From an uncultured Thiotrichaceae bacterium (lineage in GTDB: Bacteria > Pseudomonadota > Gammaproteobacteria > Thiotrichales > Thiotrichaceae), in assembly GCA_937931765.1 (NCBI GenBank), contig CALHAO010000227.1, forward strand, positions 1-45,234: a DNA stretch of 45,234 bases, read 5' to 3'. This document shows, in pieces, positions 1 to 45,234 of this stretch. Positions within the stretch are counted from its first letter, which is position 1. Each line of letters begins with the position of its first letter. The position numbers and the translations under genes are program-made. Under the pieces are notes generated by a model. The model searched no databases. It worked only from the letters and a program-made list of their open reading frames with translations, and had not been told where the DNA came from.

Positions 1-579
1 CGGCAACGCAATATGCTGGCCACGCTGTTTTTATCGCAGGGCACACCGATGTTATTGGCGGGTGATGAGATCGCTAACTCGCAGCAGGGTAATAATAATG
101 CGTATTGTCAGGATAGCCCGATTGGCTGGTTAGACTGGGAGAGTATGGATGTAGACTTATCGGCATTTGTCGGTGAATTAAGCCGCTTCAGAAAGGCGCA
201 TCCTTGTCTGAGTCAACCCCGTTTCTTGCATGGCAAGCTACGTGAATCAGGTGATCCGGATGTTAAATGGACTGATTTTGAGCAGAATGAAGTGAACTGG
301 GATGACCCTGATGTATCGCGGTTTTGCCTGACGGTGCGTGGTTCGGCTGAGGTATCTGCGTCGGCTGATGATGCTGAGGTGGTGGTGCTGATTTTTAACC
401 GCGATGAGGAGGGGGTGGGCGTTGTGTTGCCTGTTGCACCGGAGGGATTTGGCTGGGTGTGCGGGCTTAGTACGGCGTCTTGTGATAGTGAAGCCGGGGT
501 GTCTGCTTCGGGTGATGTTTTTTGGGTTGGGGGGGCGTCTGTGGTGGCGTTGGTGCCTGTTTGTGCTCAGGATGGATAA
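1..579 (+). CDS. glgX: Glycogen debranching enzyme, C-terminal part (5' end outside window)
   Basis: LSQGTPMLLAGDE..NSQQGNNNAYCQD..WLDW is the conserved GlgX/isoamylase C-terminal signature; the frame is open from the window start. Confidence 0.9.
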   Translation, partial: RQRNMLATLFLSQGTPMLLAGDEIANSQQGNNNAYCQDSPIGWLDWESMDVDLSAFVGELSRFRKAHPCLSQPRFLHGKLRESGDPDVKWTDFEQNEVNWDDPDVSRFCLTVRGSAEVSASADDAEVVVLIFNRDEEGVGVVLPVAPEGFGWVCGLSTASCDSEAGVSASGDVFWVGGASVVALVPVCAQDG

Positions 580-807
580 GTTAACTAACTTGATAATTCC
601 TTTGGTCAAAGAGCAGCTTTTGTTCCCGAAAAGTGGTGTCTGTGATGGTTTCTTTATGTCAGCGATGATTTTATGGAAGCACGGCCATCACAGGGGCAAT
701 CGGATAGGGAGTGTTTTTAGTGCTACATCTGTGTTGATCTTTCAGAATATTGCGCGTCCTTATTGATTGGTGATCACTGCAAAAAAAAATCTTAGTGGCA
801 TGAATTT

Positions 808-1017
808 CTAAAAATTCTCGCGTCGGATGAATTTTTTAGGCAGTTGAATTTTAACTCCTTCCAGTCCAAGCAAGTAATCTTGTGCCAGAGGGCTATCTGA
901 ACATTCCTGTAATTGACTTGATACGCGAACCAGGAAATCAGGTGTGACAGTAATCAACCCACGGTCATAAGCCTTATCATGCAAGGCTGAGAAGCAGAGC
1001 CCGTTGCTTGGGTCCAT
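808..1017 (-). pseudogene. HNH endonuclease C-terminal fragment
   Basis: DPSNGLCFSALHDKAYDRGLITV matches the NGLxLxxxHxxxFDxG HNH_2 tail; the N-terminus is missing where the IS200 remnant begins. Confidence 0.65.
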
Positions 1018-1022
1018 AATAG

Positions 1023-1332
1023 TTATCAGCTCCACCAACGTTAGCGCCCAGTGAAATCATGCGCAGCATAAAAGGTCGTAGTTCGAATAAGCTATTCGAG
1101 AGCTTTCCTGACTTAAAAAAGCGCTATTGGGGCAGGCATTTTGGGGCACGTGGTTATTTTTGTGTGACCTCAGGTGATCTCACGGAGGAGATGATCAAAA
1201 ATTACTTGGAACACCACTTTGAGCCTAACAGTAATGATAACTTTAGAACGGAGGATTAGACGGGTGTTGTCACCCGCATCCAGACTTTAGTCCATTATTC
1301 TAACCTACCTGCTTTAGCTGGTAGTTGTTGAG
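1023..1332 (+). mobile_element. tnpA: IS200/IS605-family tnpA 3' remnant with right-end hairpin
   Basis: LSAPPTLAPSEIMRSIKGRSS..YWGRHFGARGYFCVTSG..IKNYLEHH is the Y1 transposase C-terminal half (stop at 1259); imperfect hairpin aacctacctgctttagctggtagtt at about 1302-1326. Confidence 0.85.
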
Positions 1333-1447
1333 TTCTGCGGGCAACAGCAGCAGGCTTTATCGATTTTTTTTCTGATTTTTGCATAGCCCTGGTAAACGGA
1401 TTGCGCAATGTCCCCGGAAGCAAGCAGCATCAATAATTTATAGCTAA

Positions 1448-2127
1448 TTAGCATCCGTATCCGGCCCGGCTGCAAAGCACTTCGTAAATATCCAGCGTCT
1501 GTTTATCCAACTCAAGCGTTGGTATCGGTTTTTTTAGTTGCTGCGCAGGAAACGAGGTATCAGGTTTTGCCTGTGAAAATGTGTCAAACCGTTGCAGGTG
1601 TTCAGGGCTGAACAGCTGGTCATAATGCACAAACAACCAGTCTCCGGTCAGGCATTGTTTTTCTAAAATATGCGAATAGATACACTGCTATAGCTTTTGA
1701 GCGTAATGCTTATCAAGCCCTAAAAAGTCCAGATAGCTACGTTGACTGGCATAGCGGACGATGCTGCTGATGGTTGAGGCCGGATGCCTGAAAACACAGA
1801 TGAATTTTGTATTTTTTAAATAGGGTTTCCAAAGATCCAGGCTTGGCTGCTTTTTCAGCTCAAGTATTCCCAGCCAACTTTGCTCATCAGGTGCATTTTT
1901 TTCATGGGTGTTGGTAGAGTTGCTGACAGTGCTTGAAAAAGTGAATCGATGATGGGTGATAAGATCGCTTCGTTGATCTGGTGGACTGCAAGCGACTCAA
2001 AATATCCTTTGGGGTTGTGTTGATCCGGATGCCACGAATCATCTGTCCAATAGCCAGCTGTAGAAAGGGTGCCTGCGACCATGCTGGTACCACTGCGCCC
2101 ACAGCCCAGAACAATTAAATTGCGCAT
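1448..2127 (-). pseudogene. Sulfotransferase-family pseudogene
   Basis: LIVLGCGRSGTSMVAG (PAPS loop) and NPKGYFE. After a frameshift near 1905 it continues as LDLWKPYLKNTKFICVFRHP..QKL*QCIY..FVHYDQLF, with an in-frame TAG near 1690. Confidence 0.75.
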
Positions 2128-2226
2128 ATTTTCAAAACACCCGGTAGTCAATGTGGTAGTGGTGCAGCACTTAATACGATTGTGTATTTGCCATGCGCAA
2201 TCATAGTCCAGGAGATGACAGGCTAA

Positions 2227-2242
2227 TGTTAAGTTTTGTCAA
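2227..2242 (+). promoter_or_regulatory. Direct-repeat box TGTTAA-gttt-TGTCAA
   Basis: Lies between the divergent sulfotransferase pseudogene and methyltransferase; matches the window-wide motif. Confidence 0.6.
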
Positions 2243-2380
2243 TTCAGGTAGCAGTGTTGGCAAGCCGTCTTATATGATTAATCATCCGTTAAAAAGTTAT
2301 ATGGCAATGAAGCCCGGATTCTGTGGGTGTGCTTATCCGTCCTGTATGAACCCCGGAGTATTTGGACGGCCTGTGGGTGA

Positions 2381-3214
2381 ATGGTTTTGGCAGAACAAAT
2401 ACACGCGAAACACATCAGATGCATACTGGAAAACTGGTCTGCTATTTCGGCGGCGGTAATTCCCCCCCCCGATGATATTGCTTTTTATCAGCAAGCACTA
2501 TTGGCTGCCAATCTGCCTTCAGGTGCGACAGTTTTATTGTTGGATTCGACGTCTGAGCTGCGGGACATGGTGTTACGACAAGGTTTGAGGTTGATCAGGT
2601 GCAATATGGACGCCGTGTTCTGGGAAGCGATGCCCGGACTGATAGTGCCGGAAGGTGATGAGACATTTCTTAATCCCGATTGGTTGGAGGTGGCAGAAGG
2701 TCAGCGCTACGATCTTCTGCTGGGAGGCAGTTCTCTTGACATGTTGACGTGGGAAGATGTTCAAACTTTGATCAGTAAGACGCATCGCTTGTTAAAGAGT
2801 GGTGGTCGCGTTGTGTTGCGTGCAAAAACCGCGAATAAACAGTTAACGCTAAACTCCCTCCGACAGGCAATTGAAAATTATCCAACCGTAAGGTGTGATC
2901 ATTCATTCCTGACTTATCTGCACGATCTTATTGAGTCGTTGCGCAATACCTATTTCCCTGTAGTAACCCGGCGTGAGTTTTATGAGTCGGTTGTCTCGGA
3001 ACATTTGACGATAGAGGAAATGACGGAGGTGCGTTCATTGCTGCGCGACAGAAAGCATTGTTATCCGACACGCACTGTATTCATTGATTTGCTGCAGCAG
3101 CATTTCGAGATTTTGCTGTGCCAGCCCAGCGCTGCCAGTTGCTGGGGAACGGCGCATCTTTATATGTTGAAAAAGAAGAGCTTGGAAGAGAGTCAATTGA
3201 AGGTTGCATATTAA
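2381..3214 (+). CDS. Class I SAM-dependent methyltransferase-like protein
   Basis: VLLLDSTSELRD (degenerate motif I), RYDLLLG, RLLKSGGRVVL. Confidence 0.55.
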   Translation: MVLAEQIHAKHIRCILENWSAISAAVIPPPDDIAFYQQALLAANLPSGATVLLLDSTSELRDMVLRQGLRLIRCNMDAVFWEAMPGLIVPEGDETFLNPDWLEVAEGQRYDLLLGGSSLDMLTWEDVQTLISKTHRLLKSGGRVVLRAKTANKQLTLNSLRQAIENYPTVRCDHSFLTYLHDLIESLRNTYFPVVTRREFYESVVSEHLTIEEMTEVRSLLRDRKHCYPTRTVFIDLLQQHFEILLCQPSAASCWGTAHLYMLKKKSLEESQLKVAY

Positions 3215-3269
3215 GTCATTCATGGATGGTTACAGGCAATGATTTTTTTGCGGACTTTTTTCGCTAATG

Positions 3270-3950
3270 CTATAACTTGCCTGCTATTCTCATCATTCGC
3301 AGCGCAGCACAAGCCGCACCAAAGCCATTATCAATATTCACCACAGTCAATCCCTGCGTACAGCTCACCAGCATCGCCGATAACGCTGTCTTACCCTGAT
3401 CAGCTGCGCCATAACCGGTAGACGTTGGCACACCAATAATGGCCGATGGTACCAACCCGCCCAGCACAGTCGGCAAGGCAGCATCCATCCCCGCCACCGC
3501 AATGACTATCGGGTATTGCGCGATTTCGTCGATCCGTTCCAGCAACCGCCAGATACCAGCCACCCCAACATCACTAATCACGGTACATGGCTGGCCATAA
3601 TAGCGCAGGGTTTCAGCGGCTTCAGCGACAATGGGGGCATCAGAGGAACCCGCCGATACAATGGCGATATTGGGTGGTGTATGTGTTTGTAGCGGGGAAC
3701 CTGCAATAGCGGTACGGGCTTCAGCGTTATAGTCCAGTTGTTCCTGTAATTCCGGGGCCAGGCGACTAAATTTTTCCGGATCTAGCCGGGTAAACAAGCG
3801 GTTTTTCCCAGCTTCAGCGTTCATGTGAATAATGGCAGCGATTTGTTCAGGTGTTTTTTGAGCGCAGAGGACGGCTTCATCAAAGCCAATGCGTTGCTCG
3901 CGTTCGTAGTCAAGGATAATGGCGTGAGAAATAGCAGGCGATTTGCTCAT
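3270..3950 (-). CDS. larB: Nickel-pincer cofactor biosynthesis carboxylase/hydrolase LarB
   Basis: LDYEREQRIGFDEAV, AGSSD, DVGVAG, AGMDAALP, VPTSTGYG, VVNIDNGFGAA. Confidence 0.93.
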   Translation of the reverse strand: MSKSPAISHAIILDYEREQRIGFDEAVLCAQKTPEQIAAIIHMNAEAGKNRLFTRLDPEKFSRLAPELQEQLDYNAEARTAIAGSPLQTHTPPNIAIVSAGSSDAPIVAEAAETLRYYGQPCTVISDVGVAGIWRLLERIDEIAQYPIVIAVAGMDAALPTVLGGLVPSAIIGVPTSTGYGAADQGKTALSAMLVSCTQGLTVVNIDNGFGAACAALRMMRIAGKL

Positions 3951-4771
3951 ATCGTCTCCTCATGTGTTGCTTCATGTGCTGCTACCTTGTCATGTACAAA
4001 AGCACTGCCGCGTGTATAGGGTTCTATTTCCGGCAATAGTTGTGACTCACTTTGTAGTAGTGGGTGAATTTTTGCCTGCAATGCCTGGTATTGCTCTTCG
4101 TCCATCTGTTGCAGTGTCTCTGTATCAATCTGGATCTGGTAGCCTTCAGGTATACGACGACAACGGATCGGTATATCGCCCAGGGCATTACGCAGCGTGG
4201 CCTCAACCCGGTCGATCAGGTGTAATTCCTTAGCGACTATTTTGATGCCGGTGGTAACCCGGCTGGACAGGCAGGGTGCGGCACTCAGTTCTGCAATTTC
4301 ACCCAGGCCCAGTTCACGCGCCGCAACCCGAATATCCGCCTTACTCATCTGCGCTTCCACGTAAGGGTGGCGTACCTGCTGTTCGCGGGCGGCAATCAGG
4401 CCGGGGCGGTAATCATCCAGGTCATCCAGATTGGTGCCAGAAAAAATGGGTAAGTCACTGTTGCGGGCGATCTGGGCGTAGAGGTTGCTTTTGCAGTAAA
4501 AGCAGCGGTTCACCGGATTATTCAGGTAGTCGGGATCAGTAAACTCACCGGCATCAATAATGTGAAGTGGCCAGTTTCGTTCCTGTGCAAATCGGCGAAC
4601 CCGTTCCGTCGCTGCTTCAGGAACAGCAGGTGATAAAGCATGGAACACCTGCGTATCCGGGCAGGTTTCTACCGCGATACAGGCCAGGGTCAGGCTATCA
4701 ATACCGCCGCTGACGGCAATCGCAGCCGCGCCGGTTTGCTGTAAAATATCGCGCAGTGCCTGCTGATTCAT
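3947..4771 (-). CDS. larE: ATP-dependent sulfur transferase LarE
   Basis: PP-loop SGGIDS, NPVNRCFYCK, GTNLDDLDDYRPG, PCLSSR. Confidence 0.92.
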   Translation of the reverse strand: MNQQALRDILQQTGAAAIAVSGGIDSLTLACIAVETCPDTQVFHALSPAVPEAATERVRRFAQERNWPLHIIDAGEFTDPDYLNNPVNRCFYCKSNLYAQIARNSDLPIFSGTNLDDLDDYRPGLIAAREQQVRHPYVEAQMSKADIRVAARELGLGEIAELSAAPCLSSRVTTGIKIVAKELHLIDRVEATLRNALGDIPIRCRRIPEGYQIQIDTETLQQMDEEQYQALQAKIHPLLQSESQLLPEIEPYTRGSAFVHDKVAAHEATHEETI

Positions 4772-5994
4772 GACTTTTGCTCCCTGATATGTTTTTGCAA
4801 TGCGGTGTTTGCCAGTTCATGTGCTTGTGCTGTCCTTGGGGCGTGTTGCTGCTGTAGTTTTGCCAGGTCATCCATATCTACTTTGGCGGTGTAACCGGAC
4901 GGGCGTTGTGCAATTTTGATACGTGTCCCATCGTCAAACTGGACTTCCCGGCGCGGTAAAATACTGCGGGCGCAGCGGTAGTGACGCACACCCAGTGTCG
5001 TGGTTTGCTCATAACAGGCATTGATAATATTTTGCTCCTGAGCGGGTTGACCGAGTATACGAATACTCTGTGCCAGGCGATTTTTTTTGGTGGTCACTGC
5101 GGTTGCCAATACATCCAGCACAGCGGGGAGTTCACGCAGATATTGCAGACCTACTGCAAGGTCTTCCGGGGTCTGGTCATCAACTTCAAACTCGAATACG
5201 CTGATTTCGTCATGCTGTGACTGTGGCAGCAGCGTAAAGAGCATGGCCCGCAAAATGTTGGGAAGGCCGGGTAGGGTGGCAGTACCGAAGCCAACGCCTG
5301 ACCCTGTTAATGTCATACCGGTTACGGGGCCACCAACAGCGGGTTGCAGGTGATTTAGGATGGCAGCACCGGTGGGGGTTACCCGCTCACCGGGGATACC
5401 ATCATCGAACAAAGGTAAACCCCTTAACAGCAATAGAGTCGCCGGAGCGGGCACAGGCAATGTACCGTGCTGGCAGTTAATCCGCCCGGAACCCATTGGA
5501 ATAGTGCTGACTGAGAAACTTGGATTACCCAGCGCCTCAATTAGATAAGCTGCCAGGGTTATGTCTGCAATAGAGTCGAGTGCGCCGACTTCATGAAAAG
5601 CCACATCCTCAACCAGCATGCCGTGTACCTGTGCTTCGGCCTGCGCCAGCCGGGTGAATATATCGATCGCACGCTGTTGCACTGGTTCTGTCAGGGCCGA
5701 GTTCAGCAGTAATTTACGGATGTCGCTAAAATGATGGTGCTGGTGGGTATGGCTATGCGTGTGAGCATGACCGTCCTGTTCCTGAGTGGATTCACTCAGT
5801 TCTGTCACCTGTACACGGGAGCCGGTCAGAATGCCATTATTGTGATCAGAGCGGCTGACGCTGACTTTATGCTCAAGGCCAATGGCCCGCAGGCAGTGCG
5901 GGAGCTGTTGTTCCAGTTCGGGTTGTGCATCCAGTAGGGCAGCGATAAACATATCCCCTGAAAGACCACCAACCGGGTCGAGATGCAAGTGCAT
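4768..5994 (-). CDS. larC: Nickel insertase LarC
   Basis: GLSGDMFIAALLD, His-rich HAHTHSHTHQHHH, FHEVGALDSIAD, HGTLPVPAPAT, ERVTPTGAAI, TTTLGVR. Confidence 0.93.
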   Translation of the reverse strand: MHLHLDPVGGLSGDMFIAALLDAQPELEQQLPHCLRAIGLEHKVSVSRSDHNNGILTGSRVQVTELSESTQEQDGHAHTHSHTHQHHHFSDIRKLLLNSALTEPVQQRAIDIFTRLAQAEAQVHGMLVEDVAFHEVGALDSIADITLAAYLIEALGNPSFSVSTIPMGSGRINCQHGTLPVPAPATLLLLRGLPLFDDGIPGERVTPTGAAILNHLQPAVGGPVTGMTLTGSGVGFGTATLPGLPNILRAMLFTLLPQSQHDEISVFEFEVDDQTPEDLAVGLQYLRELPAVLDVLATAVTTKKNRLAQSIRILGQPAQEQNIINACYEQTTTLGVRHYRCARSILPRREVQFDDGTRIKIAQRPSGYTAKVDMDDLAKLQQQHAPRTAQAHELANTALQKHIREQKS

Positions 5995-7094
5995 TAGTAT
6001 TTGTCCTTATGGGCTATTTGGGGCTGGTCGATGCGTAATTCATCATAGGCATCCTGCCTCTGATGTCGATCCAATGCCGTAGTGGCAAGCATATCACAGG
6101 TAGTACCCCCGCCAAGGCGTGCCATGTGGTGGAAGACCGCGAAGCCTGTGGCAACGGTGGCAATCGTGAAGGCCCAGAGACCATGACTGAGTTGGAAGGG
6201 CTTTTCCGGAATCAATGCCAGTGCCAGGACGTATTGGCAAATAATGCTCAGGTACAGAAAGCCGACGACAAACTGTCGCGAGCGGTTGCGAATGAACCAG
6301 GCACCCACTGGCGCGCCAATTACTACTACCGGCACACATACATACCAGAATTCCCAGGCCGCCGGTGCCATACCGGTAGTTATTCCCTCGCGCCAGAATA
6401 CGGCGACGATGGAATTGGTTGCCATCAGTACGACCGATGTGGGAGTGGCGATCTTCTCGTTGACCCGGAAGGTGAGCACCAAAAAGGCGAAGGTGATAAT
6501 ATCCAGGCCGCTGCCGGTAATGCCACTGACGATTCCGCCAAGAAAGCCGCCAGTAAATAACAGGGCTGCTGAGCGAGCACCAAAATTTGCGATGCGAGAC
6601 TGAGGTTCGTAGGTTCGATTGCAATTAATCCAGTACAGCGCACCGGCAAAGCTGAGCCACACGCTGACAAAGAAAAGCTTTGTGTAGGCAGGCGTCAGCA
6701 GCGGTGAGATGATATCCAGTCCCAGCACTACGCCAAAGGCACCGCCAATTCCTGCCATGCACACAGCGCGCCACTCCACCGGAATCCGCAGGGCGATAAT
6801 CGTAAAGGAGGCAGCGGTCATGCCCACCGCCTGGATCAACAGCGAGAAATCCCGTGCCACCGGCGGCGGGATCTCGAACAGCAGCGTCATTACCGGAAAC
6901 GCGACGGCACCGCCGCCCTCACTGGTGGCACCCGCGATGAAGGAGCCAAAGACCATAGTTACGGACATGAACCAACGATCCGCAAACAGGTGCCAGTGGT
7001 CGCCAGCGACCATTAGGGTCAGCCAGATCGTCCAGACGATAGTGGCCGCAACTGGAATGGGGTAGCGGGCGATGAGAGAGAATTTCTGAAACAT
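5994..7094 (-). CDS. TauE/SafE-family membrane transporter
   Basis: Multi-TM; GSFIAGATSEGGGAVAFP and GITGSGLD..ATPTSVVLMA half-repeats; stop codon overlaps the larC start. Confidence 0.75.
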   Translation of the reverse strand: MFQKFSLIARYPIPVAATIVWTIWLTLMVAGDHWHLFADRWFMSVTMVFGSFIAGATSEGGGAVAFPVMTLLFEIPPPVARDFSLLIQAVGMTAASFTIIALRIPVEWRAVCMAGIGGAFGVVLGLDIISPLLTPAYTKLFFVSVWLSFAGALYWINCNRTYEPQSRIANFGARSAALLFTGGFLGGIVSGITGSGLDIITFAFLVLTFRVNEKIATPTSVVLMATNSIVAVFWREGITTGMAPAAWEFWYVCVPVVVIGAPVGAWFIRNRSRQFVVGFLYLSIICQYVLALALIPEKPFQLSHGLWAFTIATVATGFAVFHHMARLGGGTTCDMLATTALDRHQRQDAYDELRIDQPQIAHKDKY

Positions 7095-7100
7095 TGACGG

Positions 7101-7874
7101 CTATAGCCCAAATGCCATAGATCGGAGCACGAGTTCCGGAATGAACACACTCTCAGGTTGCAATAGCATGAAGGCGGTGGCATCGGCCACCTCCTCCGGG
7201 GTCAGCATCGCACTGCGCCCGGTGCTGTCTGCAACACCGTCCCAGATGGGAGTGTCGACGGCACCGAGATACAAGCCGAAGACCCGAATGCCATTGCCGC
7301 GTTGCTCCTCTGTGACGCTCTCGGCGATGGCGTGCATACCATGTTTGCTCGCGCAATATGGCCCCCAGTTCGGGTAGCTCGTCTTCGCCACGATTGAGTT
7401 GATGTTCAGGATTGTGCCGTGTTGGCGCGCAATCATACCCGGCAGCGTCCGGGCGGTGAGAATGGCCGGGCTGGTAAGGTTAAGATCGATAGTTCGGCGA
7501 ATGTCCTCAGTCGTGGACTCGTGCAAAGGGCAGATGCGCCCCGTGATCCCGGCGTTGTTTATCAGCACATCGATATGTCCGCAGGCTTTTTCAATAGCGG
7601 GGATCAGCGTGTCGCAGCTCGCCGGATCGCTCAGGTCGGCCACTTCTATTCGTGCGGGCGGGGCATGTGGTGCTTGCACACCGATTTCATCCACGAGCGT
7701 TTGCAGCAGGCGCTCGCTACGGGCAACGAGCACTAAAGCGCAGCCTTCTTGGGCGAGGCGCAGGGCGATGGCACGACCAATGCCCTTGCTCGCTCCGGTA
7801 ACTACGACGACACGCCCCTTCAGGTTGGTAATTGGTTGAGCAGCGTTCGCTGTCGGTTTAGCAACATTCGACAT
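7101..7874 (-). CDS. Short-chain dehydrogenase/reductase
   Basis: TGASKGIG, NNAG, YCASK. Confidence 0.92.
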   Translation of the reverse strand: MSNVAKPTANAAQPITNLKGRVVVVTGASKGIGRAIALRLAQEGCALVLVARSERLLQTLVDEIGVQAPHAPPARIEVADLSDPASCDTLIPAIEKACGHIDVLINNAGITGRICPLHESTTEDIRRTIDLNLTSPAILTARTLPGMIARQHGTILNINSIVAKTSYPNWGPYCASKHGMHAIAESVTEEQRGNGIRVFGLYLGAVDTPIWDGVADSTGRSAMLTPEEVADATAFMLLQPESVFIPELVLRSMAFGL

Positions 7875-7980
7875 GGTATTGATCTCCGGTATAGAGGGCC
7901 AGTGCTAAACACTGACCCTTAACAGCGTGAGGTAACAGAAACAGGCCGTAGTACCCCACTTAATCAATCAACGCAGCGCG

Positions 7981-8439
7981 TCAATCATCAAGTGGGGTAC
8001 TGCGGTCATGCACCAGGGCACGATAGACCAGCAACCAGCCTTCGGCAGTCCGTTGCCAGCGGTCGTTATAGACACCGGTCATTTTGACTCGCGGTTGCGG
8101 TTCATCGGCAGGTTGTACCGTTGACAACAGCATGGTGGAGGTCTCAGCGCTCTCGTCCGTGAGGGCATGAAAGAGTGTTCCGCTCTGATGGTGGCGTGAG
8201 CGCTGGCCCGGCTTCAGACTACGGCACCAGTCGCCGACCCAGGCCCGGATGCCCGCCCGGTCAACCAGGCGAAGCTCGGGTTCCACAGCACCTGTGGCAT
8301 AAACCTCGAACACGCCATCCTCACTGAAGATTGCCGCGAAGGCATCTACGTCGCCGCCATCTAAGGTATGAGAATAGCGGGCGATTTGCTCCAGGATTTC
8401 GAGCCTCGACTCCAGGCTCATGCTTTGCGCGCCTTCCAC
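7981..8439 (-). CDS. NTF2/SnoaL-like protein
   Basis: ARYSHTLDGGD..FSEDG..RHH..GVYNDRWQRTAEGW; the true start is probably MSLE at 8421. Confidence 0.8.
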   Translation of the reverse strand: MEGAQSMSLESRLEILEQIARYSHTLDGGDVDAFAAIFSEDGVFEVYATGAVEPELRLVDRAGIRAWVGDWCRSLKPGQRSRHHQSGTLFHALTDESAETSTMLLSTVQPADEPQPRVKMTGVYNDRWQRTAEGWLLVYRALVHDRSTPLDD

Positions 8440-9884
8440 GCATTCACGGCATCTTCTACCACAGTGCCAACGAAAAAGTCCGGGTTCATCGCGGTGTGCA
8501 GATCAACGGTGTTGCCGAAGACAAATTCTTCGAACTCTGTTGAGCTGAGCATCTCGTGTTCCACGAGTTCGTGAGCTTCTTCCAGTACCCGGTTCATATG
8601 CACTACGTCAAAGTGACCGAAATCTGAGCTGAACAAAGCCTTCAGGCGATGGTTGTCGTGCTTGTCGAAGGCCCAAACAGTACTGAGGTCATCGGATTCG
8701 CAGCCGAAAAATAGTTGATTCGAGAATTGGGAACGTAACTCATCTTCAGACTTAATAGGGTTAGCCACAAAGTCATCAAGGTTGCCCTGATCAATATCAC
8801 GTTGAGCGGCTTCTGCTGGTGATAAGAAAGGCGCGGCCATGCTGGTACAGCTAAGCAGCTCTTCGAGCTTATCTTCGTAGCGCTTACCACCATACTGCTT
8901 CATCAGCTCAGCCAGCTTCTCCATGTCGAGATTCGTCGGCAGGGTATTCTGCATCAGTGCCTCAGGTGTCCGCTTTTCCCAATGCTCAATCAGATCAATA
9001 AGCAAAGTACAAGCCCAGCCAACACCACCCTCAAGCATCGCAAACTTCAGTGTTGGGAAGCGGTGCAGCACACCACTTAAGACCAGTCCTTTAGTGAAAG
9101 CGTGGGATGCGGCGGCGAAATGGCCGACGTGATTGTAGATGAAATTGCCCGAGCGCCGGTCGCTCCAGCCAATACTGTCGGCATGGGTGGTGACCGCAAT
9201 ACGATGTTCAACAAACTTGGCCCATAGCGGGTCGTAGTCGTACTCGCTCTCCAGCAACAGATTGTCGATGTAGTGCTCGGCACGGGCCGGGTCAACGCCT
9301 GCTTCCACATGGGCGGGGATAGGGCGGCGTATGTGGTTGTTGATCATAGCAACCTTGAAACCAAGCTCGCCTACGGCGTAGTCGAGTTCGGCGATTGCCT
9401 CATCCGGTGTGACAAGTGGGATTACTGCTGCTGGTGTCAGCCGCGTTTTATAAGCATCGAAAGCATCACGGTTCAGATTATTTAATGCCCGACAGGCTGC
9501 CTGACGTATTTCGGCGTCAGGGTGGGCGATAAAGTCGAAGCCGAGGGTTGAGTAAATAATGCTGAAGTCAACACCAAATTCGTCCAGACGATGGTGCAGC
9601 AGCCCCGGAATCATGGAAGTGGCGCGATCCATTGTGTGAGTGGTTTCACCCCACCACCAGGGCCGGGGCATCCGGCGTGCGAGCCGCTCTTCCGGACTCA
9701 GGTCATACCAGATATTCTGTTTTGCATCACGAATTACCTGATCACGCATGTCGGTGCCACCGACTTCGCGGAGATAATCGAGGAATAACGGGATCGGTTC
9801 AATCCAATGGCCGTCGGCATCGACCACCGGATGCCCGAGGTTGGCCCGGATGTCTGCTGATTTGGAAGTGGTTGAGTCATTCAT
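8418..9884 (-). CDS. Amidohydrolase family 2 (metal-dependent hydrolase/decarboxylase)
   Basis: VVDADGHWIE, RFPTLKFAMLEGGVGW, LFSSDFGHFD. Confidence 0.82.
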   Translation of the reverse strand: MNDSTTSKSADIRANLGHPVVDADGHWIEPIPLFLDYLREVGGTDMRDQVIRDAKQNIWYDLSPEERLARRMPRPWWWGETTHTMDRATSMIPGLLHHRLDEFGVDFSIIYSTLGFDFIAHPDAEIRQAACRALNNLNRDAFDAYKTRLTPAAVIPLVTPDEAIAELDYAVGELGFKVAMINNHIRRPIPAHVEAGVDPARAEHYIDNLLLESEYDYDPLWAKFVEHRIAVTTHADSIGWSDRRSGNFIYNHVGHFAAASHAFTKGLVLSGVLHRFPTLKFAMLEGGVGWACTLLIDLIEHWEKRTPEALMQNTLPTNLDMEKLAELMKQYGGKRYEDKLEELLSCTSMAAPFLSPAEAAQRDIDQGNLDDFVANPIKSEDELRSQFSNQLFFGCESDDLSTVWAFDKHDNHRLKALFSSDFGHFDVVHMNRVLEEAHELVEHEMLSSTEFEEFVFGNTVDLHTAMNPDFFVGTVVEDAVNAWKARKA

Positions 9885-12099
9885 TGGAGTTACTCCTGTT
9901 TACTTGTGTAGGGGGGGGCATTAAGGGCGGATTGTTTGGTTCGGTGTCGGGTGCTGGCTGTGTGCGGCGGGCACTGAGTGCGCTGCGTACACCAACGACA
10001 ATACCAGTAGTCTGGACAGAGACTGCGGACACAAAACCCATATGCAGGAAGAAAGCACCAAAGGTGCAGATGGCGCTGGGGATGACGGAGGTGGCAAAGT
10101 TACGTGACATATTCGCGTCAAAGCGAGCTGCAATATCGAACAGCCCATCGAGTTGCTGCAGGCTCCCGTCCATCAGAATGATCTGTGCTGTATCGACCGC
10201 CGCCGAGGTGGCCCCGGAGAGGGAAATTGACGCAGTGGATGCCCGTAGCGCGAGAGTGTCATTGATGCCGTCCCCGACGAAGCAGACCGAGTGCCCATCC
10301 GCCTGCATCGCTTCAATGAGTCCGGATTTGTCAGCAGGCAGAACTTCGGCATGGTAACCGTCGACACCAAGCTCTTGAGCGAGCGCCCGGGTCGGTGCTT
10401 CACGGTCACCGGAGATGATCATCACTCTGAGCCCGCGCCGCCGCAACTTTGCCACGACTGAGGCGGTTTCGGGGCGCAGTGTGGATCGCCATTCGATGCC
10501 GCCAACGAGCTGCTTACCTAAAGCTACCATCACCAATCCGCCGCCGCCCTCCTGACTGGCGTGCTGGCATGCATGTGCCGCAGCAGGAATCTCGATACCA
10601 CCATCGTGCATGAAGCGCTCGTTGCCGACGCGTATCGGGACGCCATCAAGGGTGCCTACAATGCCCTGGCCGAGTTCATAATGAAGGTTGTCGAGCGCGC
10701 CGGTCTCAATCTCTCTGGTCTCTGCCTCTTCCAGAATCGCCCGTGCGATCGGATGGCTTTGGCGTTGCTCGGCTGATGCTGCGTAGCGCAGCACCTCGGC
10801 GGCAGATATTGTCCCGAAGCAGTGGATATCCGAGACATGCAGGCGATCCAGTGTCAAGGTGCCGGTCTTGTCGAATACTATGGTGTCAACCTGCGCCAGA
10901 CCTTCTAACTCACGACCGTCCTTGATCAAAATGCCGCGTTGTGAGCATAGTGTCAGGAAGCTGTACAGGCTGAGCGGTGTCAGTAGCCGCAGTGACCAGC
11001 CATAGGTCGCTACCAGGCTGGCAAGGGCGGCTACCGGGCCGATGGTAACGAGAGCAATACCGCTTATTCCTATCGTCGGTAGTACTGAGGCATCCCCGAG
11101 GCGTTCGCCGCGCAGTTGTGTATCCAGTTTATCTGCTGAGGTTCGCTCCAGCATTTCACCAAGCTGCCCGGCAGTAGTGGCGGGGCCGGTACGCTCAGCA
11201 CGGATGGCCACGCGTCCGGTTCGAACCATGGTTGTCGCCAGCACCGGGTCGCCTGGCTCACGTAGTATGTACTCTGATTCACCGGTCAGTGCCTGCTGAT
11301 CGACGGTTGCCCGACCCTCAACCACGATGCCGTCTACCGGAATAGCCTCACCGGCACCGACAACAACTTCGGTACCCACTACCACCTGTTCAATGGGGCT
11401 TTCGACTTCCACGCCATCGACGCGCACCCAGGCGGTACGCGGGCGCTGGCCGAAGATGTCGATGAGCTTGCGGCGAGAGCTGGCCTGAATGCGGCTCAGC
11501 ATGATCGAGCTTGTCGCAACTACGGTGTAGCCGAGCGCCCCGCTTACGAAACTGCCTGTGGCGAGAATCGCAATACAGATTAACGTGTCGATGGCGCTGA
11601 TGTCCAGACGGCCCCGCTCTTTAATGGATTGGTAGGCAAGCCGTGCCCGGCTAACGCCAATGACTGTGAGGAAGGGGACACTAAGTACGGCCAGCGGGGT
11701 GTATAATAGCCAACCGGTAAAGCCGAAGCCGAAGCCGCTTAAAGCATAGCCCAACTCCCGATAACTCGCCCGCTCCCGCGCATCCGGTTCCGTATCGGTG
11801 CCTGATGACAGCGATGCGAGCTGTCGCTCCCGCTCCGGGTCATCCATTGAGGTAAGCCGTGCGATACGCTCAAACGAATGTTTGCCGAGACGCTCCATTG
11901 CCTTCGGCAGAGGTGCCAGCGTCCGGTAGGCTGTTCCCAAATGCCTGGGTGCGGTGTTCAGGCGCTTAGGTGCAGCATTTAAGTGCTTAGGCGCAGCCTT
12001 CGGGCGTTTGGACTTAGTCTTCAAACGCCTGGGTGTAACCTTCCGGCGCAGCAGAAGGGCACCGGTGCCAGCTAGTATTACGTACCCCGTGAGGATCAT
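9877..12099 (-). CDS. Atypical P1B-type ATPase lacking CPC/HMA motifs
   Basis: LTGES, FDKTGTLT, SHPIA and GDGIND present; the TM4 equivalent reads ATYGWSLRLLTP. Confidence 0.88.
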   Translation of the reverse strand: MILTGYVILAGTGALLLRRKVTPRRLKTKSKRPKAAPKHLNAAPKRLNTAPRHLGTAYRTLAPLPKAMERLGKHSFERIARLTSMDDPERERQLASLSSGTDTEPDARERASYRELGYALSGFGFGFTGWLLYTPLAVLSVPFLTVIGVSRARLAYQSIKERGRLDISAIDTLICIAILATGSFVSGALGYTVVATSSIMLSRIQASSRRKLIDIFGQRPRTAWVRVDGVEVESPIEQVVVGTEVVVGAGEAIPVDGIVVEGRATVDQQALTGESEYILREPGDPVLATTMVRTGRVAIRAERTGPATTAGQLGEMLERTSADKLDTQLRGERLGDASVLPTIGISGIALVTIGPVAALASLVATYGWSLRLLTPLSLYSFLTLCSQRGILIKDGRELEGLAQVDTIVFDKTGTLTLDRLHVSDIHCFGTISAAEVLRYAASAEQRQSHPIARAILEEAETREIETGALDNLHYELGQGIVGTLDGVPIRVGNERFMHDGGIEIPAAAHACQHASQEGGGGLVMVALGKQLVGGIEWRSTLRPETASVVAKLRRRGLRVMIISGDREAPTRALAQELGVDGYHAEVLPADKSGLIEAMQADGHSVCFVGDGINDTLALRASTASISLSGATSAAVDTAQIILMDGSLQQLDGLFDIAARFDANMSRNFATSVIPSAICTFGAFFLHMGFVSAVSVQTTGIVVGVRSALSARRTQPAPDTEPNNPPLMPPPTQVNRSNSNE
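11922..11998 (-). repeat. Degenerate 21-bp / 7-aa tandem repeat in the ATPase N-terminus
   Basis: AAPKHLN-AAPKRLN-TAPRHLG-TAYRTL. Confidence 0.65.
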
Positions 12100-13166
12100 C
12101 AGCCAGGCAACTCGGGCGTGTCGATTGCGTGGTGGAGCGTGACGCCGTTGCGCACCAATGATACCTCAAAGTTGTAGGCTGGTGTCCGGCGCTCGGTGCT
12201 GACTTGTGCTTCGCAGCGAACTTCGAAGATGTCGCCTGCCTGCACCTCGAATGGTGACAATGCCACATGAACGGGTGCCCAGCTCGTATCGTCGAAAGCA
12301 TCGATAACCTGATCCGGCCCTACTTCAAGGTGAATCCATAACAATAAGCCATGAAACATGCCGTCGCGTGCGGCGACGAAGCGCAGCTGACGTTCATGCG
12401 AGCGTGGCGGCTCATTGCGCTGGAAGTCCAGCTCTTCGAAGAGCTGTTCTGGTGCCAGAAGGCTTTCCCGGGGAATATTGTGAATCTTGTAGCGCGTCAG
12501 TTCGATTTCATGCCCAAAGGTATCAGTCATTGACGGCGAAAATGAGCGAATCAGTTCCTCCGTGGCATCATCGGGGTAGAGCCGTGACGGTAGTTCCACC
12601 GGGCTAACCCATGTCTGGCAGCTGCCGGGGATCATTATGGCGTCATCTTTAAGCAGGCGGCGGGCGTCGTGCAGGAAGCCTGTTGCACCCTCCGCGTCAC
12701 CGATGGAACCGATGATTTCGGACACACACACCTCGCCTTTCTCGGGTAGCTCGACCTCTGTAGACAGCCCGTGGATAAGCGTCAATTGTTCGCCAAGACC
12801 AAGTGCCTCAGCAAGGGCGCAGCCGCGCTCGTAGGCATCGCGATTGGCTTCGATGGCATAGATTTTCCGTGCACCTGCTGCTGCACAGAGCTGGGTCAGG
12901 AAGAGCCGCGAACCCGGGCCGATTTCCACCACTACCCGATCCCGGACAGTCGCGTCGATAACCTGACGATACACTTCGTTGCGAACACTGTCGCGTACCA
13001 GCAACTGGTAGACGGTCTCGTCCCAGGAGGCATGGTGATCTGCGAGGTAGGGGAAGGGTAGGCGCAGAACCTGCTTATCGCAGATCATCGCCCAGAGTTG
13101 GTCTGCGATTTCGATCGCACGTGCCGCCTCGGGAGTATTTCCGGACGGAGACTCTAACAGGCTCAT
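12099..13166 (-). CDS. PRMT-like (guanidino N-) SAM methyltransferase
   Basis: RDSVRNEVY, VVEIGPGS, IYAIE, double-E loop VSEIIGSIGDAE, beta-barrel FHGLLLW, SWAPV. Confidence 0.75.
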   Translation of the reverse strand: MSLLESPSGNTPEAARAIEIADQLWAMICDKQVLRLPFPYLADHHASWDETVYQLLVRDSVRNEVYRQVIDATVRDRVVVEIGPGSRLFLTQLCAAAGARKIYAIEANRDAYERGCALAEALGLGEQLTLIHGLSTEVELPEKGEVCVSEIIGSIGDAEGATGFLHDARRLLKDDAIMIPGSCQTWVSPVELPSRLYPDDATEELIRSFSPSMTDTFGHEIELTRYKIHNIPRESLLAPEQLFEELDFQRNEPPRSHERQLRFVAARDGMFHGLLLWIHLEVGPDQVIDAFDDTSWAPVHVALSPFEVQAGDIFEVRCEAQVSTERRTPAYNFEVSLVRNGVTLHHAIDTPELPG

Positions 13167-13203
13167 GACAGCTCCTTATTGGGCAAGTGGATAACATTCT
13201 GAT

Positions 13204-14574
13204 TCATGCTTCTTCTCTTTGTCGTTGTGCAAGCCTCACCCGGAGGCCATTCTTTGGTCGTGACACTGTTCCCATGTACATCGACAAGGGTTCTGTCGAA
13301 ACGGGGGTTATATCGAATGTTTGCAGTGCCTGTGCCAGAATGAGCTGTCCCTGCATCAGGGAGTAACGCGTCGCTAAACAGGCACGGCGGCCACCGCTGA
13401 ACGGTAGCCAGGCAAAACGATGTCGCCCACCCGCTGCTGCGAAGCGCTCGGGTTCAAAGCATTCAGGCTGCGACCAGTGTTCGGGGTGATGGTGGATGGC
13501 ATGGGCCAGAATCGTGACGATTGTGCCCGCCGGGATGGGAACCCCGTCGATTTCATCATCTTCTTCGGCCATACGTTGTAGCTGGTACGATGGAGAATAG
13601 ATGCGCAGCGTTTCCTGAATGACCATGCGGCAGTACTTGAGTTGGTCGATGTCTTCGTAGGTCGGCGTACGTTCACCCAGTACCTGATCCACTTCCGCCC
13701 TGGCACGTGCCAGAGCCGTTGGGTTGTGAAGCAGCAGATCCAGGGCACATCGGCTCGTGATGGACATAATCTCGTAGCCGCCAAGTAGCAGAGATACGAC
13801 TTCCTCGTTCAGATGTGCTTCAGTCATGTATTCAACGCTGTCGTCGTCACGTTGGTCAAGCAGGATGCCTAGCAGGTTCGTATCCGATCCCCCGCCCGCG
13901 ACATGTCGCTCCATCAGGCGTGTGGCAATAGCAACCACCGCATTGATAGCCTTTTGCTGCCGATTCTTATCCAGTAACTGTAGCCATTGTGGAAAAACAG
14001 AGCCAAGTATACTAAGCCAGATATGATCCATGACTATTTCACTGTTGGCCGCAAGTTCGTCTGCCTCCTCGTTACTGATGTCCACGCCGAACATGCTGCG
14101 CACGCTGGCGTCGATGGCAATCCGGCTCAGGGTCGGGCCAATATCAATTGGATCTCCGCTGTGTGCGGCTGATTCCCAGTCGTGCAGGTGCCCGGCGACT
14201 ACTTCAATGAGCAGGTCGCCGAGTGGACGGATGTTGGTGTTTCCGAAATGCGGCAGAACCGTTTTCCGTTGACGTTGCCAAGTCTCACTCTCGCTGTTTG
14301 CGGTGGAAAGGCCTTCGTTGGTCAGTTCGCGAATCGCTGCCCGGAAGCCCTGGTTGCCGCCCTTACTGCGATAGTTTGCTGCGTTGTCCACCAATACGTG
14401 CTGTGCATGCCGTGGCTGACACAGGGCGATAACCTCTGTTGCACCGAGCCTGAATTGAAACATATCACCGTATTTCGCCCGCGCATCGTTCCAGAAGTCG
14501 GGGTGCGCATTGGCGAGTTCTGGAAGAATACCAACTTCCGGTGAGCCGCTGATCCTGGGTAATGTCACATCCAT
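13204..14574 (-). CDS. Cytochrome P450
   Basis: ETLR, FEPERF, heme motif FSGGRRACLA. Confidence 0.95.
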   Translation of the reverse strand: MDVTLPRISGSPEVGILPELANAHPDFWNDARAKYGDMFQFRLGATEVIALCQPRHAQHVLVDNAANYRSKGGNQGFRAAIRELTNEGLSTANSESETWQRQRKTVLPHFGNTNIRPLGDLLIEVVAGHLHDWESAAHSGDPIDIGPTLSRIAIDASVRSMFGVDISNEEADELAANSEIVMDHIWLSILGSVFPQWLQLLDKNRQQKAINAVVAIATRLMERHVAGGGSDTNLLGILLDQRDDDSVEYMTEAHLNEEVVSLLLGGYEIMSITSRCALDLLLHNPTALARARAEVDQVLGERTPTYEDIDQLKYCRMVIQETLRIYSPSYQLQRMAEEDDEIDGVPIPAGTIVTILAHAIHHHPEHWSQPECFEPERFAAAGGRHRFAWLPFSGGRRACLATRYSLMQGQLILAQALQTFDITPVSTEPLSMYMGTVSRPKNGLRVRLAQRQREEA

Positions 14575-14585
14575 AGTCCTGCCCC

Positions 14586-15734
14586 TTAGCTTCTGTAGTC
14601 TTCAGGGCCGCCTTCACGTACGGTATCAAGCGTGAAACAATGGAAACCGCCGGAAAATAGTCGACGATGCCGATGCTGAACGGGAATGGTGTCGAATCCG
14701 TGTTTCTCCAGGGTACTTCTTAATTCCGGAAACAGGGAGTTGACTACGACGGTGTTCTCGTCAATAGAAAGTATGTTCAGGTCGATATAGGTGCTGGTAA
14801 GCACCAGCTCGTCATCTTTATAGTCTGGAAAGATATTTTTTGTTGGCTCAGGTGGGTAAATGACATCCCATTTTTGCAGCCATTCCGGGAGTTGCTTACG
14901 CACCTCGGGGCTACGCAGTAACAACAGGCCCGGGCGTAGCGGCAGAATGGTACTGTCGATATGGTTGTCGTTTAAACGATAGATCCGGTGGAAGCGGAAG
15001 CGGCCTTTGAAGTTGCGCTCAAGCCATTGCAGACCAAGCTCGTGATTCTCCGTGGAGACATTGACCAGGATGTCTTTACCGAAACGCATGCACTGGGCAC
15101 CGTCGAACATCATTTCGTAGCCGGTATCAAACTCCGATTCCTCTTGTGAATAGACAGCTTGGATAGCCGGAACATCCTGGCCGGACACATAGGAAGTATC
15201 GAAAGAACGATCTGTCATCATCGGTCGTGGCATGGAAGACCAGTGTGAACCGTTGCGGAAGTAGCGATAGAAGACGGGTTTCAGCAGATCATTCTCAAAA
15301 TAGCGCGCGCGCACCTGTGGAGCTGTCTCAACGATTTCGTCGCCAATAATAATGGCCTGGTCACGAACGTTGAGCGCAGGCATCGTAGTCGCTTCCCAGT
15401 AAGGGGTACTAAACGGTTTCACTTCGCTCAGCGGCGTTGGACGGTGTACGGTCACTCCGGCTGTCCGCAGCGCATCGGCCAGTCCTTCTACGTCTTCATT
15501 TAGCTCCTCAAGGTATTGTTGGCTGAACTTGCGTACCGGCGTGCATTTTTCGGCCACCTCCTCCGTCTTCTTATTGTTGTTATGTTCGTAATAGGGGTAC
15601 CAAAATGATGAGTAGGCCTGATCATGAAAGAATAGCTTGAACGAGAGTTCAAGTTCTTGTGCGTCATAATGAACCGGAGATCCTACGATCACCTCTTTCA
15701 GGGGAGACCACTCGTCGAAGCTGTTAACTTTCAT
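14586..15734 (-). CDS. Amidinotransferase (glycine/inosamine amidinotransferase family)
   Basis: NSFDEWSPLKEVIVG, VRD, FDGAQ, HID, GGFHCFTLD (Asp-His-Cys triad present). Confidence 0.92.
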   Translation of the reverse strand: MKVNSFDEWSPLKEVIVGSPVHYDAQELELSFKLFFHDQAYSSFWYPYYEHNNNKKTEEVAEKCTPVRKFSQQYLEELNEDVEGLADALRTAGVTVHRPTPLSEVKPFSTPYWEATTMPALNVRDQAIIIGDEIVETAPQVRARYFENDLLKPVFYRYFRNGSHWSSMPRPMMTDRSFDTSYVSGQDVPAIQAVYSQEESEFDTGYEMMFDGAQCMRFGKDILVNVSTENHELGLQWLERNFKGRFRFHRIYRLNDNHIDSTILPLRPGLLLLRSPEVRKQLPEWLQKWDVIYPPEPTKNIFPDYKDDELVLTSTYIDLNILSIDENTVVVNSLFPELRSTLEKHGFDTIPVQHRHRRLFSGGFHCFTLDTVREGGPEDYRS

Positions 15735-15785
15735 AATTTCACCTTTGTCTGTATTTGGGGAATTGATATTGCCATGACATCCATA

Positions 15786-17456
15786 TCAGAAGCCGTAAGA
15801 ACGGTACCTTTCATTTGCACTGAGGCTATAGATAAGCTTGCTGACCAGCAGGGATAGAAATTTGAAGGCCAGGGTGGGTGCGGGCATGGTAGGCATGGCC
15901 CGTAACACTGACCGTGCGACATCGGGTTGAGCGCCAGGGCCTTTGAGGCGGTATTGCGCCGGGCTGATGGGGCCAAACATGATTTTGCTCCAGGTGCCAA
16001 GGTCGCTCATAAAAAGCCTGCGCAGGGGAGGCTTGCAATCAATGACCTCAGCAACGCTTTCCAGAAAGCGCAGATAACCCGTGAGGGCCACAAGCCGCTC
16101 CGCATCTGCCTCAAAATGCTCACGATCCAGACGGGCATGGGTCGTGATGTCTTGTGTCATATCGGTGAGATCAGGTAGTTGTCGTTCACCACTGACGAGC
16201 AGCGCAAAGTAGCGCGCCTGCATTTCGGCGCAGGGTGGAATGCTGCCAATGCCGGGGCGTACAAACCCGATCCACGCGAGTTCCGGGCCAATCGTTGGCT
16301 CGATCATACGTTTGTAAAGTCCGCGAATGTTTGCCCCCATACCGACGAGTTCGGGATGGTGCTCAGCGAAGAACGGAAATTGGGTTTTATAGCCGGTACA
16401 CAGGACGATGGCATCGCAGTCGAAGTGGCTTCCGTCAGTGAACCGGACACGACCCGGTTCAATACATTCGATGTCCGGCTTGTATTCGGTGCCGTGGTGA
16501 ACCATAGCTTCAACAAAGCCTGTGCTCTTAGTCGAGAAACGACGAAACGCTGATATGCCACGTGCAGTGTTTATTTCTTCGGCTTGACGAAGCACTTCGG
16601 GATCATCATCCGGCCCCATATAGGTGTCGACAAGGCGCATATTGAACTTGAACAACGACGACTCCATTACCGGTAACGGGATTGCGTGATAGCACCGGCT
16701 GGAATCTATATCGGTGGGCTGACCGCTGTAATAGCGCGGAATGATGTAGCCCGGCCCGCGACGTGTCGACACTGCTGTCGACCGGGCAACCTGAGCGATT
16801 TGGCGTGTAATATCGGAACCGCTTTCGCCGAGCCCGACGATCAGCACACGGCGATCGGCGAAGCGTTCTGGTCGCCAGTAGCTGGACGAATGCATTAACT
16901 CACCGCCAAAATCATCCAGCCCGGGCCATGTCGGGGCGCTTCCGTGACGATTGGCACCAGCGCAAACGGCGACATGATCCACCTCAAATTCTTGTTCCTG
17001 AGCAGGGGCAGGGGGGCTTGATGAAGCAATGTCGCTATAGGCTGCTGGTACCTGATGGCGGGGTGTTATCGTGTCTTCCGCTACGCCCTGTACGCGCACT
17101 TTCCAGCTGCCTGTGTCCGCATCCTGGTGAACCGAGCTTACCTGGGTAGAGCAATGAATATGCGAGAAGAGTTCGAAGCGTGCTGCATAACTATAAAGGT
17201 ATTCAAGGTATTCGGAGCAGCTCCAAACGTGGGCTTCACCTTCCTGGCTCGGGTGATCACCAAAACTGGTGAGCAGATTGCTGCTGGTAAGCCGCAGGTC
17301 GTCATAATGGTTTGCAAAGACACCACCGATCATCGGTTGCTGTTCAAAGACAACCACATCATGGCCTTTTTCAAGCAACTCTTTGGCTGTAACCAGTCCT
17401 GATGGTCCTGCACCAATGACTGCGACTCGCCGACTCCTGGCACCCGTCTTATCCAC
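15786..17456 (-). CDS. Class B flavin-containing monooxygenase (FMO)
   Basis: GAGPSG, fingerprint FGGELMHSSSY, GLGESG, LCTGY. Confidence 0.9.
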   Translation of the reverse strand: MDKTGARSRRVAVIGAGPSGLVTAKELLEKGHDVVVFEQQPMIGGVFANHYDDLRLTSSNLLTSFGDHPSQEGEAHVWSCSEYLEYLYSYAARFELFSHIHCSTQVSSVHQDADTGSWKVRVQGVAEDTITPRHQVPAAYSDIASSSPPAPAQEQEFEVDHVAVCAGANRHGSAPTWPGLDDFGGELMHSSSYWRPERFADRRVLIVGLGESGSDITRQIAQVARSTAVSTRRGPGYIIPRYYSGQPTDIDSSRCYHAIPLPVMESSLFKFNMRLVDTYMGPDDDPEVLRQAEEINTARGISAFRRFSTKSTGFVEAMVHHGTEYKPDIECIEPGRVRFTDGSHFDCDAIVLCTGYKTQFPFFAEHHPELVGMGANIRGLYKRMIEPTIGPELAWIGFVRPGIGSIPPCAEMQARYFALLVSGERQLPDLTDMTQDITTHARLDREHFEADAERLVALTGYLRFLESVAEVIDCKPPLRRLFMSDLGTWSKIMFGPISPAQYRLKGPGAQPDVARSVLRAMPTMPAPTLAFKFLSLLVSKLIYSLSANERYRSYGF

Positions 17457-17566
17457 GTTCTATCAACCTCCTATAGCATAATGACCTGTTACTTTTTCAT
17501 TCTGCGTGTTCAGCATCGGGGTGCGTGAACGCCGCAGTGATGTTTAAAAACTTTACCTGAACAACA

Positions 17567-17651
17567 CCTTTCGATAATAGCGATGAATTGTTAACTTTTG
17601 TCACAGCTTTAGCCTTTCGATGGCAGAACTAAATTGTTAACTTTTGTCACA
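17567..17651 (+). repeat. 46-bp-period imperfect tandem duplication carrying two copies of the box TGTTAA-cttt-TGTCAC
   Basis: aattgttaacttttgtcaca at 17586-17605 and 17632-17651; cctttcgat at 17567 and 17613. Confidence 0.85.
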
Positions 17652-17712
17652 ACCTGCGCATTGGCAGAGCATAGATAATGTATTCTTGCGGATAACTTCT
17701 ATGGAGGCGAAA

Positions 17713-18501
17713 ATGATGCAATCTATCGTGAACCTGGATCGTTATCCTATTCAGGATATTCAGGTTGGTAAGGGGCGTTCAGTGGTCGATGTTTTACACC
17801 ACCAGTTTCATGAAATCGGCTTGTGTATGCTGCCCGGCTTCTTACAGGCCGAGGCCCTCTCGGCTATGGTTGAAGAAGCACAGGGACTATCCGGCGAAGC
17901 TCATATTACCGAGCAGCAGCAAACGGGTGCATACGGCAGGAGTGGTTCAGACGCTTCGACCGATACACGGGTAACCCGCGCTAATTTCGGTGCTGTTGCT
18001 TATGACAGGCTGCCGCCGGGTTCACAGCTGCGCATGCTTTATGAGTGGGAAGGTCTTACAAACCTGATGGCAGCCATTGTCGGCCACCCGAACCTCCACC
18101 GTACCGCTGACCCGCTGGTATCCTGCACCTTGTCATTTTTCCGTAAGGGAAACGAACTGGGTTGGCACTACGATAATAATGATGCGACCGTATCATTATT
18201 GCTACAGGCAGCGGATGAGGGAGGCGCTTTTGAGTTTGTGCCACAAACCCGTGGTAATGGTGTCAACGCCGAAGCGCGTGAACAGGCGGTGTTGGATAAC
18301 ACTACGGATAATTTGGTTCGGCCTCAGGTCACGCCTGGCACCCTCTCGATCTTCAATGGCAACCATGCCTTACACCGTGTGGCCCCGGTCACTGGGCAGC
18401 GTGAGAGAATCGTTGCTCTACTCAATTATGCGGACGAAGCTGACTACGTCTTCAGCGAGCAGGTTCATCAACGATTTTTCGGTCGAACGGTACAGGCGTG
18501 A
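17713..18501 (+). CDS. 2OG-Fe(II) oxygenase (BesD/HalD-like fold, HxD hydroxylase type)
   Basis: LGWHYD, GGAFEF, LHRV, RER; start reassigned to the ATG after GGAGG at 17703-17707. Confidence 0.8.
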   Translation: MMQSIVNLDRYPIQDIQVGKGRSVVDVLHHQFHEIGLCMLPGFLQAEALSAMVEEAQGLSGEAHITEQQQTGAYGRSGSDASTDTRVTRANFGAVAYDRLPPGSQLRMLYEWEGLTNLMAAIVGHPNLHRTADPLVSCTLSFFRKGNELGWHYDNNDATVSLLLQAADEGGAFEFVPQTRGNGVNAEAREQAVLDNTTDNLVRPQVTPGTLSIFNGNHALHRVAPVTGQRERIVALLNYADEADYVFSEQVHQRFFGRTVQA

Positions 18502-18522
18502 GGAAACCATTGACTGCGGTGT

Positions 18523-19239
18523 TTAGCCCAGCTCTGTGCTATCACCGGGGCGAAGCTCGCGCACTTCAATTGAACCAAGCCCCTTCGCGGCCAGTCGTTC
18601 AGCCAATGCGCCCGGTCTGCCGGTCAATCCCGGGAAAGTGCCAAAATGCATAGGAATGACTACCTGTGGTTGCAGCAGTTCAACCGCCTTGGTTGCCTCT
18701 TTTGGGGACATAGTGTACTTGTCGCCAATCGGGAGCATCACCACGCTTGGTTCGTACAATTCGCGGATGAGCGCCATGTCACCAAACACATTGGTATCTC
18801 CTGCGTGGTATATAACCGTGCCGTCCGAGAAGGTCAGCACGTAACCTACAGCCTCACCGCCATAGATAATGCTGCCGTCGTCCTCCTGAATACCGCAGCT
18901 ATGATCCGCATGCACCATAGTGAAGTGCACATCGTGGTGCTCTACGGTGCCACCCTTGTTCATGGTGATGAGATTCTGGACGCCTTTGCGCTCCAGCCAC
19001 TTGCACAATTCAAAGATACCGATCACTGTTGGCTGGTGTTCGCGGGCCAGCGAAACCGCGTCGGCGATATGGTCGAAGTGTCCGTGGGTGATGGCCATGA
19101 TGTCGATGTTCCCGAAGCGTTTTTGGTCATCAGGACAAACCGGGTTATCGGTGAGCCAGGGATCAATGAGCAGGTGTTTGTTCTCCGGGGTTTGGAGAGA
19201 AAACGTGGCGTGGCCGTGCCAGGTTGCGGTGATGGTCAT
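18523..19239 (-). CDS. UPF0173 metal-dependent hydrolase (metallo-beta-lactamase fold)
   Basis: WHGHA, IDPW, THGHFDH, YHAGDT, IPMHFGTFP. Confidence 0.9.
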   Translation of the reverse strand: MTITATWHGHATFSLQTPENKHLLIDPWLTDNPVCPDDQKRFGNIDIMAITHGHFDHIADAVSLAREHQPTVIGIFELCKWLERKGVQNLITMNKGGTVEHHDVHFTMVHADHSCGIQEDDGSIIYGGEAVGYVLTFSDGTVIYHAGDTNVFGDMALIRELYEPSVVMLPIGDKYTMSPKEATKAVELLQPQVVIPMHFGTFPGLTGRPGALAERLAAKGLGSIEVRELRPGDSTELG

Positions 19240-19449
19240 GTTTGTTTACCTCGCTCTCGCTGCGAACAAATTGATTCCGGGCGCATGACAGCGCGTCAGG
19301 GGTTGATGCAATCTTATCGCGAAGCCCACCGCGTTTCCACTACATCTACACCTAAGCCCGCCGTGGAGGAATTGATTTTCCGCAAGGTTGCGTAGGAAGA
19401 AATTCGCAACCCTGGCGTTCAAAATAACCCCAATCTGAAAGGTGCTATT

Positions 19450-20265
19450 ATGCAGATAACCACGTTGCAAAACCAACCCGTCACTCCTTTGGGACTGGCC
19501 AGTGTGCCCGATAAGGGCATGGATCGTCGTGTTCCGGAACGGGCCGCTGCCGCCGGTATCAATTACTTCTTCTTTTATAACTTAACGTACCCCGATTTTA
19601 TCGATGGCTTAAAGCCCGTGTTGGAAGTGCAACGGGAATCTATTGTGGTCGCTACCGGCTGCCTCGAACGGGATCGGGCTGGTATGCGTAGTTACCTCGA
19701 CCAGGTTCGCAGTGCTCTCAACATTGAAGTGGTAGATGTATTCTACGCCGAGTGGATTCGATCAGACGACGATATGACTCAGGTTTTTGACGAGACTCTG
19801 GACGAGCTGCATCGCTGGAAAGAGCAGGGAGTCATCCGGTATGTCGGTGCCTCCGTACATAACCGTTCGCTCGCCCTTGAGCTATTAGAAAGCGGTAAAG
19901 TCGATGTATTAATGCACCGTTACAATATGGCCCACCGAAAAGCAGAAGACGCTGTTTTGCCTGCTGCCCTCCAACGGGATATACCGGTGGTTTCCTACAC
20001 TAGCACCCGCTGGGGTTCTCTGCTCCAGGGTCATGATGCCTGGGACGGAGATATTCCCACGGCACCGGATTGCTACCGCTATTCTCTCGGCCACCCTGCT
20101 GTTCACCTGACGCTGACTGCGTCGGCGACGCTGGAAGAACTGGAGGAAAATCTGGCGCTTCTGGAGGATCATAGCTTGGATGCCGCGACCAAAAGCCGCT
20201 GGGAAGAGTACGGATATCTGATCTACGGCGATGGCCGTGATGCCTTTGAGACTAAATTTCTTTAA
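19450..20265 (+). CDS. Aldo/keto reductase family protein (short, divergent)
   Basis: VDVFY, KEQGVIRYVGASVH, MHRYNMAH, LEELEENL. Confidence 0.8.
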   Translation: MQITTLQNQPVTPLGLASVPDKGMDRRVPERAAAAGINYFFFYNLTYPDFIDGLKPVLEVQRESIVVATGCLERDRAGMRSYLDQVRSALNIEVVDVFYAEWIRSDDDMTQVFDETLDELHRWKEQGVIRYVGASVHNRSLALELLESGKVDVLMHRYNMAHRKAEDAVLPAALQRDIPVVSYTSTRWGSLLQGHDAWDGDIPTAPDCYRYSLGHPAVHLTLTASATLEELEENLALLEDHSLDAATKSRWEEYGYLIYGDGRDAFETKFL

Positions 20266-20277
20266 GAGGGGAGTGTA

Positions 20278-21399
20278 ATGAACCAATCGGCAATCCACTG
20301 GAAACAGGGCTTTCAGCTTCAGGCGCACCACACTGAGGAAAATAATATCCGTATTCTGCTTGTTGGGGATAGTGTTATTGCCGGAACGGAATTTATCCGG
20401 GATTTTCATGAGCACATTGAGGATGTCGGCAGTGGGAAGAGGTGCGAGATAGTCAAGCAAATCACTACCGAAGCAATGGGCTGGAAATTCCTGTTGTTTC
20501 TCGCAGATGAAATCCCCCGGGATGTCGATTTTATCTTTGTATTTCTTCATGCTGCGGAAACGATAGCAAAGCCCTCTGAGTTCAGGCATGTGTATGCATT
20601 ATTCAGCCACCTTCATGCTGCTTGTGCCCGTGAGGGTAAGGTGTTGCCCCATGTCGTTATCTTCCGAACGCCAACCGGTAGCAGTTACGGTGAGTTTAAG
20701 CCTGAATTATGCCAGCTTGAAGAGAGGGTTCATCAGGAACTGGGGGCTTCTCTTGTTGAAATTGCTTCCCCGCAGACCGATATGCGTGAAGATGAAACGC
20801 ATTACACAGAAGAGGGTATATTAAATCTGTCAAGGCTTGTCGCAGAGTTCTGTGACAAGCTCCAGAAAGTTCAGGTATTTCATGAAGGAGGAGACTCGAA
20901 TACATCGCTTAGCAACGCAGTGAAACTCAAGCTGCTGCGGCAGAAAACGGCAAAATCTAGTTCTTCTGGGGATATTTGCCGGTTACACCTCGAGCCGTCG
21001 TTTCTGGAGGTGGAGTATTTGTTTCCCCATGAATCTATTCGGGTGCAGGAGATTGGAAAAGAGGTGCTTTGTCTGTGTTTTATTGGCCCTTATTCCGGGG
21101 TTTTGGCGGTTAACACGGCTACGGATTCTCATGCGATCACGCTGTCAGACTCATGGTGTACAGTTTCCCGCCCTTATGTCGTGTCTCTCGCCTGCTCCGG
21201 GGCGAGTGTAGAACAGAATTTGGAAATTACACTGACGGATGAAATACCTAAAGTGAAAAAATACACGCTGTCTGAGCGCTTCGATCATGAGCCATTAATC
21301 GATCAAAGTAAGCGGTCATTCGAGTTTGAGATTTCTGACTATCGCTATGCCGGGCCTACCTTGTTCCCGTTTGTGGCTTTTTGTGTCATTGATTATTAA
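20278..21399 (+). CDS. SGNH/GDSL-hydrolase-domain protein with unknown C-terminal domain
   Basis: ILLVGDS block I and DETHY (DxxH) block V. Confidence 0.55.
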   Translation: MNQSAIHWKQGFQLQAHHTEENNIRILLVGDSVIAGTEFIRDFHEHIEDVGSGKRCEIVKQITTEAMGWKFLLFLADEIPRDVDFIFVFLHAAETIAKPSEFRHVYALFSHLHAACAREGKVLPHVVIFRTPTGSSYGEFKPELCQLEERVHQELGASLVEIASPQTDMREDETHYTEEGILNLSRLVAEFCDKLQKVQVFHEGGDSNTSLSNAVKLKLLRQKTAKSSSSGDICRLHLEPSFLEVEYLFPHESIRVQEIGKEVLCLCFIGPYSGVLAVNTATDSHAITLSDSWCTVSRPYVVSLACSGASVEQNLEITLTDEIPKVKKYTLSERFDHEPLIDQSKRSFEFEISDYRYAGPTLFPFVAFCVIDY

Positions 21400-21496
21400 A
21401 GGGCAGCTATTGGGCATCCGTTCGGCCTTATTTTACAACAGAATTCAATTCAATCTTGCCCTCCCATCTTCCGCACCCGATCGGCGACATGGAAAT

Positions 21497-21807
21497 AATG
21501 GTCATCATGCTCGTTACTATCGTTACCAGCGGGTCACTGACTATCTGAAAGGTAAGCGTTGTCGAATTCGGTTGCACTTCCTTCCTCCTTACTCACCTAA
21601 CCTGAACCTGATTGAACGGTTATGGGGACTGTTGAAACGGGAAGTGATTTATAACCGATATTACGAAAAGTTTGCGCATTTCAAAATGGCTGTCATGGAT
21701 TTCTTTCGGCATACTGAGCAATATGCCGAGAAGATTCAATCATTAATGGTTGAAAATTTTGGAATCATGAAAACATGAAATCCGAATCTTCATTTGCCGT
21801 GAGTATA
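21497..21807 (+). mobile_element. IS630-family transposase 3' remnant with putative right end
   Basis: HARYY..LHFLPPYSPNLNLIERLWGLLK; ends ..gccgtgagtaTA at 21807, consistent with a TA target. Confidence 0.8.
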
Positions 21808-21885
21808 CCGTCTGAAGACCAAAGTGGTACATACTTACTTGTACAAACATCTTTCACCATTCAGGAGAAAGGTGGCTGGTCGTTG

Positions 21886-22122
21886 TTAGGCTGCTGCGGC
21901 TTCACTAGGAAGTGCAGCTTCCTGTTTTGCGAGTTTTCTTTTATTAAATTTTCCGCCGATTATGCGATAAGCTCCAATGCCTAGCAGGGCACCACCCGCC
22001 GTCGCCATGATTATTGGATGTGATAAAGCAAAGGCTGCACTGGTCTGTCCAACGCTAGCCAGGGAGTGGCCGACGGCAGAAAGTGTGCCACTAGAACTCG
22101 CTGCTACTGTTCCAGCTTCCAT
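21886..22122 (-). CDS. Small Ala/Gly-rich membrane protein, copy 1
   Basis: 78 aa, AGGAG RBS, HPIIMATAGGALLGIGAY plus basic tail; paralog at 42586. Confidence 0.8.
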   Translation of the reverse strand: MEAGTVAASSSGTLSAVGHSLASVGQTSAAFALSHPIIMATAGGALLGIGAYRIIGGKFNKRKLAKQEAALPSEAAAA

Positions 22123-22216
22123 AAGTTAACTCCTTTTACTAAAGATCAATAACTCCATTATTGGTACAAGGAGAAAATCAAGTCAAGGTGGTGAATAGAG
22201 ATTTTGCCTTCTGTAT

Positions 22217-22232
22217 TGTTAAGTTTTGTTAA
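22217..22232 (+). promoter_or_regulatory. Direct-repeat box TGTTAA-gttt-TGTTAA
   Basis: In a divergent promoter; conserved in the paralogous intergenic region at 42907. Confidence 0.7.
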
Positions 22233-22327
22233 GAGACCTGTGCTATTAGTGACATAGCTGGTAATACTCTTGTAAAAGTGGGCGAAGTTGAGACAAGCCC
22301 GAATCAATCAACAGATCAGAGGCAAAT

Positions 22328-22939
22328 ATGACAGAAGATATAACGGTAGAACAGCCCGGAGTACGCAATATTGATCCGGAAGTTGCCATAGCAGCGATTA
22401 GTAGTGAGGCGCACGACCTTGCCGCGAATAATATCGTTAAAAATCATATTATTGCCAGTATCGCTATGGGGCTGGTGCCGGTGCCACTGTTTGATTTGGC
22501 GGCTCTGGTGACAACGCAGATGAATATGTTGCGCAGTCTGAGCGATCACTACGGTTTACCTGGGAGTGATACAGATACCAAAACTCTGATTACATCACTG
22601 ATTAGCGGTTCTCTGCCGGTACTGGGCGTTGTTGGATTAAGCAGCTTTGCTAAACTGATTCCAGGTATTGGTTCGTTAGTGGGCAGTGCAAGTTTAAGCA
22701 TCAGTGCGGGTGCGGTGACTTATGCGGTGGGGCAAACCTTTATTATGCACTTTGAAGCAGGGGGCACGGTAGACGATTTTGAGCCAAAACAGGCTCAGGT
22801 ATTTTTCAAACGCGAGTTTGATAAAGGCAAGCAGTTCGTACGCGATATTCGCGATGAAATTCGCTCTCCTATGGAAGATGAGGCAGAGGAAACAGCGGCG
22901 AATAGCGAAAATCAGACAGCAGACAGCAGACAGTCATGA
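22328..22939 (+). CDS. DUF697/YcjF-like protein
   Basis: IVKNH..GLVPVPLFD..Q..KLIPGIG..TYAVG..HFEAGG. Confidence 0.85.
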   Translation: MTEDITVEQPGVRNIDPEVAIAAISSEAHDLAANNIVKNHIIASIAMGLVPVPLFDLAALVTTQMNMLRSLSDHYGLPGSDTDTKTLITSLISGSLPVLGVVGLSSFAKLIPGIGSLVGSASLSISAGAVTYAVGQTFIMHFEAGGTVDDFEPKQAQVFFKREFDKGKQFVRDIRDEIRSPMEDEAEETAANSENQTADSRQS

Positions 22940-23026
22940 AGTGGTAGGCGATGCTGATAATACTGAAGAAAAAAAGCCGGTGTGAGTGAGGGGTTGCCTA
23001 AAAACCGATGAGTAAAACACCCTTGA

Positions 23027-23365
23027 ATGACCCAAATGATGACTCAGGCAGTTACTGTCTGTGCTGCTACGTTATTGGCGGAAAATGCTTTGCTGGTAGC
23101 GCAGGCAAATAGCGTGCGACTTAAACAGGAAAAGAAAAAGCTACTGTGTGAACATGCCGATGACATCATTAAGTAAAATGTTATCCGTTCTATGATTTTA
23201 GGGCTTATACCGGTTCCGACACTTGATATCCTCGCCCTGACCCATGCGCAATTCAAAATGACGGATGATTTACTCAAATTGTATGGTATCGCACACAGTA
23301 AGATCGGGTGCTCAGGTGACCTGCTGCATAACTCAATTATAGATCTAGCTCCGGGTGTTGATTAA
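23027..23365 (+). pseudogene. DUF697 pseudogene (paralog of 43638)
   Basis: ADDIIK*NVIRSMILGLIPVPTLDILALTHAQFKMTDDLLKLYG; TAA at 23174-23176; similarity stops at about 23308. Confidence 0.85.
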
Positions 23366-23489
23366 ATTTCAAATAACCACATAGAAAATAATAAAATTAA
23401 ATAATTTTAATCAAAAAAACTACATATCTGACGTGCATATGGCATACTTTTTTAATGAGTGGTTTTTTTAAGTAATAACTCTGGCTTAA

Positions 23490-23505
23490 TGTCAAGAAAT
23501 GTTAC
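23490..23505 (+). promoter_or_regulatory. Direct-repeat box TGTCAA-gaaa-TGTTAC
   Basis: 70 bp upstream of the likely ATG at 23576. Confidence 0.6.
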
Positions 23506-23575
23506 ATGTACTTTATTAATACACACAAAAAGTGTAATAATTAAACAATTTGAAACGTTTCACCGGAAGAAAGCT

Positions 23576-24451
23576 ATGTCAGAAAGAAAAGTTAGTGCTG
23601 CTGATAAATCAACAAAACCTTCTCCTCCCCGACGTAAAAAACCAACACTATCTCAACAAGTGAAAGATCAAGCTACGGTTATTGCCGAATTGACGGCTGA
23701 ACTTAATAAGAAAAAAAATGAATTATTAATATTGAACAAACAGACCCACTTGATCGACCAATTGAATCATAAACTGCAGCTCGCCGAGCATGCGATGAAG
23801 GAAGATCGTACACAATCCTCAGTTCATGACAAGGTAATTACAGAACTTCAGGAACAACTTGTGGAAAAAGAGCAGCAAGTAACAACAGTTGGGGAACAAA
23901 CTGCATTGATTGATGAACTAACGGAAAAGCTTCAGGAAGTAGAAATTAAGCTACTTGCAACACATCTACAAAATAAGCATGTGGTTGCCCAAAACACTGT
24001 GAAAACTCATATGTTGGCAGGCATGGCGCTTGGCGTGCTTCCGGCCCCCCTATTTGATATAGCGGCATTGACAGGAACTCAGCTGAATTTGTTACGTAGC
24101 CTTAGCCGACATTATGGTGTTGATTTCGATGAAAAGACCGGCAATACAATCTTAACATCTCTGGTGAGTGGTTCCTTACCCGTATTGACGGTATTAGGTT
24201 TAAGCAGTTTTGCCAAGATTATCCCTGGCATTGGCACTATTGGGGGGAGTATTGGTGTAACTACTCTGGCAGGTTGCATAATCTATGCGACTGGTCAAGT
24301 GTTCATTCGACATTTTGAAACAGGTGGTACGTTCGAAGACTTCAATAGTAAACATTGGAAAAGCTTTTTTAAGGAGCAGCTTCAGGAAGGCAAAAAGAAC
24401 CTTCACATAAAAAAAGACGTTAACAATACAAAAATTACAGATCTAGCTTAA
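23576..24451 (+). CDS. Coiled-coil plus DUF697 protein
   Basis: Internally repeated coiled coil (QATVIAELTAEL / QTHLIDQLNHKL / QTALIDELTEKL), then GVLPAPLFD..KIIPGIG..HFETGG; start reassigned to MSERK. Confidence 0.82.
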   Translation: MSERKVSAADKSTKPSPPRRKKPTLSQQVKDQATVIAELTAELNKKKNELLILNKQTHLIDQLNHKLQLAEHAMKEDRTQSSVHDKVITELQEQLVEKEQQVTTVGEQTALIDELTEKLQEVEIKLLATHLQNKHVVAQNTVKTHMLAGMALGVLPAPLFDIAALTGTQLNLLRSLSRHYGVDFDEKTGNTILTSLVSGSLPVLTVLGLSSFAKIIPGIGTIGGSIGVTTLAGCIIYATGQVFIRHFETGGTFEDFNSKHWKSFFKEQLQEGKKNLHIKKDVNNTKITDLA

Positions 24452-24464
24452 AAGGTAAGCAATT

Positions 24465-25244
24465 ATGAGCATTATAACGGATAATTTGTTTCCGGCTCGA
24501 CCATTTTTTATTGAATTTTCTGATACTTACCTTCATGGGGACGTATTGCATAAATTTAGTGCGGAGGAAGATCCTCCATCAATATTGTTCCTACACGGTG
24601 ACTCACCGTCAGATAATCGCAGTGAACTTCTTGTGCTTCGCCAACTGCTGCTGCATTACTATAATGTAACCTCTTGTGCTTTTGATTTTCTGGGACACGG
24701 ATGTAGCAGTGGTAGTGGAAAGCAGAAGTCTTTGCAGCAGCGGGCGGAGCAAGCTACAGATGTCATTGATTCTTGCTTTGATTCTCAACCATTCAGTATT
24801 GTTGCCGCAGAGTCCGGCATTTATACCGCCTTGAAATTACTTGAGACAGCGCCTGTAGAAAATTTAGTTTTAATTGCGCCAACGATTCACAACCCTGAAA
24901 CCCATGCACTCAATTTGGGGGAAATATTTGGAGAACAACAGCTCTGTGCTTCACAAAGCCCTGAGAACTCTGATGTGTTCTACAAGGCACTCCAGAATTT
25001 TCAAGGAGAAATATGCATGATTGCGGCGAGCCAAAATGAGGTTATTTCATTAGAACTAACTAAGGTATCAGACTGGGCTAATGTATTTTCCCAAGAGTGC
25101 CATATTCCTGATAGCTCTCGTCCATTAATGGATTTTGATAATACTAAAGCAAATATTTTGATTAACATTGCTAGCATTATCAAAAATTTCGCTACGGAAC
25201 GTTCTTTTATCGAAGATGATTTGCCAAAGAGCAAATGCGCATGA
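24465..25244 (+). CDS. Alpha/beta-hydrolase-fold protein with degenerate nucleophile elbow
   Basis: ILFLHG, AFDFLGHG, LVLIAP; IVAAESG in place of GxSxG. Confidence 0.7.
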   Translation: MSIITDNLFPARPFFIEFSDTYLHGDVLHKFSAEEDPPSILFLHGDSPSDNRSELLVLRQLLLHYYNVTSCAFDFLGHGCSSGSGKQKSLQQRAEQATDVIDSCFDSQPFSIVAAESGIYTALKLLETAPVENLVLIAPTIHNPETHALNLGEIFGEQQLCASQSPENSDVFYKALQNFQGEICMIAASQNEVISLELTKVSDWANVFSQECHIPDSSRPLMDFDNTKANILINIASIIKNFATERSFIEDDLPKSKCA

Positions 25245-25686
25245 ATAAACACCTGCATAATCACTTGAAAGACACCTACTCTCAAATATTCAATAAGTCA
25301 AATGGATTTGAGTATTAAATAAATTTATGATATTGCTTAACAAAATATGAACAAAACCTTTGATGAGTGGGTCAAAAAGATGCTACTCTTACAGTAGTGA
25401 AGTAGAGAGCACTATCCTCAGGTGAAACTATTAGAATTAATGATTGATGTACATGTTAATTTTTATAACATATAACATAAAAAATTCAATATCTTTTCTC
25501 CATAAAACAACAAACAAAAAAAATTCAGACCTCTATTAATATTCTTGTTTCGCGAGAACAGGTTATTTAAACCAGAAAAATTAAGAATTATTTTTCTACA
25601 AGCCAGTATCCCTGCAGTTGCTAATGACGGCTGATAAAAGCTGCTTTCTAATAAGTAAAGGGTAGGCGTCATATCAATAAAGAGGC

Positions 25687-26412
25687 ATGTCACAGTTGGG
25701 TAGAACATTCGGTAGTTCTGAAAAAAAGCGATTATTAGTGATTGAAGACAACGATTCACTATGTAACTCTTTGAAAGAGAGTTTACAGTCTAGTGGTCAT
25801 GATGTTGAGTTACTATTTAATGGTGTAGACATCCCCAGAAAAATGGAACGCAGCAGCTTTCATCTTGTTGTTTTAAGTCTCGAACTACCAGATAAAAATA
25901 GTTTATATTGGATTAAGTGGCTTAAAAGTTACTACCCATGTATACCTGTCATTATTACTTCTAAAAATATAACGCCCGAGAGTCGATTGCAGAATCTTGA
26001 GTCGGGTGCACGTGACTATATTATCAAGCCTTTTTTAAACGAAGAACTACTAATTAAAATTAAGTTTTTTCTTGGGGGAAACACCTATAATACACAACAG
26101 CAATCCATTATAGAGATAGGGGATTTTTCTCTGGATATAGCTAATAAGCAGATAATTAAACATGATGAAATTATTCCACTCACACAGCTGGAATGTAAAA
26201 TCCTTCAGTTATTACACATGAATGTCGGCATACCGCTTGACAGAGAAGATTTAATGTGGCAAACAATGGGGGTACGCTATGTCCATTCGAACCGCAGTAT
26301 TGATACTCATATCAACCGACTCAGGAAAAAAATAGAAGATGTACCTTCTAAACCTATCTACATCCGTACTTTGAGGGGGCGGGGTTATTGTTTTCATTTA
26401 CCTGAGCGCTGA
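25687..26412 (+). CDS. Orphan atypical OmpR/PhoB-family response regulator
   Basis: VIED, DYIIKPF, winged helix RSIDTHINRLRKKIE..IRTLRGRGY; the phosphoacceptor position reads LVVLSLELP. Confidence 0.88.
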   Translation: MSQLGRTFGSSEKKRLLVIEDNDSLCNSLKESLQSSGHDVELLFNGVDIPRKMERSSFHLVVLSLELPDKNSLYWIKWLKSYYPCIPVIITSKNITPESRLQNLESGARDYIIKPFLNEELLIKIKFFLGGNTYNTQQQSIIEIGDFSLDIANKQIIKHDEIIPLTQLECKILQLLHMNVGIPLDREDLMWQTMGVRYVHSNRSIDTHINRLRKKIEDVPSKPIYIRTLRGRGYCFHLPER

Positions 26413-26514
26413 TTGCAAGTGGATACCATGTATTTTTGGTGTTAGCGTGCTGCTTGTCTGCTTCAAACCAGATTATGATTATTTCTGAAAGTCGAAAGTT
26501 TCTTATGATGTAAG

Positions 26515-26530
26515 TTAATAATTCTTAACA
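26515..26530 (-). promoter_or_regulatory. Direct-repeat box TGTTAA-gaat-TATTAA
   Basis: About 60 bp upstream of the ATG at 26588. Confidence 0.55.
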
Positions 26531-26587
26531 ATTTTAGCTTATATTTGGTTGTATAATGCAAAGGTAACGTTCTTATCAAAGGAGTTT

Positions 26588-26857
26588 ATGATGTTCCCAT
26601 TTAATTTTGTTGTTGGTGCTGCAGTAGGTGCCGCTGCTACCTATATTTATAAAGATGAACCCGCTAAGAAACGCTTGGGAGAAACAGGCACAAAGCTAAA
26701 AGAGGGTGTTAGTTCTTTTATGGCTTCCTTCCGAAAAAAGCCAGAGCCTGAAATTGAGGGTATGGCTGAAGGTGTTGTCGAAGTTGTTTCTGAAGAAGTG
26801 GATGCTGAAACCATTGTTGCGAATGTTGAAGATTCAAAACAAAGTAACCCAACCTAA
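26588..26857 (+). CDS. Small YtxH-like GxxxG membrane-anchored protein with acidic tail
   Basis: AAGGAG RBS; FVVGAAVGAAATYIYKD, basic middle, Glu/Val-rich C-terminus. Confidence 0.72.
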   Translation: MMFPFNFVVGAAVGAAATYIYKDEPAKKRLGETGTKLKEGVSSFMASFRKKPEPEIEGMAEGVVEVVSEEVDAETIVANVEDSKQSNPT

Positions 26858-26865
26858 TTTATCAA

Positions 26866-26893
26866 AAACTCGGCCTCAAGCAGAGCCGGGTTT
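26866..26893. terminator. Stem-loop between convergent genes
   Basis: aaactcggc...gccgggttt flanked by A/T runs. Confidence 0.5.
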
Positions 26894-26974
26894 ATCAAAA
26901 GCGATAAGTTTACTCGGGACAAGCCAAACCTCTCCAGGTCTCTTTCAAGTGTGTTGGCAGGGTTGTCAAATTGA

Positions 26975-29074
26975 TTACTCTGCCAATGCGATATTCTTAT
27001 TGGCTAAGCCCTCCCTAAAAATTTCCTGAAAATCCCCGCGTTGCTGCTGGCTATCAAAATTATCTAAACTGCCGCCTTTTTCATAATGATTCATTAATAC
27101 TTTACCAGTTGCATAGGTAACTGACCCGGCCAGCACTGACAAACTGGCACCACCACCTAAGGTACCAATGCCGGGAATAAGCTTGCTAATGCTACTCAAC
27201 CCCATGATAGCTGTCGCGGGTAATGAGCCGCCTAACATCGCAGCAATTACTGCTTTTCCACGCTTCCTATCAAAATCCACACCGTAGTGCTCACTGAGAC
27301 TTTGCAATAGGCTAAGTTGCGTCCCTGTTAATGTGGCAACATCTAAGAATGGAATTGGAATAGCACTCATTGTCATAGCGGCAGCAACATGTTTCCTGAG
27401 TAGCTTTTGGGCCTGCTGATATTTTGTTTTGGGATCAGCTCCGGTTTCCTGTGCAATTTCAGCGTTTAATACCGTTTCTTTTTTATCCTGAGTTGCGTTT
27501 ACTGCTTCCTCTGATTGGGGAGGTTCCTCTACTGTTCGTGCTTCAGGTAAAACGTTCTTGGCAGTGTCGCAGGGCAATACATCACTTAATTCAGATTCGT
27601 TAGTTACGCTACCAGTTAACGCAGAATTATTGCTGATTTTAGATTCGGTCATTACCTTGGTAGTAACCGCTTCCCCAAGGGTTGCCTCAGGCTCCTTCTC
27701 AGTAGCAAACGTAATACCTTCATCTTTATTTGCTCCCTGCAAAACCATTTCTCTTTCCTGCAAACGTTTGAGAATATGGTCGGTATGCACCCGTAAAGTA
27801 TAAAACTCTGACATGTATGACAATGGCACTGATACTTCTTGGGCCAGTTCACTATGTAGTTTTTTTGTATCGATGATCGCTTGCTTGATAGTCGTCAACG
27901 TATATTGATCTAGCTCACGGTCAACCCTATTAAGGTTTTTATACCAACGAAAAGTGCGTGAGCGGATACGCCAAGCGTAAAGTGGCATAAAGCCCTTAAC
28001 TAAAGGGAACAGTAACGTCAACAGCGGGATCAGCAGAATTTTAAATTGATCTATGCGTGCAGCTATTGAGAATGGTAAATATTTTTCCAGAAAAGAAGGC
28101 CCATTTTCCAAATATTGCTCAGCATCCGGGTGAATTGGAATTTCCAGGTGGTGGCGGGATGGAAATTGCCAGGCTTTCTCTAATAGTCCGGGTTTATGGT
28201 GGATATTCAGGGCCGCACGAGCCAATAATCGTACATGATCTGCATGTATATTTTCCCCAACGACCAAAGCAGCCGTTGCGGTCAGTAACGTTTTGTCTTG
28301 GCCAGGAATATTTTCTTGCAAATTGAGTGTTCCCCGGCTCAAATTCAGGCGGTTTAGAAAAGGGTAGTGCCTGATATATGCATCTGCATGACGCTCAAAA
28401 TTCATGATTTTGAGCGTTTTGTCACTGCTTAATATTTTTATGCTTTCAGATTCAGGTGCAGCGACGAAAAAAGCTACGTCAATTTCACCAGCTTGGATTT
28501 TTCTGACGGCTTCTTCACTATCGAGACTGAGTAAACTCGTATTACTCTGATTGAGGCCATTATCGTTCAGTAGGCGTTTGACTAACGCATTTGTACCGCT
28601 ACCTTCAGCACCAATGGCTAATTTTTTGCCTTCGAGTTGCTTAAGGTAACAAAGGTTTTTATGGTAGCTTGCTTTAGTGGTGAAAACCCACAGGGGTTCG
28701 TAAAACAGGCTAGCGACAGAATGTAAGCCCATATCAGGTGAAACTTCTGCACCAATTCCACCTTGAATAAAAGCCAAGTCAACTTTATTATCCAACAACA
28801 GCTGTAATGATTCGACTGAGCCAGCAGTGCTTTGTAGCTCTAGCTCAATACCCGCTGTTTGCAATGCTTGTTGATATTTTTGTGCGTACTGATAATAAGC
28901 CCCGCCTTCGCTACCTGCTGCAATACGCAGTTGATTAGCAGCCGATGGGGGGACAAACAACCAGGCAATGTAGAAACCTGCAGCGAGAATAAAAATCAGG
29001 GGCAAGCAGATTTTGCAGAAATCACACTTCAGTTTCATCTTGGGCTTATGGGTTTGTGTAGGACGTAAACACAT
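26975..29074 (-). CDS. TAXI-family TRAP solute-binding/membrane protein fused to a C-terminal DUF697
   Basis: IAAGSEGGAYY, STAGSVE, FIQGG, FYEPLW, GAEGSGT, GPSFLEKYLPF, VPLSYMSEFY; acidic linker; AIPIPFLD..KLIPGIG..HYEKGG. The start may be 29038. Confidence 0.85.
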   Translation of the reverse strand: MCLRPTQTHKPKMKLKCDFCKICLPLIFILAAGFYIAWLFVPPSAANQLRIAAGSEGGAYYQYAQKYQQALQTAGIELELQSTAGSVESLQLLLDNKVDLAFIQGGIGAEVSPDMGLHSVASLFYEPLWVFTTKASYHKNLCYLKQLEGKKLAIGAEGSGTNALVKRLLNDNGLNQSNTSLLSLDSEEAVRKIQAGEIDVAFFVAAPESESIKILSSDKTLKIMNFERHADAYIRHYPFLNRLNLSRGTLNLQENIPGQDKTLLTATAALVVGENIHADHVRLLARAALNIHHKPGLLEKAWQFPSRHHLEIPIHPDAEQYLENGPSFLEKYLPFSIAARIDQFKILLIPLLTLLFPLVKGFMPLYAWRIRSRTFRWYKNLNRVDRELDQYTLTTIKQAIIDTKKLHSELAQEVSVPLSYMSEFYTLRVHTDHILKRLQEREMVLQGANKDEGITFATEKEPEATLGEAVTTKVMTESKISNNSALTGSVTNESELSDVLPCDTAKNVLPEARTVEEPPQSEEAVNATQDKKETVLNAEIAQETGADPKTKYQQAQKLLRKHVAAAMTMSAIPIPFLDVATLTGTQLSLLQSLSEHYGVDFDRKRGKAVIAAMLGGSLPATAIMGLSSISKLIPGIGTLGGGASLSVLAGSVTYATGKVLMNHYEKGGSLDNFDSQQQRGDFQEIFREGLANKNIALAE

Positions 29075-29101
29075 AATCTATCACCAAATTTCAAGATAAA
29101 G

Positions 29102-29117
29102 TGTCAAGAAATGTTGC
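29102..29117 (+). promoter_or_regulatory. Degenerate box TGTCAA-gaaa-TGTTGC
   Basis: In the divergent gap between the TAXI-DUF697 gene and the truncated ATPase-like gene. Confidence 0.45.
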
Positions 29118-29198
29118 GCAATCATTAATGGTGGTTGAGTAGCAAACATAATGGTGTATATTATTCTTTGGTGCAAAGACATAAATGCAGGTGTTAAT

Positions 29199-29963
29199 AT
29201 GATCCAGTTTGGTATTTTTTTGGCTCTCGGAGGAGTAGTCGGCGCTCTGTTGCGGCAGCATAAGAAAGGGAAGGTTGTTATCAATAGAGCCGCTTTACCC
29301 AACTCCGAAGTGGAAAATAAAGGAGGCATGTCATTTGCTAAAAATAGTGCCGATAACAACAAGGTATTTGACGATGTTGATGAGTTAAACCATTATCAAA
29401 AAGTGGCCTTGTACACCTTCGCTTTGTCAGCGGCTAGCTCCTGGTTTTACCCTCCTGTCAGGCTCATTTGCTTCCCCTTATTAGGCTATAACACTTACCA
29501 CTTTTATCATACCATTCGCAATTCTGATAAAGTAAATCAGCGCTCTCCAATGACTGTATTTGAAGGTATTGGCGTAGTTGGTTCACTGCTAACAGGCAGC
29601 ATTGTTGCAGGTTCACTACTCTTACTGTTTGTGTTTGGCAGTCGTAAGTTATTATTAAATGCGGGTAATATTGCCAATAATATAGGTTTTTCTGATCCCT
29701 TTAAGCCACGCTATGCTCGTGTCTGGGTAATGCGCAATGGGGCCGAGATAGACTTAGCTGTCAGTGAAGTGATTGAGAGTGATATTATTATATTGAGAGC
29801 GGGAGAAATTGTCGTCATAGAAGGAGAAGTGCTGAGTGGTGAAGGCAATATTAGCCAATTTAGCTTGCACAAAAAAATGAAGATAATCTCCAAACAAAAA
29901 GGCGATCGAGTCTATCCTTTTACCCAGTTGGAGTCCGGGACTTTGCAGGTAAAAATGCTCTGA
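29199..29963 (+). CDS. Truncated P1B-ATPase-like protein (N-terminal TMs plus actuator domain only)
   Basis: VWVMRNGAEIDLAV..IIILRAGEIVVIEGEVLSGEGNISQFSL..KQKGDRV aligns with the A-domains of both full ATPases; no TGE, no DKTGT. Confidence 0.7.
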   Translation: MIQFGIFLALGGVVGALLRQHKKGKVVINRAALPNSEVENKGGMSFAKNSADNNKVFDDVDELNHYQKVALYTFALSAASSWFYPPVRLICFPLLGYNTYHFYHTIRNSDKVNQRSPMTVFEGIGVVGSLLTGSIVAGSLLLLFVFGSRKLLLNAGNIANNIGFSDPFKPRYARVWVMRNGAEIDLAVSEVIESDIIILRAGEIVVIEGEVLSGEGNISQFSLHKKMKIISKQKGDRVYPFTQLESGTLQVKML

Positions 29964-29998
29964 TATGATAGGCTCCGACGAACCTCATCACATTAGAT

Positions 29999-30480
29999 TT
30001 ATTTTTCACTGTGGTCTCTTTCTTTAGCTTTGGCTAATTGTTCTGCAAAGTGCTCTTTAGCCTCTTCAGGGTTAAAGTTTTCCAGCGTCCCGCCCATTCT
30101 CAAAGTGTTGTAGAAAAATCTTGCCCACTGCGTAAGTGGAAGCACTGCTCAATGCTGCGACACTGGCACCACCCGCTACAGTCCCTATGCCCGGAATGAG
30201 TTTAAACATGCTGCCAACCAATGGGGTCGCTGTGGTTAAGGTAACACCGCTAGTTAATGTTGACAGAGAGATACTCGCCAGATTCTTCTTAAAAGGTACA
30301 CCATAGAGTCTTGATAAGCGGAGTAACATTAGCCGCTGCACACCTACTAAACCGATAACATCTGCTACAGGAATTGGGATCAGTCCGGTTAAGCTGGAAC
30401 GAAAAGCATAATCTTTGATGATTTTATTGGCTTGCTGGGTACGATCTTCAGCTACTCTTTGAGGAATGGGGGTTATTCAT
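29999..30480 (-). pseudogene. DUF697 gene with two +1 homopolymer frameshifts
   Basis: Removing one base at 30468-30472 and one at 30093-30095 gives MNNPIPQRVAEDRTQQANKIIKDY..GLIPIPVAD..KLIPGIG..HFENGGTLENFNPEEAKEHF..* (159 aa). Confidence 0.8.
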
Positions 30481-31165
30481 AATAACCATCTAAGTAAACA
30501 ATTGAACCGGAGAGTGTTGTAGCTACTGATAATTGAAAGCCATCCATTAATTTGTTATCAAATTGCCAGTTTTTTTTCTGAGAAACAGTATGTATCTCTG
30601 TGTTTGTTATCTGCCACTTTTTATGGGTATCTTCAATAAATGAAAATGACTGTAGTGGAAGTGAAAAACCCAACCCAAGTGCTTTGATATAAGCCTCTTT
30701 CAACGTCCAGTAAGTAAAAAAGCGCCGTTCCCTTTGCGCAGAATCACTGATTGATAATATATCATCAGCCTCACGAGAAGAGAATGCATACCGACATAAA
30801 GCTTCAAAATCCTGTAGCGCTTTGTGCCGTTCAACATCAACACCAACGGCGGCGGCACTACTGACAGCACAGGTAATTAACCCGTGTGTGTGTGACAAGT
30901 TGAAATGCAACCATTCGTATCCTGGGTTGTTAATAAATGGCTTACCGTATGGATTGGTATTAAAACACCATTCATCTGGTGAGAGCGGTGCATATGTGCT
31001 CAGCAATTTGCGTAAAAAAATATGGGCTGCAGTATAAAGAGTCTGATCTTTATTAAACTTGAATTTTTTAGCACGACTACGCTCAGCTTCATTTAATAGT
31101 GATATATCCGTTGCCTGAACGGTGTCAGGTTGGATGGTGTGAACATAAACGCTGGTGTTATGCAT
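30473..31165 (-). CDS. Sfp-type 4'-phosphopantetheinyl transferase
   Basis: YGKP, FNLSHT, VGVDVE, WTLKEAYIKALG. Confidence 0.92.
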   Translation of the reverse strand: MHNTSVYVHTIQPDTVQATDISLLNEAERSRAKKFKFNKDQTLYTAAHIFLRKLLSTYAPLSPDEWCFNTNPYGKPFINNPGYEWLHFNLSHTHGLITCAVSSAAAVGVDVERHKALQDFEALCRYAFSSREADDILSISDSAQRERRFFTYWTLKEAYIKALGLGFSLPLQSFSFIEDTHKKWQITNTEIHTVSQKKNWQFDNKLMDGFQLSVATTLSGSIVYLDGYYE

Positions 31166-31446
31166 GTTGGGTCATACAAGTGACAGTCTTAAGTGGCCAA
31201 TAATGTTCTGACGGGTGTTGCTTAGGAAAAAATGATCTGCCGTGTAGCTGACGTGACCAAGGTTCTTCACGGTTTGGAGCAGCCAGAGTACTCCTACATA
31301 AGCTGTTGTTAAACAAATTTCAGGATCTATTGCATTTAAATATGTCTTAATAGTTTAGACCAATGCTCCAACAGCTTTTAGTTTAGGCTGAAGCTATCTA
31401 TAAGATTCTCCTAATCCAGCGGATGATGTGGAAATTCTGAATACTA

Positions 31447-33087
31447 TCAAGGGGGTACATTGATATTTTGTGCTTCAATCTGACCTTCATGCATTTTCAG
31501 CACACGATCAGCAACATGAAAGTAATGGTCATCGTGAGTAACCGCAATGATCGTTTTACCCATAGCCCGAATTTCACCCAGCAAAGTCTCATAAAAGTAC
31601 TGGCGAAACTGTGGATCTTGATCTGCAGCAAATTCATCAACCACCAATATGGGTTTGTCTTCCAGCATTGCAGCAATGAGTGCCAGCCGCTTACGCTGCC
31701 CGGTTGATAAGTTAGTACTGGTAAAGCCGCCTTCCTTGTAACTGACTTTGTGCTGTATCTGCATTTTTTCCAGCCAATAATTAACTTTTTCTATATCAGC
31801 ATTGGGTACGCCATAGAATTTATCGAACAAATGGAAGTCGGTAAATATAATTGAAAACAAATTTCGGTAGGCTTGGAAGTTAGCTTCGGTTATCCGAATA
31901 TCATCAACATCAATACTGCCTGTATCGGAGTAATAGAGGCCAGTTAGTAGTTTGAGAAAGGTGGATTTCCCACTACCATTGCCACCAATAATAAAAAGAA
32001 GCTCATTTTTTGTTATTACCTCGTTAAAGGGGCCTGATACAAACGCCGTGCCTTCATCCTGATTCGGATAGGAAAAGCTTAATTCATTAATGATTATAGA
32101 TTGAAAGTCACTTAGATCTGTTTCTTCATCTGTGCTTTCTGAAGAATCAGCTATTGCATCATCCATCGCAGCTTCCAGTGTAAATAGATCTTCAATAGCC
32201 ATACTGACCCGGTTGATCGTTGGGATCATGTTTACCAGGATGGTTGACGGGCCGATCAGGAATAGCAATGTTGCAGAAATCTTAAATATATTGCTGGCAT
32301 GTTCGTGGCTGAAAGTGGGTATGATAAATACAACTATCGGCAGCAAGGCATAAATAAACAGGCGTCCAAACCCCCATAAACGTGATTCCTTCTTCATCAG
32401 AGTAGATTTGATGTCCTGGGCCGTATTGGAAACGCCTGCGATTCTTGACAGTAAGTCCTGACCTTTCTTGCGATTTATTTTGACTTCTTTGAAGCCATTA
32501 ACCAGATGTGAAATAGATTTAAAGTAGACTTCCTCTTTCTGTTGTACTGCTGCCAGCGATTTTTTGGTAAAGCGCGTTTGTGCGATAAAATACAATATGC
32601 CCAACGCCATAGCTATCAGTGTTATCAGGAGGCTAACGGGAGAAATATACCCAAGATAAAGCAAGGAAAAGACCATCAACGTGAACATTTGGAACGCAGC
32701 AACGATCATTGGCACTGACTGTGAAACCAAAGTGTCATTCTGAGTGAGCCGACCGTATAAGGTGTTAGAACCCATGTTTTCGATGAAAGCCAGCTCCACT
32801 TGTTGAACCTTACCAGTAAGCCGGGTTCTGACTTTAAAAATAGCCGTTTCGATTACCATAATCGCACGTTCAAATGCATACCATTGTGCATACAGGAATA
32901 GGGCGAAGGTACACATGTACAAAAAGAAGTACTGAGTCAGGTTCTCGTGGTTGGCGACGGCGGCTGTCGCATGATTAACAATGCCAATCAGTAAGGTATT
33001 GGCTACTCCGGAAATAGCCGCAATCAGGATGATATAATGGTACGACTCAGTTGTTTCCCGGTTAAGAAACCTGATAAGTAACTTCAT
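31447..33087 (-). CDS. Cyclic-peptide export ABC transporter (SyrD/PvdE/YojI family)
   Basis: TMD plus GFKEVK, GGNGSGKST, LSTGQRKRLAL, DEFAADQDPQFR, THDDHYF. Confidence 0.92.
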   Translation of the reverse strand: MKLLIRFLNRETTESYHYIILIAAISGVANTLLIGIVNHATAAVANHENLTQYFFLYMCTFALFLYAQWYAFERAIMVIETAIFKVRTRLTGKVQQVELAFIENMGSNTLYGRLTQNDTLVSQSVPMIVAAFQMFTLMVFSLLYLGYISPVSLLITLIAMALGILYFIAQTRFTKKSLAAVQQKEEVYFKSISHLVNGFKEVKINRKKGQDLLSRIAGVSNTAQDIKSTLMKKESRLWGFGRLFIYALLPIVVFIIPTFSHEHASNIFKISATLLFLIGPSTILVNMIPTINRVSMAIEDLFTLEAAMDDAIADSSESTDEETDLSDFQSIIINELSFSYPNQDEGTAFVSGPFNEVITKNELLFIIGGNGSGKSTFLKLLTGLYYSDTGSIDVDDIRITEANFQAYRNLFSIIFTDFHLFDKFYGVPNADIEKVNYWLEKMQIQHKVSYKEGGFTSTNLSTGQRKRLALIAAMLEDKPILVVDEFAADQDPQFRQYFYETLLGEIRAMGKTIIAVTHDDHYFHVADRVLKMHEGQIEAQNINVPP

Positions 33088-33366
33088 AACTTAACCAGCA
33101 TGTAGCCGTGCTGCACGTATAAGTGAGAATACGGGGTACACAAACGTGTTACCCATCTTTTAACGGTTGGTAAGAGTAATGTCATTAGCACAGATTTTAG
33201 CATGATTCTGTTATGTAGAATCATGCAGCAGTTCTTGATCATCCGACAAGAATGAATGGCTATCTTCAAATCAGAATCCAGCTATGAGTTGGTTTGAGCA
33301 TTTAACTCCCTTCAAGGCAAGGAAAACCTGAAGGTTAAGTGAGTTGACATAGCTTTGTAAGCCAGC

Positions 33367-33382
33367 TTAACAATTCTTGACA
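33367..33382 (-). promoter_or_regulatory. Direct-repeat box TGTCAA-gaat-TGTTAA
   Basis: Perfect consensus match upstream of the ABC exporter. Confidence 0.7.
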
Positions 33383-33420
33383 TTTTTTCGGAGTGTAGGG
33401 TGTTTTAAATGCCTGTTTAT

Positions 33421-35412
33421 TCAAGGTTTTGACCGCTTGTGTTTTAATAACGGTAACGCAGAATTGGCTGCGCCAGCACCTAAACTCAGCAAATAAAGAC
33501 TGACCGCGCCATATACCCGCATGTGCAGGAGGAAAACCGCTCCGATACCCACAATACCAGGCAATAATGACCAGGCCATACCGGATTTGATATTCCGGTC
33601 AAAACCTTTTGCCAAGTCAAAAAGGGTGCCCAACTGTTGCAGATTTTTATCCAGTAAGACAATGCTGGCAGCATCCGTAGCCACAGTCGTGGCACCAGCC
33701 ATAGAAATAGCAACCTCGGCTTTTTTCATGGCGATAGCATCGTTAATACCATCACCAATAAAACAGACTTTATGCCCCTTGGCCTGTAACGTTTCAATGT
33801 AACGGGCTTTATCTTGTGGCAAGGCTTGTGCCTGGTAATGTTTAATACCCAGAGACTCAGCCAATTGCCGGGTTGGCTGTACCTGATCGCCAGAGAGGAT
33901 GTGTAGCTGTAAATTACTTTTTTGCAGTTTGCGTATCAGGTCAGGTATTTCAGGACGGGTTTTTGCCTGTAATTCAATGACACCAGCCAGTTCACCATCA
34001 ACAGCCAGGTAGACCAAAGAATGGCTGGTTTCTGTGTCATGCCAATCAGCATGATCCGTCAATGGTACGGATTCTGACTCCATAAAACGCTGACTGCCGA
34101 GAAGAATAGTCTGTGCCTGGATACGGGCACGAATGCCGTAGCCCAGTTCGTAGTGTATATGATCGCCAGACACTGGTTTGATGCCCCGTTGAGCAGCTAT
34201 TTCCAGTATCGCACGTGCTACAGGATGTGTTTGGTGGTGCTCAACTGTGGCGGCTAATGCCAAGACCTGATTTTCGTCAAAGCTATGGCAGGTGTGAATT
34301 CGGGTAACCTCAGGTTTTTCCTGTGTCAGGGTGCCAGTCTTATCAAAAACGACCGTATTAACCTCCGCCAGTAGCTCCAGAGCACGCCCATCTTTAATCA
34401 AAATACCTTGTTGTGCTGCAATTTTAAGATGATTCAACACACCAAGTGGAATGGTAATACGAACAATATCTGAAAAGTTACAGTTGGCAATAGCTGTCGC
34501 TCCAACCGGCCCTAGTTTCCCCAATGCAATACCACTAAGTGCTAGTGTGGGGAGCGTTAGCTGATTGGCCACCCGGGTGCTACGTGCTTCTACTGCCGAT
34601 TTGAAATCCAGGGTATTTTGCAGCACTTCACCAATCTGAGCAGCAACAGTATCTTTGCCCGCTTTATCAACACGTATATTTAGCTGACCCGCTATCAATA
34701 CGGTGCTGGCAAAGACTTCATCTCCCACTGTCTTTTCCTGTGGTTGTGCTTCACCAGTCAGCATGTGCTGATCAACTGTTGCAGTGCCTGCTACAACTGA
34801 CCCATCAAATGGTATGCTTTCTCCGGTATAAATAACAACGGTATGCCCAACTTTTACCTGTTCAAAAAGCGTTTCTACTTCAACACCATCTTGCAGAAGC
34901 CAGACATGACGAGGCGTATCACTAAACAATTCGAGTATGTTCTGACTGGCATTATCTTCAGTTTTTAGTAATACTTTTTGGCCTAAAAAATACATGCTGT
35001 TGACAACAGTGGCTGAGAAATAGTAACCCGTTGCCACTGTGCCAATAACTGCCACTGAATCAATAATAGAAGAGTGTAATTTACGTTTTTCCCGCCAATA
35101 ACTCCAAGCATCCCGAAAGATAGGCGCAGAACTATAGAGAGTCAACGGTATGGCAATCAACAATAGAGACGGCAGAACTAACCAGCCTAGTCCGGTAGTT
35201 CCCATCGCTAGTAAAGAAACCTGCAAATCCTTATCAGTTTCCTGTCTCCTTTGCCGTATATCCTGCTGATGCTTTTCAACCAGAGGTTTGATGACATGAT
35301 TTTTAGGTGTAGTCACTGGTGTTGTCGGTTGTTTTTTCTTCTTTTTATGTAGCCACGAAGCTATTCCAGCCACAGTAATACTACTACCTATAATGATCAA
35401 CGGAAGTGGCAT
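33421..35412 (-). CDS. Atypical P1B-type ATPase lacking CPC/HMA motifs
   Basis: LTGEA, FDKTGTLT, THPVA and GDGINDA present; the TM4 equivalent reads NCNFSDIVRITIP. Confidence 0.88.
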   Translation of the reverse strand: MPLPLIIIGSSITVAGIASWLHKKKKKQPTTPVTTPKNHVIKPLVEKHQQDIRQRRQETDKDLQVSLLAMGTTGLGWLVLPSLLLIAIPLTLYSSAPIFRDAWSYWREKRKLHSSIIDSVAVIGTVATGYYFSATVVNSMYFLGQKVLLKTEDNASQNILELFSDTPRHVWLLQDGVEVETLFEQVKVGHTVVIYTGESIPFDGSVVAGTATVDQHMLTGEAQPQEKTVGDEVFASTVLIAGQLNIRVDKAGKDTVAAQIGEVLQNTLDFKSAVEARSTRVANQLTLPTLALSGIALGKLGPVGATAIANCNFSDIVRITIPLGVLNHLKIAAQQGILIKDGRALELLAEVNTVVFDKTGTLTQEKPEVTRIHTCHSFDENQVLALAATVEHHQTHPVARAILEIAAQRGIKPVSGDHIHYELGYGIRARIQAQTILLGSQRFMESESVPLTDHADWHDTETSHSLVYLAVDGELAGVIELQAKTRPEIPDLIRKLQKSNLQLHILSGDQVQPTRQLAESLGIKHYQAQALPQDKARYIETLQAKGHKVCFIGDGINDAIAMKKAEVAISMAGATTVATDAASIVLLDKNLQQLGTLFDLAKGFDRNIKSGMAWSLLPGIVGIGAVFLLHMRVYGAVSLYLLSLGAGAANSALPLLKHKRSKP

Positions 35413-35524
35413 ACCTAATTTCCGAATTTATTAAAATAATCGGGGTTATTACTCATCAAAGTACTATCTCATGGTAATTAATCAATAAAAGGTACCTCTA
35501 AATACCTTCTGATAGATAGGTAAC

Positions 35525-35540
35525 TTCACAATTCTTCACC
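35525..35540 (-). promoter_or_regulatory. Weak box GGTGAA-gaat-TGTGAA
   Basis: Same 10-bp period and gaat spacer, upstream of the ATPase; several mismatches. Confidence 0.3.
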
Positions 35541-35544
35541 TAAT

Positions 35545-36912
35545 CTAGCTGTCTGGTGAGCGTGCTTTTGTCCATATAAGCCATGCTGTAGCACCTGTTA
35601 ATAAAAAAAGTAATGCCCATGCCAGCCAAATACCCCTGAAATTACCTAGCCAGTTCTGTTGTGTTACTTTTGGTTTTGTAGGTACAAGTGCAAGGTAAGC
35701 ATGTAATTGTGCTGGTTTGTCTGTCTGTGTCTTAGCAGGTGATGCATACATATAAAGACTATTACTAGCAGTTAAGTAAGTTAGTGATTGCAAAGTATCA
35801 GAATTAAATAATTCAAAATGATTGTTTGCAGTATCCAACATAAGTGCAGATACGGCTTGTGGGGTTGCTGGTGCCTCCTGACTAAAGACAGCAAGCTGGT
35901 TTAAACGTTGCCAGCGCACTGTGTCATGAGCATCTCGGCAATTGTCTGGTAGCGTAGCCAACAAGTGGCAACCGACAACAGCTACCTGTTGTTCAGCAGA
36001 CCAAGAACGATTAGCGTGCACCGGACTGTTCCACAAACGTATACGGCCATTTTTCCCTGCCGGATATTCCAGTACATGTACTGTTTTGCGATCTGCTAAC
36101 AACACATTACTGGCAAAAGAATAATAACGGTACTGTAAAAAATAAGTGGCTTCTGATATAGCTTGGTATTCCCGCAGCGCTTTTCGTAAATCAAATACAC
36201 TAGAATATGCATTGTCTATCTGGATATTGTTAGCCAAATAAGGTGAATAGGGTTCGGCATTTAATAATGTTAAAAAAAGCCCTTGCTGATTGAAGCCACT
36301 GAGTATTGACGTTAAACCGGCAAAACCAATGCTGACAACAGTAGTATCTGCATATTGATAAACTGTAATGGCTTGTAGACTGCGTAATTGATTACTAATT
36401 TTCCAGTCAAGATTACGAGCAACAACTGTACCATTAGCTGCTACCGAATCAAATACACCAAAGCCAGAACCACCAGGGGCAAGACCAAGATCTGGCAAGA
36501 AATTAAGTAACTGGTATTCGTCTAAAGAAAGTTTTCCATCACCGGGCGTACTTTCGTTGGCCATATCCCACGCACTAACTACACCGATCATTTCCTCTTT
36601 ATATTCTGGGTTCACTTTTTTTAATAAATTAGGCAGTGTTTTTTCTTTAACTTCTTTAAATTTTCGTGGGCTAAATAAACTATTTAAATGTGCATCATAA
36701 TGTTTTTCAATATTCGGAAATAGCTTCTTGCTTTGACTTCCCAGAGATAATCCTGCCTGCAGAGAAGATAGCTCATCAAGGCTGACACGGATCACTGGCA
36801 GTTTTACGTTGGTGGCATAGGCAGGAAAGCTTATAATTACTAACAGTATTCCAATAAATAGCCCTATAATGGGAGTCCCATATTTAAATATGGCGCATGT
36901 GCATTGTTTCAT
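35545..36912 (-). CDS. C45/Ntn-hydrolase-like exported protein with C-terminal TM anchor
   Basis: VVARNLDW, LSGFNQQGL, NVLLAD; PGGSGFGV where the Cys nucleophile is expected. Confidence 0.68.
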   Translation of the reverse strand: MKQCTCAIFKYGTPIIGLFIGILLVIISFPAYATNVKLPVIRVSLDELSSLQAGLSLGSQSKKLFPNIEKHYDAHLNSLFSPRKFKEVKEKTLPNLLKKVNPEYKEEMIGVVSAWDMANESTPGDGKLSLDEYQLLNFLPDLGLAPGGSGFGVFDSVAANGTVVARNLDWKISNQLRSLQAITVYQYADTTVVSIGFAGLTSILSGFNQQGLFLTLLNAEPYSPYLANNIQIDNAYSSVFDLRKALREYQAISEATYFLQYRYYSFASNVLLADRKTVHVLEYPAGKNGRIRLWNSPVHANRSWSAEQQVAVVGCHLLATLPDNCRDAHDTVRWQRLNQLAVFSQEAPATPQAVSALMLDTANNHFELFNSDTLQSLTYLTASNSLYMYASPAKTQTDKPAQLHAYLALVPTKPKVTQQNWLGNFRGIWLAWALLFLLTGATAWLIWTKARSPDS

Positions 36913-38813
36913 TCTGCGTATTTCTGTGTTTGTTTTTTTCTGCGGAACATAAGTAGAAATAGCATAATATGTGCCATCACTACGCTGTAGGTTATCGCTA
37001 TGGCGATACCCTTCATTTGGGTTACCATTTGTAGTAAATCGGGTGCACTAAATGTGTTTTCTGTACCAAATAATGCGACACTCACTGCCCCCCAGATACT
37101 GGCAAAGCCATGAATAGCAATCAGTTGTGCCACGATAACCTGTCCGTCCTTCCTTAAAAAAGTTTTACGCAATAAACTAAATGCCAGATTCTGCACTAAC
37201 CCTGCTACAGCACCTATCACCAGTGCTTCAACAAAGGTTACGCTTTGCGCGCAGGCAGCAATCGCCACCAATCCACTGATAAAACCACCATATAGCATTT
37301 GGGAGACATGATTTTTGTCAGTATTAAAAAAGTTACAATGCATAAACGCTATCAGGCTGCCCATGATGCCAGCTAAACTGACATTCAATAAAACAGTTGG
37401 CACCTGTTCATCAGTGATAGAGAGGTTGCCTGCTGAAAACCCCAGCCAGCTCATCCATAATAATAAAATAATAGGTGATGAATACAGCGAATATTTTAAC
37501 GGTTGTTCAGACGGTTGCGAAGGTGATGAACGTTCAAGCTTCAGCATCATTGTAAGGGCAAACCATGCGGCTACAGCGTGGATAATGATAGAGCCGGATT
37601 GATCAATAAAACCGATACCATCCAGCCATCCTTTGTTAGTAGGGACAAAGTGACTGGCCCAACCCCAATGTCCAAAGATTGGCATGATAACGGCACCAAT
37701 AGCAAAAGCCAAAAATAAATGCGCTAAACTAGATAGATATTTTGAAATAGCAGTATAAATAATCAAAGCTGCAAACATAATAAAACCACTTTTATACAGC
37801 AGCAGCTTAATGAAAGGTATATTAGCCATTATGTTTTCTGCGGTTTCTTTTTCCTGGTCGGGGTGAGTTATGGTCGCTTGCACGATCAGATAGCTTTCAC
37901 TACCCACTAAGCCTGCATAGGTTGTGCCATACGTTAGGCTAAAACCTATGGCGAAGTAGCCAAGAAATGAACCCATACAAACTAATAAGATCTCTTGATT
38001 TTGTTTTATATTGCTATTGGAGAAAGTATTATTATTAAAGTTATTGGAAAGGGCAAAAGCTAATGGAGCAAGAAACACCAGCACAGTAGCCAATAAGCGC
38101 CATAGTCGATTCAGATTTTCAGCAGTGATTGTTTCAATGCTCTGGCTTTTATCAGCATTCTGACTATCTTTTAATTCTCCAGAAAATCGTTTTACACTTT
38201 CCCTTATGCTACTAATGCGAATCAAAATTTCATAAAGACGAATTGAGTTATCTTCAATCAATGATTTTTGTGTATCCAAATCTGTTGCATTAGCACGAAT
38301 ATCACGGGTAGATTCAAGTAACTCTTCGTGAACTTTCTCAATATTGCTGGAATTAACATTGATGCTACTGCGACTTTCATCTAATCCGTTATAGGCGTTT
38401 TTTAACTTGTTTTCGATTAGTTCCAGTCCATCACGCACAGCTTGCATGCTACTATGATTGATGCTGGATTTTTCTTTACTGCTATCGATTTCTTTACTCA
38501 ACGATTCCAGGGTTTGTTGAATGATATCGAGGTCAGCAATACTGTTTTTGATTTCTGATTCAGCTTGTTGTTGCGGTGATAATTCCTCATCTTTATTAGA
38601 TGAAGTATTGGTTCCTTGCCCTGAATTTTCCCTGGTATTTCCCTGTGGTTCAGAAGTGGTTAGATTATCGTTCCCTGTTACTGGAGTAATTCCCTGTTCT
38701 GCTAAACTTGGGTTTGCAAGTATTAACAATAACACCAACAAAGATAGTCTGCTATTAGTGAATAAAGAGCTGAGTCCAAACGATGTTAACTTGAAACGTG
38801 GAAGAATCATCAT
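36909..38813 (-). CDS. Ammonium transporter (Amt)-like protein with N-terminal signal and long coiled coil
   Basis: GHWGW, GWLDGIGFIDQSGSIIIH, LLWMSWLGF, GFISGLVAIAA, IAIHG..IWG. Confidence 0.8.
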   Translation of the reverse strand: MMILPRFKLTSFGLSSLFTNSRLSLLVLLLILANPSLAEQGITPVTGNDNLTTSEPQGNTRENSGQGTNTSSNKDEELSPQQQAESEIKNSIADLDIIQQTLESLSKEIDSSKEKSSINHSSMQAVRDGLELIENKLKNAYNGLDESRSSINVNSSNIEKVHEELLESTRDIRANATDLDTQKSLIEDNSIRLYEILIRISSIRESVKRFSGELKDSQNADKSQSIETITAENLNRLWRLLATVLVFLAPLAFALSNNFNNNTFSNSNIKQNQEILLVCMGSFLGYFAIGFSLTYGTTYAGLVGSESYLIVQATITHPDQEKETAENIMANIPFIKLLLYKSGFIMFAALIIYTAISKYLSSLAHLFLAFAIGAVIMPIFGHWGWASHFVPTNKGWLDGIGFIDQSGSIIIHAVAAWFALTMMLKLERSSPSQPSEQPLKYSLYSSPIILLLWMSWLGFSAGNLSITDEQVPTVLLNVSLAGIMGSLIAFMHCNFFNTDKNHVSQMLYGGFISGLVAIAACAQSVTFVEALVIGAVAGLVQNLAFSLLRKTFLRKDGQVIVAQLIAIHGFASIWGAVSVALFGTENTFSAPDLLQMVTQMKGIAIAITYSVVMAHIMLFLLMFRRKKQTQKYAE

Positions 38814-38843
38814 AAGTTCATCCTAAAATAGTCACACGGTAAT

Positions 38844-39674
38844 TCATGGCTTTTCTTGCTTGGTTTGTAGCTTTTGGCCTTTACTGATTTTTTCACCCAA
38901 AGCTGCCAATGTGGTTGTACAGCTTGGTGTCTCTCCACTTGTGGCAATAGCTTTCTCCAGTTTATCCAGTAATTCACCATTGTTTCTGTGAACAGCCAAT
39001 GTCATTAATGGAGATATTTCTGCTTTTTCTACCTTAAAAGCAGTTAAACCTTCTTTGTCTAATTTTACATCTGTTACTCTAGCCTGAAAAAATGCACGAT
39101 CTGTCAACAAAGCATCAACACGTTGGCTGAGCAAATCGACAATGCCACTCTCCAAAACCAGATAAGGTTTTAGGCGGTTATTGCTGTCGTATTCCTCCAA
39201 TAGATGCAGATGTAATAAAGAGCCTTCCAGTGCCCCCAGTGTATTGCCCCGGAAGTCTTCAGGGGTGGTTTGTGGGTTATCAGTTTCACGCTGTATAAAA
39301 ACAATTTCTGGCAGGCATAAAGGTTTAGTGAGGCTTAGCTGATCAATCTCGGGTAGAACCAAAGAATCGATAATGGCCAAACCATTGATTTGTAAGGTCT
39401 GTACTTGATGTAATAATTGATCGAAGTCAGCAGTAACAAAATTACATTCTGCATCAATTTGTTGGCATAGCCGCGTAATACTTTCAACCATGACGCCCTG
39501 AGGCTGCTGTTCCTGGTCAAAAAAACTATAGGGCATGCGATTATCCTGAATTCCGATAAAAAGCTGTGTGTCGACAGGTGTTTTTTCCAAATTTTCCTGG
39601 GCATGACCTGAAAAGCTGAGCAACAAGCACCCAGAAATCACTATTAAATAAATACAGTGTTGCAGAAAACTCAC
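38844..39674 (-). CDS. Family 3 (polar amino acid) solute-binding protein
   Basis: Signal peptide, MPYSFFD, LCQQIDAECNFV, LGALEGS, DLLSQRVDALL. Confidence 0.78.
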   Translation of the reverse strand: MSFLQHCIYLIVISGCLLLSFSGHAQENLEKTPVDTQLFIGIQDNRMPYSFFDQEQQPQGVMVESITRLCQQIDAECNFVTADFDQLLHQVQTLQINGLAIIDSLVLPEIDQLSLTKPLCLPEIVFIQRETDNPQTTPEDFRGNTLGALEGSLLHLHLLEEYDSNNRLKPYLVLESGIVDLLSQRVDALLTDRAFFQARVTDVKLDKEGLTAFKVEKAEISPLMTLAVHRNNGELLDKLEKAIATSGETPSCTTTLAALGEKISKGQKLQTKQEKP

Positions 39675-41491
39675 AGCTGGGAGTCCTTTACATAATAATG
39701 ATCCGGGGACAATAGTAAAATGGGGTTATCAGGTAGACCTTGTGCCTGCAGATTTTGCAGGTTGACGCTAATTTCCGGAAGGTTTTTTAGGCGTGTTGCA
39801 AACTCATGTACTTTAAGGTTTTCGAGTAAGTCTCTATAAACCTGCATTTCCCCCATGCCGCGTAAACTAATATCAGAGCGTTTTTCCAGGATAATGCTAA
39901 GATTTTGATCGTTATTACGGTTCTCTAATGCAATAGCAGGTATTTTAAAAAACGCCAAACTTTCATTCAATTTAGATATTATCTTAGCATCAAGGCCGTG
40001 AAAAGGATGAGTAAATAATACATCAACATTCAATGAGAGTTTGCCATAACAAGATATTATTTCCCGAATAGCTTCTTCTGGTTCTAAAATCGATAAAGGA
40101 ACTCTGCATTCAACTACTTCAATTTTTTTCTTTTTTGCCACTTCTTGCAATAAATCATAGCTGGCAATAGTTCGCCCATTTTTAGTGTTTTCGTAAATAA
40201 TACCGATACGCTTAAAGCGTAGGATTTCATGAGCCAGATCTAACGAAAGAGTTTTATGATCATCATCATGCATTTTCTTGGCAAATTCTTTACTAAAATT
40301 GGTTGCTGAACTCGGTAATTGAGCTTGAAAGCGCTCTAACGTATAGGGAATATCGATAGCTGGCATAGAGTGCCAAGTACCATTCTGCCACACTTTGAAA
40401 TAATATTTTTTACCTAACATATCACCCGCTTTGGTAAACGCATGTATTCCAGTTATGCCGACCCAAGCTGGCATAAAATGTAGGTTTGATGATAGGAGTG
40501 ATGGTAGTGTGGAGCCAGCATTTTCAATAGCTGTTGCCAGGAGCATAAGGGAGTCGTACCCCTGTGCTGCATTGTAATCAGGCAACACACTATATTTTAA
40601 GCTATAACTTTCAATAAATTTTTTTCTACGCGGATTAGAGCCTTTCACAGGGAATACATCAGGCAGAATAGTGTTTTCTGCACTACCTCCTGCAATTTTC
40701 AAGTAGTTAGCAGAGTTTAACTGATCACTACCGAGTATTGGTTGATCAACACCCATCTCACGTAATTGTCGCACCATTCTTCCGGCGGGAACTGGAGGAG
40801 CGGCAATGAATATTGCATCAAAGGTACTATTATTAAACTCTGCAATAACGGGTCGATAGTTTTGTGAGCGTGAAAAAAAAGATTTACGGTTAATGACTTC
40901 AATATTTTCACTTAACGCAGCGTCTTCAGCCATAAATGCCTGCTCCCGGCTAAAATCATCACGGGTATACAAGATGACTATCTTGCGATACTCTAATGTT
41001 CTAGCCATGCTTGCTATTTGCTCCATCATTGTAGTGTTACCGGGAATCATTCGGTAGACATATTGAAAATAATAATTTGTCAATTTTTCACTGGTAGCAA
41101 ATGGTGTCATGAAAATAAGATGGCTGCGCTCATAAATCACTGACGCAGGAATAGCAACTTCTGAACTACGATGTCCTAGTACAGCAACCATTTTTGGGTT
41201 ATTAGCAATTCTCCGGATAGTCGATTTAGTGGATTGAAAGTCAGGCCCATCCTGCTCAATATGAATTTGTAAATTACGTCCCAGTAGCTTGTTAGGACGT
41301 TGGTTAATTTCTTCAGCGGCCAATAAAACGCCTTCGAGAAAAGCACTTTTATTAAGATCCTGAAGCGCTGTAATATGAATATCACCATGATTTTGGCGGG
41401 CTTGTGCCAGCCGTTTTTCTGCCATACCCTCATAATCAGGCGCGCATCCGCTCAACAAGAATATGACCATAATGAACAGTCGCAGCAGCAT
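39671..41491 (-). CDS. LivJ/K-like branched-chain amino acid binding lipoprotein with extra C-terminal domain
   Basis: Lipobox LSGC, LAAEEIN, AVLGHRSS, ILGSD, AAQGYDS, GITG. Confidence 0.8.
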   Translation of the reverse strand: MLLRLFIMVIFLLSGCAPDYEGMAEKRLAQARQNHGDIHITALQDLNKSAFLEGVLLAAEEINQRPNKLLGRNLQIHIEQDGPDFQSTKSTIRRIANNPKMVAVLGHRSSEVAIPASVIYERSHLIFMTPFATSEKLTNYYFQYVYRMIPGNTTMMEQIASMARTLEYRKIVILYTRDDFSREQAFMAEDAALSENIEVINRKSFFSRSQNYRPVIAEFNNSTFDAIFIAAPPVPAGRMVRQLREMGVDQPILGSDQLNSANYLKIAGGSAENTILPDVFPVKGSNPRRKKFIESYSLKYSVLPDYNAAQGYDSLMLLATAIENAGSTLPSLLSSNLHFMPAWVGITGIHAFTKAGDMLGKKYYFKVWQNGTWHSMPAIDIPYTLERFQAQLPSSATNFSKEFAKKMHDDDHKTLSLDLAHEILRFKRIGIIYENTKNGRTIASYDLLQEVAKKKKIEVVECRVPLSILEPEEAIREIISCYGKLSLNVDVLFTHPFHGLDAKIISKLNESLAFFKIPAIALENRNNDQNLSIILEKRSDISLRGMGEMQVYRDLLENLKVHEFATRLKNLPEISVNLQNLQAQGLPDNPILLLSPDHYYVKDSQL

Positions 41492-42474
41492 CAGGGATCT
41501 TTCCTTGCAGGTTGGGAGAGTGGCTGTTGGGTGTTATCTCCCGCTGTGTTTGATTCACTACTACCTGCGCCATCTTCATTAACTGGCTCTTGATTAGTAG
41601 TAGGCACTACTGGCTCATGGTCGGTGTTTAAAATAATGGGTAGTCCATTCTTACCACCACCAATAATAACAATTTTTGTATTCGGTGATTTTGCCAGTTC
41701 TTGTGTCGCTTCGATGCCTTTATGAGTCAGAATTGATTCTGTCAGGGACTCGTCAACGATTTGGTGATATTCCTTGATGCCTCCTGCTTCTACTTTTAAA
41801 CGCTCTGCCTCTTTCTGAGCTGTTTGTAGACGGAATTCATATGACTTCATGAACTCTTCTTGTCGTAATTTATCTTCAATAGCTATAACAAGTTCTTTTG
41901 GCAAAGTAATACTACGGATAATTATATCTTCTACTTCTACATAATTCCGGCCAACTTCTTCCAATGCAGCCAGAATAGCACTAGTCAATAATCCAGATTC
42001 GTTCGTATATATTTGTTCAGCAGTATAGCTTCCTAGCTCTTTACGCATTACTGATTCAATTTGAGGTAAAATCACACGTGTTAAATAATCAGGGCCAATG
42101 CTTTGGTGAAGTATCCCTAACAATTCATATTCTGGGCGATAACGAATAGCTAGTGACAAATGAACACTAAGGCCTTTATTGGAAATGACATCAAATTCGT
42201 GATAAGCAACCTGTTTGCGTATTTCGTAGATATAAACCTTATCCAAAGGACTAAATATATGAAGACCTTCTTCATATATCCGGTCAATTTCAGTGCCACT
42301 AAACCGTTTAAACAGAATAGCTGCTTGTCCAGACTCAATCGTTATAACAATACGCTGCCAAAAGAATACAAATATTATGGCAGAAATTAATGATAATATG
42401 ATCAGTAAGGGCGATTTTCGGCGTAACCATTGCTTTAATCTTTCACTTAAACTGGGGCTTTCAGTTGCTTCCAC
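41491..42474 (-). CDS. SPFH/prohibitin (band 7) protein
   Basis: N-terminal TM, EEGLH, IRYRP, IGPDY, YTAEQIY, AIEDK, EAERLKVEAGG. Confidence 0.88.
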   Translation of the reverse strand: MEATESPSLSERLKQWLRRKSPLLIILSLISAIIFVFFWQRIVITIESGQAAILFKRFSGTEIDRIYEEGLHIFSPLDKVYIYEIRKQVAYHEFDVISNKGLSVHLSLAIRYRPEYELLGILHQSIGPDYLTRVILPQIESVMRKELGSYTAEQIYTNESGLLTSAILAALEEVGRNYVEVEDIIIRSITLPKELVIAIEDKLRQEEFMKSYEFRLQTAQKEAERLKVEAGGIKEYHQIVDESLTESILTHKGIEATQELAKSPNTKIVIIGGGKNGLPIILNTDHEPVVPTTNQEPVNEDGAGSSESNTAGDNTQQPLSQPARKDP

Positions 42475-42528
42475 TGTGACAACCTATCTGGATTTATCAA
42501 TGATTACCAAATACAAGGCTTTCTCCAC

Positions 42529-42561
42529 AAAAAAACCGCCTGAGCTTCGCCACAAGCGGTT
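42529..42561 (-). terminator. Probable intrinsic terminator after the small membrane protein gene
   Basis: aaccgc...gcggtt stem followed by a T run on the minus strand. Confidence 0.55.
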
Positions 42562-42585
42562 AAATTTACTGGATAACCAGGGGAT

Positions 42586-42810
42586 TCAGGCAGCAACAGC
42601 TTCTTCGACAGCCGGTGCATTTTTCTTTCTGAATATTTTGTTTGCAGTCAAATAAACTCCAACACCTAGGAGAGCGCCTCCAGCTACCGCCATGCCCATA
42701 GGATGCGCCAAAACAAAAGCTTTAGTGGCTGTGCCTACGTTAGCGAGAGAGCTGCCGACAGAAGACAAAGAACCATTTGAAGTTGCTGCAGTGACTACTT
42801 CCGTTTCCAT
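42586..42810 (-). CDS. Small Ala/Gly-rich membrane protein, copy 2
   Basis: 74 aa, AGGAG RBS, HPMGMAVAGGALLGVGVY plus basic tail. Confidence 0.8.
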   Translation of the reverse strand: METEVVTAATSNGSLSSVGSSLANVGTATKAFVLAHPMGMAVAGGALLGVGVYLTANKIFRKKNAPAVEEAVAA

Positions 42811-42906
42811 GAATTACTCCTTTTAACACTATTAATTAGTAGCTTATATTATCAGGTGATGTTGAAAATCAAGTCAAGAATATTGCGGCTGAATTGGCAT
42901 CATTAC

Positions 42907-42922
42907 TGTCAATTTTTGTCAA
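42907..42922 (+). promoter_or_regulatory. Direct-repeat box TGTCAA-tttt-TGTCAA
   Basis: In a divergent promoter; positional homolog of the 22217 box. Confidence 0.7.
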
Positions 42923-43020
42923 GACAGCTATGAAAAACCATAGATAGCAGGTAAAAATCCTAAGAAGGTGTGTTAAATTAGAATTTTAGTGATTTTTCAG
43001 TCTCTACAAGGTGGTATTAA

Positions 43021-43614
43021 ATGACAGAAGTAACAGTGGAAAAAGCAGCTTTTCGATATGCTGACCCTAGTGTCGACCTGGTATCAGTGAGTAGTGAGAT
43101 CCAAGATGTTACTGCGAATAATATTGTTAAAAATCATATTATTGCCAGCATAGCCTTAGGCTTGGTTCCCGTGCCATTATTTGATTTGGCTGCTTTAGTG
43201 ACTACACAAATGAATCTGATCGGTAGTTTAAGAGAACATTACGGTTTGCCTGCTGATGATACTGATACTAAAATGCTGGTTACCTCTTTGATCAGTGGCT
43301 CTTTACCTGTGTTGGGTGTTGTAGGGCTAAGTAGTTTTGCCAAACTGATTCCAGGCATTGGTTCATTAGTAGGTAGTGCTAGCTTAAGCATCAGTGCTGG
43401 AGCTGTCACTTATGCAGTTGGTCAAACATTCATCATGCATTTCGAAGCCGGAGGTTCCTTAGATGATTTTGAACCTAAACAAGCACAAGACTTTTTTAAA
43501 CGTGAATTCGATAAGGGGAAGCAGTTCGTTAAAAATATTCGTGATGAATTTAATCCGCCGATAATAGAAGAACAAGAACAAGAACAAGAACAGCCTACTG
43601 CAGATAAGCGCTGA
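43021..43614 (+). CDS. DUF697/YcjF-like protein
   Basis: Core nearly identical in protein to 22328..22939. Confidence 0.85.
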   Translation: MTEVTVEKAAFRYADPSVDLVSVSSEIQDVTANNIVKNHIIASIALGLVPVPLFDLAALVTTQMNLIGSLREHYGLPADDTDTKMLVTSLISGSLPVLGVVGLSSFAKLIPGIGSLVGSASLSISAGAVTYAVGQTFIMHFEAGGSLDDFEPKQAQDFFKREFDKGKQFVKNIRDEFNPPIIEEQEQEQEQPTADKR

Positions 43615-43637
43615 GTAGCATGTAAATTTTTATCATC

Positions 43638-44213
43638 ATGAATAATTACAAAACTGCTGATCAGCTCTTATCTGAAGATGCTATTTTATCGAAGCAAGCA
43701 GACATAGCTCTTTTGAAAATTAAGAAGTTAAAGCTTCGTGAAGAAAAAGCTAACGATATTATAAAAAGAAATGTTATCCAAGCCATGACAGCAGGATTGA
43801 TTCCTATTCCTGCATTAGATTTGATGACTTTGACACATGTCACTTTCAAAATGACTGATGATCTGCTTAAGTTATATAATGTTCATCATGATAAAATTGG
43901 AATATCTGTTATCAGGTCAGTAGTTATAGGTGCCCTGCCTGTTGTAACAATAACTGGGCTAGGGAGCATGGTAAAATTTATGCCAGGTATAGGCTCACTT
44001 ATAGGAAGTACTAGTGTTGCAATTAGTGCTGGGGGACTAACTTATGCTTTAGGTAAAACACTATCTGAGCACTTTTCAAAAGGTGGGTTATTGAATGAAT
44101 TCAGCATTAAAGATATCGTACCTCAATTTAAATCCGAGTTCAAAGAGGGTATAAAGTTAGCTAAATCATTAGATAAAAAAGAACTAGAAGCTCAAGAATT
44201 AATTAAATTATGA
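43638..44213 (+). CDS. DUF697/YcjF-like protein
   Basis: GLIPIPALD..KFMPGIG..TYALG..HFSKGG. Confidence 0.83.
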   Translation: MNNYKTADQLLSEDAILSKQADIALLKIKKLKLREEKANDIIKRNVIQAMTAGLIPIPALDLMTLTHVTFKMTDDLLKLYNVHHDKIGISVIRSVVIGALPVVTITGLGSMVKFMPGIGSLIGSTSVAISAGGLTYALGKTLSEHFSKGGLLNEFSIKDIVPQFKSEFKEGIKLAKSLDKKELEAQELIKL

Positions 44214-45234
44214 TTTATAAAAATATTGCTTTTATGCTTATATTTATACTTTCTCAGGAAATTTTTGCTTCAACAGAAGAAAAAGTTATTGTTTATAATT
44301 GGCCAGATTATATTCCTGAAAATGTATTAGATAATTTCACCAAAGAAACAGGCATCAAAGTCGAGTACTCAACATATAAAAATAATCATGTTATGTATAC
44401 TCGGCTTAAACTACTTAACGGGCGTGGTTATGATGTTGTAGTACCATCTACTGATCTGGTAGGGAAAATGCGCGCAGAAGGCTTAATACAACCCTTACAT
44501 TATGAGTGGTTGGAAAATATACAAAAACTTGACCCTTTGTTGATGAATAAAAGTTACGACCCCGAAAATAAATTTAGCCTTCCCTATCTCTGGGGCTCAA
44601 CAGGAATTGTTGTTGATACCGAAAAATTTGATAGTGAAAAAATAACAAGTTGGGCTGACTTATGGCAAAGGCAATTGCCAGATGAGCTAGTTATAATAGA
44701 TGATTTCAGGGAAGTTTTTCATGCAGCATTGAAGTTGAATAAATATTCCAACAATACTACTGATTCTGATGAGATAAGGCAATCGTATACAGACTTAAAA
44801 AAAATAATGCCAAGAATCAAAGGAATTACCAGCGACCCACTTGAGGGCCTTGAATCTGGTGAGATTCAACTTGGAATTACTTGGAATGGTGATGTAGCAA
44901 TTGCACAAAAAAACAGACCTTCATTGAAATATATTTATCCTGAAGAAGGGGCTAGTTTTTGGATTGATAGTTTTGTGATTCCCTCCCGCTCCAGTAATGT
45001 CAAAAATGCTCATAAATTTATTGACTATATGCTTAGGCCGGATGTTGCAGCACTTTGTGTAGAAGAGTTGGGTTATGCAACTCCTGTGCTTGAAGCAAAA
45101 AAGATGCTGAGTCAGGAAATTGTTAATAACCCAATAATTTTTCCACCAGAAGAAATAATGGAGAAAGCAGAATTCCAGGTTAATCTGGATTTTGAAACAT
45201 TAAAACTTTATAGAATATTGTGGGATAAACTGAA
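44210..45234 (+). CDS. potD: Polyamine ABC solute-binding protein, PotD/PotF family (runs off window; absent from ORF track)
   Basis: ATGA overlap with the DUF697 stop; MIYKNIAFMLIFILSQEIFA..YNWPDYIP..FTKETGIKVEYSTY..YDVVVPS..PYLWGSTG..DDFRE..WNGD..FWIDS. Confidence 0.85.
   Translation, partial: MIYKNIAFMLIFILSQEIFASTEEKVIVYNWPDYIPENVLDNFTKETGIKVEYSTYKNNHVMYTRLKLLNGRGYDVVVPSTDLVGKMRAEGLIQPLHYEWLENIQKLDPLLMNKSYDPENKFSLPYLWGSTGIVVDTEKFDSEKITSWADLWQRQLPDELVIIDDFREVFHAALKLNKYSNNTTDSDEIRQSYTDLKKIMPRIKGITSDPLEGLESGEIQLGITWNGDVAIAQKNRPSLKYIYPEEGASFWIDSFVIPSRSSNVKNAHKFIDYMLRPDVAALCVEELGYATPVLEAKKMLSQEIVNNPIIFPPEEIMEKAEFQVNLDFETLKLYRILWDKL

What the first reader, a model, noticed from the sequence alone, without database searches (positions are those of the whole stretch)
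2227..42922. Shared direct-repeat operator TGTYAA-N4-TGTYAA links all three segments into one putative regulon
Seen, all upstream of genes and with a 10-bp period: 2227 TGTTAAgtttTGTCAA; 17589 and 17635 TGTTAActttTGTCAC; 22217 TGTTAAgtttTGTTAA; 23490 TGTCAAgaaaTGTTAC; 26530(-) TGTTAAgaatTATTAA; 29102 TGTCAAgaaaTGTTGC; 33382(-) TGTCAAgaatTGTTAA; 42907 TGTCAAttttTGTCAA; and a weak copy at 35540(-). Known: OmpR/PhoB-family regulators bind tandem repeats with a 10-11 bp period. Inference: the GC-richer biosynthetic operon and the AT-rich DUF697 locus are co-regulated despite different composition.
Basis: partly seen in the sequence, partly recalled or inferred. Interest (0 to 1): 0.82.

Follow-up and report, generated by a model that had tools for sequence, protein, structure and literature searches.

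The report
Shared activator box for biosynthetic islands
A short 10-base tandem DNA repeat sits in front of the genes of this island and of matching islands in related filamentous sulfur bacteria, and it is likely the landing site of the island's own switch protein, which would turn on both a conserved export toolkit and whatever foreign biosynthetic genes have joined it.

Summary
The motif is real and probably a regulon. All ten listed sequences are present (9 matches at <=1 mismatch vs 1.3 expected). A matrix built only from relatives recovers 9 of the 10 sites, all intergenic. The unit is a 10-bp tandem repeat (WWWTGTTAAK)x2; TGTYAA is the local variant. Among 106 family genomes, 15 of 16 with an orthologue of the 25687 OmpR-family regulator carry >=2 strict sites, against 1 of 90 without. 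Sites lie at fixed, helically phased distances upstream of -10-like hexamers in both orientations (31 of 92 held-out sites at one offset pair, shuffled maximum 17), which points to an activator, not an operator. The right half (22328-45234) is a conserved family chassis; the GC-rich operon is foreign cargo with its own duplicated site pair. The regulator here has Ser in place of the phosphoacceptor Asp, and the HPt partner seen in 15 of 16 relatives was not found. Binding and co-expression are untested. Textbook mechanism; regulon not found in my literature searches.

The parts
2227..2242 (+). Tandem-repeat site (20.5 bits); -10-like TATGAT 30 nt downstream (towards 2381) and TATGAT 21 nt away on the reverse strand (towards a broken sulfotransferase-like gene)
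17589..17604 (+). Site (13.4 bits); reverse-strand -10-like TAAAGT 33 nt away, predicted to drive the 14-kb GC-rich operon 17456->3270
17635..17650 (+). Identical site from a 46-bp local duplication (14.9 bits); -10-like TATTCT 30 nt downstream, predicted to drive the 2OG-Fe oxygenase gene
22217..22232 (+). Site (28.6 bits) upstream of DUF697 gene 22328; aligned with the invariant site of orthologous promoters
23490..23505 (+). Site (20.9 bits) upstream of coiled-coil DUF697 gene; AATAAT at offset 30
26515..26530 (-). Site (20.6 bits) in reverse orientation, 21 nt upstream of a perfect TATAAT for the small GxxxG gene (about 26588-26857, +)
29102..29117 (+). Bidirectional site (18.0 bits): CATAAT at offset 29 (gene 29151+) and TAGATT at reverse offset 21 (TAXI-DUF697 gene); site and both -10 cores conserved in 6 orthologous promoters
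33367..33382 (-). Site (25.9 bits) with TAACCT at offset 29, upstream of the peptide-export ABC transporter, PPTase and DUF697 genes
35525..35540 (-). Weak copy (7.4 bits, 3 mismatches); doubtful
42907..42922 (+).
25687..26412 (+). OmpR-family regulator (receiver + winged helix), Ser64 (codon AGT) at the phosphoacceptor Asp position; likely binder
22328..45234 (.). Conserved chassis (40.4% GC): DUF697 paralogues, P1B-type ATPase and fragment, ABC exporter, PPTase, C45 hydrolase, Amt fusion, solute-binding proteins, SPFH, PotD-like
3270..21399 (.). GC-rich cargo (54.4% GC): FMO, amidinotransferase, P450, PRMT-like methyltransferase, P1B-type ATPase, amidohydrolase, SnoaL, SDR, TauE, larCEB; divergent 2OG-Fe oxygenase

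Best explanation
The repeat is a 10-bp tandem site found upstream of island genes, and it is likely bound by the OmpR-family protein encoded at 25687, which would act as a transcriptional activator of a specialised-metabolite regulon. A head-to-tail dimer would sit on the two half-sites and recruit sigma70 RNA polymerase from a few fixed positions: forward, 29-30 or 38-40 nt before the -10 box (about -57..-42 for the first class); reverse, 21, 32-33 or 54 nt before it (about -49..-34 for the first class). One site can therefore serve two divergent promoters. The conserved chassis (export, DUF697 and P-type ATPase genes) and foreign biosynthetic cargo that has gained a site would be switched on together. 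In relatives the regulator is predicted to be phosphorylated through a 7TMR-DISM hybrid kinase and an HPt-like protein; here it lacks the Asp and would be active without phosphorylation or be controlled by abundance or a ligand. Shown: sites, enrichment, spacing, conservation, co-occurrence, Asp-to-Ser. Inferred: binding, activation, co-expression, the signal.
For: Enrichment and intergenic location. Co-occurrence: >=2 strict sites TGTTAAKWWWTGTTAM in 15 of 16 other genomes with the orthologue (E<1e-49) vs 1 of 90 without (Fisher p 4e-16, overstated because kin are not independent); for the 82 genomes not seen when the pattern was made, 9 of 10 vs 1 of 72; carriers and non-carriers occur in each of five genera. 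Sites cluster on the regulator's contig or island. Geometry found on 68 sites and repeated on held-out loci: 31 of 92 non-redundant sites have a -10-like hexamer at offset 29/30, shuffled best pair mean 12.2, max 17 of 300. Footprints: site and -10 cores invariant while spacers diverge; the 22217 and 42907 promoters differ from orthologues by a 10-bp gap, one helical turn. The regulator is the only OmpR-family gene of this clade found in G000; the next is 33% identical. Salmonella PhoP also activates from a few phased positions in both orientations (PMC3335776, passages).
Against: No binding, TSS or expression data. Regulator and sites travel in the same island, so co-occurrence cannot exclude another binder. 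G089 (64% complete) has the orthologue and 0 strict sites; G097 has 2 strict sites and no orthologue. About half of held-out sites show none of the three first-defined -10 classes (48 of 99 do; random-offset null mean 16.9, max 43 of 2000). In the window 22217 and 42907 have only borderline forward -10 boxes and 35540 fails. Only 2 of 19 regulator copies have a strong site within 700 bp upstream, and the two weak ones here are polymorphic between strains.
Confidence: 0.78

Rival explanations
1. The sites are real but are bound by another regulator (a chromosomal paralogue or an unassembled Asp-bearing copy); the Ser64 protein is a modulator or heterodimer partner.
For: G000 is 82% complete. 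Several relatives hold two copies of the regulator. Members of the paralogous group have a single similar site upstream (G067, G072, G073:C5). Two 7TMR-DISM hybrid kinases remain on contig C423. Pseudo-receiver heterodimers are known (PMC12632262, passages).
Against: Genomes with only the paralogue have 0-1 strict sites, apart from G097 with 2. No paralogue and no close HPt was found in G000. No other DNA-binding family recurs among the commonest gene clusters of the fetched islands.
Confidence: 0.12
2. The regulon is a decaying relic in this lineage: the regulator lost its Asp and relay, and the sites are drifting.
For: C at the Y position in 8 of 18 window half-sites vs 5 of 310 in relatives; broken genes nearby (DUF697 remnant near 23100, sulfotransferase); HPt missing.
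Against: The regulator frame is intact with a branch length like its Asp-bearing sisters (0.39 vs 0.28-0.42); the lineage-specific cargo has sites with correct geometry; the 30093 frameshift is absent in three other runs; Asp was lost at least twice in this clade.
Confidence: 0.06
3. The protein binds the sites as a repressor (true operator).
For: The reverse class at offset 21 overlaps the upstream edge of the -35 region; ArcA, with the same TGTTA core, is a repressor (PMC4173790, passages).
Against: The -10-like peaks lie 21-54 nt away at helical intervals rather than under the site; a repressor has no need of fixed phasing.
Confidence: 0.03
4. Chance AT-rich matches or duplicated promoter DNA with no shared regulator.
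For: 17589/17635 and 22217/42907 are duplicated regions.
Against: Shuffle controls, spacer specificity, absence from coding DNA, and conservation in other genera with diverged flanks.
Confidence: 0.01

Closest known systems
E. coli ArcA box (ATGTTAAAAA-1-ATGTTAAAAA; PMC4173790, passages read)
   Same: OmpR/PhoB family, TGTTA core in direct repeats, extra repeats possible
   Different: ArcA period is 11 bp, here strictly 10 bp (0 exact N5 matches in the window); ArcA is a global repressor, this is island-restricted with activator geometry; the protein scores 87.6 bits vs cut-off 334 on the ArcA model
Salmonella PhoP regulon promoter architectures (PMC3335776, passages read)
   Same: A few fixed, helically phased box-to-(-10) distances, both orientations, horizontally acquired genes recruited
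   Different: Different box and distances (PhoP 12/23 nt forward, 27-58 nt reverse; here 29-30/38-40 forward, 21/32-33/54 reverse); PhoP is a core regulator
10-bp-period OmpR-family boxes: CpxR (GTAAA-N5-GTAAA), RstA, cyanobacterial RpaB HLR1 (recalled, not from a call)
   Same: 10-bp period and GT(T/A)A-type half-site
   Different: The protein is far below the curated cut-offs of these families (CpxR 96.7/341, RstA 88.3/330, RpaB 116/330 bits); target genes unrelated
Cluster-situated atypical response regulators such as JadR1; ChxR and HP1043 (PMC12632262 passages; listings and abstract starts)
   Same: OmpR-family receiver without the phosphoacceptor Asp; control of a biosynthetic cluster (JadR1) or phosphorylation-independent activation through a direct repeat (ChxR)
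   Different: Here most orthologues keep the Asp and a kinase-HPt relay, so the loss is recent and repeated; no ligand evidence
Ferrosome (fez) gene clusters (bioRxiv 10.1101/2020.01.10.902569, passages read)
   Same: P1B-type ATPases together with small hydrophobic GxxxG proteins
   Different: The D[Y/F]SCA motif of FezB is absent from all 32 ATPases printed; context is biosynthetic enzymes, not iron genes

Membership tests
OmpR/PhoB-family regulator | Receiver domain plus Trans_reg_C winged helix | tested here: met
   Pfam PF00072 and PF00486; model pLDDT 86, best folds RpaA, KdpE, DrrB
OmpR/PhoB-family binding site | Head-to-tail half-sites with 10-11 bp period | tested here: met
   10-bp period, up to 4 units in relatives
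OmpR/PhoB-family binding site | Direct binding by the named regulator | not testable with these tools
   Needs EMSA, footprint or ChIP/DAP-seq
Canonical phosphorylated response regulator | Phosphoacceptor Asp at end of beta3 | tested here: not met
   Ser64, codon AGT; no difference listed at that codon in 4 runs covering it
Canonical phosphorylated response regulator | Cognate kinase/HPt partner | tested here: inconclusive
   Dedicated HPt not found in G000 (best E 6.6e-7; 0 at 1e-10), present in 15 of 16 other carriers; genome 82% complete; kinases on C423
Aspartate-less/atypical response regulator | Activity independent of phosphorylation | not testable with these tools
   Sequence criterion met; activity untested
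ArcA regulon | 11-bp period and ArcA orthologue | tested here: not met
Activator-dependent sigma70 promoter | Site at fixed, phased distance upstream of a -10 box | tested here: met
   (prediction from sequence; no TSS data)
Regulon | Co-expression of target genes dependent on the regulator | not testable with these tools
   No RNA holder listed
Ferrosome FezB (P1B-6) | D[Y/F]SCA transmembrane motif | tested here: not met

The most novel reading that the evidence does not exclude
This is a family-specific plug-in platform for natural products: a fixed chassis (regulator, DUF697/GxxxG membrane proteins, SPFH scaffold, exporters) captures unrelated foreign biosynthetic cassettes by giving each a copy of one activator box and a dedicated P1B-like ATPase that lacks the metal-binding motif and may move organic products or build a membrane compartment; in this lineage the regulator has been cut loose from its phosphorelay and runs on its own. 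The box would then be a search tag for hidden biosynthetic cassettes across these bacteria.
Probability: 0.2. Interest if true: 0.8.

Novelty: new member of a known kind. Interest (0 to 1): 0.5.

Why it matters
It defines, from sequence alone, a regulon, its likely activator and its promoter rules in a family of filamentous sulfur bacteria for which my searches found no such work. The box marks biosynthetic cassettes even when they are scattered over contigs, offers a handle to switch them on in a laboratory host, gives DUF697 proteins and motif-less P1B-type ATPases a functional context, and shows a recent, repeated change from a phosphorelay-controlled to an aspartate-less regulator that can be tested with natural pairs.

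Tried and rejected
Genome-contig scan with the regulator gave only distant receivers. Metagenome scan gave 2 relevant loci of 8; L111 keeps kinase-regulator(Asp)-HPt. No orthologue at E<=1e-42 in the other 299 scored genomes of a class-wide sample. No RNA holder listed, so expression could not be examined. Genomic context of the five other aspartate-less proteins could not be obtained, so the link between Asp loss and HPt loss rests on G000 alone. Atlas look-ups for DUF697 and the ATPase returned no result. Earlier scan findings: nothing. Rejected: 1572 as a site (-8.1 bits); a global-regulator reading (4 matrix hits >=14 bits in 3.13 Mb); direct autoregulation in G000 (weak, polymorphic sites at 25327 and 25454). 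The reversed-pattern control is not a valid null because the 10-bp repeat matches it in another register. No laid contig spans the cargo-chassis junction near the IS630 end (21772-21908) in one piece; adjacent contigs tile it. Literature: 0 papers; 7 listed of 8, none relevant by listing; 1; listings only, apart from five papers read as passages; no supplements seen.
Full report
Observation. Four are exact matches to TGTYAA-N4-TGTYAA, four have one mismatch, 29102 has two and 35540 has three. The window holds 9 matches at <=1 mismatch against 1.30 expected (max 6 in 100 shuffles). Exact matches number 4 in this 45-kb contig and 3 in the other 3,133,765 bp of the assembly, and in the window no other spacer from 0 to 12 gives an exact match. 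The signal is therefore local to this island, not genome-wide.

What the window is. The right half (22328-45234, 40.4% GC) encodes several DUF697 proteins, an OmpR-family regulator (25687), a P1B-type ATPase and a fragment of one, a peptide-export ABC transporter, a PPTase, a C45 hydrolase, an Amt fusion, solute-binding proteins, an SPFH protein and a PotD-like protein. Most of these genes were found in 8-16 of 17 other genomes' fetched stretches, mostly at 31-77% identity; the TAXI-DUF697 fusion in 5. The left part (3270-21399, 54.4% GC) is a biosynthetic operon: FMO, amidinotransferase, P450, PRMT-like methyltransferase, a second P1B-type ATPase, amidohydrolase, SnoaL, SDR, TauE and larCEB, with a divergent 2OG-Fe oxygenase. 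Fifteen of the 18 left-part genes had no hit in the fetched stretches (these are not whole genomes). The amidinotransferase was searched genome-wide: 4 of 106 family genomes have a 31-33% relative, while named 65-69% relatives are in cyanobacteria, Thiomargarita and others, so the operon is likely foreign. One relative's regulator is filed under Leucothrix arctica, which places the family among the Thiothrix/Leucothrix filamentous sulfur bacteria (classification recalled).

The motif in relatives. A matrix trained on 56 sites from six relatives, without window sequence, gives the consensus WWW-TGTTAA-(G/T)WWW-TGTTAM-G, a 10-bp unit repeated. In the rest of G000 only four sites reach 14 bits (C43, C125, C185, C479); three of those contigs carry a paralogous P1B-type ATPase, two have a family-5 solute-binding gene next to the site, and C43 has a sulfotransferase, a haem-oxygenase-like and a 2OG-Fe enzyme.

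Link to the regulator. Seventeen of 107 family genomes, G000 included, have a regulator at E<1e-49 (the cut-off was chosen after seeing the list, at the step down to a paralogous group that forms its own 100/100 clade). A strict pattern occurs at least twice in 15 of the 16 others and in 1 of the 90 without; for the 82 genomes first seen after the pattern was fixed, 9 of 10 against 1 of 72. Exceptions: G089 (64% complete, none) and G097 (two sites beside an ATPase and a kinase, no orthologue). Kin are not independent, but carriers and non-carriers occur in each of five genera. Sites precede the same gene families again and again: DUF697 (13 genomes), P1B-type ATPase or fragment (11), DUF481 (10), the small GxxxG gene (8). 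Other site-bearing genes differ by genome: a PAL plus two-module PKS cluster in G001, G016 and G024, NRPS and AMP-binding enzymes, sulfotransferase-methyltransferase with ATP sulfurylase, TauD, aminotransferases, enolase-family and Rieske enzymes. This is a fixed chassis with variable biosynthetic cargo.

Activator geometry. In 68 sites, TAnnnT peaked 29 nt (20 sites) and 30 nt (8) downstream, at 39 nt (10), and 21 nt away on the reverse strand (11), over a background of mostly 0-4. On held-out loci from further genomes, 31 of 92 non-redundant sites have a -10-like hexamer at 29/30 (shuffled best pair: mean 12.2, max 17 of 300), with reverse peaks at 21 (10), 32/33 (12 and 9) and, over all 137 sites, 54 (14) (the -10 weights are recalled). 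Against this, only 48 of 99 held-out sites fit one of the first three classes (random-offset null mean 16.9, max 43). In the 29102 promoter and six orthologues the site, the forward -10 core TAAT and the reverse -10 core are conserved while spacers diverge. In the DUF697/SPFH promoter the window's two copies have the forward -10 exactly 10 bp closer than five orthologues. For the cargo, 17635 has TATTCT at forward 30 and 17589 has TAAAGT at reverse 33, so the duplicated pair fits one site per divergent promoter. PhoP shows the same logic of a few phased positions in two orientations (PMC3335776, passages). Fixed phasing upstream of the -10 box is what an activator needs and a repressor does not (established knowledge), hence activator rather than operator.

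The regulator is atypical here. It has Ser64 where the 19 island-type copies and 3 paralogues read from relatives' genomes for the tree have Asp (two partial copies, G089 and one of G106, were left out). No difference is listed at that codon in four runs of four studies that cover it (one study may be the source of the assembly). Six of 41 family rows lack the Asp (2 Ser, 4 Gly), needing at least two losses within one 100/98 clade. In relatives a small HPt-like gene (invariant His; 9 of 11 match Pfam Hpt weakly) usually follows the regulator and 7TMR-DISM hybrid kinases lie nearby; a sister from the same clade keeps kinase-regulator-HPt (L111). The HPt profile hits 15 of 16 other carriers at E<=3e-22 (11 are in the profile) but G000 only at 6.6e-7; G000 is 82% complete and still has two such kinases on C423. 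Aspartate-less receivers make up about 2% of OmpR-type proteins (PMC4395418, passage), and some are controlled by pathway products (JadR1; PMC12632262, passage). The window's sites also drift towards C at the Y position (8 of 18 half-sites vs 5 of 310).

Verdict. The mechanism is of a well-known kind; the particular system (box, chassis, relay, Asp loss) was not found in eight literature searches, which cover open-licence PMC and bioRxiv only. What the pathways make and what signal is sensed remain open; chemical defence or surface competition by an attached filamentous bacterium is my inference.

Noticed in passing
window 9877-12099 and 33421-35412; G000 contigs C43, C177, C185, C479; 32 copies printed: P1B-type ATPases keep DKTGT but none of those printed has a CPC/SCP/PCP/DYSCA transmembrane motif; the residues there vary between paralogues, and many cargo cassettes carry their own copy. 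Substrate may not be a metal.
   Followed up: partly
window 3270-7094: Nickel-pincer cofactor genes larB, larE, larC with a TauE-family transporter but no larA in the window; the cofactor's client enzyme in this operon is unknown.
   Followed up: no
window 12099-15734: Amidinotransferase next to a eukaryote-type arginine N-methyltransferase-like gene, P450 and FMO: suggests an N-methylated guanidino metabolite without NRPS/PKS.
   Followed up: partly
window about 29990-30480 (-): A further DUF697 gene, frameshifted in the window at 30093; runs X2, X3 and X5 lack the extra base.
   Followed up: yes
window about 22990-23310 (+) and 2127 to about 1440 (-): A broken DUF697 remnant and a broken sulfotransferase-like gene downstream of the reverse promoter of site 2227.
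   Followed up: partly
window 21326-21908: IS630 remnant at the cargo-chassis junction, polymorphic between strains.
   Followed up: partly
L024-L025 (G001:C8 41881-65583), L031-L032, L036-L037: Conserved cluster of TauD oxygenase, aromatic amino-acid lyase, CoA-ligase-PKS and PKS ending in an aminotransferase class I/II domain, under the same box in three genomes; product unknown.
   Followed up: partly
window 42840-42885 and 22150-22195: Second conserved element (AAGTCAA, a -35-like TTGACT on the reverse strand with a -10-like box 17-18 nt on) for the SPFH operon; retained at 22150 where the SPFH gene is gone.
   Followed up: partly
L045 489-1505, L069 11001-12008: MreB/actin-like genes next to sites in G019 and G104, of interest if the chassis builds a membrane compartment.
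   Followed up: no

What the first reader, a model, noticed from the sequence alone, without database searches (positions are those of the whole stretch)
7101..18501. NRPS/PKS-free biosynthetic operon for a modified guanidine
Seen: co-oriented, tightly spaced FMO, amidinotransferase, P450, PRMT-like methyltransferase, ATPase, amidohydrolase, NTF2 and SDR, with a divergent 2OG oxygenase. Known: amidinotransferases form guanidines from Arg, the PRMT double-E loop positions guanidinium for N-methylation, and class B FMOs N-oxygenate amines. Inference: the product is a small N-methylated and oxidised or N-hydroxylated guanidine. I do not recognise this gene combination from saxitoxin, cylindrospermopsin, guanitoxin or streptomycin pathways.
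Basis: partly seen in the sequence, partly recalled or inferred. Interest (0 to 1): 0.75.

Follow-up and report, generated by a model that had tools for sequence, protein, structure and literature searches.

The report
Shared halogenated-guanidine biosynthesis gene cluster
A marine bacterium and freshwater bloom-forming Planktothrix share a block of enzyme genes that likely makes a small halogenated, methylated guanidine compound, and cultured strains make it possible to look for the unknown product.

Summary
None was found in the host's relatives searched.

The 'FMO' lacks the monooxygenase Asn and has an invariant Lys310 at the register of catalytic Lys277 of the brominase Bmp5, so it is more likely a single-component halogenase. 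The methyltransferase's closest interpretable relatives are NRPS domains assigned to tyrosine O-methylation, which keep the same double-E loop. The P450 lacks the I-helix Thr. Best reading (about 50%): a carrier-free pathway to a halogenated, methylated aromatic-amino-acid guanidine. N-oxidised, N-methylated guanidine is the main rival (about 20%). Roles of the ATPase, amidohydrolase, SnoaL, SDR and 2OG enzyme are unproven; no product or expression data exist. Ten paper searches and four look-ups in this scan's notes did not find the cluster.

The parts
15786..17456 (-). Class B flavoenzyme, 556 aa; likely Bmp5/MiuG-type single-component halogenase (core gene 1)
   Evidence: FMO-like; model pLDDT 90.6, best fold match AncFMO2 Z 37.3, rmsd 2.6, 469 aligned; Thr57, Lys310, Arg400 pattern
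14586..15734 (-). Amidinotransferase, 382 aa, catalytic residues D125, D211, H258, D260, C366 intact (core gene 2)
13204..14574 (-). Cytochrome P450, 456 aa, Cys399 heme ligand, I-helix GGYEI with Ile for the usual Thr (core gene 3)
   Evidence: follows the amidinotransferase also in L001
12099..13166 (-). PRMT-fold SAM methyltransferase, 355 aa, closest interpretable relatives are Tyr O-methyltransferase domains (core gene 4)
9877..12099 (-). P1B-like P-type ATPase without a CPx metal motif; likely accessory transporter
   Evidence: TIGR01525 above cut-off; no CPC/CPH/SPC/PCP motif; overlaps the methyltransferase stop by 1 base
8418..9884 (-). Amidohydrolase_2 protein, nearest structures DitZ, PtmU3 and 2,3-dihydroxybenzoate decarboxylase; role unknown
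   Evidence: relatives at 38-46% lie in loci without an amidinotransferase
7981..8421 (-). SnoaL/NTF2-like protein (probable ATG start overlapping the amidohydrolase stop)
7101..7874 (-). Short-chain dehydrogenase/reductase
5994..7094 (-). TauE/SafE family membrane transporter, 6 bases after the SDR
3270..5994 (-). larC, larE, larB nickel-pincer cofactor genes continuing the same run; no larA found in the genome
17644..18501 (+). Divergent BesD-family Fe/2OG enzyme with HxD (hydroxylase-type); link to the core unproven
   Evidence: a 28% paralogue lies elsewhere in the genome

Best explanation
Four adjacent genes form a horizontally spread, carrier-free pathway that likely turns an aromatic amino acid (tyrosine-type most likely) into a halogenated, methylated guanidine. 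The flavoenzyme would use NADPH, O2 and halide to halogenate the ring through Lys310, as Bmp5, MiuG and AetF do; the amidinotransferase would move the amidino group of arginine onto the substrate's primary amine; the PRMT-fold enzyme would methylate the phenol oxygen (or a guanidine nitrogen); the Thr-less P450 would do radical chemistry such as ring coupling, desaturation or C-N ring closure rather than plain hydroxylation. The ATPase and TauE would be accessory transport. Shown: genes, residues, order, conservation. Inferred: every substrate, the order of steps and the product.
For: Conservation: consecutive accessions FMO MBE9141997, amidinotransferase MBE9141998, methyltransferase MBE9142000 in Planktothrix mougeotii LEGE 06226, and MBD2483815/14/12 in Planktothrix sp. 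FACHB-1365, 81/86/83% identical; FMO-amidinotransferase-P450 order in L001; these amidinotransferases form one clade, SH-aLRT 99 in a quick tree. Halogenase: Lys310 is in 45 of 45 aligned relatives and the FMO Asn position is Thr or Val in 44 of 45; AncFMO5, DiatB and LbmA have Val, Leu, Ile at 310. PMC10306068 names a Lys at this site as the mark of halogenases (AetF K258, Bmp5 K277) and puts Bmp5's domain border at 324: Lys277 is 47 residues before it, Lys310 is 46 before the matching Tyr356, and four more distant relatives give 47, 47, 47, 49. Two of those four sit beside 4-hydroxybenzoate 3-monooxygenase plus TauE, or a Phe-4-monooxygenase-like gene plus a P1B ATPase; the Bmp5-like Tyr brominase MiuG is also next to a heavy-metal P-type ATPase (PMC10051162). 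Methyltransferase: 32-33% over about 300 aa to NRPS domains of Nostoc ATCC 53789 and Tistrella (E 2e-38, 3e-31) against E 2e-15 over 150 aa to PRMT6; such domains are assigned to Tyr O-methylation (PMC8341866). Amidinotransferase: a 49.5% relative lies in a cluster with a PGM1-type ligase gene. P450: 124 of 139 nearest P450s keep Thr; only this one and its 76% orthologue have Ile.
Against: The best structural matches are true monooxygenases (AncFMOs Z 36-37, DiatB Z 32, LbmA Z 32) ahead of AetF (Z 26, 13% identity). Arg400 matches DiatB Arg360. The other two Lys-bearing relatives (L086, L092) have no aromatic-ring enzyme beside them. The orthologues are in freshwater Planktothrix, where bromide is scarce (general knowledge). 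No aromatic-precursor gene lies in the cluster. The Planktothrix gene between amidinotransferase and methyltransferase was not seen directly. No product or RNA data.
Confidence: 0.5

Rival explanations
1. One reading: the flavoenzyme is an N-oxygenase (N-hydroxyguanidine, or amine to oxime as recalled for LbmA and DiatB), the methyltransferase methylates the guanidine or the N-OH oxygen, and the product is a halogen-free oxidised methylguanidine.
For: Nearest folds are N/S-oxygenating FMOs, DiatB and LbmA-Ox; invariant Arg400 equals DiatB Arg360; PRMT fold and double-E loop E150/E159 are present.
Against: FMO Asn replaced in 44 of 45 relatives and a Lys present in 45 of 45 where AncFMO5, DiatB and LbmA have none; the double-E loop is shared with Tyr O-methyltransferase domains and the PRMT THW loop reads TSW.
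Confidence: 0.2
2. The four genes are a precursor or tailoring block for an NRPS/PKS product whose assembly line lies elsewhere.
For: Closest interpretable methyltransferase relatives are NRPS domains; many amidinotransferase relatives lie beside NRPS genes; the window has an Sfp-type PPTase and a peptide-exporter-like ABC gene 13-16 kb away; the genome has a type I PKS fragment and a carrier-containing fragment and is only 82% complete.
Against: No condensation domain found in G000; no carrier protein in the 45-kb contig; the PPTase lies in a separate 40% GC segment beyond an IS630 remnant.
Confidence: 0.15
3. All 12 co-oriented genes plus the 2OG enzyme work as one longer pathway, with the amidohydrolase as dimetal oxygenase or decarboxylase and a nickel-pincer enzyme step.
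For: Overlapping or near-abutting genes from FMO to larB; uniform raised GC of 54-57%; larC found in 0 of 80 other genomes of the family; no larA found.
Against: Amidohydrolase relatives occur without the core, in sulfonate or oxygenase-rich loci; no evidence that these genes travel with the core; a 106-base gap precedes the SDR.
Confidence: 0.15

Closest known systems
bmp / hs_bmp bromophenol and PBDE clusters (Bmp5 brominase, Bmp6, Bmp7 P450)
   Same: Class B flavoenzyme with a Lys at the Bmp5 register beside a P450; no assembly line (PMC10306068 and PMC6520454, passages).
   Different: No chorismate lyase; has an amidinotransferase and a PRMT-fold methyltransferase; direct identity to Bmp5 could not be measured.
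Aetokthonotoxin pathway (AetF halogenase; P450 and methyltransferase recalled)
   Same: Single-component flavoenzyme on a free amino acid plus P450 plus methyltransferase, found in a freshwater cyanobacterium.
   Different: Only 13% structural identity to AetF; amidinotransferase present; no two-component halogenase or nitrile synthase.
MiuG of the miuraenamide cluster
   Same: Bmp5-like enzyme brominating free Tyr, next to a heavy-metal P-type ATPase gene (PMC10051162, passages and table).
   Different: MiuG feeds a PKS/NRPS; its sequence was not compared.
Type III methylation domains of NRPS (DidJ, ThxA2, VatN; CrpC recalled)
   Same: 32-33% identity over the whole domain, same double-E loop.
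   Different: Free-standing here, with a different N-terminal segment and a GPGSRL instead of GTGxDA SAM loop.
Pheganomycin-type amidinotransferase with PGM1 ligase (chemistry recalled)
   Same: Same broad subfamily: 49.5% to an enzyme in a cluster with a PreATP-grasp/PGM1_C gene.
   Different: No ATP-grasp ligase in this cluster.
Saxitoxin, cylindrospermopsin, streptomycin and guanitoxin pathways
   Same: An arginine amidinotransferase (SxtG, StrB1 matched).
   Different: Only distant similarity; no PKS/NRPS, Rieske or sugar genes here; guanitoxin uses other enzymes (recalled).

Membership tests
Arginine amidinotransferase (AGAT/StrB1/SxtG) | Cys-His-Asp catalytic triad and guanidino-binding Asp residues | tested here: met
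   D125, D211, H258, D260, C366 align with AGAT and StrB1
Arginine amidinotransferase (AGAT/StrB1/SxtG) | Identity of the amine acceptor | not testable with these tools
   No characterised member of this subfamily was found in PDB or the papers searched
Single-component flavin halogenase (Bmp5/AetF/MiuG) | Class B2 FMO scaffold with split NADP domain and C-terminal YRLxG | tested here: met
   Fold; Y-R-L-K-G ending at G506; motif from PMC10306068
Single-component flavin halogenase (Bmp5/AetF/MiuG) | Catalytic Lys at the AetF K258 / Bmp5 K277 site | tested here: met
   By register only: K310 invariant in 45 of 45, 46 residues before the domain border against 47 in Bmp5; not superposed
Single-component flavin halogenase (Bmp5/AetF/MiuG) | Direct sequence kinship with Bmp5 or MiuG; halogenation activity | not testable with these tools
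   Neither sequence was returned by any search
N-oxygenating class B FMO | FAD and NADP GxGxxG motifs and FxGxxxHxxxY | tested here: met
N-oxygenating class B FMO | Active-site Asn (DiatB N57 and the aligned AncFMO5 Asn) | tested here: not met
   Thr 39, Val 5, gap 1 of 45; LbmA has Gln here and Asn one place on, so the rule is not strict
PRMT-type guanidine N-methyltransferase | PRMT fold and double-E loop | tested here: met
   E150, E159; also present in Tyr O-methyltransferase domains, so not diagnostic
PRMT-type guanidine N-methyltransferase | THW loop (motif recalled) | tested here: not met
   Reads TSW; the L002 enzyme beside another amidinotransferase has THW
Canonical P450 monooxygenase | Heme-ligating Cys | tested here: met
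   C399
Canonical P450 monooxygenase | I-helix acid-alcohol pair | tested here: not met
   Glu-Ile in this protein and P0231; Thr in 124 of 139
P1B heavy-metal ATPase | Transmembrane CPx metal motif | tested here: not met
   DKTGT, TGE, HP and GDGIND present, no CPx-type motif
BesD-type radical halogenase | HxG/A iron motif | tested here: not met
   HYD where HalB and BesD have HWG
Any catalogued BGC (MIBiG) | Match to a known cluster | not testable with these tools
   No MIBiG or antiSMASH tool; the paper searches found no description

The most novel reading that the evidence does not exclude
This is the first carrier-free route to halogenated aryl-guanidine alkaloids of the kind known as orphan marine invertebrate products (bromotyramine guanidines, or indolyl-aminoimidazolines if the P450 closes a C-N ring; compound classes recalled), and bloom-forming Planktothrix strains carrying it make an unreported halogenated guanidine metabolite by aetokthonotoxin-like logic.
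Probability: 0.25. Interest if true: 0.85.

Novelty: new variant of a known kind. Interest (0 to 1): 0.66.

Why it matters
The cluster has no NRPS/PKS core and its likely halogenase is annotated as an ordinary FMO, so it is easy to miss. If right, it adds a large, uncharacterised subfamily of single-component halogenases (46 relatives at 40-82%; the 44 that were aligned all have the Lys), gives a genetic handle on halogenated guanidine alkaloids, and points to an unknown metabolite in cultured freshwater bloom-formers, where it can be tested directly. It also warns that a PRMT double-E loop in a bacterial enzyme does not by itself mean arginine or guanidine methylation.

Tried and rejected
Context of the Planktothrix loci: could not be fetched; they were not returned by the genome or metagenome scans and no cyanobacterial genome handle was obtained, so synteny rests on consecutive accessions and shared contig lengths. 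Viral contigs: no relatives. No RNA holder listed. Host check: in run X1 the cluster (44-45x) and another G000 contig (40-45x over most of its length) have matching depth; in X6 and X9 the other contig was little covered (14 and 1 of 30 bins), which shows nothing either way. Both halves of the contig differ in tetranucleotides from the rest of the genome, so host assignment is not certain. L001 is a 2-kb contig binned as Bacteroidia; its genome holds no more of the cluster, and its taxon label is not trusted. AetF orthology rejected (13% identity; not among the 60 best hits). The 2OG enzyme as halogenase rejected (HxD). ESM Atlas gave only generic names. Promoter and terminator scans uninformative. 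Paper searches with no relevant hit. The primary papers on SznE, LbmA, Bmp5 and hs_bmp were not held and none on DiatB was found; alignment figures in the AetF supplement were images and could not be read. The amidinotransferase tree is a quick tree with some long-branch fragments left in.
Full report
Observation. The minus-strand run is longer than reported: FMO, amidinotransferase, P450, methyltransferase, ATPase, amidohydrolase, SnoaL, SDR, TauE, larC, larE, larB, with gaps of 51, 11, 37, -1, -8, -4, 106, 6, -1, -4, -4 bases. This stretch has 54-57% GC against 40% for the right half of the contig, with an IS630 remnant near 21.3-21.8 kb. Twenty marine, seawater or unlabelled metagenome runs of 7 studies hold the stretch or part of it, 7 of them half or more; one of these may be the source. 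A single contig of run X3 spans 6160-20711. No RNA run was listed.

Distribution. Among 60 relatives only two distant (31-32%) amidinotransferases were found; larC was found in 0 of 80 and the flavoenzyme only as 32-34% relatives in 2 of 80 family genomes; a DNA search of 18 congeners gave only short matches to the ATPase, an IS and small fragments. So the block is foreign to the lineage. Outside it, close orthologues exist. In Planktothrix mougeotii LEGE 06226 the FMO, amidinotransferase and methyltransferase have accessions MBE9141997, MBE9141998 and MBE9142000, and in Planktothrix sp. FACHB-1365 MBD2483815, -14 and -12: the same order with one gene between, where the P450 lies here. I did not see that gene. 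L001 shows FMO, amidinotransferase and P450 in order. The three orthologues also share longest-contig lengths of 95138, 23458, 11080, 7133, 9037 and 16866 bases, which I read as the same contigs; identities fall together from 78-88% to 60/78/62%. These amidinotransferases form one clade (SH-aLRT 99, quick tree). The 47 genome and 10 metagenome loci of more distant amidinotransferases lack this gene set, apart from L001. Co-conservation of the other eight genes and of the 2OG enzyme was not shown; amidohydrolase relatives at 38-46% lie in loci without the core.

Flavoenzyme. The model (pLDDT 90.6) matches mammalian-type FMOs best, then DiatB and LbmA-Ox, then AetF. Residues tell a different story. 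The Asn of AncFMO5 and DiatB (N57) is Thr or Val in 44 of 45 aligned family members, and Lys310 is invariant where AncFMO5, DiatB and LbmA have Val, Leu and Ile (45 of the 47 hits were aligned, two left out). Gafe and Niemann (PMC10306068, passages and supplement text) state that a Lys at the AetF K258 site is absent from ordinary FMOs, is present in Bmp5 as K277, and can flag new halogenases; K258A AetF is inactive (PMC9772203, passages). Bmp5's FAD domain resumes at residue 324, the Tyr of the TGY motif by comparison with AncFMO2; K277 is 47 before it. Lys310 is 46 before Tyr356; four more distant relatives give 47, 47, 47 and 49, and one of them is 515 aa long with Tyr324, as Bmp5 is. That one lies beside TauE and 4-hydroxybenzoate 3-monooxygenase, another beside a Phe-4-monooxygenase-like gene, an antiporter and a P1B ATPase 39% identical to ours; the other two have no aromatic-ring enzyme beside them. 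MiuG, 35% identical to Bmp5 and shown by knockout to brominate Tyr, is listed next to a heavy-metal P-type ATPase (PMC10051162, passages and table). I put halogenase at about 65-70%. Against: no direct comparison with Bmp5 was possible, and Arg400 equals DiatB Arg360.

Methyltransferase. It has the PRMT fold and double-E loop, but its best full-length matches with interpretable context are domains inside NRPS genes of Nostoc ATCC 53789 and Tistrella mobilis. I name these CrpC and DidJ from organism and domain order; CrpC's role is recalled (search 70 found no paper). Lundy et al. (PMC8341866, passages) assign DidJ's first methylation domain to Tyr O-methylation, as a prediction from the product. 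Both domains keep the double-E loop, and our enzyme has TSW where PRMTs have THW.

P450 and amidinotransferase. The P450 keeps its Cys but has Glu-Ile in the I helix, shared only with its 76% orthologue among 139 sequences. Loss of this Thr suggests non-standard chemistry (general knowledge); no reductase partner is encoded nearby. The amidinotransferase has all catalytic residues and belongs to a large uncharacterised subfamily (1099 hits at E 1e-100 or better) found in varied clusters, one with a PGM1-type ligase; pheganomycin's enzyme amidinates an amino-acid alpha-amine (recalled).

Mechanism. Most likely the flavoenzyme halogenates a free aromatic amino acid or amine, the amidinotransferase caps its amine, the methyltransferase methylates the phenol, and the P450 couples, desaturates or cyclises. 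All steps are inferred.

Novelty. Searches for the gene combination, for the strains and for halogenase or oxime relatives found no description of this cluster; the library lacks most subscription papers and MIBiG could not be searched. A preprint survey (10.64898/2026.09.06.749771, passages) counts amidinotransferases in 0.42% of cyanobacterial antiSMASH clusters and lists no such type. This scan's notes hold nothing on it. It works like a Bmp5- or AetF-type halogenase, P450 and methyltransferase pathway joined to an amidinotransferase, a combination I did not find described: a new variant of a known kind, with the product unknown.

Noticed in passing
window 3270-5994: larB, larC, larE without a larA found in the genome and found in 0 of 80 other family genomes for larC; the user of the nickel-pincer cofactor is unknown.
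   Followed up: partly
window 9877-12099, 33421-35412; G000 C43, C177, C185, C479; L053, L093: A family of P1B-like ATPases (the two in the window lack a CPx motif) has several copies in this genome and often lies beside tailoring-enzyme genes; it may move something other than metals.
   Followed up: partly
window 22328-44213: Low-GC segment with five DUF697 proteins, an Sfp-type PPTase (30473-31165) and a peptide-exporter-like ABC gene (31447-33087) but no carrier protein; L051 has a similar protein and exporter pair near an amidinotransferase.
   Followed up: no
L094 397-4125 (G034:C149): A 515-aa flavoenzyme with the Bmp5 length and domain border, followed by TauE and 4-hydroxybenzoate 3-monooxygenase: a probable bromophenol-type locus in a relative.
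   Followed up: partly
L093 7339-13196 (G001:C22): Lys-bearing flavoenzyme, Phe-4-monooxygenase-like gene, antiporter and P1B ATPase: a probable halotyrosine locus in a congener.
   Followed up: partly
   Followed up: no
L062 13369-22876 and related Streptomyces plasmids: Recurring cluster of desaturase, amidinotransferase, DUF3865, arginine-deiminase-family protein, nitroreductase and a methyltransferase 32% like ours.
   Followed up: no
L061 (Planktothrix agardhii NIES-204 plasmid): Large assembly-line-free cluster with a 67% amidinotransferase, sulfotransferases, carbamoyltransferase, glycosyltransferase, desaturases and P450.
   Followed up: no
G000 C43 2193-6795: Small run of sulfotransferase-like, redox and dioxygenase-like genes with another P1B-like ATPase (read from sequence, not scanned).
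   Followed up: no

What the first reader, a model, noticed from the sequence alone, without database searches (positions are those of the whole stretch)
21886..45234. Candidate new membrane system: seven DUF697 domains, ligand-less P1B-ATPases, small Gly-rich membrane proteins and SPFH
Seen: seven DUF697-type domains in about 22 kb (22328, 23027 pseudo, 23576, C-terminus of 26975, 29999 frameshifted, 43021, 43638), all sharing an I/V/L-P-x-P-x-x-D motif and, where not truncated, K-x-x-PGIG and H-F/Y-x-x-GG. They are interleaved with three small GxxxG-type proteins, one full and one truncated P1B-like ATPase, an SPFH scaffold and several orphan binding proteins. Known: ferrosome (fez) clusters combine a P1B-6 ATPase with small hydrophobic GxxxG proteins to build a lipid-bounded organelle, and SPFH proteins organise membrane microdomains. 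Inference: this is an analogous but distinct membrane compartment or microdomain, with DUF697 as a reusable targeting or oligomerisation module. I know of no described function for such a DUF697 array.
Basis: partly seen in the sequence, partly recalled or inferred. Interest (0 to 1): 0.88.

Follow-up and report, generated by a model that had tools for sequence, protein, structure and literature searches.

The report
Membrane kit for natural-product gene clusters
The seven DUF697 genes belong to a gene set that is either present or absent as a whole in related sulfur bacteria and travels with peptide and polyketide gene clusters, including the one for the drug didemnin; it likely builds a membrane patch for handling their products rather than an iron-storage organelle, and it includes P-type pumps that have lost their metal-binding residues and a conserved half-pump.

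Summary
There are seven DUF697 domains (two broken), three GxxxG proteins, an SPFH protein, and a full and a half P1B-like ATPase. The ferrosome reading does not hold.

The host is a Thiotrichaceae genome. In 107 family genomes this DUF697 clade (20) nests the half-ATPase (18 of 18), the SPFH clade (17 of 17), a PvdE/SyrD-type exporter (18 of 19) and the ATPase clade (17 of 19). The set surrounds or abuts NRPS/PKS genes. In a 400-genome phylum sample, 11 of 15 SPFH-clade genomes have DUF697 nearby and 10 of 15 an NRPS/PKS/adenylation gene. The triad flanks the didemnin cluster.

The ATPases keep their catalytic motifs (27 of 27) but lack FezB and CPC-type ligands (0 of 27). The 'truncated' ATPase is a conserved TGE-less family, not a pseudogene.

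Best reading (inferred, 0.5): an SPFH/DUF697-organised membrane platform serving specialised-metabolite pathways. Against it: this 82%-complete genome showed no cassette-type megasynthase, and no binding or localisation was shown.

This scan found the SPFH–exporter–DUF697 core earlier on other DNA. One word search of its findings returned none for the ATPase layer.

The parts
7101..20265 (.). GC-rich tailoring cluster: SDR, SnoaL, amidohydrolase, ATPase, methyltransferase, P450, amidinotransferase, FMO, 2OG/Fe oxygenase, aldo-keto reductase; likely cargo pathway (inferred)
   Evidence: Pfam; amidinotransferase by PDB search; GC 50-60% vs about 40% for the cassette
9877..12099 (-). Second ligand-less P1B-like ATPase, inside the tailoring operon
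21326..21778 (+). DDE_3 (IS630-type) transposase fragment at the left edge of the duplicated block
21886..22122 (-). Small-A GxxxG membrane protein, duplicate copy
   Evidence: no Pfam family
22328..22939 (+). DUF697 class a, duplicate of 43021 (76% DNA identity over 462 bp)
23027..23365 (+). DUF697 class b pseudogene (in-frame stop, truncated)
   Evidence: stop shared by two other studies' contigs
23576..24451 (+). DUF697 class c with a long N-terminal helical extension (coiled-coil-like by eye); ORF open from GTG 23459
24465..25244 (+). Alpha/beta-hydrolase-like protein, conserved behind class c in relatives
   Evidence: weak NCBIfam hits; orthologues
25687..26412 (+). OmpR-type response regulator, conserved in the cassette
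26591..26857 (+). Small-B protein: N-terminal GxxxG segment plus Glu/Ala-rich tail (PacL-like layout, no DUF1490 hit)
26975..29074 (-). TAXI-type binding domain, transmembrane segment, linker, then DUF697 class d
   Evidence: fusion recurs
29199..29963 (+). Conserved half-ATPase: N-terminal helix, four helices, actuator domain without TGE; no P or N domain (ORF open from 29151)
29999..30482 (-). DUF697 class e, frameshifted near 30093 (polymorphic) and lacking an in-frame start
30473..31165 (-). Sfp/HetI-type 4'-phosphopantetheinyl transferase
31447..33087 (-). Cyclic-peptide export ABC transporter (TIGR01194, above cut-off)
33421..35412 (-). Core ligand-less P1B-like ATPase (TM4 NFSDIVRITIP; TGE, DKTGT, HP, GDGIND intact)
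35545..36912 (-). C45-family protein lacking the nucleophile Cys (absent in 11 of 12 rows), membrane-anchored at both ends
   Evidence: Cys role recalled
36909..38813 (-). Amt-like membrane protein with long N-terminal extension; first pore His lost in 9 of 12 rows
   Evidence: His-pair role recalled
38844..39674 (-). Family-3 solute-binding protein, no permease in the window
39671..41491 (-). Peripla_BP_6 binding protein, translationally coupled to SPFH; near SPFH in 12 of 15 phylum-sample genomes
41491..42474 (-). SPFH/prohibitin-family protein, marker of the system
42586..42810 (-). Small-A GxxxG protein, divergent from DUF697 class a
43021..43614 (+). DUF697 class a; predicted five-helix fold with a low-confidence Gly-rich hairpin
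43638..44213 (+). DUF697 class b, tandem with class a in several relatives
44210..45234 (+). PotD-like binding protein, cut by the contig end; conserved in the cassette

Best explanation
This is the membrane-accessory gene set of specialised-metabolite (NRPS, PKS and tailoring) clusters, and it likely assembles a membrane patch in which pathway products or intermediates are handled and exported.

Shown: co-inheritance, physical linkage to biosynthetic genes, DUF697 fusions to membrane proteins (including an exporter membrane domain), catalytically intact ATPases without metal ligands, and a conserved half-ATPase.

Inferred: (1) SPFH subunits would oligomerise on the outer face of the inner membrane and fence in the ABC exporter, with the coupled binding protein catching what leaves. 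(2) DUF697 domains, free or fused, would dock on the inner face through their Gly-rich hydrophobic hairpin and pair with each other, gathering their fusion partners. (3) The GxxxG proteins and the similar Gly-rich N-termini of the ATPases would cluster the pumps as PacL does for CtpC. (4) Each ATPase paralogue, encoded within its own tailoring operon and with its own TM4 sequence, would move a pathway-specific organic substrate rather than a transition metal. (5) The half-ATPase, Cys-less C45 and degenerate Amt would be non-catalytic scaffold or regulatory subunits.
For: Co-inheritance in 107 family genomes: half-ATPase 18 of 18, SPFH 17 of 17, exporter 18 of 19 and ATPase clade 17 of 19 lie inside the 20 DUF697-clade genomes. 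Condensation domains occur in 12 of 107, 9 of them in that set; both ATPase-positive genomes outside it have NRPS genes.

Physical linkage: NRPS/PKS genes lie inside or beside the cassette in G094, G101, G104 and G073. PKS genes abut it in same-genus G001 and G016.

Phylum sample: the SPFH clade is in 15 of 400 genomes. Within up to 20 kb, DUF697 is present in 11 of 15, an NRPS/PKS/adenylation gene in 10 of 15, and any thiotemplate marker in 12 of 15. The ATPase clade is in 5 of 400, all within those 15.

Plasmids: all 19 DUF697-clade records have the SPFH clade within about 4 kb. Four of five inspected loci adjoin NRPS/PKS genes, one being the didemnin cluster.

Fusions: DUF697 replaces the nucleotide-binding domain behind an exporter membrane domain in P0131 (E 3e-47), and a tandem double-DUF697 protein exists (P0042).

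ATPase motifs.
Against: The window's genome (82% complete) gave no condensation or thioesterase match. Its one detected PKS fragment is the genus-wide type also found in cassette-less genomes. 8 of 20 DUF697-clade genomes had neither domain.

A PvdE-type exporter was near SPFH in only 4 of 15 phylum loci (other ABC types in 3 more), so export is not the invariant link. One Azospirillum locus has the triad with no NRPS in 24 kb.

Of six own-genome clade ATPases, C185 and C479 have no tailoring neighbours on their short contigs.

Linked genes on one island are not independent. Five of the 15 phylum genomes are one genus, and no background rate for NRPS proximity was measured. The exporter fusion is a single cluster member. 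No expression, localisation or transport data exist.
Confidence: 0.5

Rival explanations
1. A sensing and self-protection complex. The binding proteins, degenerate Amt, Cys-less C45 and SPFH would detect the cluster's product or a related cue outside and signal through the conserved response regulator, with DUF697 as the cytoplasmic adaptor; export is incidental.
For: SPFH sits with a Peripla_BP_6 protein in 12 of 15 phylum loci, more often than with an exporter. Catalytic residues are lost in C45 and Amt. An OmpR regulator is conserved, and a 7TMR-DISM hybrid kinase lies in or next to several relatives' cassettes.
Against: It does not explain intact ATPases in tailoring operons or the exporter-DUF697 fusion. 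No kinase lies in the window. Alphaproteobacterial triads mostly lack the regulator and Amt.
Confidence: 0.2
2. A ferrosome-like or metal-supply compartment. The ATPases would still pump a metal, for example iron for the many iron oxygenases in these operons, using non-canonical ligands, into a GxxxG/DUF697-shaped vesicle.
For: TM4 keeps the FezB register and its proline (20 of 27). The nearest outside relatives are cyanobacterial ATPases beside DUF5132 and HMA2 genes. GxxxG small proteins are present as in fez clusters. Many linked operons encode TauD, 2OG/Fe, haem-oxygenase-like or P450 enzymes.
Against: 0 of 27 have D[YF]SCA, HNxxT or CPC-type motifs, and those columns are hypervariable. 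There is no HMA, FeoA or ferritin-like gene in the window and no Fur-box-like site at up to 3 mismatches (weak). The core triad occurs without any clade ATPase in most phylum loci.
Confidence: 0.13
3. DUF697 paralogues are immunity or membrane-protection proteins that bind or sequester the cell's own membrane-active products; the copy number would track the number of products, with no shared platform.
For: The fold is hydrophobic and helical with a flexible hairpin. Copies are multiplied in island-rich genomes (2-7 matches in 18 of 20 genomes). Copies decay when duplicated.
Against: Paralogue classes are shared across genera and tied to fixed neighbours such as small-A, TAXI and the hydrolase, not to particular pathways. 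Very different NRPS/PKS clusters carry a single copy.
Confidence: 0.1
4. Hitch-hiking: unrelated genes collected on a mobile island that also attracts biosynthetic clusters, with no joint function.
For: Distribution is patchy, a transposase lies at the edge, GC shifts sharply and two copies are broken.
Against: Gene order is reshuffled and the set is split over separate loci in several genomes, yet the parts remain co-present. The same triad recurs in distant proteobacteria at 30-45% identity.
Confidence: 0.07

Closest known systems
PvdE/SyrD/YojI-type cyclic-peptide ABC exporters with PPTase and type II thioesterase in NRPS/PKS clusters (TIGR01194)
   Same: 31447-33087 passes the TIGR01194 cut-off and has a PPTase beside it. 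The didemnin flank holds the same exporter type. PMC10811503 lists eight transporters and eight hypothetical proteins among 19 flanking ORFs and deleted only didJ and didK among them (sections read).
   Different: No paper found describes SPFH, DUF697, GxxxG proteins or P-type ATPases as partners. PMC12016528 notes one exporter plus prohibitin next to an NRPS/PKS and speculates on interaction (passages).
Ferrosome fez clusters (FezB, P1B-6; bioRxiv 2020.01.10.902569)
   Same: A P1B-type ATPase with a homologous TM4 register, small GxxxG proteins, and sometimes several ATPases per cluster.
   Different: The defining D[YF]SCA and HNxxT motifs are absent (0 of 27). There is no FezC-like HMA protein or iron-homeostasis context. 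It adds SPFH, DUF697, an exporter and biosynthetic genes; it forms a separate clade in a quick tree.
Mycobacterial effluxosomes (PacL/DUF1490 with CtpC/G/V; PMC13043812)
   Same: Small-B has the PacL layout: an N-terminal Gly-motif helix and a Glu/Ala-rich tail. It often lies next to an ATPase or half-ATPase. The paper shows such proteins cluster and stabilise P1B pumps in membrane patches (passages).
   Different: No DUF1490 hit. The paper finds PacL only in Actinobacteria and reports that a flotillin-like protein clusters independently of PacL. The pumps here lack metal ligands.
SPFH membrane cages and microdomains (HflK/C, flotillin, prohibitin)
   Same: Band_7 domain behind an N-terminal membrane helix. 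SPFH proteins assemble into rings or domes at membranes (search listing and abstracts only).
   Different: A distinct clade, far below HflK/HflC cut-offs, single copy, tied to biosynthetic clusters; its client is unknown.
Widespread long DUF697 proteins (GTPase-fused on enterobacterial plasmids)
   Same: Same Pfam domain and PxPxxD/PGIG motifs. A weakly matching long-ORF type is in 24 of 24 family genomes sampled; the plasmid hits are annotated GTPase.
   Different: The clade here has no GTPase, is multiplied into at least five classes, and is patchy (20 of 107).

Membership tests
Ferrosome (fez) cluster | FezB TM4 motif D[Y/F]SCA | tested here: not met
   0 of 27 full-length clade ATPases; the window has NFSDI and TYGWS
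Ferrosome (fez) cluster | FezB TM6 motif HNxxT | tested here: not met
   0 of 27
Ferrosome (fez) cluster | Small proteins with hydrophobic GxxxG | tested here: met
   three in the window
Ferrosome (fez) cluster | FezC-like HMA protein, FeoA, ferritin-like or iron-homeostasis neighbours | tested here: not met
   none among 42 window ORFs scanned; the contig ends inside the cassette, so genes beyond are unseen
Ferrosome (fez) cluster | ATPase falls within the FezB clade | tested here: inconclusive
   The quick tree separates a 31-row clade (SH-aLRT 100) from the single FezB-type row, which is a long branch; the AU test did not finish
Ferrosome (fez) cluster | Lipid-bounded iron granules | not testable with these tools
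   needs TEM/EDX
Effluxosome (PacL/Ctp) | DUF1490 domain in the small partner | tested here: not met
   0 Pfam families for 7 small proteins at E<=0.001
Effluxosome (PacL/Ctp) | Gly-motif TM helix plus Ala/Glu-rich cytoplasmic tail | tested here: met
   small-B alignment against the paper's description
Effluxosome (PacL/Ctp) | Partner pump with a canonical TM4 metal motif (CPC/APC type) | tested here: not met
   0 of 27; 8-11 residue gap against CopA at CPC
P1B-type ATPase (33421, 9877) | TIGR01525 cut-off; TGE, DKTGT, HP, GDGxND | tested here: met
   404 and 387 bits vs cut-off 346; motifs 27 of 27
P1B-type ATPase (33421, 9877) | Transition-metal transport | not testable with these tools
   needs an ATPase or transport assay
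P-type ATPase (29199 half protein) | Phosphorylation domain (DKTG) and actuator TGE | tested here: not met
   0 of 88 homologues have TGE or DKTG; lengths 222-274 aa; only lengths near the query were searched
Cyclic-peptide ABC exporter (TIGR01194) | HMM cut-off 286 | tested here: met
   316 bits
Cyclic-peptide ABC exporter (TIGR01194) | Cognate NRPS/PKS in the same cluster of this genome | tested here: inconclusive
   none found in an 82%-complete, 514-contig assembly whose contig ends in the cassette; present in relatives
DUF697 (PF05128) | Pfam gathering score 27.7 | tested here: met
   6 of 7 above cut-off; the pseudogene scores 22.5
C45 peptidase / acyltransferase | Nucleophile Cys at the autocleavage site (role recalled) | tested here: not met
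   Gly at that column in the window; Cys in 1 of 12 rows
Amt ammonium channel | Twin pore histidines (role recalled) and TIGR00836 cut-off | tested here: inconclusive
   The window keeps both His, but 9 of 12 rows lose the first; 143 bits vs cut-off 343

The most novel reading that the evidence does not exclude
Proteobacteria run a dedicated, previously undescribed membrane 'shipping dock' for natural products. An SPFH cage and a DUF697 coat enclose the exporter. In Thiotrichaceae it is joined by a FezB-related P-type ATPase lineage that has been repurposed from metals to organic metabolites, one paralogue per tailoring pathway, regulated by a conserved actuator-only half-pump.
Probability: 0.25. 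Interest if true: 0.92.

Novelty: new variant of a known kind. Interest (0 to 1): 0.7.

Why it matters
DUF697 has no function in the 7 papers listed for the term (titles and abstracts only). Here it gains a consistent context and a ready test: the triad sits 5-9 kb from didA in Tistrella mobilis, a producer with published gene-deletion tools (PMC10811503).

If the kit is needed for export, it is a missing part in heterologous production of peptide and polyketide drugs and a new marker for mining biosynthetic clusters.

For P-type ATPase biology, it offers a clade with intact catalytic motifs but no metal ligands and pathway-linked paralogues, plus a conserved actuator-only half-pump. These would be candidates for new substrates and a new mode of regulation. 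The set also flags overlooked biosynthetic islands in filamentous sulfur bacteria.

Tried and rejected
Fold search of DUF697 (model pLDDT 82): no Foldseek match at E<=0.001; best VIA-align Z 7.5, generic helical hairpins. A Z 6.6 row for the dynamin-like IniA is not distinguishable from background, so no fold was assigned.

The ESM Atlas gave no answer.

RNA: no RNA holder listed among 22 runs, so nothing on expression.

AU test on FezB placement did not finish. The careful ATPase tree did not finish, and the quick tree was used.

A homologue search with class b returned only itself. The metagenome scan with the exporter-DUF697 fusion found 2 loci matching only the DUF697 part, so no second fusion was found.

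A Fur-box consensus (recalled) had 0 matches. The promoter scan of the small-A/DUF697 gap gave 4 sites vs 1.3 expected and was not used.

Rejected: 'truncated ATPase is a pseudogene'; 'frameshift is an assembly error' (a run of the source's study carries the same allele); 'seven independent copies' (one block is a duplicate).

Literature searches with no describing paper: DUF697; band 7 + cyclic peptide + NRPS (0 papers); prohibitin + NRPS; P-type ATPase + BGC + NRPS + Thiothrix (0 papers); SPFH + NRPS + exporter; truncated or ligand-less P1B. Subscription papers are not covered. The original didemnin cluster paper was not held, and the supplements of the ferrosome preprint (its FezH motif tables) were not seen. 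They could bear on whether this ATPase clade was already listed there.

Full report
**Observation.** The window is a whole contig of an 82%-complete, 514-contig genome. Named relatives are Thiothrix and uncultured Thiotrichaceae. Pfam finds DUF697 in five intact ORFs, and the genome-wide search adds the two broken copies; 7 of the genome's 8 matches are here. The motifs hold. A tree of 43 domains sorts the seven into five classes shared across genera, and 21886-23365 is a decaying duplicate of 42586-44213 next to a transposase fragment. Contigs from four public runs cover 20500-33500 and two cover 33000-45234 with few differences. The class b stop is shared by two other studies; the 30093 frameshift is absent from 3 of 4 runs.

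The same stretch encodes an Sfp/HetI-type PPTase, a TIGR01194 cyclic-peptide exporter, a C45-like and an Amt-like protein and a response regulator. To the left, a GC-rich operon of tailoring enzymes, including an amidinotransferase, contains a second ATPase of the same clade.

**Co-inheritance in the family.** I searched all 107 Thiotrichaceae genomes offered, with E-value thresholds I chose to exclude generic paralogues. Counts: DUF697 clade 20, half-ATPase 18, SPFH 17, ATPase clade 19, exporter 19. Overlaps with the DUF697 set are 18 of 18, 17 of 17, 17 of 19 and 18 of 19. The set is patchy within genera (for example 7 of 28 in one) and its order is reshuffled or split over loci. Kin and linked genes are not independent, so the Fisher values overstate.

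**Link to biosynthetic clusters.** Condensation domains occur in 12 of 107 genomes, 9 in the DUF697 set; thioesterases in 11, 9 in the set. In G094 two DUF697 genes bracket a large NRPS, and in G101, G104 and G073 NRPS/PKS genes lie inside or beside the cassette. In same-genus G001 and G016, PKS genes abut the ATPases and cassette; five cassette-less controls of that genus had only the genus-wide PKS-size protein, ACP and, in one, an 831-aa carrier protein. Against: 8 of 20 had neither domain. The window's genome had none; its PKS fragment is the genus-wide type (68% vs 34-39%), though it has an adenylation-carrier protein beside a second PPTase.

**Outside the family.** In 400 evenly drawn Pseudomonadota genomes the SPFH clade occurs in 15. 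In up to 20 kb around it I found DUF697 in 11, a Peripla_BP_6 protein in 12, an NRPS/PKS/adenylation gene in 10, any thiotemplate marker in 12, a PvdE-type exporter in 4 and other ABC exporters in 3. Three of the four DUF697 misses are contigs under 15 kb; five genomes are one genus; no background rate was measured. The ATPase clade was found in 5 of 400, all among the 15 (only three candidates scored per genome). Among 72,556 plasmids, 19 records hold the DUF697 clade at E<=8e-14 and all 19 have the SPFH clade within about 4 kb; they come from four taxa, 15 being Azospirillum. Of five loci inspected, four adjoin NRPS/PKS genes and one does not within 24 kb. The Tistrella locus is the didemnin cluster: its 2123-aa C-A-T-C-A-T protein begins with the residues encoded by the didA sequence in the supplement of PMC10811503.

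**The ATPases.** Both full-length window proteins pass TIGR01525; the genome has six of the clade. Of 36 ATPase rows gathered, 3 fragments were dropped and 6 outside rows set aside. The 27 remaining all keep TGE, DKTGT, HP and GDGxND, and none has D[YF]SCA, HNxxT or a CPC-type motif. TM4 aligns in the FezB register but its ligand columns vary by subfamily. A quick tree gives a 31-row clade (SH-aLRT 100) apart from a FezB-type row, cyanobacterial relatives that sit beside DUF5132/HMA2 genes, and a canonical CPC pump. Paralogues repeatedly sit in small operons of oxygenases, sulfotransferases, methyltransferases and aminotransferases, though two own-genome copies do not. The half-ATPase is single-copy in 18 genomes. 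All 88 homologues collected are 222-274 aa and end after the actuator domain; none has TGE, and 86 carry a DDxxELxHY motif. It folds confidently (pLDDT 89.5) and matches P1B actuator domains.

**DUF697.** The model is five helices with a low-confidence Gly-rich hydrophobic hairpin at about residues 81-120; no solved fold matches. The profile hits 1,332 representatives at E<=1e-30. Among 20 long proteins scanned, it is C-terminal to TAXI domains in three, doubled in one, and in P0131 follows an exporter membrane domain in place of the nucleotide-binding domain (one cluster member on 7 contigs). This fits a docking module but shows no binding. Other cassette members look degenerate: C45 lacks its Cys in 11 of 12 rows and Amt its first His in 9 of 12 (residue roles recalled).

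**Mechanism.** I commit to a membrane platform for specialised-metabolite handling (0.5); its steps are inferred from SPFH cages (abstracts), PacL clustering (passages) and gene context. Rivals are a sensing complex (0.2), a metal compartment (0.13), immunity proteins (0.1) and hitch-hiking (0.07). That the set serves biosynthetic clusters in some way I put near 0.8.

**Known systems and papers seen.** It fails membership of fez clusters and effluxosomes on tested features but may work like them. Seen: the ferrosome preprint, parts 1-2 of 5; PMC10811503, parts 1-2 of 6 and supplement part 2; passages of PMC12016528, PMC5577590, PMC5061366 and PMC13043812; the rest as listings only. PMC12016528 notes one exporter-prohibitin pair beside an NRPS/PKS. 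Three earlier findings of this scan describe the SPFH-exporter-DUF697 core on other DNA; I had reached that reading before the look-up (notes). One word search for the ATPase layer returned none.

**Verdict.** Real, conserved, undescribed in the literature searched, and directly testable. The organelle claim is unproven, and the iron analogy is misleading. Interest 0.7.

Noticed in passing
window 7101-20265: Tailoring cluster with an amidinotransferase (best PDB hits inosamine-phosphate and glycine amidinotransferases, also HsvA and SxtG), FMO, P450, methyltransferase and a halogenase-like 2OG/Fe enzyme, without a megasynthase; product unknown, probably guanidino-containing. G101's island also has an amidinotransferase with a carbamoyltransferase.
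   Followed up: partly
window 3270-7094: Four-gene minus-strand block: AIR-carboxylase-like, unassigned 274 aa, nickel-insertion protein and TauE-type transporter; resembles nickel-pincer cofactor genes (label recalled).
   Followed up: no
L008:7509-9221 and L092:680-2377: Further degenerate clade ATPases of about 570 aa: one lacks TGE and GDGxND, the other lacks DKTGT; a possible second pseudo-pump class.
   Followed up: partly
L003:11168-13477, L007:14684-17005: 7TMR-DISM hybrid histidine kinases recur in or next to relatives' cassettes; no kinase is in the window for the orphan regulator at 25687.
   Followed up: no
L075, L077 (G335, G266): SPFH and DUF697 pair here with a C39-peptidase ABC transporter and a second ABC protein instead of a PvdE-type exporter, suggesting the kit also serves ribosomal peptide export.
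   Followed up: partly
L112:409-8061; G000 contig C332: A roughly 2,550-aa reducing type I PKS appears genus-wide, including in all five cassette-less controls by size of the carrier-bearing ORF.
   Followed up: partly
L123:2193-6795 (G000 contig C43): Sulfotransferase, haem-oxygenase-like enzyme and 2OG dioxygenase operon ending in a clade ATPase, elsewhere in the window's genome.
   Followed up: partly
window 18646-19395, 20278-21399, 2381-3214: Three ORFs of 249-373 aa with no Pfam family at E<=0.001.
   Followed up: no
L002:15476-17874, L036:1727-2782, L094:5987-8319: OmpA/BON proteins, in two cases with an MscS-like neighbour, recur inside relatives' islands but are absent from the window.
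   Followed up: no
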